Positions 1 to 38,223 of a stretch of DNA of 38,223 bases are shown here, one piece after another. The DNA is taken from contig JWZX01002322.1 in assembly GCA_001275005.1 (NCBI GenBank), positions 1 through 38,223 on the forward strand, in the 5' to 3' direction. Position 1 is the first letter of the stretch. Each line of letters opens with the position of its first letter. A model generated the notes under the pieces. That model was not told the DNA's origin. It worked only from the letters and a program-made list of their open reading frames with translations, and searched no databases. The translations under genes and the position numbers were made by a program. The DNA comes from Chrysochromulina tobinii (taxonomy: Eukaryota).

Positions 1-2
1 CC

Positions 3-1703
3 TCGCCCCCACCCATCCCGAGCCCTCCGCCACCTCGGTATCCGCCACGGGTGCCCGCAACCATGCCGCAACGGCCGCCGCCACCTCCGTCCTCGCCGCC
101 GCCCTCGCCCTCTCCGCCGCCGCCCTCGCCCTCTCCGCCGCCGCCCTCGCCCTCGCCGCCGCCGCCCTCGCCCTCGCCGCCGACCGACCCCAGCCCTCCG
201 CCACCGCGGTATCCGCCACCGCGGTATCCGCCACGTGTGCCCTCAGACATGCCGCAACGGCCGCCTTCACCTCCATCATCCCCGCCACCCTCGTTTCCCA
301 TCTCTTTCACCCTTGTCCAACTGTTGAGCGAGGCCAACAGCGCCAAGTCTTTCGAGTTTGGTCTTATCATGCTGGGTGCGGTGTCGGCTCCCCTGGTTGC
401 AGCGATCTGTTTGTATTGCCTGCTTGCATATCTGCGCTGCCTACCAGCTTCGATACTACCTGCTTGCATATCTCCGTTCATTCGCAGACAACGTGGCGAA
501 GAAAAGAAGGAGCAAGTCGGCCGTCCATGCTTGGTGAGCATGCTCCCGCAACCTGAGCCCGAAGAAGTTGTTTCCGGCACGTGTCCGAAGGACTTCAATC
601 TCCTACAGGATACTCCGCCATTATCTCCTTTTTTGAAGGCTGATCCCAGGCATGCGGCAATGCGGTGGCTGAACGAGGCGGAGTCGCCCGCGGAAGATGA
701 GCCAGAAGATGAGCCAGCGCCAGATACTCCTTCGGTTGCTATGACTGCCAGCGAGTCGTCGCGCAACCTGAAGACGAGTTTCAGCTTCTCCCGCCGAGGA
801 TTCGGCTCCTGGCCCTCTAGCTCACAATCGTCTGGTACTGGCTCCGAGCCGAGTGCCGCTGGTCTGGCTGCCCTGGTACGTGCTCGCTCCTTCAAGACAG
901 GGGTTGCTTCGGCGCCGGACGAAGTGGAAAACTACGAGGGCCATCACCTCCATCTCAACCGCCTACTCGGCCCAACATCCCTGTCATCACCCTCGCTCCA
1001 GGCTGCTTCTCCACGCGCGCGAGCGCTCCGTGCTCGATTTGACGCCGAAGCCGATGTCAACTCCATAGCCGACGTCCACCTCGACGCTAAAGCCGACGCG
1101 GACGACGCGGCGGTTCTCGTGGCCTTTGGGCAGCTCGTCGACTATTGGCACGAAACGGAGGCGACAGCGGTGCCCGATCTGCGCGAAGTGGTCGCGCACA
1201 TGAAGAGCTTCCCCGAGGCCAATCAGCCAATGCTCGAAAACGTTGGGGCGCGGGTCCAGCTCAGTCCAGTTCGCCATGGGTCCCGTCGGATGCTCGCGGC
1301 AACGGCTGTCGAAGTGCTCCTCCCTCAGACCATGGAATTCGGCGCTTTGGAGTTCAGGCCATCATCTAATGACCACGGTGAGGGTCAGGCTCCAGCATCC
1401 CCGACGCCGTCTGCCTTGCGCGCTATGGAGGCGCTGGTGGCCGTGCACAGCTGGAAGGTGAGGCGCGCCGGAACACCTGCGTGGAAGTCGAAGCGTGCCG
1501 AGAGCGCTCTTCCCGATGACAGCTGGATCAGGCGCAGGCGCAGGATCAGGCGGCGCGCCGCACTGGACGAGTCGGCCGGATCATCGGCCGGAGCTGTCGA
1601 ATCGGTCGAGGAGGTCGAGGCAGTGGTTGAGGTGCAAGAGGAGATCGAGACCGCAGCCGTTGAAGATGACTCGGACGTCGATGAGCGCTACCTTGAAATT
1701 TAA
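3..1703 (+). CDS. Proline-rich (extensin-like SPPPP) single-pass membrane protein, 5'-truncated at window edge
   Basis: The frame of ORF 51..1703 stays open back to position 3 (SPPPIPSPPPPRYPPRVP...). SPSPPPP repeats are followed by a hydrophobic segment FGLIMLGAVSAPLVAAICLYCLLAYL and a low-complexity acidic tail. TAA at 1701-1703. Confidence 0.7.
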   Translation, partial: SPPPIPSPPPPRYPPRVPATMPQRPPPPPSSPPPSPSPPPPSPSPPPPSPSPPPPSPSPPTDPSPPPPRYPPPRYPPRVPSDMPQRPPSPPSSPPPSFPISFTLVQLLSEANSAKSFEFGLIMLGAVSAPLVAAICLYCLLAYLRCLPASILPACISPFIRRQRGEEKKEQVGRPCLVSMLPQPEPEEVVSGTCPKDFNLLQDTPPLSPFLKADPRHAAMRWLNEAESPAEDEPEDEPAPDTPSVAMTASESSRNLKTSFSFSRRGFGSWPSSSQSSGTGSEPSAAGLAALVRARSFKTGVASAPDEVENYEGHHLHLNRLLGPTSLSSPSLQAASPRARALRARFDAEADVNSIADVHLDAKADADDAAVLVAFGQLVDYWHETEATAVPDLREVVAHMKSFPEANQPMLENVGARVQLSPVRHGSRRMLAATAVEVLLPQTMEFGALEFRPSSNDHGEGQAPASPTPSALRAMEALVAVHSWKVRRAGTPAWKSKRAESALPDDSWIRRRRRIRRRAALDESAGSSAGAVESVEEVEAVVEVQEEIETAAVEDDSDVDERYLEI

Positions 1704-2615
1704 TACTGCGGAGAGTTACTTTGCCATCCAGTGAGCAGGCCTCTTACTTGTTCGCTGTTTCCAGAATGTTTAGCTTTTTCAGTTAATCTTGGCCCTTGAG
1801 ACCGACGGCACAGTAGGAGGCTTCAGGAATGGTCTGTCGCGTGTCGCAGGTCTGGGTCGCGGCACGCGCGACGCGCGTGTCGCGTTCGCACTATATAGTC
1901 CTCTGAACCATAGGAGTCCTCTGAACATCGCTCATCGGATAACGCGGACGCGACGCTCGTAACTCGGCCAACTCGCATGCAAACTCGGCAGGTTCCTCGC
2001 TGGGTACTTTCCGACTCGTACCTCACCGCGTTCTTATAATTATAATCTGGCGGTATCGGTATGCACCGGGTCGCGGCTCCGGGACTAACGGCGATCGGGT
2101 CGCGGCTTCGAGTCGCGGCTTACGTCGCGGGTCCGGCTTCGTGGCTCAGTCCCGAGCAAGCTGCAAGGCGCGCGAAGGGATTTTATATTAACGCCCGGTC
2201 CCCGGACGTGGGAGCTCGCAGCTCGGAGCAGCGGGGTTCGACGCGCGACCGGACGTCCGCGTTAAAAAACAAGCTACCGCGTACCCTTCTTACCCGTCGC
2301 GCGGGCAATGGCATAGCGAGCATTTCATCCCCAGACGCCACAAAACTAACGCACTCTTCTCGCTCCGCTCCGGCGCGCGATCGCTTGGGGATCTGCACAC
2401 ACGCACCCCGCGCCGGAGCGGAGCCGGAGGGAGTCGCTCCCCGCGACCGCCCCTCCGCCGCGCCACACTCTGCATATATGCATATATCCTTCCGCGAGCT
2501 TGCCTCGCTTGGGCCCCAACTACTTTCGAGCAGGAAGTGGTCCGCAAACGAGCACGTCCCACGCGTGAGAAGAGCCTCCCTCCACCGTAATCTACTTGCC
2601 CGGCGCCATAAGGAG

Positions 2616-5600
2616 TCAAATACCCGTGCTTGTGCTCTGGCGCGAGCGGCATGAAAGCAGCTTCGAGCGCATGCGCTGGTTCTCGGCCACGATGTTGTCC
2701 ACGTAGGCGTTGCACGCGGCGAGCAGGTCGACGACGTCGCCCGCCTCCTCGGGCATGCCTGGTGAGGGCGGCGTTCGCGGCATGGCGCCAGCCCACCCGA
2801 TGGCCGAGCCGCGCGTCGACAGCGGATGCGAGGGCGACGGCGGAGAGGCGAGCGAGCGAGGGGCGCCGGGCGGCACGGTCGACATGATCGACGTCCCATC
2901 GAGACGCGCGCGCGGGGGCAGCATGTTGTGCAGCCCCGCGGCGGCGGGGCGTCCTACGTCACGTACGTGACTCGACGGCGCGCCCGCCGCAGCGGCCGCC
3001 GCAGTAGCGCCGAATGGTGCGGCGCCGTCGCTCCCTGTTGGCTGCAGCAACGTGTCGTCGTCGGACGACTCAGCCGGCGGCAGCGCGGGTAGATCGCCCA
3101 GCGCGAGTGATGCTATCGGCGCGCCGCCGCCACGCTCGATCCCGTAGCGCAGCGGCGCACCCACAGCGTCCTCGTGGGCACCCACAGCGTCCTTGGCGCG
3201 CAGAGCCTTGAGGAGCATCTCTCGTTTGGCAGCCTCGGCTTCGGCCGCCCGACGCGCCCCCTCGGCCACCTGCAGCTGGCGCGCGTGCATCAGCTGAGCG
3301 GACGCAGCGCGCTCCACCTCAGGGCGTGCGAGCTCCGCCTGGCGCGCCGCCCGCTCCAGCTGCGTCGCCGCGCGCTCGGCCTCGGCGCGCGCGCGCTCGG
3401 CCTCGGCGCGCGCGCGCTCGGCCTCGGCCTTGTACTGCGCGCTCTCGGCCCGCGCGGCGAGGAGGTCGGCGTCGCGCTGCCCAAGCTGCTGCCGGTGCCG
3501 CTCGAGCGCGAGCACCGAGCGCTCCTCGAGGCGCCCAAGCTGCTCGGCGTGCTCCTGCTCGAGCCGCTCCATGTGCACCGCCACCTCGGCGGCCACCTCG
3601 GCCGCCACGTGCGCCGCGTGCGCTTCGTGCCGCGACGCCTCGAGCGCTGCCTCGGCCGCCTCAAGCGCTGCCTCACGCTGCGCCACCTCGGCCTCTCGCG
3701 CCTCCGCCTCCCGCTCGCGCTGTGCCACCGACTGGCGCTGGTGCTCGAGCACCCGCTCGCGTGCCTTGAGGTTGGCATCGGCGTTCGAGCCGCTCACGCA
3801 CGCCGCGTGAAGCTGTTGGCAGCGGGCCTCGAGCTGGGAGACCTTCGCGCGCGTCGTCGCGAGCTCGGCATTCGTCGCCTCCGCCTCGCGCCGGAGCTCG
3901 ACGTCCCGCTTGGCCAGGGCACGCACCTTGGACTGCAACTGTGACGCGCTTGCCTGGCTGCGCCCCAGCTCGGCTTCTAGAGCTGCCACGCGCGACTCCG
4001 CCTCACGCACGCGCACCAACGAGCGCTCTGCCGGCGGCGTCCCGGGCGGCCGCGGCGGCGAGCGTACCGGTGGTGGCAGCGGCAGCGGCAGCGGCGGCGG
4101 CAGCGGCGCGTTGAGCACCGCGGCGACGGCGAGCTGCGCCGATTGCGGAATTTGTCGGGGCATGGGCGCAGGCAGGCGCGACGAGGCGGCGGTGCTCGAG
4201 GCGGCGGCGCTCGAGGCGGCAACCGACGAGGCGGCGGCAGACGAGACGGCGGCACCGCGGCCACCCTTGCCAACGGCCGCAGCAGCCCGCGGGCCGAAAC
4301 CGCCAAGGGCAACGGCCGTGACGGGCGCCATGCCAGGCGCATTCAACCCCGTCGGACCACCCCCTTGACCTGCCGCCGCGCCTGCCGCCGCGCCGCCGTG
4401 CCCCCTCCCGCCCCCTCCCGGAGGATGGGCGGCAGGAGCAGCGGGCGGCGTAAAGTCGAGCTGTGAAGTCGAGCTGTGAAGTCGCGTAAAGTCGAGCCAG
4501 GCGTCTGGATCGGCACCCAGCCCGGCGCCCCTCTCGCTCTCGAGACCCGCGCAACCGTCGCCAGTCCCCGGGCTGAGGACCGCCACGGGCAGCTCAGCCA
4601 CGTGCACAGTCACGGGCAGCTCAGCCACGTGCACAGTCACGGGCAGGGGCGGGGCTGCCCGCGAATGCGCCCTCGAGGAGGCAACGGCGCTGACATGCTC
4701 CTCGACTGCTTCATGGGCGGAGGCGAGGCCCTGCTGCTCCACCGCCTCGGCCTCCGCCAGTGCCGCCTCCGCTACCGCCTCAGCCTCTGCCAGGGCTGCC
4801 TCTGCTTCGAACTCCGCTTCCGCCTCCGCCAGGAGGGCAGCCGCCGCCTCTGCCTCTGCCGCTTCTAACTCCGCCTCCGCCTCCGCCTCCGCCTCCGCCT
4901 CCGCCTTCGCCTCCGCCTCTGCCGCCGCCGCCGCCTCTGCCGCCGCCTCCGCATATGCCGCCGCCCCCGCTGCTGCCGCCGCCGCCTTTTCGCGTTCGAG
5001 AGCCGCCGTCATCGCCGCCTCCTCCCTTTCGTCCGCCAGCTCGTCCCCTGCTTCGGCGGGACCGCCATCCTGATCGTCATAGCCCACCTCCCACGCATCC
5101 TCATCCCCACCCGTGCGAGCTCCAACCTCGCCCGTGCGAGCTCCAACCTCGCCCGTGCGAGCTCCAACCTCGCCCGTGCGAGCTCCAACCTCGCCCGTGC
5201 GAGCTCCAACCGCCGCGTCCTCCTCGCCATACTCTTCGCGGTACTCTCGTCCGTCCTCGTGGCCGTCCACCTCGTGCGAATCGCCACCCTCGTCAGCATA
5301 GCCGCCCTGAGCGAACGCGTAGCTTGCCGCCTCTGCCTCCTCTGCAGCCTCCTCGGCCGCCTCGGCCACGGACAGCACGCGCGAGGCCGCGGTGCTCGCC
5401 GACAGCGCCGTGGTGGGTACCGCCGACAGCGGGCGCACCACACCAGTACCAGTGGGGAGGGTCATGGCCTTGTCCGGTCGCTGCGGCGCCTTTGCATGCG
5501 TGGCAGGCGCGGCGGCGGGGGGAGCAGGCGGCGCGGTGGCGGGCAGGGCGGCGACGGGCGCGAGCGGCGCCGCTAGTCGCTCAGCAGAAGCCTCGGCCGT

Positions 5601-6009
5601 CCTCGCCGGCCCTCGACTGTGTGGCTGCGCCGCGGGCGCCGCGGGCGCCGTCGGCGGTGGACGGCGCTCGCGCCCCAGCGGCGCGGCATCGTGCTCGTCC
5701 TCATCCGCTTCGGTACCCTGAGCGTCGTCCGTCGGGGGAGGTACGTAGGGCGTGGAGTCCCACTCGGGCCGCTCCTCGTGTTGCGGCGCCCCCTCCTCAA
5801 GCACCGGCGGCCCCTCGAAGATCTCCACGGCGAAGTCGGCGCCGCCGCCCCCCGCGCTCGCGCCCACCCTCTCCCTGGCGCGCGCACGGTCGGCCAGCCA
5901 CGGACGCTCCATCCGCGGCGTTGGCCGTGGGCGCGGAAGGGCCGCGGGCTGCTGGGTCGCCGGCGTGGCGAGCGATGCGGCCGTCCGACCGAGCGAAAGG
6001 CGCGAGCCT

Positions 6010-6047
<38 letters not shown>

Positions 6048-8444
6048 GCCGCCGCCGCCTCCTCCAGGCCACTCTGCGCCGGCGCCGCCTGCCATCTCGG
6101 AAGCGAGTCCGCTCCTCGGGGCGGCAGCCGCATGCGGGGTGCGCGTGTGAGGCTCCCCCAGTGACGCACGCGCGGCACCGCCGCCGCCCAACACGGCGCC
6201 CAAGCTCGAGCGCGCCGCCTTGAGCACAGGCCGTTCGGACGCCATCCCCGCCGCCAGCACGCGCAGCGCAGACGGAGGCAGCCGCTCCCGCAGCCGCGCG
6301 CCCCTCGGCGGCCACCGGCCCTCGAAGGCGAGGAAGGCGGCGCGAGCGGCGGTGCGCACCTGTGGGGAGAGGAGCGGGCGTCGTGGTGAGCACGTGCATG
6401 CATCGCAGAGGAAGGCGGCGCGAGCGGCGGTGCGCACCTCGGAGCCAGCATCGGTGAGCGCCTTAGTGAGCATCGGCTCGACGTCGGCGAGGTAGTCGTC
6501 GACGCCGGGCGCTGTGAAGGTGGCGAGGATCACCTCGAGATACAGGGCGCAGCGCGCGCGCAGCGGCGGGCCGCTGTCCGACGCGGAGACGCCCGCGAGG
6601 ATGGATGGGAGGATCGCGGGAGATTTGACGAAGTGCAGCAGCTGCCGAATGCACTGGTCCGCCGCGTCGGCGATGACGGCCACGGTGACGCGCAACACAC
6701 GCACGAGCGCGGGCATCAGGTCGATGGCACTCTCCCGGAACGAAGGGCCGAGCACGCGCGCGCCCTCCGCGATCACGTCACACGCGAGCTTGACGCACTT
6801 GGACCGAAGGTCCGTGAGCTGCAGCGAGAGAGGCTCGACCATGTGCGTGTGGAAGAGCAGCCCGAACGTGGGAAGCCGCGCCGCGCTGCCGAGCAGGAGC
6901 CCGTGGACGCGCCGCATCGCTGCCGCGCGCTCCTGCCACGCGCCGTCCTGGCGCAGCGGCCGGCGCAGCTCGCGCGCGAGCTCGCGCAGCTCGCGCGTCG
7001 CCTCCTCCGTCGAGCCGACCCGCACGGGCGATGGCGGATGCGTGTACTCGCCCTCCGCCGCCGCGAGCGACTTGCGCCGGCTGGTCGCGGGCGCGCCATG
7101 TGGAGCACTTGCATGCGCGCTAGCCGCGTCGGGGCGGGAGGGCGCGCCGATCGAGTGGCGGCGAGCGGCCGACGGCGGCGCCACCGACGAGGGCTGCGGC
7201 ACCGGCAGCGGCGGTGGCTCGTCCCGAACGTCGTCCCGAGCGTCCCAGTCGCCCCAGCCCGCCGCCGGTGAGAGGCCGGCGCCGCCCATGTGCAACGTCC
7301 CCAGCGGCGGCAGCTCGGCGCTCTCCGCTGGCACGGGCGGCGGAGCGGACAAGGCGTGAGGGTGGAAGGGGTGATGTGCGCCCAACACGGCGCCAGTGGC
7401 CGCATAGGGCTGTGCGGCATCGACGGTAGCCGCGAGGGCCGCCGCCATCGTCTGCGAGAGAGTAGCGCCGCTGCCCCCAGGCAAGCTCTGCCTCGATGGC
7501 AGCGGCGTCGAGGGCGCAGAGAGCGTGCTCGGGGCGCCGTGGGGCGCGTAGCGCGGCGTGGCGTGGCCGCTGCCCTCGCCACCGCCACCCCGACCACCTC
7601 GCGATGGCGGCGGCGGCGGCGGCGCAGGCGGCGGCGGCGGCGGCGGGTAGGCCACATGAAGCGGCGGCAGGTAGGGTGCGACGCCGCGATCATGCTCATC
7701 GAGACGCGCGAGCACGAGGCGCATCGCGCCGCGTGGCACGTCTACCGGCGCCGCCGCCGCGGTCAGCTGTTCACGGAACATGGGGATGCCGGTGGCATGC
7801 ACCTCTTGCAGCAACGCGAGGGCCGCCTGCGCCGGGAGCGAGGCGGCGTCGTCGAGCAGCCTGAGGATAGTCGGCAGCTCCTTGATGCAGGCGGTGGGCA
7901 GCTCCATGCCAGGCGGCGGGTCGCGTTGGTGCAAGGCGTGCGTGAGCAGCAGCAGCACCGCCTCGCGCACGCGCACGCTCCGGCCGAGCACCGCCTTCGA
8001 GAGCATCGCCGGCACAACGACCGACGCGCGCACGACGGTGAGCAGCTCAAGCAGCGCGCGCGCTGCGAGCGTGCGCACGCCCATATCATTGTCGGCGAGC
8101 CGCTCCGCCAGGTGCGGCACTACTTGATCGAGCGATGAGCGCAGCGCGCTGCCACACTTGTGCAGCAGCGCCGGAAGCGGCCGCAGCACATTCTGCCGCA
8201 CGAGCACACTTCCCGCCGTGCGGTGGTGCGTGAGTGCAGAGAGGATGGAATCGAGCTCCTGCGCACGCGAGAGCAGCAGCGGGGCTGTCAGCAGCAGCCG
8301 GCACCCCGGGAACCGGCGCACCCGGCGCACCTTGGGGCTGGGAACGCTGAATTCATTGCGCTCGAGCAGGGCCAGCCCGCGCTCGCGCTGCTCCGGAACC
8401 TTGGAATTTATGAGCGACATGACGGCTGTCAGGTTGGTCGACAT
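2616..8444 (-). CDS. CLASP: CLASP-family TOG/HEAT microtubule-binding protein with long low-complexity linker and C-terminal coiled coil; exons 8444-8331, 8258-6438, 6359-2616 (~1892 aa after splicing)
   Basis: An N-terminal HEAT array (LAERLADNDMGVR, VRVREAVL) is followed by a CLASP TOG2-like domain (WQERAAAMRRVHGLL; LTDLRSKCVKLAC; LRARCALYL; DAGSEVRTAARAAF...WP). Two in-frame, stop-free GT-AG introns (72 and 78 nt) are translated through in the 1942-aa ORF track. Confidence 0.8.
4584..4646. repeat. 27-nt tandem repeat x2.3 in CLASP exon (ELPVTVHVA)
   Basis: cacgggcagctcagccacgtgcacagt at 4584 and 4611, partial at 4638. Confidence 0.9.
5110..5211. repeat. 21-nt perfect tandem repeat x4.9 in CLASP exon (EVGARTG)
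   Basis: cccgtgcgagctccaacctcg at 5110, 5131, 5152, 5173, partial at 5194. Confidence 0.95.
6360..6437 (-). mobile_element. Introner-like intron A (78 nt): 30-nt copy of next exon plus 48-nt shared element
   Basis: Minus strand reads GAG|GTGCGCACCGCCGCTCGCGCCGCCTTCCTC-TGCGATGCATGCACGTGCTCACCACGACGCCCGCTCCTCTCCCCACAG|GTGCGCACCGCC. Removal restores the HEAT motif DAGSEVRTAARAAFLAF. Confidence 0.85.
8259..8330 (-). other. Ordinary 72-nt spliceosomal intron in CLASP (in frame, no stop)
   Basis: AAG|GTGCGC donor, CTGAC branch motif, GCGCAG|GAG acceptor. Confidence 0.75.
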
Positions 8445-8553
8445 GGTGGCGGGCCGTCAATGAGAGCGGAGAGTGAGCCACGACTGGTGTGCCATCATCT
8501 TTGCGTAGAAGCGCCTCGCGGGCACAGCTACCGGGCACAGCTACCGGTCGTAC
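8445..8553. promoter_or_regulatory. Putative bidirectional promoter/5' UTR interval between CLASP and filamin-repeat genes
   Basis: Only 109 nt separate the divergent ATGs. Contains a 13-nt tandem duplication gggcacagctacc (8520-8545). Confidence 0.5.
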
Positions 8554-11500
8554 ATGATGTCGGGTTGGGTCGCTGGGACCCCTGTCCAACCCTTCAGTGA
8601 GCTGCTCGACCGCATCGAAGACCTTCTTGGAGAGGATCGTGGGAGCGTCCGGGACAGCTGTGCGACGCAAGTGTTCAGCTATAGCCAGCCGCCGAGCCGG
8701 CAATCGCACCGTACTCCCCCGCCTCCGCCTCCGCCACCGCCCTCTCAGCCCAACTCACGGAGTTGGGCGGCGCCAGTGGCCACGCCAGCGCCACGCAACC
8801 AGCCGCCGCTGACGCCTCGAAACAAGCCGCCCTCAAAGCCTACGCCCGCGCCGTCCCACCCGCCTGCCGCTGCAGCTCCGACCACCACGCCGCGATGGCA
8901 GCCTCCTCCAGTGCCTCCAGCTCCTCTGACTGCAGCAGCACCGCCGTCACGACCGCCGCCGCCGCCGCCGCCGCCGCCACCGGCGCCTCCACTCACGCCC
9001 TTGGTCACGCACGGCCTGACCTCCCACCGCACCTCCGTGGCGTTCGGTGGCGCGCTCGAGCGTTGCTACGTGCACCGACCGTCGTTCGTGACGGTGCAGG
9101 CGCGCGACGCCTCGGGCGTCAACTGCCGCGTGGGCGGCGACAACTTCAGCGTGAAGCTGCGCGGGCCGATCAAGGACCTGGTCGCGAGCGTGCACGACCG
9201 CGACGACGGCACGTACGTCGCCGAGTTCACGGCGCCCGTGACGGGCGAGTACGCGCTTCTCGTGCTGCTCGACGGCCGTCACATCCACGGCTCGCCTTTT
9301 GTGCTCCGCGTTGGATCCGGCGCGGCGCATGGACCGAGCTGCGTGCTGCTCGAGGCGGCGGGCGAGAAGGGCGGCTTTCCTTCTCGTGCCCACGACGGCG
9401 TCGCGCCCTCGTCCGCACCGCTCACAAGCCCCCGCCCGCCGCTCGTTGCGGGGGTTGAGATGCGATTCGTGCTTGAGGCCCACGACGAGCGCGGCGGGCG
9501 GATCACACATGGGGGCGAGCATGTGCAGGCGTGGCTGCAGCCGGCGCCCGACGCGCAGCCCGCGGCGGTCGCGTCGCTCGTTGGTGGGCCGCACGCGCGC
9601 GCGCCGCCCGAGCTAGCCATCGACGACCGTGGCGACGGCACGTACCTGGTTCGGCTGCGCGTGTACGTGGCAGGCCCGTACGAATTACACGTGCTGCTTG
9701 GCGCGCGTGCGGCGGAGGAGCGCATCGGGGGCACGCCGCTCGCGCTGCGCGTGGTGCCCGGTCCGGCGTGCGCGCCCGCGACGACGCTCCACGTGCTCTC
9801 GCCCTCGGGCGTGCCGATGCCGCACGGCACGCCCTTTGCGCCCGTTCACGCGGGCGTGGAGACGTCCTTCATGCTGCTCGCGAACGACTCGTACGGCAAC
9901 GCCTGCGGGCGCGGCGGCGGGCGCTTCGAGATGGCGGTGGAGCACAGCACGAGCGCGGACGCGCGGGATGACTTTTTCGTGGCGACCGATCTCGTCGATC
10001 ACGCCGATGGCCGTTACAGCGGCAGCCTGCGCGCGGGACGCGCGGGCGAGGCGTTGCTTCGAGTGACCCTCGATGGCGCGCCGATAGGGACGCCATTCAT
10101 CGTGCCGATCGTGCCAGGCCCGACGTGCGCCGCGTGCTGCCGCGTGCGCGTCGCGCGGGCGTCGCTCGACGCCCACGCGGATCCACACCGATGGGCCGCG
10201 CTGCATGCATCGGCGCCGTTGGGCAAGGGAGCCGCGCTGGGGTGCCCACCACAACGCGTTGGCCAGCCGGCCGGCGCTGGAAGAGGGTTTGGAGCCGCGG
10301 GCATGTCGCCCTCGGCGCCGCTTCCACAGCTCACGATGGGTGTGGGCGAGACGGCGGAGGCGCTCATCGAGGCGTACGATGCGTACGGGAACCCACGCGG
10401 TCGAGGTGCGCTGACGGGCACAGAATGGCCTCTGAATGCCGCTGAGTGCCTCTGAGAGTGCCTCGGGCTGCTCTCTGAGCGCCTCAGAATGCCTCTTGAG
10501 TGCCTCTGGATTGACTCTTGATTGCCCTCTTGAGTGCCGCTGATTGCCTCTTGAGTGCCTCTGAGTGCCTCCTGAGCGCCTCTGACGGCCACCGTCCCTT
10601 CGCCCCCATCATCAGGCGGTGACACGTGGCACCTCGAGATCAACGGCCCTCAAGGTGCGGGTAATGCCCAGCACGGCGCGGGTAATGCCCAGCACGGCGC
10701 GGGCGGTGCCCAGCACGGCGCGGGCGCGTCCCACTCGATCCTCGATCGTGGCGATGGCACCTACGTACTGAGCCTCACCTGTCGTGTGGCCGGCGAGCAC
10801 GTCGCCCACGTGGGCCTATGGAGCTCTCCGAGGGCACCCGCCGAGGACGCTGCCGTCTCGGGCCGGCTGGACCCAGGTACGCTGCCGTACCAGCTGCAGC
10901 CAGTCACGCCCGTCGCACGGGCGGCGCCCAACACGGCGCCGGCAGTTTCGGCGCAGCCGCAGCTCCACTGGTTACCTCACGCACCGCTGCGCTTGCTGGC
11001 GACGCCCCAGGCGCTCACAGCTGCATGCACGATCGTGTGGCCGCGCCCGCCGCCGCCGGTGCAGGCAGGCGAGCCGATCGAGCTGCTGCTGCGTGCGACG
11101 GATCCATGGGGCAATCCGGTCGGCTCTCTGGGCGGCGCGACCGCGGTGCTCGAGAGGCTCGCAGATCTCGATCTGCAGCCACTCACCCTGCTGCAGCCGC
11201 GGCGCGCCGTCCTGGGCGCGGGCACGGCCGCCGAGGACGATGCGGACGACCTCGCGCGCCGTTACATCCCCTGCGAGCTGCACCGCGGGGGCTTCGTCCG
11301 GGAAGGCGCCCGGGACGGCGCCCGGGACGGCGCCCGGGACGGCGCCCGGGACGGCGTCCGGGACGGCGCCCTGGACGACGACACGTACTTCGAACCGGAG
11401 TCGAGCGCGCGTTCGATAGGCTGGAGTGAGCTGCGGCTGCGCGCCTTCCCCACACGCGTCGGTCTCTACCTGCCGCTCCTCACCGTGCATGGTCAGCCCT

Positions 11501-11783
11501 TCAGGCCGCCCACGATTGAGTATGCGATGCATGTGCGCGCTCACCACGACGCCCCCTCCGCGATGCATGCACGTGCTCACCACGACGCCCGCTCCTCTCC
11601 CCACAGGTGCGCGCTGGCCCGCCCGCCGCGCAGCGCTCGTACGCGCGCGGCCCGGCGCTGCGCGGCGGCGAGGTCGGGCAGCTCTGCCGATTTCGGGTCG
11701 CTGTGTGCGATGCGTACGGCAACCCACTGCGGGGCTGTGCAGCAGCGGTGCGGGCAACCGTGCGACACGTGCCCCACGGACAA

Positions 11784-11828
<45 letters not shown>

Positions 11829-13612
11829 AGGGGCTCTATGGGCGCCGCCCGCGGCGCAACGGCTGCCTCGCCAGACCGTCGCGACCGGCAGAGCGCCCGA
11901 GCAGCCGACTACGCCGCGGCGGCGGGCGCAGCCGGCGTCTTGCCCTCGTCGCCCGCGTCGCACGTGTCGGCCTGCTTGGGTGCGATCTCGAGCTGGCAAG
12001 CCGTGCGGCACGCCGAGGAGGCGGGCGCCATAGCGAGCGCTCAGGAGCGCGCGATGGCAAACGCGGCGGCGGAGGACGAGGCGTGCATGCGCGGCGCTGA
12101 CCGTGATGAAGACGACGAGGCGGCGTGGGGCGAGAGCGCGCACGAGGTGTGCGTCGTCACCGTGGACGACGCCGAAGAGGATGAGGCGCCCGAGACGGCG
12201 GGATGGGCGCGTGCCACATTTATGCCGCGCCGTGCCGGCACCCACGTGATCCGCGCGTACGTGGGCGGCCTCGAGATCAGCGGCTCCCCCTCGTGCATGC
12301 AAGTGCTCACCACGACGCCCCCTCCACTTCCCCACAGGTACGTGGGCGGCCTCGAGATCAGCGGCTCCCCCTTCGTAACGGCATTCAGCGCGGGCTCTGT
12401 GGCTGCGGCGCGCTGCGCCGCGCGCGGCGAAGGGCTGCGCACGGCCACCGTCGGCGCAGCCGCGCTGGTCGAGGTATGTTCGACGCGAGCGGGAACCAAA
12501 TTAGGAACATTCTCCAACGTGGCGATGCATGCAAGTGCTCACCACGACGCCCGCTCCTCTCCCCACAGGTGTGTTCGTTCGACGCGAGCGGGAACATGCT
12601 CCGACGTGGCGATGGGGGCGCCAGTGTCTTCGTCGCGTCCCTCCAACGGCCGGACGGCGCCCCTGTCGACTGCACGTCGCGGTGCTTCGACCGCGATGAT
12701 GGCAGCTACCGACTCGCATACACGACGTTCACGGCTGGTGCGATGCAGCTGTCGATCAGCTGTCGCGGCTGCCCCGTGCGTGGCTCCCCCTTTGACGTTG
12801 TCGTCGCGCCTGGGCGCGCACATGCGCCGCACTGCCGTGTCGTGGGCTCGGGCGCTTCCTTTGCTAGGCTCGCGCCAACGGTCGCCACGTTCACCCTCGT
12901 GTGCTACGACCGTTGGCGCAACCGGTGCGTGGCGGGCGGCGAGCGTGTGGTCGTCAAGGCAGCAGGCCCCACGCACCCCATCTTGAGCGTGCTCGACCTC
13001 TCCGATGGCACGTACCAGGTCTGCGCGCGCTACTCGCTCTCGGGCATCTATCTGCTGACGGTGGGCCTCGGCGCAAGGGCGGAGGAGCGCATGCTCGTCC
13101 CCGGCTCGCCGCTCACCGTGTACGTCGGCCTGCAGCTTGCGGAGCAGTATCTGGAGCGATGGCTCGACGAGGCGCCACGTGTCAAGTCGAGCCTCGCCGC
13201 CGAGGTTGCGGCAAGGGTGGGCGCCGGCGGCGCCGGTGGCGGCAGCGGTGGCGGCAGCGGTGGCGGCGGTCTGCTGGCACTCACGAGGCTCGGACAGTGG
13301 CGGCACGATCGCGAGGCACTGCTTGCGCACACGCTGCGTGCGTGGAAGCACTTTGTCGGGCGGCGGCTGCTCGATCGCATGGTGGCAGGCTCCGTCCCTG
13401 CCGGCTCGCCTCGAGTCGTCACCCACAAGGGGGCTCCGGTGCTTGCCCCGGGGCCGCCTTCCCAGCAGCAGCAGCAGCAGCAGCAGCCGAAGCGGCTCTC
13501 GCACCGTCCTCACCTCCACCCGCACGCCCTGACGACCACCTCGAGACTCAGCACGCCGAGATCGCCAAGGTCAGTGGCTGCGGGCTCGGCACGGCAGATT
13601 TCTTCACGCTAA
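8554..13612 (+). CDS. Filamin/ABP280 Ig-like repeat protein (~8 repeats) with Pro-rich N-terminus; exons 8554-10405, 10616-11532, 11607-12256, 12338-12473, 12569-13612 (~1532 aa)
   Basis: Recurrent filamin motifs (D-x-x-GN...GG; D-x-x-DGTY; GxY-x-L-x-V; GSPFxVxV-x-PG) run across ORFs 8554, 10786, 11607 and 12203. Four GT-AG introns join them in frame (sum 4599 nt). The donor of intron 2 is less certain. Confidence 0.85.
10406..10615 (+). repeat. 210-nt intron filled with degenerate 10-11-nt TGAGTGCCTC(T) satellite
   Basis: GAG|GTGCGC donor; roughly 15 units of CTGA(G/A/T)TGCCT from ~10422-10590; CTGAC at 10582-10586; ATCAG|GC acceptor. Splicing restores the filamin motif YGNPRGRGGDTW. Confidence 0.85.
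11305..11372. repeat. 12-nt coding tandem repeat (DGAR)x~5
   Basis: ggcgcccgggac units within the filamin gene exon. Confidence 0.9.
11533..11606 (+). mobile_element. Introner-like intron B (~74 nt) with a degenerate plus an intact element copy in tandem
   Basis: The element at 11560-11606 is identical over 47 nt to the copy in CLASP, with a degenerate copy at 11523-11559. The acceptor CAG|GTGCGC at 11606 switches to the filamin frame. Proposed donor CAT|GTGCGCGCT duplicates the first 9 nt of the next exon. Confidence 0.7.
12257..12337 (+). mobile_element. Introner-like intron C (81 nt): perfect 35-nt copy of next exon plus 46-nt element variant
   Basis: GC|GTACGTGGGCGGCCTCGAGATCAGCGGCTCCCCCT-CGTGCATGCAAGTGCTCACCACGACGCCCCCTCCACTTCCCCACAG|GTACGTGGGCGG. 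Removal gives IRAYVGGLEISGSPFVT. Confidence 0.85.
12474..12568 (+). mobile_element. Introner-like intron D (95 nt): decayed copy of next exon plus 47-nt element
   Basis: GAG|GTATGT donor. The element at 12522-12568 has 1 mismatch to copies A/B. Splicing is required to join the two filamin frames (LVE|VCSFDASGN). Confidence 0.88.
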
Positions 13613-14083
13613 TTTACGTGAGCTTAGCTGATAGAATGGTTAGCACCGGCCAATACGATAGAGGGGTTAGAGCACATATATCGGAATCTGTACGTGTCGT
13701 GTGCCACAGTGTTCAAAGCCTATTAGGTAATTACCTGAGTAGTGGGAAGGTCCCCCTAGGCGTCAAAAAAGTGCGCCGCTGTGGGCGTGACTTAGTTTGC
13801 GGCATGGTTTGCGGACGAGAAGCACTCGGACTCGCGCTCGCACGTCTCGCTCTCTCTCCTCTCACGACCATGCACACGGCTAACGCGCGCGTACATGTAA
13901 GGGGCCTGTGGGGCCTGCTGCCGAAGTGTTCCGTATCTGTCAGTCGTCAGCGCTGCCCGCGGCATGCCTGCGAGTGGAGCGCTGGCAACCATGTTGATGT
14001 GTCCGCAAGTGTAACCTATAAGGGTCGCGTTTCGCTGCAGAGTGACCTTCGGCTTCGCTTTCGAAGCCTGTGGCCTCCTCGAA

Positions 14084-16117
14084 TCATGCGGACAACATGA
14101 AGGGCCATGTGCGGTGTGTGGTCACCGATTCGCCTGCCTTCCACATGCCCTTGTGCAAGACGGAGCCGTCGGCAGACCGCAGCGATCCGCGCCCCTCATG
14201 CGCATCGGCCTTCCACTCGCCCTCGTAGACATCGCCGTCGGCATACCGCATCGTGCCGCGCCCGTTCTTCTCATCAGCTTTCCACTCGCCCTCGTAGATG
14301 GCGCCGTCGGCGTACCGCTGCATGCCGCGCCCATTCTTCTGATCAGCCAACCACTCGCCCTCATACACGTCGCCATCGGCCTCCCGCAGCGTGCCATGCC
14401 CACCAAACTTGTCCTCCTTCCACTCGCCCTCGTAGACATCGCCGTCGGCGTACCGCTGCATGCCGCGCCCGTGCCTGTCATCAGCCTTCCACTCGCCCTC
14501 ATACATGTCGCCATCGGCCTCCCGCAGCGTGCCATGCCCACCGAACGTATTCTCCTTCCACTCGCCCTCGTAGACATCGCCGTCGGCGTACCGCATCGTG
14601 CCGCGCCCGTGCCTGTCATCAGCCTTCCACTCGCCCTCGTAGACGGCGCCGTCGGAATACCGCATCGTGCCGCGCCCATTCCTTTCCCCAGCCTTAAACT
14701 CGCCGTCATAGACATCGCCGTCGGGGCACCGGTAGACGCCGTGCCCCTCTGTCTGGCCATCTTTCCACTCGCCCTCATATATGGTGCCGTCGCCATACCG
14801 CATCGTGCCGCGCCCCTCCTCCTCACCAGCCGCATTGCGTTCACCATCGTACTCGGAAAGCATCTCACCACCAAAACCGCTCATCGTGTTGGCAATCCTG
14901 GTAATATACTCATCATACAGGTCCTTGACGATCGTCTTGTCGCCCTTGCCCGTGAAGAAGGCGTTTCGGATGTTCAACCGCACGCGCTCGATCCGCGGGC
15001 CCAGGCCTTCGCTGCCGCCGTACTGCTCGCTCGACGGCTCCGGCGCCTCGCCGTCGATCTCGACCAGCTTGGGCGGCAGCCTATCGAGGATCGTCTTCAG
15101 ACCCGGTAAATACGCGGCTTGCGCGATGCCTTCGGTGCTCACGGCACTCTCGAGCGTCGTCCACCCGCGCGCGCCGTACGGCCGCGGGTTGTGGTACGTG
15201 AACACGGCCGTCGCGCCCTCAAACAGCCCCGCCGCCACCGCCCGCTCCGCGTCCGCATGTGAGGCGAAGCGCGCACGCCACAAGAAGCCTTGCTTGTCGT
15301 GGCGCAGGCTGTCGAGCTTGCCGTAGGCCTCGAGTGCACAGCGCACCGCCTCGGCCGTGAGGGCCTTCGTCATGCCGGGGGGAGAGATGGCCTCGAACAG
15401 TTTCTGCTCCTTGGCGCTCAGCTTGTCGTACTCCGCTTGGCACAGGTCATAGTCCGTGCCGCGCTTGTGGTAACGAATGCCCACGATCGGGTCCATGCCC
15501 GAGCGACTGCAAATGTGGTCCGGGTGGGCCGCCTTGTCGGCCGCGTATTCGCGCACCACCACCTCGCCGTCAAGGCTCGCCGGACGTGAGGGCACAGAGC
15601 GGTGGCGAATGACCATTGTTCCGAGGACGGAGGCGTACATGTCGGCCATCACCTCGAGCGCTTGGGCGAAAACCTTGGCGTCGCTCTCTGAGCGCGGCTC
15701 CTGCGGCAGGCTGCAAGCGTCCCAAAAGACGGCCTGCACGTGCGCGCCCAGCCCGCTGCGCAGGAAGCGGCTGATGGCACGCAGGTACTCGCCCGATGGA
15801 TCCGACCCGTCGGGCGTGTCCCAACCATACGTGAGGGAGGAGATCTCACGCTTGTTGCTGCGCAGCAGCTTGATCGCATCCTTGGGCGTGTGGAAGATGC
15901 GGATTCCCTCGGAGCGCTCGCGCGCCTCAAGGTCCTGCCGGCGCGCAATCTTGGTGCCGATGGTGCCGTCCCGGATGCGGCCGGCGATGATCAGCTTGAT
16001 GGCGCCCGAGCGGAGGGTATCGTAGAGGTGATCGTCGAGCGCCATTAGAAGCGAAATCGCCTCGTGGTCGCGGACGCGCACACGCGCCACCGCCGTCTTG
16101 CTCGCTGAGCACCCCAT
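14084..16117 (-). CDS. N-acylated (MGC) protein with HET-like domain, inserted ZZ-like zinc finger and RRM-like segment, and ~10 MORN repeats (677 aa)
   Basis: ATG at 16117 gives MGCSASK (myristoylation/palmitoylation-type). HET-like motifs: LTYGW..DPSG, FWDACSLPQ, ALEVMADMY, YGARGWTTLE. ZZ-like: HPDHICSRSGMDPIVGIRYHKRGTDYDLC. Ten 23-aa YEGEW-K-x5-GxG repeats. The MORN call is firm; HET, ZZ and RRM are by motif recognition. Confidence 0.8.
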   Translation of the reverse strand: MGCSASKTAVARVRVRDHEAISLLMALDDHLYDTLRSGAIKLIIAGRIRDGTIGTKIARRQDLEARERSEGIRIFHTPKDAIKLLRSNKREISSLTYGWDTPDGSDPSGEYLRAISRFLRSGLGAHVQAVFWDACSLPQEPRSESDAKVFAQALEVMADMYASVLGTMVIRHRSVPSRPASLDGEVVVREYAADKAAHPDHICSRSGMDPIVGIRYHKRGTDYDLCQAEYDKLSAKEQKLFEAISPPGMTKALTAEAVRCALEAYGKLDSLRHDKQGFLWRARFASHADAERAVAAGLFEGATAVFTYHNPRPYGARGWTTLESAVSTEGIAQAAYLPGLKTILDRLPPKLVEIDGEAPEPSSEQYGGSEGLGPRIERVRLNIRNAFFTGKGDKTIVKDLYDEYITRIANTMSGFGGEMLSEYDGERNAAGEEEGRGTMRYGDGTIYEGEWKDGQTEGHGVYRCPDGDVYDGEFKAGERNGRGTMRYSDGAVYEGEWKADDRHGRGTMRYADGDVYEGEWKENTFGGHGTLREADGDMYEGEWKADDRHGRGMQRYADGDVYEGEWKEDKFGGHGTLREADGDVYEGEWLADQKNGRGMQRYADGAIYEGEWKADEKNGRGTMRYADGDVYEGEWKADAHEGRGSLRSADGSVLHKGMWKAGESVTTHRTWPFMLSA

Positions 16118-16294
16118 GCTCGACGCGCCCAATGCAGCGCCATCTTCACGTGTGCTTCAACTCTGAGTCTCAGACTCACGGCAGAGGGGTGCCTTCACAC
16201 ACCCCGGTACAGTACCGTTCAGGAGAAATTCGCGTGTAAGAAGGGTGCTCCCGTTGTGGCCGCCCCCAGCGCGCCAACTCGCGCCCGCCCGATC

Positions 16295-17626
16295 ATGTTC
16301 CGTATGGACTCGTCGGACGACGAGGACGGCGACGACGACGACGGCGGGCATGTGGTTCAGCAGGGATCCCCGCAAGAAGGATTTGCCGCGGCCGTTGTCG
16401 TAGAGCCAGTAGAGCCGGAGCCGCTTGAAGGTGCGCCTACTCAGGAGCAGGGCGATGGGGCGGGCAGTGAAACCGAAGACGACACCGACGACGAGGAAGC
16501 TCAGGTCGCCCAGCTAGCTGCGCCGCACGCCGCGCCTGCTCTGGCCGCCCAGCCCGCCAACGGCGATGATCAACACGAAGGCGCAATGCCGCAGCCCGAG
16601 GACTTGCAGCAGCATCTTGGCGACGCCACGCAGCCGCCCGACGACGCGCCCGAGCTCGCCGGAGTCCCACACGGCACAGCTGGTTCGGAGACCGAGGACG
16701 ACCACGATGAGGAGCAGGCGGCGGAGATCGCAGAGGACAGCGCTGCAGCCGCAGCCACTGCCATCAGCTCATCGGTGCACAAAGCGGTGGCCGAGGAGGA
16801 CGGAGACGACTCCATGCGGCAGGCAAGGGAGAAGGCGGAGTCTGAGGGTGGCGCATTTGATGACGAGCTGGGGGCGCCTGACGATGAAATGGAGGTGGAG
16901 GAGGAAGACGACGAGGAAGACGCTGAGGGCGAGGGCGAAGCTGGCGCGCCGACGGCGACAGACTTGGAGGAGAGCTCTTCACAGATGGAGGAGGAGAGCG
17001 GACTGATGGAGCTCTTCGCACCGGCTCTCGAGGTCTGCTACGAGGAGTATTACGAGCTCATGGCGTCGTGGCGCCCAGAGGGCGGGGACTGGCTGCTCAC
17101 TGATTGCCGTCGCGTCTATCGGCTTCGGCGGCAGGCCGCGGGCCGTGGCGCAGGCTGCAGCGGCGACCAGCCGAACGAGTTGCCGCCGCTGCCGTATGCG
17201 GCCCTCCAGGAGCTGCAAAGCGCGCCTTTCGAGGACGGCGGATTCGTGTCGCAGCACTTGCAGACAGAGCCCGAGAACGGACTGTACGTCCTCGCCGTCC
17301 TTTTCGGTTGGAAGCCCAGTGATGACGCGCTCAAGGTGTATGTCGATGCGGCAGTACGAGAGGAGGCCCGCAATCGTAGCCGTGGGGCGCGCAGCGGCCG
17401 ACGCGGCGGCCGTGCGGGGCGCCACGGTCGCATGGGCAGCAGCGGAGGCGGTAGCAGCAGCGGAGGCGGGGGCAGCAGCAGCAGCAGAGGCGGTAGCAGC
17501 AGAGGCGGTGGCAGCAGCAGCAGCGGCGGCGGCCGTGCCAGTGGCCACGGCAGCACGAAGCGGCCTCACGCAGAGCAGGACCAGGCCGCAGAGTCCGATT
17601 CATCCGAGGGCCAGTCAGTGGATTAG
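16295..17626 (+). CDS. Acidic low-complexity protein of unknown function (443 aa)
   Basis: First ATG in ORF 16256..17626. Long D/E-rich region with a repeated AGSETEDD, a short globular-looking segment (ELFAPALEVCYEEYY...LAVLFGW) and a Gly/Ser/Arg tail. Confidence 0.6.
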   Translation: MFRMDSSDDEDGDDDDGGHVVQQGSPQEGFAAAVVVEPVEPEPLEGAPTQEQGDGAGSETEDDTDDEEAQVAQLAAPHAAPALAAQPANGDDQHEGAMPQPEDLQQHLGDATQPPDDAPELAGVPHGTAGSETEDDHDEEQAAEIAEDSAAAAATAISSSVHKAVAEEDGDDSMRQAREKAESEGGAFDDELGAPDDEMEVEEEDDEEDAEGEGEAGAPTATDLEESSSQMEEESGLMELFAPALEVCYEEYYELMASWRPEGGDWLLTDCRRVYRLRRQAAGRGAGCSGDQPNELPPLPYAALQELQSAPFEDGGFVSQHLQTEPENGLYVLAVLFGWKPSDDALKVYVDAAVREEARNRSRGARSGRRGGRAGRHGRMGSSGGGSSSGGGGSSSSRGGSSRGGGSSSSGGGRASGHGSTKRPHAEQDQAAESDSSEGQSVD

Positions 17627-17810
17627 TCATACCGTCGAGAGGCCGCCGCGGCGCTTTCGCCTGTAAAGGATTGAATTTTTCGTGAACTTCCCTTCCCAAA
17701 TCTTCAGAAGTATTTCACGTCCGGCCGGACGACCGCGCCGGGACCGCGCACGCGGAAAAGTTAAAGTAACGGCCCCCCCTGGCTGCAATCTTGCGCCTCC
17801 TCGCGCTCTT

Positions 17811-20153
17811 TCACACGACCTCTCTTCGGCAGTGGGCTGTGCGCAGCACTAGACACGGCTTTGCCCAAAGTTCAGCTAATCTTGCCACGACTTCTCTGCT
17901 GCGGTTATGCAGATGCCCGGTATTCACTCCGTCTGCATCATGCTGACAACCATCCACGAGTTCGGCATGCAGCATGTCAGTCGCACGCATGTGAAAGGTG
18001 CTCACGAAGCCGCCATGTTCGCGCGTCGGCACGGCCGAGGTCTTGGCCACGCAGAATTTCGAGGATCCAGAACACAGGAAGCGGAACGCACCAGCCGCGC
18101 ACGACTTGGCAAACGGACCCGCGTGGGGCTCTAGAGCTAGAGCGTCACCATCCTCCCATGTGAGCATGCGGCCAGTCCCATGCCCCTGTACCCCGGTCGC
18201 TTCCGCTGAGGGCTGCCACGAAGAGCCCACGGGCGGCGGCACTGCTTCCCGAGAAGCATCTTCAGCTTGACGGTGGCCGTGCAGCCTGGTGAACCCAGCT
18301 TCAGCTTCGAGCATGGCTGTCTGTACTTGGTGCCCAGCAGCAGTTGGGTGCATGGTAGCGCTCGAGGTGGCGGAACGCCCATCAAAGCGAGCAGGGGGCG
18401 TGACCCATACCTCTGGCATCTGGTGCCGAGCGCGAGGGTCGACTCGCACTGTTCCAGCTTCCTGTGCTTCTCCATGTGCACGCATAAGCGCCAGCCGTCG
18501 CGAGCGCTGGGCACTGCTCTCCCAGCTCTCTGCACTCCCATCGCCACGCCCGGGGCCACGCCCGGGTTCCTCCGAGCCTCCGGGCCTAGCGAGCGAGTCC
18601 AGACGAAATGAAGCCGATGCTGCTTCGTCGACCACCTGACGAGCGTGCAGCGCCGCTTCTGGCGGCTCGCACGCCTCGAGAGATGAGGAAGGGACAGAGA
18701 GCGTCACCACATTCGAGGCCAAGGCAAAGTGCAAGTCGGGCAGCAGGTTTGCCCAAGCGATCTCGGTCGGTCCTCGCACGCGATGGCGCAAGAAGACGCC
18801 CCAGTGGAAGCCGGCCGACGTGTGTTGTGGCGGCTCGGCCCACGGATTTGGCGCAGGCCGATGGGCGCTCAGCTGGGCCGTGATGAGCGTGTTCGTCTCC
18901 TGAAGACAGGCGGGCGATGCCATATCAGCCATCTCGTCGGCGAGTTCGGAGTCTGTGGATAGCAGCCACCACGCCAGCACGTGGTGCACTCGGCCTGCTT
19001 CCGTCACGCTCCTAGGATCACACGTGCCGCCGCTTGTGCCAGGCGCGCGTCGGAATCTGGGCGGTTCGTTTTCAAGTGTCATGTCAATGGAGGTCGTCGC
19101 GGAGGTGGACGACGCGCTAGTAGATGGCTCGATGGGGCTGGTTGCTACGTTGCTCGCCTGGCAGCCAGTCGCGGCGGGCGAGGCAAGCGTCTCCAGTGCG
19201 TCGCCTCCGCACACGCCCTGCTTCCATCGGCTCTCCTGCCTATGCTCGCCAGCGTCGCTCGACGACGAATGCGTCTCGCAATGCTCCGGAAGCACGACCA
19301 CACGCCGCGGCGTTGGCGAGCTACGTCTGCGCTCGCTCGCACTGCGCAGCCAGTAGATGACGGGCACGTCCGTTCGGAACACGATGTCCAAGCGCGCGAG
19401 GAAGACCGCCGCATAGCGAGTCCCTAGAGAGAGTTCGCGCTGCCGCTTGAGCAGCAGCGCACGTCGCATAGAGAGCAGTGCACTTGTCGTCTGAGCGCAT
19501 TGGGACGCGGAGAGTTGGCGTTGGAAGAGGGAGCAGTTGCTGACGAGCAAGCTGTACGGGCATGGCTCGTGTGTCCAAGCAACTGGGAGATGTAACGCGT
19601 CCAGCAGGGTGGCCCGCGCTGAGTTCGGGTGCTCACTCCATGAGTGGAGCACAATCTCGACGCCGCTCGAAAACCACCGCGTGGCTGGCATGCACACGTG
19701 CATGCGCAACGAAAAGGCGGCGACGCTGAGCCGCGAGAGCTCCTCAGCCTCGCGCCGAGCGTCCAGAAGGTGACCGCGCCGGCGTGTCATTGTAGCGTCA
19801 TGATCGTCAAAGCGAGCGTCAAAGAGCACGACGATCAGTGAGCCGTTTTGGCTGTGTTGCTCCGGCCACTCTTTTGTCTCCTCCCACGTTGCACGACGGC
19901 GTCGATCAGCGAGCGCGTCGACTTGAATTCTTTCGCGCAATGCATTGCCTTCTGCACGTAACGCGGCAACTTTACTCGGGTGATGCGGTGGCTGTGGCGG
20001 AGGCGGAGGCGGCGGATTCGACGGCGGCGCATCCGGTGGGCCTGGCGGTGGTGGAGGGTTCGGCGGGGGATTTGGCGGCGGCATAAATCGGCGTGGGGCA
20101 GAGATGAGTCGTAGGAGAAGTAGGAGGCATCCAAGAAAGTGTTGGCGCCACAT
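17811..20153 (-). CDS. Secreted or type II membrane protein, possibly glycosyltransferase-like (780 aa)
   Basis: MWRQHFLGCLLLLLRLISA signal/anchor, then a Pro-rich stem, then motifs VEIVLHSWS and YAAVFLARLDIVF reminiscent of uncharacterised GT-like families. Function is tentative. Confidence 0.55.
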   Translation of the reverse strand: MWRQHFLGCLLLLLRLISAPRRFMPPPNPPPNPPPPPGPPDAPPSNPPPPPPPQPPHHPSKVAALRAEGNALRERIQVDALADRRRRATWEETKEWPEQHSQNGSLIVVLFDARFDDHDATMTRRRGHLLDARREAEELSRLSVAAFSLRMHVCMPATRWFSSGVEIVLHSWSEHPNSARATLLDALHLPVAWTHEPCPYSLLVSNCSLFQRQLSASQCAQTTSALLSMRRALLLKRQRELSLGTRYAAVFLARLDIVFRTDVPVIYWLRSASERRRSSPTPRRVVVLPEHCETHSSSSDAGEHRQESRWKQGVCGGDALETLASPAATGCQASNVATSPIEPSTSASSTSATTSIDMTLENEPPRFRRAPGTSGGTCDPRSVTEAGRVHHVLAWWLLSTDSELADEMADMASPACLQETNTLITAQLSAHRPAPNPWAEPPQHTSAGFHWGVFLRHRVRGPTEIAWANLLPDLHFALASNVVTLSVPSSSLEACEPPEAALHARQVVDEAASASFRLDSLARPGGSEEPGRGPGRGDGSAESWESSAQRSRRLALMRAHGEAQEAGTVRVDPRARHQMPEVWVTPPARFDGRSATSSATMHPTAAGHQVQTAMLEAEAGFTRLHGHRQAEDASREAVPPPVGSSWQPSAEATGVQGHGTGRMLTWEDGDALALEPHAGPFAKSCAAGAFRFLCSGSSKFCVAKTSAVPTREHGGFVSTFHMRATDMLHAELVDGCQHDADGVNTGHLHNRSREVVARLAELWAKPCLVLRTAHCRREVV

Positions 20154-20405
20154 CGGTGCGCGCGGCGGAGTCAAAGAACGCGGGGTGTGTGTTCGTGAAG
20201 TTGAGGACTTTGCGAGCCGGTGTCGTGTGGCGTTTCAACTCAATGCATGCGTACATGTAGGTAGGGTCCCTTCGACTGGATCACTCGATCTTTCATGTGG
20301 GGTTCGGAAAACTTGTGCCTCTCCAGGCCCTGAGGCCCGTCTTGCGGGCGGTGAGCTATTTCAGCTTTGAGCTTACAGATGTTTGCACAGATTGGCACAC
20401 ACAGT

Positions 20406-21734
20406 TCACAGCGGCATGTATGCCACGTCAGTCGCAGTACACCCGTCTCGTGTGTATCCTCGGCCACGTGGCCGCGCCCGCACTTGTCGCGCTAGCACTG
20501 CAAGGGCGAGCAACAGTAGTAGTGCGGCACCGAGTAGGTACATAGGGTGCAAGGGGCTCACACCAAACGATGGCATCGGGGGAGACAAAGAGCGAGACAC
20601 CACTGGTGGCGTCACCACTGGTGTTGTCGGATCGTGTAGTGTAGCGAGTGGCGTAACCACCGCTCGATTTGAAAGGCCTTGTCTTAGATCGACCTCGTAT
20701 GCTGCAGCCATTCGTTCGCATGCTGAGTGTGGCTCGCTTGGGCCACCCGCTTGCTTGCAGTCCATACCAGTGTACAGAAACGGCGACCCATAGCCGCCAT
20801 CGGTGTCGCAACGCCGCTTGTCGCCATCAGCCTCCACCTCGGCCGCAAGCAGCACCTTCCGGTCAGCCGCCGCGGCAGCTGCAATGGCTGCCGGCCCGTC
20901 CGACTGTGTGATGCAGAAAGGGTCGTGGCAAGTGCGATTGAGCACTTTGGCAGCCACTGTCGCTGTTGGCGCACCGTCGGCGCGGCCGCAAGGCCCAAAA
21001 AGCAGCCTTCGCAAGTGCGCGTACACAATGCACGCGAGGAGCGCTGAGCCGTCGGCGTTGAGGTGCACGGCATCCGTGCTGAAGAGGTTCGCCGCCCTGG
21101 GCACTGCCGCATGCGCGAGCGCTCTACGTGGCATGCTGCCGGCGCTGGCAGCCAGCTTCGTGTGCACGTCGCTGATCACTACAGCTGCCTCTTGGAGCAA
21201 AGCAGGGTCAATGCCCATGATGGGCCTTGCACTCAGCAGCGGCGGCGGCGTCAGCAGAAGGACCAGCTTGAGCTGTGGTTGGTGCTCAAATGCACCGATA
21301 ATGGAGGCGAGACCTGTGCGCAAGCCATGGCCGTGCTCGCGCCCCCATGAGCTGCATGGACCCGCACTCCAAAAGTGAGCCTTCGCATCATTCGTGCCGA
21401 GCATCAGGACCACGACGTGGGGAGCGAAGCGCAAGGCTGCGGAATACTCGGGTACGGACTCATACGGTGGCCCGTTTCCGCCGGTGTGATTGCAAGCGGT
21501 AGCGCCACCGTGCCCAAAGTTACGAACCACGGCGCGCTGGGTTGCTGCCAACCGTGCGAGCAGAGCAGGATACGAGCCACGCTTACGCAGCGCGTACTGT
21601 GAAGGTCTTAGCCTCTGAAAAGGCACACGATTGGCAGGAATATGCTCGTGCAGCCCGTCGCCGCGTGTCAGCGAGTCACCGATGCACGCTATGCGAATGA
21701 GATCATGGCTTTCTGGGCATCGCCGATTTGCCAT
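20406..21734 (-). CDS. SGNH/GDSL-family hydrolase with C-terminal membrane anchor (442 aa)
   Basis: Blocks I IACIGDSLT, II NFGHGG, III LGTND, V DAVH. Hydrophobic YLLGAALLLLLALAVL near the C-terminus. Confidence 0.9.
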   Translation of the reverse strand: MANRRCPESHDLIRIACIGDSLTRGDGLHEHIPANRVPFQRLRPSQYALRKRGSYPALLARLAATQRAVVRNFGHGGATACNHTGGNGPPYESVPEYSAALRFAPHVVVLMLGTNDAKAHFWSAGPCSSWGREHGHGLRTGLASIIGAFEHQPQLKLVLLLTPPPLLSARPIMGIDPALLQEAAVVISDVHTKLAASAGSMPRRALAHAAVPRAANLFSTDAVHLNADGSALLACIVYAHLRRLLFGPCGRADGAPTATVAAKVLNRTCHDPFCITQSDGPAAIAAAAAADRKVLLAAEVEADGDKRRCDTDGGYGSPFLYTGMDCKQAGGPSEPHSACERMAAAYEVDLRQGLSNRAVVTPLATLHDPTTPVVTPPVVSRSLSPPMPSFGVSPLHPMYLLGAALLLLLALAVLARQVRARPRGRGYTRDGCTATDVAYMPL

Positions 21735-22035
21735 CGCCGATTGCGATCGCTCCTAGCGTCGAGGCGACGCCGATTGCCCTCGTGAATTTCCTCAAGTTCG
21801 TGTGAAATTGAATCGGCGGGACCTCAGTCGTCCCGCAGTCTCGCTCGGGTTTCCATTGGACAAACAGTCCAGGGCCATTGCGGAATTTCCACGGCTCCGA
21901 ATTCCGCAACGCGCCATCACCGCGGGATATCGCCAGCGGCCGCACTGCCGCCGCGGCCGCCCACGCAACCAGCCCCTAGTCAATCGGGTTCAAGCGTGCG
22001 CGAGCAGTGACGCCATCGATGTGCCAAACTGGGCC

Positions 22036-22224
22036 ATGGACATCGGTCAATGGTTGCCGGAGTGGCTGGTTTACGGATTGTTAGCCTGGCTGGTGTATGG
22101 CTCGGTGATGACCCTCGCAAACCCTCACTGCATGATGAGGAGATGCTGTCAGAGGACCACAATAGAATCATTGGTAGACTCAGAGGCCATTGCGCTCGTG
22201 CCCCAAACCTGTCAAAGGGCCTAA
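22036..22224 (+). CDS. Possible small membrane peptide (62 aa)
   Basis: GCCATGG start context; hydrophobic WLPEWLVYGLLAWLVYGSVMTL followed by Cys-rich HCMMRRCC; divergent from the SGNH gene. No recognisable homology. Confidence 0.25.
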   Translation: MDIGQWLPEWLVYGLLAWLVYGSVMTLANPHCMMRRCCQRTTIESLVDSEAIALVPQTCQRA

Positions 22225-22628
22225 GGTTGGCACTCTAGCTGCGCGACGTCATTATGATCTGTGGATAATGTCATGGAATGGCGTGCGAGAGAGCCGAGAC
22301 AGTGTATAGTGTGTAACTCATTGAGTTGTTAAGAAGTTTGCTAGTGTACACGACGCTTGAGTTCTACAGTTCGCCATTATCACCTCGCAACCGAAGCGTG
22401 TCGGTGACATTCGCGCACGGTCCGGTCTTGGGTCTACGTTACCGGTCCTACGTCCGAGTCGCCCCCGACGTGACAATCCAATCCTATCTACTCAGTCTCG
22501 TCCTCTCGTCGCTCCCCCAAAGTTCCGTCCTAGAGCGCTAGAGGCGGACGGGGCGGCCTGGAAACCTCGCTACTCCGGCGGCTACTCACCTATTCGTCCG
22601 CCGCATCCATATCGCATATACGCGCGTC

Positions 22629-22647
22629 CTGGTGAGCACTTGCTTGC
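22629..22647 (-). mobile_element. Truncated fifth copy of the introner-like element between duplicated gene-end sequences
   Basis: Minus strand GCAAGCAAGTGCTCACCAG is 17/19 to element core GCATGCAAGTGCTCACCAC. It is flanked by imperfect direct repeats 22676-22707 and 22590-22628. Confidence 0.55.
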
Positions 22648-22675
22648 GGGGCAGGAGTGGTTCGTCACAACACCA

Positions 22676-24892
22676 CTACTCGTCCGCCGCATCCATATGC
22701 GCGCGTCGCGTCGGCGCGCGCCGTGGACTCGGCGCGAGAAGATCAATCGTCTCGTGTAGCTGCTCGTGGATGAGCGACGCCTGCTGCGCAGCCTGCTCCT
22801 TGTTCCACAACGCACGCAGCTCGGCTGCTCGCACATCTTCTTCGAGACGCGAGCTGACCTCCTCCGCGCGGCGCGCTCGCGCAGCCTCCAGCGCCGCTTG
22901 CTGCTCCGCGGCCCCGAGCCGCATGCGCAGCTCGAGTGTCTCCTTGGAGGCCGCCAGCGCCGCTTGGGTCGCCGCGTGCTCGAGCTCGGCCACACGGCAC
23001 TCACTCGCGTCGGCCCGCGCGTCGGCGGTTACGCGGGCAGCTTCGAGCTCCTCGGTGCGTGCAGAAAGCGTCGCCTGGCTCTGCTGCAGCTCCGCGCTCA
23101 GACGCTCCGCCAGGCGCGTCAACTCACTGAGCTGCTGTTGGAGGGCCTCTCGTTGGGAAGCCTCGGCCGCCGCAGCTGCCTCGCGCCGCGCCGCCACCGC
23201 CACGTGGCGCCACGCGCCGAAGGACGTCGCTGCGGTGAGCCGCGCGTCGCCGTAGGCCACCGCGTGCGCCCAGTGCGTCCGTGCGCGACTGGCGACCGCC
23301 GCGCGTCGCACGAGGCCAGCGGAGGCATCGGCGGCGGCCTGTCGGGCGCGATCGAGATCCGCACTTAGTGCGCGGTGCCGTCGGCGGCTGACAAGGTGTG
23401 ACCAGTGACTCAAGCTCGCCTGCAGGTCCGCCTGCTGCCGGAGGCGCCACTCGCGTTCGGCAAAGCTGTCGGCACCGGCGTAGCGCGCGTGCTCGCTCCT
23501 GGTGAACGCCCGCTCGAGATAGTCGATCTCCCCACAGAGCAGCCCGCGCGCCTCGACGGACGTCCGTAGACGCTCGATCGACGCACGCGCGCTGAGCGCA
23601 CGCTGCCGCTCGGAGGCAGCTGCATCGGCGTGCGCGCTCTCGGCGCGCGCCTCGGCCAGCGCGCCCGCATGCGCCGCCGCCTCGCGCACCGCCGCCTCTA
23701 GCCTTCCACGCAGCTCGCTCTCCGCCGCTGCGGCAGAGCCCGCCATCTGCGCACGCACGCGGCGCGCCGTCGCGAGCACCGCCCAGAAGCGCAGGGTGGC
23801 CCCAAGGCAACGCCCAAGACGACGCTGGGCCGCCGCCACGCGGCGCGCCGTCGCGAGCACCGCCCAGAAGCGCAGGGTGGCCCCAAGACGACGCAGGGCC
23901 GCCGCGGCGGCGAAGACGGCGCCGAGCTGCTCGAGTACCTGGCTGTGCCGCGCGACACGCCGCTCGCTCAAGACGACACTTTCGAGCCTCTGCTCCTCCT
24001 CGGCCGCTGCTTTGGCAAGAGCCTCGGCGCGCTGCTGGCGGGTAGCGAGCACGAGCAGCTGCGCCTCGGAGGCCTCACGCTGCGCGACACGCAGCTGCGC
24101 GGCTATCGCCTCGGCCGCCGAGCGCGCGTTCGCTTCGCTCTGCGTGCGCTCCGCCGCCATCTCGGCAGCCGCCTGGAGGCGCGCGGCTCGATGTCTCGCC
24201 GTGGCCGCAAACAGGCGCCACGTGCCGAGCAGGTGCATCGCGGCGCGCTGCTCACGACGCGCCGCGAGCGCCATGGAGAATGTGTCGCACACGACATCGT
24301 GCATGCGCTCGAGCTTCGAGGCAACCTGTGCGCTCGCTTGCTGCAGCTGCTCGTCGACCGTCGCGTGCGTCTGCTGCTTCTGCGCCTCTGCCGCCGCGTG
24401 CGCCCGCTGCACCTCCGCCTCCGCCGCGGCGCGCACCTCGTCCAAGCGCGCCTCGGCCGCGGCGCGCGCCTCCCGCGCCTCCGCCTCGGCCGCGGCGCGT
24501 GCCTCCTCGGCACGGCGACGGCGGCGGCCTTCCTCGAAGGCAAGCCGCTCGGCCTCTTTGCGACGTGCCTCCTCTGCCTCGAGCCTCGCGGACGTCTCCG
24601 CAGTCAACTCGTCTGCCGTGCGCAGATGCGCGATAAGTTCCGTGTTACGGTCATCTTCGCTGTCGAGGCCTGCAACAACGTGCCGCCAGTGGCACAGAGC
24701 GGCAAGTGCAGAGCCCCACACAGCGCGAGAGAATACGCCGATTACCTTGTCGGCCCCGAGCATGAGCTGTAGGGTATTTGCGCGCTCAATAATGGCATCA
24801 CGCTCCGAGCTGGCACGGAAGAGGGCTTCGTCCTTTTCTGCAATCGCGTCCCGCGCCTTGGTCACCTCGGCGACCAAGGCCGCCACCGCCAT
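22676..24892 (-). CDS. Ala-rich coiled-coil protein with spaced Trp motifs (Sfi1/centrin-binding-like), 738 aa
   Basis: Long heptad-rich ORF with repeated motifs ALCHWRH, LLGTWRL, TLRFWAV (x2), SLSHWSH, SFGAWRH resembling the Sfi1 [FL]xxW[KR] repeat end. Family assignment is tentative. Confidence 0.65.
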   Translation of the reverse strand: MAVAALVAEVTKARDAIAEKDEALFRASSERDAIIERANTLQLMLGADKVIGVFSRAVWGSALAALCHWRHVVAGLDSEDDRNTELIAHLRTADELTAETSARLEAEEARRKEAERLAFEEGRRRRRAEEARAAAEAEAREARAAAEARLDEVRAAAEAEVQRAHAAAEAQKQQTHATVDEQLQQASAQVASKLERMHDVVCDTFSMALAARREQRAAMHLLGTWRLFAATARHRAARLQAAAEMAAERTQSEANARSAAEAIAAQLRVAQREASEAQLLVLATRQQRAEALAKAAAEEEQRLESVVLSERRVARHSQVLEQLGAVFAAAAALRRLGATLRFWAVLATARRVAAAQRRLGRCLGATLRFWAVLATARRVRAQMAGSAAAAESELRGRLEAAVREAAAHAGALAEARAESAHADAAASERQRALSARASIERLRTSVEARGLLCGEIDYLERAFTRSEHARYAGADSFAEREWRLRQQADLQASLSHWSHLVSRRRHRALSADLDRARQAAADASAGLVRRAAVASRARTHWAHAVAYGDARLTAATSFGAWRHVAVAARREAAAAAEASQREALQQQLSELTRLAERLSAELQQSQATLSARTEELEAARVTADARADASECRVAELEHAATQAALAASKETLELRMRLGAAEQQAALEAARARRAEEVSSRLEEDVRAAELRALWNKEQAAQQASLIHEQLHETIDLLAPSPRRAPTRRAHMDAADE

Positions 24893-25114
24893 CGAGAACC
24901 CAGTTGCTGGGCTACAACATTCACAGCGATCCGTTCATCGGCGCGGCAGTAAAGCAAGCTCTCACGCTCACGGTTCAGAAGCGACGGCCCACCACGTGTC
25001 AACGAAACCACCAGTTTGGCTACCGGTAATGATTGCTCAAGGACTTCCGTGGTGCTCGCTCTGGGACTTCAGGCGAGCGGCGACGGACCGTGCACGGTGA
25101 ACGGATCGTTGACG

Positions 25115-25675
25115 ATGACGTCGGCGCTCTCCATGCCACTCGCTGTTCTCGCACTCTCAACGGGCCCGTCAGTGAGCCGCCGCGCTGCAGTCTTCGGAGC
25201 TACGCTTCTGCCATCGGTAGCCATCCGATCAGCAGCGATCGAAGCGCCTGTCGTCGGCGAGAAGCTCCGCAACCTCTCTCCGGAGAAATTGGCAGAGATC
25301 GTTAAAAGCGATCTAGTGGATCGCCAGTTCCTCGCGACGGCCGACTTCACACGCGAGGTCTACGATGAATCTACGCTCTTCACCGATGAGATCGATACGT
25401 ACACACTGCCCAAGTTCATCAAGGGCACCTCTGCTCTCTTCGTGCCTGAAAAGTCGCAGGTCCGCCTCGTTGGGGACGTCGAGGCTACCACCACCAAGAT
25501 CACGTTCAAATTCGACGAGGATCTCTGCTTCCGCATCCCGTTTCAGCCCATTGTGACTGTCACGGGCCGCTGCGAGCTCACACGCGACCCACAGAGTGGC
25601 CTTATCACTGCGTACAGGGAATACTGGGACAAGACACCAAAGCAGGTCATTCTAGAGACGACGCGCTTCAGGTAG
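25115..25675 (+). CDS. Putative plastid-targeted NTF2/SnoaL-fold (DUF2358-like) protein (186 aa)
   Basis: Hydrophobic leader then SRRAA twin-Arg-like motif. Core features: VYDESTLFTDEIDTY, VTGRCELTRDPQSGLITAYREYWD. Strong C/G third-position codon bias. Confidence 0.7.
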   Translation: MTSALSMPLAVLALSTGPSVSRRAAVFGATLLPSVAIRSAAIEAPVVGEKLRNLSPEKLAEIVKSDLVDRQFLATADFTREVYDESTLFTDEIDTYTLPKFIKGTSALFVPEKSQVRLVGDVEATTTKITFKFDEDLCFRIPFQPIVTVTGRCELTRDPQSGLITAYREYWDKTPKQVILETTRFR

Positions 25676-25948
25676 GCTCAAAGCCGTTAGCCACTCCAGG
25701 CGGGGGATGAGCTGCGAGAGACTGGCAGACGCAGCGCACTGCGCTTGAGCTCCTTCCGGATGCGCGGGTTGGAGAATGCATCGCCGATTCGGTTTTCTTT
25801 CCGCTGCGTTGACGCGGACACACGTTTTATGGCTGGCCTCCCTCTGTCTGAGTGTGAAGACTAGATGTCCTTTTTGACGCTCTGTGTAGATGAATCGTCC
25901 GCTTTCCCAGAGGCCGTAGACGGACCGACCGAGTCACGGAGAACGAGG

Positions 25949-26694
25949 ATGACGCCGCTGTTCGCGTTGCTTGGCTTCGCGGCTGCCTATGCGCCGGCGG
26001 TGCGCCCTCTTGTCGCGTCGGCCGCATCGCGCGTGCGCATCGTCTCCGCGACCGATAGCGGCTCGCTCCTGCAGGCGATGAGCGACTCGTTCTATGCAAA
26101 CAAGCGCGCACGCCTCGAGGCTGAGCTTGCTTCGCGTCTGAGCGAGCTGGAGGAGTTTGAGGCGCGCGAGCGTGCGCTTCTCGACATGTCGCAGCCCGCC
26201 ATCGGGCCGGCGGCCGGTACGGCCTCTCTCATCGCCCAGCTCGAGGCCGAGAAGGCCAAGAGCGCAGCGCTGGAGGCAGAGCTTGCACGGTCCAAGCTCG
26301 AGGCGGAAATGGCGCTGCAGAAGGTGGCGGCGTACTGGTGCGCGCGCGTGCAGCTACAGCCCTTGCATGCTGCGATTCCTCGCTGACGAGACTTTTTGCC
26401 ATCCACCGTCGGAACAGGGTTGCCAAGCTCAATGCAGCCAAGGTGACGCCTGCTCTTGCTGCTGCAGCGCCGGCAGCATCTGCGGCGCCGGCTGCTGCGG
26501 CGGACCTCGTGCCGTCGCAGCCCGAGTTCCTCGACCCCGATCTGAGCCTGCGCGAGCTCCGGGTGCGCCTTCTCAGCTACGGCCTCTCGACGACGGGTCT
26601 CAAGGCTGAGCTGCGCGAACGCCTCTCCACGGCGATGCTCATGGGCCGTCAGCAATTCAAGAGCTGGGATCCCTCGAGCCTGGCTTGGAAGTAA
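25949..26694 (+). CDS. Putative plastid-targeted coiled-coil/SAP-domain protein; exons 25949-26337, 26418-26694 (221 aa)
   Basis: Signal peptide MTPLFALLGFAAA-YAP (ASAFAP-like) plus a basic transit peptide. 80-nt intron TG|GTGCGC...GCTGAC...AACAG|G. SAP motif LSLRELRVRLLSYGLSTTGLKAELRERL. Confidence 0.8.
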
Positions 26695-27510
26695 GCCGAT
26701 CGGCGCGGGCACCGGCCCTGCGAGCACCGGTTTCGACCCTGGCCGCCTATCGGGGCTGGGCTGGTACGTAGCAGCTACACTGTTGCGCACTCGACCCGGT
26801 GCGATTAGAAGCGAGAAGACCTCAAGCGATACGCGAACGCGCCGCATCAGCACGGCACGCGGGGCGAGCCATCAGGGGGCGAGCGCTCCGACCTCGAGAT
26901 CGAATTCGATGAGATGACGGCCGATCCGGAAAGCCTCACACGGCGACGCATGATGCCTCACCAAAATAATGCCGCGTAACGGTGAGAAATTTTGCGCCAT
27001 CCTCCGGGTGCCGTCATGTGCGGGCCCCTCCCGCCCGGCTTTACCCCGCCCGGCGCGCCGGTCCGGACCACGCCGTCGGCCGGGTTGTCCGGGCGGCGCG
27101 GCGAATTGAAATTAAACGTAATATCGAGACCATAATCGACGCCTCACCGGCGGCAAGCGGCCCACCGACCGACCGACGGCACCGTCCACCGACGCGCCTG
27201 CGCTAGTAACGATTCGTTGGAAATCGCGAAATTCGAAAGACCTTTACGATTTAGAAATTCGTTGGATACGTGTAGAGCTCAGATGATATCCACACTCAGG
27301 CTGGTGCCGACGGACGCGCGTCGACCCGCTCCACCTAGACTGTCAGAGTCGCATCTCTGGCGCTGCGCGCGCCACGACAAAGGATTTCAACGAGTGCCCT
27401 TCCGCCGATGCATACGTAGCGCGCCGCCTCTCGCGGCGCGCCCTGTGGCCGCGACCTTGCCACACACGTAGTAGCCAGTCGCTCAACCCGTCCCCGTGCG
27501 CGAAAGACCA

Positions 27511-28770
27511 TCAGTCGGCATGCAGCTTGTCGAGAACGGCAGCGGCGGCGGCGGTGTACGATTTGCGCAGCGCAAGCTCGTCGCGCCCGGTCTTGTACAG
27601 GCCATACATCATGAGCTTGACGGCGGCCACGAAGCTCATCTCGCGGAACGGCAGATTGAACTTTTTGGCGAGCGCCTTGCAGTCCCCGCGGATTTGGCGA
27701 AGGTTCTCCATGGGCATCTGAGGCGCCATGTGGTGCTCGATCTGGACGTTGAGGAAGCCCGAGATGTACCCCGCGAACGCCGACGAGCCCGCCCAGTCGA
27801 CGGTGCCGATCATCGACGACTCAAGCCACGTGGCCGTCGAGGGCAGGCGCTCGACAGCAAAGTGCGACAGGCCAAAGAAGAAGCCGAGGTACACGCCCTG
27901 GAAGGCGTACGCGGTGCAGTAGACGGTCAGGGCCTGGCTGAGCGTGCAACCCACCTTGAAGAGACCCGTGATGAAGATCGCGTAGTGGGCGAGCATCAGC
28001 GCCACCTCGTGCCACAGCTGCTTGACCACCGCATACTTACGCACTGTGAACGCGAAGATGAAGACGTAGGCGCCGAGCGCGGGAAGGAAAGTGAATGCTT
28101 GTGTGCGCAGCGACCAATCGGGCACCTGCTTGGCGAGGGTCGTGTCCCACGCAAAGAAGGGCGTCGTGCGCAGGTCGCCGTCCTCGCCGAGCACGTTCGT
28201 CTTCGCGTGGTGCTTGTTGTGGCGGTTGCGCCACCACGAGGCCGAGCCACCCTTGAGCAGGCCCTCGAAAAAGTGCTGCCACACGAGTGACACCTTGCCG
28301 AGCTCGCGGTGACCGCCCATGTGCTGCAGGAAGCCGCAGTGCGCCCACGCGGTGCCGAGAAGGAGGCCGCAGCACACCGGCGCGAGCGGCGCGAACACGA
28401 CCGCCGACACGATCGCCGCCACGACGACCAGGGCATATGAGGTCGAAGCGAGAGGCCGCGGCTCGTAGAGGCCGCGCGCACGCCACGAAGCGAGCATCTC
28501 CGTCATCGCAGTGACGTGCTCCATCGGCTGGGGTGGCATGTCGGGCCGCTCGGGCAGCGTCGGCAGTGAGTTGAGCATCAGCGTCGCCTTCTTGCTGTGG
28601 CCGTGGAAGGCCTCAAAGGCGGTCGTGGCGTCCATGCCGTGGAAGTTATCGAGGATGTTGCCCCCGGGATGACGGAACTCCTTGACATCTACTACACGCC
28701 CATGGATCTGCGTCCAAGGCTTCGCCGCTACCTTTTTCTTTGACTCCTTGGTCTCCATATCCATGCCCAT
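27511..28770 (-). CDS. Cytochrome b5-fused front-end fatty acid desaturase (regiospecificity undetermined), 419 aa
   Basis: HPGG haem motif and DATTAFEAFH; His boxes QHMGGH, HNKHH, QIEHH; multiple hydrophobic segments; intronless. Confidence 0.95.
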   Translation of the reverse strand: MGMDMETKESKKKVAAKPWTQIHGRVVDVKEFRHPGGNILDNFHGMDATTAFEAFHGHSKKATLMLNSLPTLPERPDMPPQPMEHVTAMTEMLASWRARGLYEPRPLASTSYALVVVAAIVSAVVFAPLAPVCCGLLLGTAWAHCGFLQHMGGHRELGKVSLVWQHFFEGLLKGGSASWWRNRHNKHHAKTNVLGEDGDLRTTPFFAWDTTLAKQVPDWSLRTQAFTFLPALGAYVFIFAFTVRKYAVVKQLWHEVALMLAHYAIFITGLFKVGCTLSQALTVYCTAYAFQGVYLGFFFGLSHFAVERLPSTATWLESSMIGTVDWAGSSAFAGYISGFLNVQIEHHMAPQMPMENLRQIRGDCKALAKKFNLPFREMSFVAAVKLMMYGLYKTGRDELALRKSYTAAAAAVLDKLHAD

Positions 28771-29015
28771 GATGCTCAGCGCAGATCGGACGGCGATCTG
28801 ATGCGGATTACGGATTCTCTTTCACATCTCGGAAATCCTGTGAACATTGCCCGCAATGAGTCCCCGAGCAAACGACGACTGTTCCCACCCTCGAGGGCGG
28901 CGAGGTGTTTGATGCGGCGACGTCGAATGAACGCTTACGATGGCGCGCTCCCCCGGGCGCCCGACGCGGCTCTCCTCGCAATGGCGTGGCTGACTCGCCT
29001 CAGAAGGAAACAGGG

Positions 29016-30422
29016 ATGGGAGCTGGCGATGACGTCAAAGGAGCCACACAGGCGCTCGTGGCTTCGTTGATGCTGTCGCAGGTCTCCGAACGCGAACGGG
29101 CGGCCGGCCTAGAATCGCAGCTCGAGAAGCTGCGCAACGCCGAGACACAGCACCGGGCCAAGCAGGAATCATCCGAGGCTAAGCAGGCATCTCTCGAAGC
29201 GGAGCTTCAGGTGCTGCGCGAGCAGAACTTGCAGAAGTGTGACGAACTTGCCGTGCTGCGCGCAGATACTGACCGGCGGCGTGAGAAGGAGCACGCCTTG
29301 GAGCTCACTCTTCTGCATGTGGCCCAGCAGGGCGAGGCGCTCATCGCAGCCGTTTGCTCGCTACTTCTGCAAGCACAGGAGACGGAGGGCGCCGCCCCGC
29401 GGATCGAGACCTCGCATGGCCTCGCAGCGGGCTGCGAACCAGCGCAGGTGATGCGAGCGAACTTCGAAGCAGCCGTTCGCGCTTTCAACGCATCGGTGGC
29501 GCAGACTGAGGACCTGATCGGGAGCGTGCGTGGCCTCGGCGAGCCTCTCGCTGGCTTCCGTGACGCGATACGCACGGCGACGCGGCCGCACCTGTGTGCG
29601 TCTAACGTGGCTCCCTTGGCGAACGGCGCCGCACGAGACAACACCAGTTGTGGCGGGAAAGGCGACGACGGCGTCTCCGATGTCGAGGGTTGCGGCGAGC
29701 AAGGCGACGATGAGGATGAGGACGACGTCTCGGACGTCGCCCCCGCCGCCTCGGACGCCGTCTCGGGCGTGGACTGGCAGGAGCGGCAGAGGCAGCAGCG
29801 GCTTCGAGAGTACGAAGCTGACCTTTGGCATCCCAAGGGCTCTGCCCACCCGCGGCCCTTGCATGCAAACTGTCGGCGGTCCGCACCCTTGCAAGCAAAT
29901 GGTCGGCGGTCCTCAGCCTTGCATGCAAATGGTCGGCGGTCACCACTCTTGCATGCTAATGGTCAGCGGTCCTCACCTGCCACGTCGTCGTCGCCGCAGC
30001 CCGAGTTGCGACCAGCGTGGCAGATGAAGTCGGACAAGGCGGAGGAGCCATCGACTGTGAATGTGAATGTGTCGACTGCTGATCAGGAGGGCGATGAGGA
30101 TGAGGAGGAAGCCGCCGCCCGTGCCTCCCTCGCAGCCCAAGGACTCTCCGGCAACGGCTGGAGTCGGAGGGCGCTAGTGTCGACCATTTTTGAGGTGGTG
30201 GTGCCCTTGGATGCTGCCTCGGGAGACACGCTCTTCGTCGCAGTGCCCGGGGGCGATGAGGTCAAGGTAGTCGTGCCTCCGGGTGTGCCACCCGGCTCGG
30301 TGCTCACGTGCTCTGCATGCACCAGCGGCAGCAATGGCAGCAATAGGAATAGCGGCAGCAGTGCGGCGGCGGAGACCGCGGTGGCACGGCTCAGCGAGTT
30401 GAGGAGATGGCGCATGGGATGA
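29016..30422 (+). CDS. Coiled-coil/low-complexity protein of unknown function (468 aa)
   Basis: First ATG in ORF 28905..30422. N-terminal heptads, acidic linker, 10-aa repeats, and a C-terminal VVVP..SG..LFV..PGG....VVVPPGVPPG module. Confidence 0.6.
   Translation: MGAGDDVKGATQALVASLMLSQVSERERAAGLESQLEKLRNAETQHRAKQESSEAKQASLEAELQVLREQNLQKCDELAVLRADTDRRREKEHALELTLLHVAQQGEALIAAVCSLLLQAQETEGAAPRIETSHGLAAGCEPAQVMRANFEAAVRAFNASVAQTEDLIGSVRGLGEPLAGFRDAIRTATRPHLCASNVAPLANGAARDNTSCGGKGDDGVSDVEGCGEQGDDEDEDDVSDVAPAASDAVSGVDWQERQRQQRLREYEADLWHPKGSAHPRPLHANCRRSAPLQANGRRSSALHANGRRSPLLHANGQRSSPATSSSPQPELRPAWQMKSDKAEEPSTVNVNVSTADQEGDEDEEEAAARASLAAQGLSGNGWSRRALVSTIFEVVVPLDAASGDTLFVAVPGGDEVKVVVPPGVPPGSVLTCSACTSGSNGSNRNSGSSAAAETAVARLSELRRWRMG
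29856..29975. repeat. 30-nt degenerate tandem repeat x4 (LHANGRRSxx)
   Basis: Units start at 29856, 29886, 29916, 29946; consensus cttgcatgcaaatggtcggcggtc. Confidence 0.9.
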
Positions 30423-31010
30423 TCTGCCTTCGGGAGACACCACGCGGAGATCAACGCACAACGGAGTTCCCCACTCGCGACGTGAGGGCACGTGGGTGTG
30501 CGAGATTCATGCGAGATGTGGGTTTGACGGGGGGATGTTCGGTGCGCGTCGTCGGGTTGCGCATAGGTCTGCGGCACCACTGTCTCGTCTCTCGTGCATC
30601 ATGTCTCGTGTGTCCTCGTCGTGTGAGGGGGGCTCATGCGACGATCGTGGGGACCACGCGTGCGTGTGGGTGTGCGGAGCGCCGGCCGTCGCGTCTCGCG
30701 ACGCCTCGCGCTTGAAGGCCAAGCCTGCCCCTATGTGCGCACATTATGTGGTGTGGGCAGACGATAGACAGAAGTATTAGTACGTCGGTGAGCGAAAGCC
30801 GAAACGTATACACTGGTAAACGCAGAATAATCTCCGTCAGCTCTCTGAGGCGTACTAAGAGCAGTTCCGGCATCGATAAAATCAACTGCTGGTCTCGCGG
30901 GTGCTCAATGGTGCGTGGCTCAGGTTAATCAATGCATGCCGTTCCGTTGCGGTTTCACAAAACTCAAAAAGCCATCTGTCCCGTTTCAAGTCCAACCCTC
31001 TTCCATTGCT

Positions 31011-32302
31011 ATGGACCCTCTCGCAATACGCCAAGCCATCCACGATGCCGCATCGAAAATGCGGGGCGCCTTCCTCCGTGAGGACCCACAGGTACAGCTG
31101 CTTTGCGCCTCGAGTCAGCCCCCATCACCACATGGACATGCACACTCGACTGAGCCCTTGAGCAGCGTCGATGAGGCTCGGCTCGTGGCCTGAGCCTTGC
31201 CGTGACACTCGCTGTCAAATGTGATGCGCAGATGAGTGGCTACCTCGCGCCGTTCAAGGTGGCCGGATGCTTCAAGGTCGCAGGCCTCACGTTCACGGAT
31301 CCAAACGCTGTCGTCACTCAGTTCACCATCGGCGGGCGCTTCAACTGGTTTCTATTCTGCGACGCAATCGAGAAGAAGACTCAAAAGTACAGCACACTGT
31401 CGCGAACGCCGACGTCGTTCCCCTACAACGCGAGTGTGTCGTCGTTGCCTCCGCTGCTGCGAGTCGCGACATCATCAGGCTCGCTTCGTGGCGCCATGCC
31501 CGGCATGTCGATCTCCTCCAGTCAGCAGTCATTGCTGCTTCGTCCGCCACATCCGCAGGGCTTCCGAATCCCCCCGGGCTTCCACGGGCCGCCGCCACCG
31601 CGGGGCTTCAGCAGCAACATGAAATCGTCGGCAAGCGTTGGGTTGCTCATGGCTAAGCAGGGTCAGCGCGCCTCGCGCGTTCGCCAGATCTTTACAGCAG
31701 CTGACCTGCGAGCCACCGAGTTCCAGCAGCTCACACAGACCAAGCTCGAAGCCTCGACGATGCGCGCGCAGTCGAGCCGCTCGCTGCACCAGGCCGAGCA
31801 GTACTCGGACCCGGCGGAGGAGATGGGCGGCCACTACGACGCCGCCGCGTATGCCGAGCCCGAGGTTGTGCACGAGCCCGCGGCGAAGCCAAAGCCCGAC
31901 AAGGCGAAGCTCAAGAAGTCGGGGTTTGTGCAATCCGCGTCGAACGCGCTCAACAGCCGCTTCTCGGACATGTTCAAGGCGTTCCAGTACGTCGACCTCG
32001 ACCGCTCGGGTACCCTCGACAAGAAGGAGATTGCGCGAGCGCTTGATCTGTGGAACATCCCGATCGACCACGACAAGCTCGACGACCTGATCGCCGCATG
32101 CGACAGTGACGGCGACGGCCAGGTGGACTACAAGGAGTTCGTGGACGTGCTCGCGCGCGACACGGTCGCGAGCGCGGCGATGGGCAAGCGCGACATGCAG
32201 GCCCAGGAGGCCATGGGCGTCGCCGACCTCGACCCCGAGTTCCTCGGGCACAAGAAGATCAAGAACGCCAGGGCGTCGATCAACAATATGACCTTCGATT
32301 GA
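31011..32302 (+). CDS. EF-hand calcium-binding protein; exons 31011-31091, 31232-32302 (383 aa)
   Basis: Canonical C-terminal EF-hands DLDRSGTLDKKE and DSDGDGQVDYKE. A 140-nt phase-0 intron (CAG|GTACAG...GCGCAG|ATG) joins a degenerate N-terminal EF-like segment AFLREDPQ|MSGYL...GRFNWFLFCDAIE. Confidence 0.85.
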
Positions 32303-33260
32303 AGAGTAACATCTCTCGAAGCTACGCAGTAGAGGGTCGAGCCGAGGCACGCGGCGGCCTAACATGTTGAATCTTGCATGCGTGCACACACGATGCACAC
32401 GCAGCAGCAGCGCTCGCGCTCGAGAGCTTACGAGAGCTGGCAAGGGAGCAAGGCGCCGCGTTTGCGTGCTTAATTGCATGCGCACGTCTTCAAACCGCGT
32501 AGCGCGGTCGACTCACGCATAAGGCGGTCACTTATGTTGGGTGTATGTGGGATGTTGAGCCGGATGATCAAGCGGGGTGTTGGGTGGTCGAGAAGGCCCC
32601 CAATGCATGTGGGGTCGAGAGATGCGGGACTGGCGGCCGCGAGTTCTGAATCCGATGTGCATCGGCATGCCGGATACGCACGCATACGCAGGTGGTGTGG
32701 GTCGGAAGATGTGTGCAGTGTGGGGCTGCGGGATGGGAGGGCCAGGCCCAAGCTCGCCTCCGGGCCGCCATCCTCATCGCGCGCGTCCCGTCTGGGGGTG
32801 TTCGTCGTGATCCGACATTGTCATTCCTTTGACATATCATCCGTTTCATACACACATACCGGGGTGGCTCTGCGCGGGATTAACACATTAAAACTACATC
32901 GCCGGACTTCAACGACGCAGAAAATACACACAACCGGGAAATAACGCAATCGCAAATCCACTATATTTCGATACTTAACGGGAGACGGCACTCCTTGGCA
33001 TTCCACCTTTGTCGTCGCACTCGGTTCGCGGTATTGGCTCGGGAGAGGGGGCGAGATCATGCTAGCTTAGCCGCACACCTCTGAGGACACCGCAACCGCG
33101 CGTCCATCATGCATCAAGCATCATGTGGCATTCGATGTGCGCGCCGGCAAACAGACCAAGGCAAGTCCACGTCATCGCATAGCATCACTACACTACACTC
33201 GTTGCAGCCGGCACGGCCTCCTGCGCGCCTGTGCAACGGGATCATCTCAAGCTGAGGCCC

Positions 33261-33405
33261 CACAGAGCCCAAAACGACGCTGGGGGGCCACAGAGCCCAA
33301 TACGACGCTGGAGGGCCACATAGCCCAATACGACGCTGGGGGCGCACAGAGCTCAAAACGACGCTGGGGGGGCACAGAGCTCAATACGACGCTGGGGCCA
33401 CAGAG
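33261..33405. repeat. 28-nt minisatellite x5 downstream of DP stop codon
   Basis: cacagagcccaa(a/t)acgacgctggggggc units start at 33261, 33289, 33317, 33345, 33373, partial at 33399. Confidence 0.92.
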
Positions 33406-33460
33406 GCGGCCTTACTCGTCGTCACGTAGATTGGCCCTTCGGCACGGCACTTGGCCGCCA

Positions 33461-34955
33461 CTATCTGCGCCCGTTGGCGCCACGCCCAGCGGCGGCGGCG
33501 GCCGGCGGGTCCGTGACGAGCGATGAGTCGCGCGCGAATTGGACCAAATTCGGCGGCACGAGCGCGGTGAGCTGATCCGAGGCGCAGCGCTGCATGTGCA
33601 TGCGCTTGAGGGTCTCCGAGTCATCGTGGATCTCGAAGGGGGCAGAGAAGTTGAAAAAGATCTCCTGCTTGTCCTCGGCCATCTCGCAGTCGACCACCGT
33701 CTCCTTTTTCGTGTTGACCACGATGAAGGGCAGCGCTATCTGCGAGTCGGCGGGCGGAAGCGGCCGGCCGGCGGCCTCATTGGCGCGATTGCGCGCGATG
33801 AGCTGCTTAAAGGAGATCTGCTGCTGCACGAGGTCCTGCAGGTGCAACCGTTTACGCTCCATGCGCTCCCCGCGCGAGTTGAGGTCCATCTGGAGCCGCG
33901 CGTGCTCCTGCTCCGTGTTCGAGGGCAGCCCTCGCCACAGAATGGACTTTTTCTCCTTGTAAATGATCTCCATCGCCATGAGCACGTTGAGCGCATCATA
34001 CACGCGCCTGCGCGCACGGCATCGCAGACCGTCAGGTGTGCATCCTCGCGCACGGCGTCCGCAGGCGCAGCGCGCGCAAGGGTGCACATGCCCGAGGGGG
34101 AGAGTGCGTGCATGTGCGAAGCGGCGCGGCGGCCGAGGAGCTAACTGGAAGGGAGGAGCCAACGGTGCGCGAACAGTGCGTGCGGTGGGGCCCGGACCGT
34201 CGTATATTCTTCTCGTCGTAGGCCTGGTCAAGCGGCGATGTGCCCTCTGCCGCCATGTTCGCAAACTCCATCACCAGCTCGTCCGCCACCTCATTGTACG
34301 TCGTCCGCCCCTTTTGCTCCACCTTTTCGCACACCTTCATCGAGAAGTGGCGCAGGCCCTTGTCGCCCTGCTTGCCGCCGTGCGCACGCTGCACGCGCTT
34401 CTTCTTGGAGGCGGAATCTGTGCGTGTCACGTGCAGCATCAGTGGAACAGACAGGTCACGCATTCCCCCTATACCCATCCCCACCCTGAGTGATCAGATC
34501 GCTTGGGCTCATGGCATGGCGGCGTTGCGGCGTGCAACCCGCCCGAGCGTTTGCAGAGCTGCGCACCTCCAGCAGAGAGTGTCGCGGCGAGTTCCGCGGG
34601 GATGGACGGTCCACTCGACGAGCAATGCGGCATGTGCACGCGGGTCGGCGACGCTGCCCCGGCATAACTCCCTTGCCCATCAGATTCCTACGGGCAACAC
34701 AACGCGCGTGGGGGCCATGGGCAAACCTCTCAACGTTGCGCCGCAAGGAAATGCCCCTGCCAATAGCGACCGCAGTGCCGAGGTGGGCGTGAGGAATCAA
34801 CCGCGCGTCGGCAGCGCGACGCGCACCGCCATCGTTGATTGGCCACCATGCCCCACGTCGACTCCAAGTTCGATGCCCACGTCCTTGGCAAGGTCACCCA
34901 GGCCCAAACCCTCGATGGTGGAGTTAAATTCGTCGAAGAGGTGCACCGACGTCAT
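33461..34955 (-). CDS. DP: Transcription factor DP (E2F dimerisation partner); exons 34955-34827, 34687-34567, 34417-34198, 34007-33461 (338 aa)
   Basis: [28 protein letters not shown]; splicing of 34197-34008 restores [21 protein letters not shown] coiled-coil/marked box [10 protein letters not shown]...FEIHDD. The two 5' exons are inferred from GTGCGC donors and phase match. Confidence 0.95.
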
Positions 34956-35575
34956 GCCCGCCCCGGGGATAAACCTCTCCCTCCCCCTTTGGAGGGGGCA
35001 GCCGCGGGCGCGCGGCGGGCTGTCGGCGTGGACCCTGAGGGACTTGTAGGCGCCAAGCAATCCCGAGCCAGACGTTCGGGGGTTTCGGGATTCCAGGAAT
35101 TGTGTGCGCGCGTGAGACTGTGTGGTTACGAGGTCTTGTACAATATACATGCCTTAGTAACGAGGACCCTCGTGAGTTCGGCCTTTCCAACGAGCCTGGT
35201 AACGAGACTCGTAATTAAGCTACGAGCCCAACCCTAGTAACAACCCTCGTTATCAGCATGATTTTTTTGCAGTGCATCGTTACGTCGTCCAAGATATTGC
35301 ACATCGAGCAGCTCTCTGAGTCGATGATGTAAACAGCCGGGTCACAGCCCACACGGTGCTGTGCGGCCGGGACCGCGTGTCGTCCTTGTGACGATGCAGC
35401 CCGGGCGGGTGACCCGTGTGCGACTGAGGCAGCTGCGAGGCACGCATCCGCGCTTCCGTTCAAATACGAGCTGCGGCGTGAAAAGTGCGTGAGGCCGTGA
35501 CGTGGGTCGTGTTACCGGGGAGAAAAGACCCACCCGCGGGTGTTCACAACTACTTCGCTTACGAACTGCAGTGAG

Positions 35576-38010
35576 TCAGTCCGCCTCTAGCTCTACGTCG
35601 ATGGCCACCAAGCGCGCCTCCGCGTCGCGCTGAGCCCTCGTCCGCTCGCCAAGGCACACTGGCTCGTCAGAAAGTAGCCCTGCCCAGACGCCACCGCTCA
35701 CAAAGCTGCACGCGAGGGCGGGGCGGGGCGGATGCATCACTGCCTGTTGCTGCTCCTCCACAGCCTGCTGCCCGCTGTCCGCTGAGTCCAGCTCCCGCTT
35801 GGCTCGCGTGGGCAGCTCCGCCCCGACGCCAAGCAGCGGGTAGAACTGGCGCTCACCCAGAAAATGTTCGTTACGTAAGGCCACAGGCTCCCGTATGCCT
35901 TGGCCGGTCTTTCCAAGGCCTTGACCCTCCACATGGCCCATGCACCTCATCAAGGCGAGGGGTATTTGCAAAGGAGGCCTCGGTGGCAGAGGTGCCTGGC
36001 CGTGGAGCCCCCGGAGCGCGTGCTGAGCATAGCCAACGGCAAGCTTGTGCTCCATGTAGGGGTCGTCCCGAGCAATCTGGCCCGCCCACCCCGCACGGCC
36101 CTCGGCCACATGCAGCGCTCTCACCGCTCGAGCTTCGGCACCGCCCTCGAGCGTGTATGCCCCCATTCGTCGGTAGAAGCACTCGGCGTCTTGCCAGCTG
36201 CGCCACTGGCGATGGCGCAGGTTGCACCCGCCCATCTTGAGGCAGCCCTGTCCTCGGTCGCACCAGCGGACCGCATTGGGCGCCGCGTGCGTCCCGTGCT
36301 CGCACTGCCCCCTGGCGTTCAGGGCGCTGAGGCAGCCCCTCTCGCTTCCAAAGTACTTGCAAGATGAGCCCTCCGCAGAGGCTAAGCCAATAGGATCGAG
36401 CAGCGCATCCTCGGGTATTGGGTACCTGTCGTCGGGCGGATCAGCCCATGGAAGGCTCGCCTCGCACCGTCCAGCGTCCTCGGCCTCCTTAAGCCGGTGC
36501 TGCACCTGGAAGTGCCGGTAATTGAGCGGCGCCCCCTCCGGAGGGCCTGAACTGACGCGCAAGGCAAGCCAGCCCTGGGCCGTCAGAGGGCCGACGGCCC
36601 GTGGGCGTTCAAACGTGCTCACTTGGCGATCAAAGCGATGGGCGTAGTAGGGCTTGCCGATAGTAGTGCTGATGCACACAGCCCAGATCTCGGACAAGTA
36701 TGACGGCAGCCGCGCCTGGAGCGGCACAGAGGAGGACGCTGGCGCCGTGACGGGCGCCCGCTGCACGTCACGAGGAGTCGGCGAGGTACCTGGAGCTGCC
36801 CTTGAGCTCAGGGACCAGTCCAGCATGATCGTCGATCGCTTTCCGGTGGCTACCAAATTAGGAGTCGACGACGCCGGGAGTGCTGGCGGCGCCTGAAGCG
36901 GCGGAGGAGGCGCCTGACACGGTGGAGGCGGTGCAGGCGGTGCATGCAGAGAGGGTGCAGGTGCAGGTGGCCAGTGAGGGGGCGGCGGCGGTGCCTTGAA
37001 GGTCGACTCTCCCGTCTCTGGATTGAAAAAGTAGACACGTTCCTTGGAGCCGGAGACGCGAGCTAGCCATGGGCATGGCAGCATGGCTTGCACACTCTGC
37101 CGCTCCACCTCCAGCTGCCGAGCTGCCGCAGCCCTTGCAGCAGCCCGTGACGCCATCGCCTCTGCGGCCAGAAGCTCATCGCGCTCGTCGTCCGATTGCG
37201 CCTTGATGGCGGCTTCCGCCGCCCTGCCTGCCTCCACCCGCGTCGGCTCAGGCTCCAATCTCGTTGTACGAGGACGGCGCCATGCCGGGCGCGCCGATGA
37301 TGTATCCGCCCGGCCTACCGCCGCCTCCGCCGCCCTGCCTGGCTCCGGCGCCTCTTCTGCCGCCGCCCTGCCCACCTCCAGCGCCTCCGCCTCCGCCGCC
37401 CCGTCCGCCGGTGCCTCCGACTCCGCCTTCAGCTTCGAAACTTCCGAAGATGCTGCCAAAGCAGCCTCTGCATCGGCGTCAGCCTCCGCTGCCTCCTTCT
37501 CAGAGTCTCTGCAGCTTTGTAATTCGGAGCTGGGCTATCATCCTCTAGCGTGACTTTTGATGTATCAGCCTTGCTCCTTGTGCGTTGTTGCTTCTGTTGC
37601 TGGTGTTGCTGAGGCGTCAACTCCGTCAGTGCAGCCTTTCGCTTCGCAACGGGCGCGGAAGGTAAAGAATCTGCTGCCTGGGATTGTGCTTCGAGCAGCT
37701 TGATGTGCTTCCTTAGAACGCGCGCCTCGAAATCACCATCATCGTAATCTATGTCATACCGCTCATCTTCGTGGCAGGAGACCACGGTGCCCTCAAACCA
37801 GCCTGTCCCACCTCGGGCTGCATGGAATTTCGCCTCTACACGCGTGCCAATTCTTAGAGGTGCGTCGAAGTGCGGTGCGCCCCCGGGAGCATGCTCGTCG
37901 GGAAGAGCTGCGAGCGCTTCGGCACCGCGGCTTCGGCGGCCTTGTACCAGTGCGAACTTTGAGCGTCGAGGGAAGGCCTTTGACGAAGTCCGAACGCCGA
38001 AACTATTCAT
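35576..38010 (-). CDS. Tudor-like / WW / WW / CCCH zinc finger / G-patch protein (~811 aa) interrupted by an apparent 1-nt frameshift near 37501
   Basis: ORF 38010-37429 carries a Tudor-like domain (GTRVEAKF..WFEGTVV..YDIDYDDGDFE). ORF 37459-35576 carries WW-like LPCPW..VYFFNPETGESTFKAP, a second WW-like segment, two Cys/His fingers and G-patch LMRCMGHVEGQGLGKTGQGIREPV. The frames join as KAAETL-EKEAAEAD if one G is missing. Confidence 0.7.
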
Positions 38011-38223
38011 ACCATTTTCTTCTAGATGACGTGGTGAATGGTCAGTCGTGCTTTCGTGGGTACTCAGTGGGTTTCCGAAAACGCTTTCGAAAGCTGTATC
38101 CCATGCTGTATCCGTGCATCGTACGATGCATGAGTCGCCACCGAGTGACTTGGCAATCCGCTGTCGAGCTCGGCTGAAATGATGCGGCGGCGGCGACCTG
38201 GAAAAGGACCGGCTGGGTTTTTC

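What the first reader, a model, noticed from the sequence alone, without database searches (positions are those of the whole stretch)
6330..22707. Introner-like family: a ~47-nt 3' splice-site cassette flanked by long exon duplications builds new introns
SEEN: the same cassette GCGATGCATGCA(C/A)GTGCTCACCACGACGCCCGCTCCTCTCCCCACAG ends four introns: 6360-6406 minus in CLASP, and 11560-11606, 12292-12337 and 12522-12568 plus in the filamin gene. Copies A and B are identical over 47 nt, D has 1 mismatch, C has about 4 differences, and a truncated copy sits at 22629-22647. Every copy is sense to its host although the hosts lie on opposite strands. The cassette holds a branch-like CTCAC 27-28 nt before the end, a pyrimidine tract and CAG. 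The rest of each intron is a direct copy of the first 30, 9, 35 or ~46 nt of the following exon, and those exons all begin with donor-like GTRYGY (GTGCGC, GTGCGC, GTACGT, GTGTGT). So [duplicate][cassette] is spliced out and the protein is restored. KNOWN: introner elements in Micromonas and Aureococcus are DNA transposons that carry one splice site and co-opt the other from short fixed-length target-site duplications. INFERENCE: this family has no terminal inverted repeats, no poly(A) tail and long variable duplications, which points to a different mechanism such as staggered-break repair, target-primed reverse transcription or template switching. An alternative is abortive cDNA-templated overwriting of the 5' half of pre-existing related introns. 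I cannot tell whether it has been described.
Basis: partly seen in the sequence, partly recalled or inferred. Interest (0 to 1): 0.92.

Follow-up and report, generated by a model that had tools for sequence, protein, structure and literature searches.

The report
Introns that copy themselves from introns
In a freshwater alga, a large family of short introns is built from a 15-53 base copy of the neighbouring exon plus a shared splice-signal piece, some are present in one strain and missing in another, and they likely spread by DNA repair copying from earlier family introns rather than by a transposase.

Summary
Real and genome-wide. The host is Chrysochromulina tobinii. A metagenome scan gave 284 distinct contexts of a 25-nt branch-point core; 121 of 162 acceptor-bearing sites carry a duplication of the next exon (0.85% in random pairs; 15-53 nt; introns 64-98 nt). 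Of 28 sites seen in a second DNA source, 4 are empty new sites. One cDNA-like contig lacks such introns precisely; PRP8, IFT and the window's filamin frames need their removal. Best reading (0.5): staggered-break or template-switch repair fills a long duplication with a piece of an earlier intron, and selection keeps spliceable products. An RNA route stays open (0.3). No long parent element was seen in about 1% of the genome. A published introner screen lists zero families for this species; its both-ends filter would likely miss these.

The parts
6360..6437 (-). Intron A in the CLASP gene, 78 nt: 30-nt exon copy (6437-6408), junction, 25-nt core (6401-6377), pyrimidine tail, CAG
   Evidence: homologues P0003 and P0004 lack the 26 extra residues exactly
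6330..6359 (-). Exon start duplicated into intron A
   Evidence: 30 of 30 identical
10406..10615 (+). Predicted family-2-type intron (about 10-nt repeats, ends CATCAG), 210 nt, in the filamin-repeat gene
   Evidence: removal keeps the frame; no RNA joint seen
11524..11533 (+). Exon end matching the private 5' extension shared by copies A, B, D; likely its source
   Evidence: direction inferred
11533..11606 (+). Intron B, 74 nt: 9-nt exon copy, truncated core, full core (11565-11589), tail, CAG
   Evidence: frame needs its removal
12257..12337 (+). Intron C, 81 nt: 35-nt exon copy (12257-12291), core (12295-12319), tail, CAG
   Evidence: retention would add 27 residues with a repeat
12338..12372 (+). 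Exon start duplicated into intron C
   Evidence: 35 of 35 identical
12474..12568 (+). Intron D, 95 nt: imperfect exon copy with indels, 6-nt microhomology into the cassette, core (12527-12551), tail, CAG
   Evidence: removal of all four introns gives one 1531-residue frame
22590..22702 (-). Mirror-type copy at a stop codon: repeat (22702-22676), filler, diverged core (22647-22623), repeat (22615-22590)
   Evidence: splicing untested
2616..8420 (-). CLASP-like host gene frame
   Evidence: PF12348, source name clip-associating protein 1-like
8557..13612 (+). Filamin-repeat host gene
   Evidence: PF00630 hits at 9031-9900 and 12569-13600; frame

Best explanation
These are young spliceosomal introns, each made of a long duplication of the target exon plus a piece shared with other family introns, and they are likely produced by microhomology-guided repair or template switching that copies from an earlier family intron, often a nearby one, with no transposase. 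Inferred steps: (1) a staggered break or backward template switch duplicates 15-53 nt of the target; (2) the gap is filled by copying part or all of an existing family intron (DNA or unspliced transcript), joined through 1-9 nt of microhomology; (3) in exons only products that splice out cleanly survive: 3' pieces (branch core, tail, AG) next to a duplication that begins with a donor-like GT, 5' pieces next to a duplication that ends in AG, or whole introns with almost no duplication; (4) each survivor is a new template, so the family spreads as a chain. Shown: architecture, sense orientation in recognisable genes, strain polymorphism, copying between loci, local bias, precise absence from one cDNA-like contig. 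Not shown: the enzyme, whether the template is DNA or RNA, and why these sequences rather than ordinary introns are copied.
For: Architecture: 121 of 162 sites with a duplication score of 24 or more against 0.85% of 2000 random pairs; 114 anchored ones have 15-53 nt duplications, 64-98 nt introns, lengths mod 3 of 41/31/42. Length filter: donor-to-branch distance never under 37 nt, duplication and carried 5' stretch anticorrelated (rho -0.49, n 114; partly built into the measure). Recency: 28 sites with an allele in a second DNA source, 23 shared, 4 empty new sites, 1 tandem-number difference (alignments); 37 of 114 duplications still perfect. Copy from copy: L089's intron matches the L067:8386 intron of another gene including that gene's exon-derived 5' half, and is absent from L017 and L081; L047's intron starts with a stretch (26 of 26 nt) that abuts a core in an ODC gene of L006; a 99-nt compound intron recurs 2 kb away in L007. 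Local bias within the culture-like contigs: near-identical tail plus shared 5' extension in 9 of 103 pairs under 1.5 kb, 7 of 140 at 1.5-5 kb, 1 of 101 beyond, 23 of 8551 between loci, including opposite-strand pairs. Both ends vary: mirror form and tail-less cores flanked by repeats, an antisense core inside an intron (L020), multi-segment fillers (B). Orientation: Pfam hits at E 1e-5 or better in 23 of 92 sense flanks (one low-complexity) and 0 of 112 antisense flanks. Splicing: L066 equals L024 over 1239 matched bases with six gaps, among them a 72-nt family-1 intron, one of two tandem 86-nt copies and a 74-nt hybrid; 85-nt and 79-nt introns interrupt PRP8 and an IFT140/172-type gene, whose profile runs 61-148 then 149-334 across the intron. 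Repair of staggered nicks giving tandem duplications with filler from nearby DNA is described for rice (PMC7407515, passages).
Against: The core's 5' edge is sharp (position -1 47% T, position +1 98% G) and 173 of 260 anchors keep the whole 5' half, which blind repair does not predict. Ordinary introns exist yet family 1 and 2 dominate the duplicated-intron calls (126 of 173, with redundant calls), so template choice is sequence-biased for an unexplained reason. Likely parent-daughter pairs do not share more exon-start bases than random pairs (p 0.79), so extended 3' microhomology is not supported. Several copy pairs are on different contigs, so copying is not only local. No joint for A-D was among the 15 of 19 joints shown, and RNA-library contigs run unspliced through B and into C; no family-1 joint was among the 15 of 58 shown for L068; L066 retains one tandem copy and is called cDNA only from its missing introns. 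The L089 copy would shift the frame if spliced at its GT. Empty alleles could be losses by slippage between the repeats. Local similarity could partly be later gene conversion.
Confidence: 0.5

Rival explanations
1. RNA route: an excised family intron is joined by its 3' end to a splice-junction-like target (partial reverse splicing or target priming), reverse transcribed from the AG towards the 5' end, usually stopping just past the branch region, and the 5' junction is closed by error-prone end joining that duplicates the exon.
For: 3' junction precise and 5' junction variable; whole GT-to-AG copies with little duplication; explains why introns are the templates, the sense orientation and the local bias; the same asymmetry is reported for linear group II intron retrohoming with polymerase theta (PMC3280974, abstract only); cassette-bearing contigs pile up in RNA libraries.
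Against: The mirror form has a precise 5' and variable 3' end; tail-less and antisense cores occur; fillers include pieces of the target's own upstream exon (B); some whole copies share 5 exon bases before the donor with their partner (L007; L024/L053), which an excised intron would not supply. No reverse transcriptase was identified (not testable here).
Confidence: 0.3
2. A short non-autonomous transposon or SINE-like element, mobilised from a master copy by an enzyme encoded elsewhere, with unusually long target-site duplications.
For: Sharp, conserved 25-nt core (1.5% divergence over 22 positions, biased by the query); duplication-element-duplication geometry; a longer about 70-nt form carrying both splice sites recurs at several loci.
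Against: No inverted ends, no poly(A), duplication from a few to 53 nt, both ends variable; private variants cluster locally and parent-specific 5' halves are inherited; no core closed a long element among 216 examined, 47 of them without a local duplication; no Rfam match above noise; no unusual fold of the cassette (z 0.12 and 0.93). Only about 0.66 Mb was sampled.
Confidence: 0.1
3. Old introns whose 3' ends were homogenised and whose 5' halves were overwritten with exon sequence.
For: One ODC position carries different 5' halves in L006 versus L009/L061; new units often sit directly after an existing acceptor (for example PRP8); 23 of 28 sites are shared between sources.
Against: Empty genomic alleles whose neighbouring introns are kept; next exons look like donors (GT 161, GC 13 of 194); RNA-confirmed ordinary introns lack the core and the duplication.
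Confidence: 0.07
4. Assembly artefact or unspliced coding insertions.
For: No spliced joint listed for A-D; unspliced contigs in RNA libraries.
Against: Same sites in independent assemblies and wild strains; non-3n inserts in PRP8 and IFT genes; precise absence from L066.
Confidence: 0.03

Closest known systems
[quoted passage not shown]
   Same: Repeated sequence makes many new introns, one site carried and one co-opted, mRNA restored; marine Chrysochromulina genomes also hold introners.
   Different: Those have fixed short duplications (3-9 bp), often inverted ends and end-to-end similarity; here duplications run to 53 nt and make up half the intron, ends vary, and copies inherit parent-specific sequence. 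The Chrysochromulina example in that paper has a 4-bp duplication and carries the 5' site. C. tobinii is listed with 0 families (PMC12130899 supplement file 7).
[quoted passage not shown]
   Same: New introns flanked by direct repeats, read as repair of staggered breaks.
   Different: There the repeats are short and the fillers are not one family; here the filler is a recurring splice-signal piece copied from other introns.
Intron gain by tandem genomic duplication of an AGGT-containing segment (PMC3443670, passages)
   Same: An exon duplication supplies the donor and the coding sequence is restored.
   Different: Here branch site and acceptor come from an inserted shared piece; the base pair before the donor is AG in only 52 (A) and 87 (G) of 114.
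Intron transposition and fungal introner-like or sister introns without duplications (PMC3443670, PMC8469720, passages)
   Same: Whole introns reappear at new sites; repair- or RNA-based copying has been proposed.
   Different: Those are whole, seamless copies with no flanking duplication; here partial copies with long duplications dominate.
Templated insertions and tandem duplications from alternative end joining (PMC7407515, passages); linear group II intron retrohoming (PMC3280974, abstract)
   Same: Junction signatures: microhomology, multi-segment fillers, nearby templates.
   Different: Neither text read here describes a self-propagating family of spliceosomal introns arising this way.

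Membership tests
Introner (functional sense: repeated sequence that creates introns on insertion) | Related sequences at many unrelated genic sites, spliceable, with empty orthologous sites | tested here: met
   284 contexts, many Pfam-distinct genes, 4 empty new sites of 28, cDNA-like L066
Introner (operational screen of PMC9860276) | Similarity between introns reaches both the 5' and the 3' boundary | tested here: not met
   Rule read; in the 114 duplicated copies the 5' half is locus-specific; only a minority of whole copies would pass
DNA-transposon (TIR/MITE) introners | Terminal inverted repeats | tested here: not met
   Core and tail ends are not complementary; no unusual fold of the cassette
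DNA-transposon (TIR/MITE) introners | Fixed short target-site duplication | tested here: not met
   15-53 nt in 114 scored sites, shorter in others
SINE / non-LTR retroposon | Fixed 3' end with poly(A) or simple-repeat tail and 5' truncation only | tested here: not met
   No poly(A); 3'-truncated cores and mirror form occur
SINE / non-LTR retroposon | Autonomous partner with reverse transcriptase sharing the 3' end | tested here: inconclusive
   None among 216 cores in about 0.66-0.9 Mb; whole genome not held
Repair-derived (alt-end-joining / template-switch) insertions | Flanking duplication, junction microhomology, nearby or multi-segment templates | tested here: met
   extended 3' microhomology not met
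Repair-derived (alt-end-joining / template-switch) insertions | Dependence on a repair polymerase such as polymerase theta | not testable with these tools
   needs genetics; presence of the gene in this species was not checked
Known structured RNA | Rfam match | tested here: not met
   two matches at E 1.7 and 2.5, far below gathering scores, in 11400-12700

The most novel reading that the evidence does not exclude
A transposase-free, self-propagating intron: thousands of introns in this alga arise by a chain reaction in which repair duplicates a piece of exon and fills it with a copy of an earlier intron, so that each intron is both product and template and carries a barcode of its parent gene; this would be a major route of intron gain that current introner screens cannot see.
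Probability: 0.45. Interest if true: 0.93.

Novelty: new variant of a known kind. Interest (0 to 1): 0.85.

Why it matters
How new spliceosomal introns arise is a long-standing question, and the current answer leans on transposons. Here a cultured alga shows intron gain that is ongoing (polymorphic between strains) and possibly accounts for a large share of its introns (rough, upward-biased extrapolation of about 9,500-10,600 family-1 cores and 5,700-7,300 family-2 acceptors in 59 Mb, against about 16,777 genes with one intron each on average, PMC4580454 passages). Each copy records its target, its junctions and sometimes its parent, so the mechanism can be read from public genome and RNA data. 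The published screen scored this species as having no introners, which suggests a blind spot for half-copied introns. Gene models in this genome may also be wrong at such sites (the deposited CLASP protein leaves the homologue alignment right at intron A).

Tried and rejected
Whole genome not held; search of records behind the loci for reverse transcriptase or the core was not possible, so the parent-element search rests on fetched flanks only. Viral scan gave one match that lacks the core's 5' half and the tail, treated as chance; L034 and L035 likewise. RNA laying: no joint for A-D or for L068 family-1 introns among the joints shown; all runs are contigs from mixed samples and long flanking repeats may hide joints, so this is not evidence of retention. 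Open-frame test across spliced junctions (81 of 97 open) has no control and is uninformative in GC-rich DNA. Prediction that parent and daughter share exon-start sequence failed. Rfam and folding gave nothing (intron D alone folds at z -2.59, one of six). Earlier-findings index returned nothing. Literature: nine searches and supplement look-ups found no description of this family; the 16-nt core string is absent from the one supplement searched for it (file cut when stored); files 13-14 of PMC12130899, 182 of 214 Chrysochromulina places in the PMC9860276 table, the authors' sequence repository, bioRxiv supplements and subscription papers were not seen. The Emiliania genome paper was not held; my recollection that it reports 10-11 nt repeats enriched in introns is unverified, and PMC2784329 (passages) did not bear on it. 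Rows dropped before counts: 284 contexts to 194 with a tail, 178 with enough flank and at most 4 mismatches, 162 clusters, 114 anchored duplications; outputs were cut in view.

Full report
Observation. The four cassettes and the truncated fifth are at the stated places and far above chance. A, C and B begin with exact copies of 30, 35 and 9 bases of the next exon; D has an imperfect copy and starts at 12474, not 12475. Removing the predicted 210-nt intron at 10406-10615 and B, C, D gives one 1531-residue filamin-repeat frame; removing A makes CLASP collinear with two homologues, which lack exactly the 26 extra residues. A homologue search names the host as Chrysochromulina tobinii. No whole genome was held.

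Family. They hold 284 distinct contexts of a 25-nt core with at most 5 mismatches. The core is 89-100% conserved at all but three positions, has a sharp 5' edge and contains the branch-like CTCAC; 194 contexts continue into a pyrimidine tail and AG, 141 of them ending CCCCACAG, and the next base pair is GT in 161 and GC in 13. After dropping short or diverged rows (178 kept, 162 clusters), 121 clusters show a duplication of the next exon (0.85% in 2000 random pairs; 15 of 160 in a same-locus control that includes tandem copies); 114 are anchored at the exon start, with duplications of 15-53 nt and introns of 64-98 nt, lengths spread over all frames. Flanks give Pfam hits on the sense strand (23 of 92 at E 1e-5) and none on the antisense strand (0 of 112). 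Density away from the selecting hit is 161-180 cores per Mb, an upward-biased figure.

Splicing. L066 matches L024 at all 1239 aligned bases but lacks six segments; one is a 72-nt family intron removed precisely, one is one of two tandem 86-nt copies (the other stays), one a 74-nt hybrid. I call it cDNA from this pattern alone. Non-3n family introns interrupt PRP8 (85 nt) and an IFT140/172-type gene (79 nt; profile 61-148 then 149-334). Against: in mixed-sample RNA contigs no joint for A-D was among 15 of 19 shown, contigs ran unspliced through B and into C, and for L068 only ordinary introns and one family-2 intron showed joints among 15 of 58 shown. Splicing of the window's own four introns is thus inferred from frames, not shown.

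Recency. Of 28 sites covered in a second DNA source, 23 are shared, 4 are empty new sites (L009, L028, L042, L089) and 1 differs in tandem number; neighbouring introns are kept in the empty alleles, so these are genomic. Loss by slippage between the repeats could also make empty alleles. Left and right copies differ at 120 of 2087 bases and 37 of 114 are perfect.

Where the filler comes from. Copies near each other share private tails and 5' extensions, falling with distance within the culture-like set (9/103, 7/140, 1/101, against 23/8551 between loci), also across strands. In the window, the extension before the core occurs only in A, B, D and the partial core, and matches the exon just before B, so B is the likely parent of A and D (direction inferred). 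Whole introns recur in other genes with the parent's exon-derived 5' half: L089 from the L067:8386 type, L047 from an ODC intron type in L006, and a 99-nt compound intron 2 kb apart in L007. A longer form that carries both splice sites joins the core to family-2 repeats. No core ended a long element among 216 examined.

Same build, other pieces. A de novo scan of 660,688 non-redundant bases found 173 calls of donor-from-duplication type (72 core, 53 family 2, 1 both, 47 other) and 100 of the mirror type (48 family 2, 3 core, 2 both, 47 other); calls are redundant and include opposite-strand views. Family 2 is a run of about 10-nt units ending in CTCATCAG or opening with a donor. Tail-less and antisense cores occur inside introns and non-coding stretches.

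Mechanism. The simplest account is duplication of 15-53 target bases at a staggered break or backward switch, filled by a copy of part or all of an earlier family intron, then filtered by selection: sense strand, a donor at the start of the duplication, and at least about 37 nt from donor to branch. Such repair products are known (PMC7407515, passages). It does not explain the sharp core edge or why ordinary introns are not copied, and the predicted extra homology at the 3' junction was not found. An RNA route with a precise 3' and error-prone 5' junction, as in linear group II retrohoming (PMC3280974, abstract), explains those better but the mirror form and flank-derived fillers worse. I put repair copying at 0.5, the RNA route at 0.3, a master element at 0.1, overwritten old introns at 0.07, artefact at 0.03.

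Comparison. It works like an introner that carries the acceptor and co-opts the donor (PMC9860276, passages; bioRxiv 10.1101/2020.10.14.339549, passages) but fails the tests for transposon introners: no inverted ends, no fixed duplication, no end-to-end similarity. The screen requires similarity at both boundaries and lists 0 families for C. tobinii (PMC12130899 supplement); its 15 haptophyte rows give duplication lengths of 2-5 where stated, and one note of 10-bp terminal direct repeats. It also recalls repair-based gain in Daphnia and gain by tandem duplication (PMC3443670, passages), and combines them with intron-to-intron copying. Nine searches found no description; the library lacks subscription papers and some supplements were not seen.

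Verdict. Real, active, large-scale intron gain of an unusual build; new variant of a known kind, with a 0.45 chance that it is a transposase-free chain-copying route. Interest 0.85.

Noticed in passing
L002-L077, e.g. L037:11834, L024:4172, L071:1470; window 10406-10615: Second large family: about 10-nt repeat units plus a CTCATCAG-type acceptor, or a carried donor plus a copy of the upstream exon end; repeat number differs between strains.
   Followed up: partly
L071:8800-9040: In PRP8 a family-2 mirror unit and a family-1 unit sit back to back at one junction, giving a compound intron or a zero-length exon.
   Followed up: partly
L014 minus 7225-7320 and L059:3803-4000: A possible third filler family built from a GTGCGTATACGCA-like unit, with flanking duplications.
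   Followed up: no
L089 versus L017/L081: Polymorphic whole-intron copy in a FAM91 gene that would leave 8 extra bases if spliced at its GT; may be a harmful allele or an assembly error.
   Followed up: partly
L006 versus L009/L061 (ODC gene): The same position carries family introns with different 5' halves in different strains: parallel gain or overwriting.
   Followed up: partly
L012, L020:3779-3980, L024:9950-10125, L047:9944-10200, L070: Head-to-tail arrays of duplication-plus-cassette units; copy number differs between strains and one copy was retained in the cDNA-like L066.
   Followed up: partly
window 2616-8420 minus: The deposited protein P0002 skips the exon after intron A that homologues P0003 and P0004 keep, suggesting a gene-model error at this intron.
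   Followed up: partly
window 14089-14884; 33251-33423; 5081-5232; 11276-11395: Tandem arrays with periods 69 (MORN-like, name recalled), 28, 21 and 12.
   Followed up: no
window 7121-7103 minus: A 14-base match to the core's 5' half in CLASP coding sequence, a possible chance match or relic.
   Followed up: no

Follow-up and report, generated by a model that had tools for sequence, protein, structure and literature searches.

An intron of Chrysochromulina tobinii composed of an exon duplicate and an imported acceptor cassette, and a possible route of intron gain by template switching

The origin of new spliceosomal introns is still an open question, and current surveys credit transposons. Intron C, located in a filamin-repeat gene of the haptophyte Chrysochromulina tobinii, raises this question in a specific form: its donor lies in duplicated exon sequence that is preceded by GC and not by AG, and one may ask from where its acceptor was obtained. 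The stretch of DNA analyzed here, referred to as the window, comprises 38,223 nt (contig JWZX01002322.1, forward strand). A desaturase encoded in the window has relatives annotated as Emiliania huxleyi and Coccolithus, in line with a haptophyte host, and the exact sequence of this desaturase is present in NCBI, UniRef, and EukProt.

Intron C is 81 nt long, in frame and free of stop codons. A sequence-only reading of this DNA had described a perfect 35-nt duplication at this position, and the two copies (12257-12291 and 12338-12372) are indeed identical and do not permit an extension to the left. The upstream copy (12257..12291, + strand) begins with GTACGT, the co-opted donor of intron C, and is preceded by GC, whereas the downstream copy (12338..12372, +) is preceded by CAG, both as described; the latter copy forms the start of the next exon and encodes YVGGLEISGSP of a filamin-type repeat. 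The two copies enclose a non-duplicated insert of 46 nt (12292..12337, +), which is the acceptor cassette in its C subfamily form and consists of a palindromic leader, a pyrimidine tract, and CAG. It ends CCCCCTCCACTTCCCCACAG, as had been claimed, and thereby supplies the acceptor CAG. Judging from its sequence, CTCAC at positions 12306-12310 of the cassette is the likely branch point. The last 8 nt of the upstream duplicate (12284..12291, +) equal the sequence fronting the same cassette at another locus (L031), and this overlap represents either microhomology or parental bases passed on to the daughter. When the window was resampled 30 times with an order-5 Markov model, exact repeats at a spacing of 40-300 nt reached maximum lengths of 11-16 nt, and a 16-nt cassette core finds six matches in the window at up to two mismatches vs. 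0.11 expected. It is nearly certain that intron C consists of an exon duplicate, an imported acceptor cassette, and a co-opted donor.

The wider cassette family was collected in one scan of metagenome contigs, which returned 42 loci and constitutes a sampling of that collection, not a genome-wide census; the runs containing the stretch are labelled as mixed culture, freshwater, lake, or marine. Together with the window, these loci yield 24 distinct sites (four of them in the window) in 13 neighbourhoods and in many unrelated genes. CAG|GT is found at 23 of the 24 sites, and the imported acceptor and co-opted donor postulated for intron C recur with it at these 23. Duplications measure about 5-44 nt; at 20 curated sites they are exact over 2-38 nt and extend up to 44 nt if mismatches are allowed. 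From this donor table four of the 24 sites are omitted (L002, the first copy of L004, the non-GT site of L031, and L037 as orthologue of L001). Homology across sites is confined to the 3′ half of the intron, and at most sites the 5′ part is the site-specific duplicate. All full copies end with a pyrimidine tract and CAG, and no poly(A) or simple-repeat 3′ tail is present in them. Exceptions to the fixed ends are truncated copies at 22.6 kb of the window and inside an intron of L037. Antisense and non-GT degenerate cassettes are read through in one open frame in a low-complexity region (L031:924-1110), so that the cassette is also able to extend coding sequence. In run X1, contig depth summed across the cassette (~54,000 vs. 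~105) is inflated by overlapping contigs and unusable as copy number. Viral contigs and prokaryote genomes, when scanned, each yielded a single chance match (L043, L044) and hence no viral or bacterial source, and a search of positions 6000-13000 against Rfam returned two matches, at E values of 0.13 and 0.3, neither on a cassette.

The C variant of the cassette had been suspected to reflect several active subfamilies or source templates, with decay after insertion as the alternative. It is not unique, as L031 contains all 46 nt of the insert without a change; this base-for-base recurrence defines a subfamily and leads us to reject decay after insertion as the source of the variant. Several source templates are in use, given that L002 and L027 also contain the C tail from core to CAG, and the C-type 5′ leader occurs at L004, L008 (twice), and L031.

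Tandem duplication of an AGGT-containing exon segment resembles the present case in that the duplicated exon provides the donor, but according to the available text of PMC3443670 that model relies on an AG within the duplicate and involves no foreign sequence, and intron C departs from it in both respects. Therefore, as the sequence-only reading had argued, simple AGGT duplication is ruled out for intron C, in which GC precedes the donor. Where a genome-wide count of the dinucleotide preceding the upstream duplicate had been envisaged, the count obtained covers the 20 curated sites: AG stands there at seven, which is above chance (p = 1e-4), yet it is missing at the remaining 13, as it is in intron C.

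The host gene extends from a predicted start at 8554 to 13612 (8554..13612, +), within a frame of 1547 codons from position 8509 if introns I0, B, C, and D are removed. This long frame requires removal of I0, B, and D, comprising 1574 codons with C kept and 1547 without it, and otherwise 648-1397 codons. Intron B (11533..11606, +; 74 nt), whose removal the reading frame needs, consists of a 9-nt duplication and two head-to-tail cassette units with a 36-nt period; partial head-to-tail tandems of the cassette occur at other sites as well. Intron D (12474..12568, +; 95 nt) contains a decayed duplication, a short filler, and the cassette. Intron A (6360..6437, -; 78 nt) resides in a CLASP-domain gene, has a 30-nt duplication preceded by AG, and carries almost the same cassette sequence as the second unit in intron B. 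The older intron I0 (10406..10615, +; 210 nt) is an array of 10-nt units. In addition, a 3′-truncated cassette fragment (22623-22647, within 22594..22698, -) lies between two exact 19-nt repeats, has no pyrimidine tract, and falls at the stop codon of the ORF 22676-24934.

Comparison with relatives indicates when intron C was acquired. The relatives P0017 (93% identical) and P0018 (63%; both values for the aligned region) have no counterpart of precisely the 27 residues encoded by C, which makes intron C a recent gain, and they also lack B and D at the exact positions. P0017 starts with residues encoded by the end of intron I0 and must therefore derive from genomic DNA in which I0 is still present. 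Intron C is present in five alleles, one of which has a 1-base deletion in the upstream copy that leaves an intron of 80 nt and would lose the frame if unspliced, although this deletion may be an assembly slip. Intron D varies among alleles, being 95 nt long in the window, 99 nt long and in frame in P0016, and missing in L035, where C is present. L026 and L010 are empty at positions where L037 or L003 carry cassettes. L003, L010, L026, L037, and L001 represent two gene copies, which we take to be ornithine-decarboxylase-like, with cassette introns at the same position and different 5′ halves. A second intron common to L003 and L037 is missing in L026 and L010, which suggests transfer between paralogues, or loss.

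Splicing was followed in six RNA runs, all of them examined as contigs and among the joints and rows listed. The junction 12256/12338 predicted for intron C is not among the joints listed in these six runs, and the RNA evidence on it is an indirect sign in one contig of run X18. This contig skips D as a 95-nt GT..AG intron and then continues in the downstream copy, unlike the empty allele L035; the same contig starts at 12338, and its 12 letters at that point are incompatible with the cassette, in keeping with splicing of C as well. The skip of D could alternatively correspond to an empty allele with GTG. Splicing is thus supported for D and, for C, only indirectly. Intron C is unspliced in contigs of X13 and X15 and intron B in X15, which may reflect DNA in the library or true retention; retention of C is possible because it is in frame and stop-free. 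For intron A no RNA cover exists among the rows listed, to which we give no weight. In the neighbouring gene, an ordinary intron of 72 nt (8258-8330, -; donor GTGCGC, CTGAC branch motif, in frame, stop-free) is skipped in RNA contigs of X14 and X17. Intron lengths are not multiples of three at 14 of the 20 curated sites, so that functional host genes would require splicing of most copies. An enrichment of in-frame lengths among cassette introns was considered and rejected, with multiples of three at 6/20 sites.

Several traces indicate how cassettes are copied. C and L031 are identical over 59 bases, i.e., the 46-nt insert with 8 nt upstream and 5 nt downstream. The C-type leader is accompanied by a GTAC target at 5/5 sites compared to 1/15 others (Fisher p = 0.0004; post hoc, the test having been chosen after the data were seen, on few and partly related sites). 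Nearest cassette relatives share 4.08 downstream bases vs. 3.05 after permutation (p = 0.004, 20 sites; the linkage tests omit two homologous positions, one non-GT site, and one same-site tandem from the 24). A global Mantel test relating cassette similarity to the match downstream gave rho = 0.005 (p = 0.45, 22 sites); this counts against a linkage over all pairs and places the target-linkage signal only among close relatives. Independent support for a template reaching past the CAG is provided by the X1 contigs that leave the window right after the CAG of intron C, as 16 of the 24 listed still match GTAC or GTACG. Toward the other side, the loose ends in X1 agree only at ~0.5 upstream of ~20 nt before the core, and those listed have no upstream sequence in common.

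At the 5′ junction, overlap with another cassette copy averages 4.0 nt vs. 0.7 nt expected (10 of 14 sites scorable, p = 1e-5), and without C and B it still amounts to 3.0 vs. 0.7 nt (eight sites, p = 5e-5). Two copies in L014, situated 245 nt apart, have a 13-mer in common that originates from the duplicated exon of one of them and occurs at no other site; it is the upstream copy that carries these bases from its neighbour's duplicated exon. Likewise, one leader is common to A, B, and D and absent from every other site. Seven of the 13 neighbourhoods have a second site inside one 1.2-kb locus (p = 3e-4 at window density). By eye, several junctions (D, L031, L027, and L037) contain filler that repeats flanking exon sequence or matches the cassette in inverted form. 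The best downstream coding frame is on the cassette strand at 20 of the 24 sites (codon model; control 127/131), whereas the sense coding share of non-antisense GTRCG sites is only ~0.47-0.6, a value derived from one window with incomplete annotation. Four of the 24 frame calls are antisense; by eye, L002 codes in sense and L004 is masked by its own tandem. This sense bias could stem from selection or from sampling of the collection. Neighbouring copies occur on both strands (A vs. B and D; L031), which a strict same-transcript model fails to explain and which counts against it.

With moderate confidence, we propose that intron C is a recent member of the multi-copy cassette family and that new members are produced by a polymerase, probably a reverse transcriptase acting on pre-mRNA, that switches from one template to another at short matches. 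The cassette likely spreads from one young intron to the next and possesses no transposase of its own. The process would begin when a transcribed exon is broken 5-45 nt 3′ of a GTRCG. With the transcript of the same gene as template, the downstream end would be extended and the intervening stretch copied a second time; on reaching GTRCG, the new strand would anneal to the exon start behind an existing cassette intron, which also begins with GTRCG. The 3′ end of that intron, ~35-60 nt, would then be copied, and the copied strand would rejoin the upstream end at a short match. In the product, the GT of the duplicate would serve as donor, the cassette would provide branch point and acceptor, and splicing would restore the original mRNA. 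Each daughter would again present CAG|GTRCG and could act as the next template; neither element ends nor a transposase would be required, and selection would remove copies that do not splice.

The junction and flank traces point to an inserted intron with its flanks as template, and not to a free element with fixed ends. The exact CAG|GT would follow if priming uses the GTRCG found behind the acceptor of every such intron, and the variable duplication would follow if extension of the downstream end first duplicates sequence of the gene itself. The excess of sense frames favours an RNA template, which is the weakest step of the mechanism. An excised lariat as sole template is disfavoured, as the match runs past the CAG, and a lariat loop used as a rolling template was rejected, since by eye the tandem unit of B-type copies does not join the branch point to GT.

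Copying from a template might also proceed on DNA alone, by polymerase-theta-type joining or replication template switching at a staggered or resected break, with selection keeping the spliceable copies. Templated insertions are a mark of polymerase theta. A nearby cassette intron serving as template would fit the 5′ microhomology, and local clustering on both strands, short local or inverted fillers at D, L031, L027, and L037, and truncated copies agree with repair of this kind, for which intron gains at staggered breaks with 4-12 bp repeats in Daphnia offer a precedent (available text of PMC4202315). Repair blind to splicing, however, would be expected to leave many full non-coding copies and many 3′ junctions inside the C-rich tract, whereas every pattern-matched site ends in CAG|GT and almost every one is in a sense frame, so that we regard this explanation as rather unlikely. 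A spliceosomal origin, in which the spliceosome joins a lariat tail (CAG) to the donor-like GT of another transcript and the chimeric RNA templates repair of a nearby break, would account for the exact CAG|GT, the donor-like targets, and the sense bias. The attachment of lariat tails to a 5′ splice site is known to give rise to circles, yet the available text of PMC11146597 does not demonstrate joining to another RNA, and neither the same target bases within a subfamily nor truncated copies are predicted; it appears very improbable.

Mobile elements offer two further explanations. The cassette might be the end of a non-autonomous retroelement (SINE-like, LINE, or Penelope-like) inserted by target-primed reverse transcription and truncated at the 5′ side near 50 nt. 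LINEs and Penelope-like elements, as described in the available text of PMC9977147 and PMC8557442, exhibit variable duplications, 5′ truncation, and partial tandems, and the cassette resembles them: its 3′ end directly adjoins the beginning of the duplicate (23 of 24 full sites), the duplications differ in length, the 5′ end is uneven and shows microhomology, and some copies contain partial head-to-tail units or, occasionally, inverted 5′ snippets; moreover, one Pavlovales introner family that co-opts its 5′ and carries its 3′ splice site is classed as non-LTR (available text of PMC12130899). The lack of any poly(A) or simple-repeat tail, the lack of common sequence upstream of ~20 nt before the core, and the local clustering are unexpected for such an element, and subfamilies that track the first bases of the target, together with copies that carry exon bases of a neighbour, speak for intron templates instead of one master RNA. 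A retroelement end is accordingly judged improbable. Less probable still is a tiny non-autonomous HUH element of the Replitron type, read from the opposite strand and multiplying by copy-and-paste, even though three of four Replitron-1 insertion signatures fit (fixed dinucleotide end, fuzzy parent-flank end, and variable duplication) and Replitron proteins are known from two haptophytes (available text of PMC10288648). No terminal direct repeat is seen by eye, folds reach z scores of only -1.4 to +1.1, 46 nt are less than the two 53-bp ends common to Replitron-1 and its non-autonomous partner, such duplications are found only in Chlamydomonas reinhardtii according to the same text, and the sense bias would be left unexplained.

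How template switching from cassette introns relates to known systems depends on which feature is considered. The cassette behaves like an introner in the broad sense, with homologous intron sequence at 24 sites in 13 neighbourhoods and empty sites in relatives, and it behaves neither like a DNA transposon nor like a simple duplication. The inverted repeats and the fixed short duplication of MITE-type introners are absent; across the cassette introns there are no terminal inverted repeats, the longest end-to-end match being 5 nt and non-terminal, and single-strand folds are no better than those of shuffled sequences (z -1.4 to +1.1), although a short palindrome is present. A carried acceptor with a co-opted donor is known introner logic, described for dinoflagellates and others with fixed duplications of 3-8 nt (available text of 10.1101/2020.10.14.339549; 10.1101/2022.06.06.494994). 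As in those introners, the acceptor is imported, the donor derives from a duplicate, removal would be clean, and many unrelated genes are affected. In contrast to them, with their defined ends and, in Symbiodinium, inverted repeats (available text of the same sources), cassette introns have a duplication making up to half of the intron, a ragged 5′ end, and homology only in the 3′ half. The novelty is in the footprint, which is distinguished by the absence of inverted ends and of a fixed duplication length, by 5′ microhomology, by a GTAC-linked subfamily, by local clusters with private variants, and by the carry-over of exon bases from neighbours. A literature search, with most subscription journals and preprint supplements outside its range, found no description of this footprint.

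Among haptophytes, Emiliania fam24 and the Pavlovales families fam1 and fam11 co-opt the 5′ and carry the 3′ splice site like the cassette, whereas family 5 of Chrysochromulina sp. TARA carries its donor and has a 4-bp duplication, and Emiliania fam24 differs by a duplication called at 2 nt and by terminal direct repeats of 10 bp, all as given in the available parts of PMC9860276 and PMC12130899; the comparison with these families is one of published descriptions. The staggered-break gains of Daphnia pulex are similar with regard to an exon repeat at the far intron end, repeated secondary insertions into young introns, and parallel gains at a single site, but the available text of PMC4202315 gives repeats of 4-12 bp and names no common source of the filler, whereas here the filler is a traceable cassette with subfamilies. 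In the reverse transcriptase template-switching model, as cited in the available text of PMC3443670, the enzyme likewise moves between two RNAs at a splice junction, but the outcome mimics transposition of a whole intron, whereas here the 3′ end only would be copied and the donor rebuilt by duplication. Replitron-1 and Replitron-N1 of C. reinhardtii share with the cassette a fixed dinucleotide end, a fuzzy end with parental flank, variable duplication, and copy-and-paste spread; they themselves are at least 910 bp long, possess terminal direct repeats and a HUH transposase, are under-represented in coding sequence, and are not reported to create introns in the available text of PMC10288648.

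If the template-switch reading is true, it constitutes a new route to intron gain. Surveys seek introns alike at both ends, and families common only in the 3′ half are missed by them; in the cassette family, only B-type copies share both ends. C. tobinii itself exemplifies such a miss, being scored with 0 introner families in a 2025 survey of 8,716 genomes that has 15 rows for other haptophytes (available part of PMC12130899), which suggests that half-introners may lie hidden in other genomes. Young, polymorphic copies with parent-daughter traces at both junctions make template-switch and break-repair models testable site by site. More tentatively, the intron itself might be self-templating, in that no transposon is involved but simply an intron 3′ end with a donor-like exon start, which ordinary RNA-templated repair would copy by microhomology to further donor-like sites, regenerating the donor through duplication and passing an identical flank to each daughter. 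If so, branch-point-like repeat arrays serving as templates would also build and lengthen the other introns of this genome.

Arrays of CTGA-containing 10-nt units stand at the donor of young cassette introns (L037:480-1140, L042:30-560, and L008), accompanied by 20-28 nt duplicated from the exon upstream. One intron of L037 consists of the 10-nt array alone, with the duplicate giving the AG, and thus forms the mirror image of intron C. In L004:585-790 and L011:205-370, whole units of duplicate plus cassette are in tandem (78 nt twice in L004), with more such cases in contigs, and they might be due to either repeated insertion or unequal crossing-over. Cassettes at L002, L008:513-640, and L011 abut an older acceptor, with CAG followed immediately by GT, so that two acceptors stand in a row, possibly permitting recursive splicing. 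Other repeats in the window include a four-unit 30-nt tandem at 29856-29977 with the same palindromic GCATGC leader inside the ORF 28860-30422, and a 28-nt tandem of five units at 33260-33405. Just 3′ of the filamin gene (13704-13760), contigs of X13 and X15 jump back 57 nt, reflecting a small duplication absent from the window. Finally, a front-end fatty-acid desaturase gene at 27514-28770 (-) is encoded without introns.
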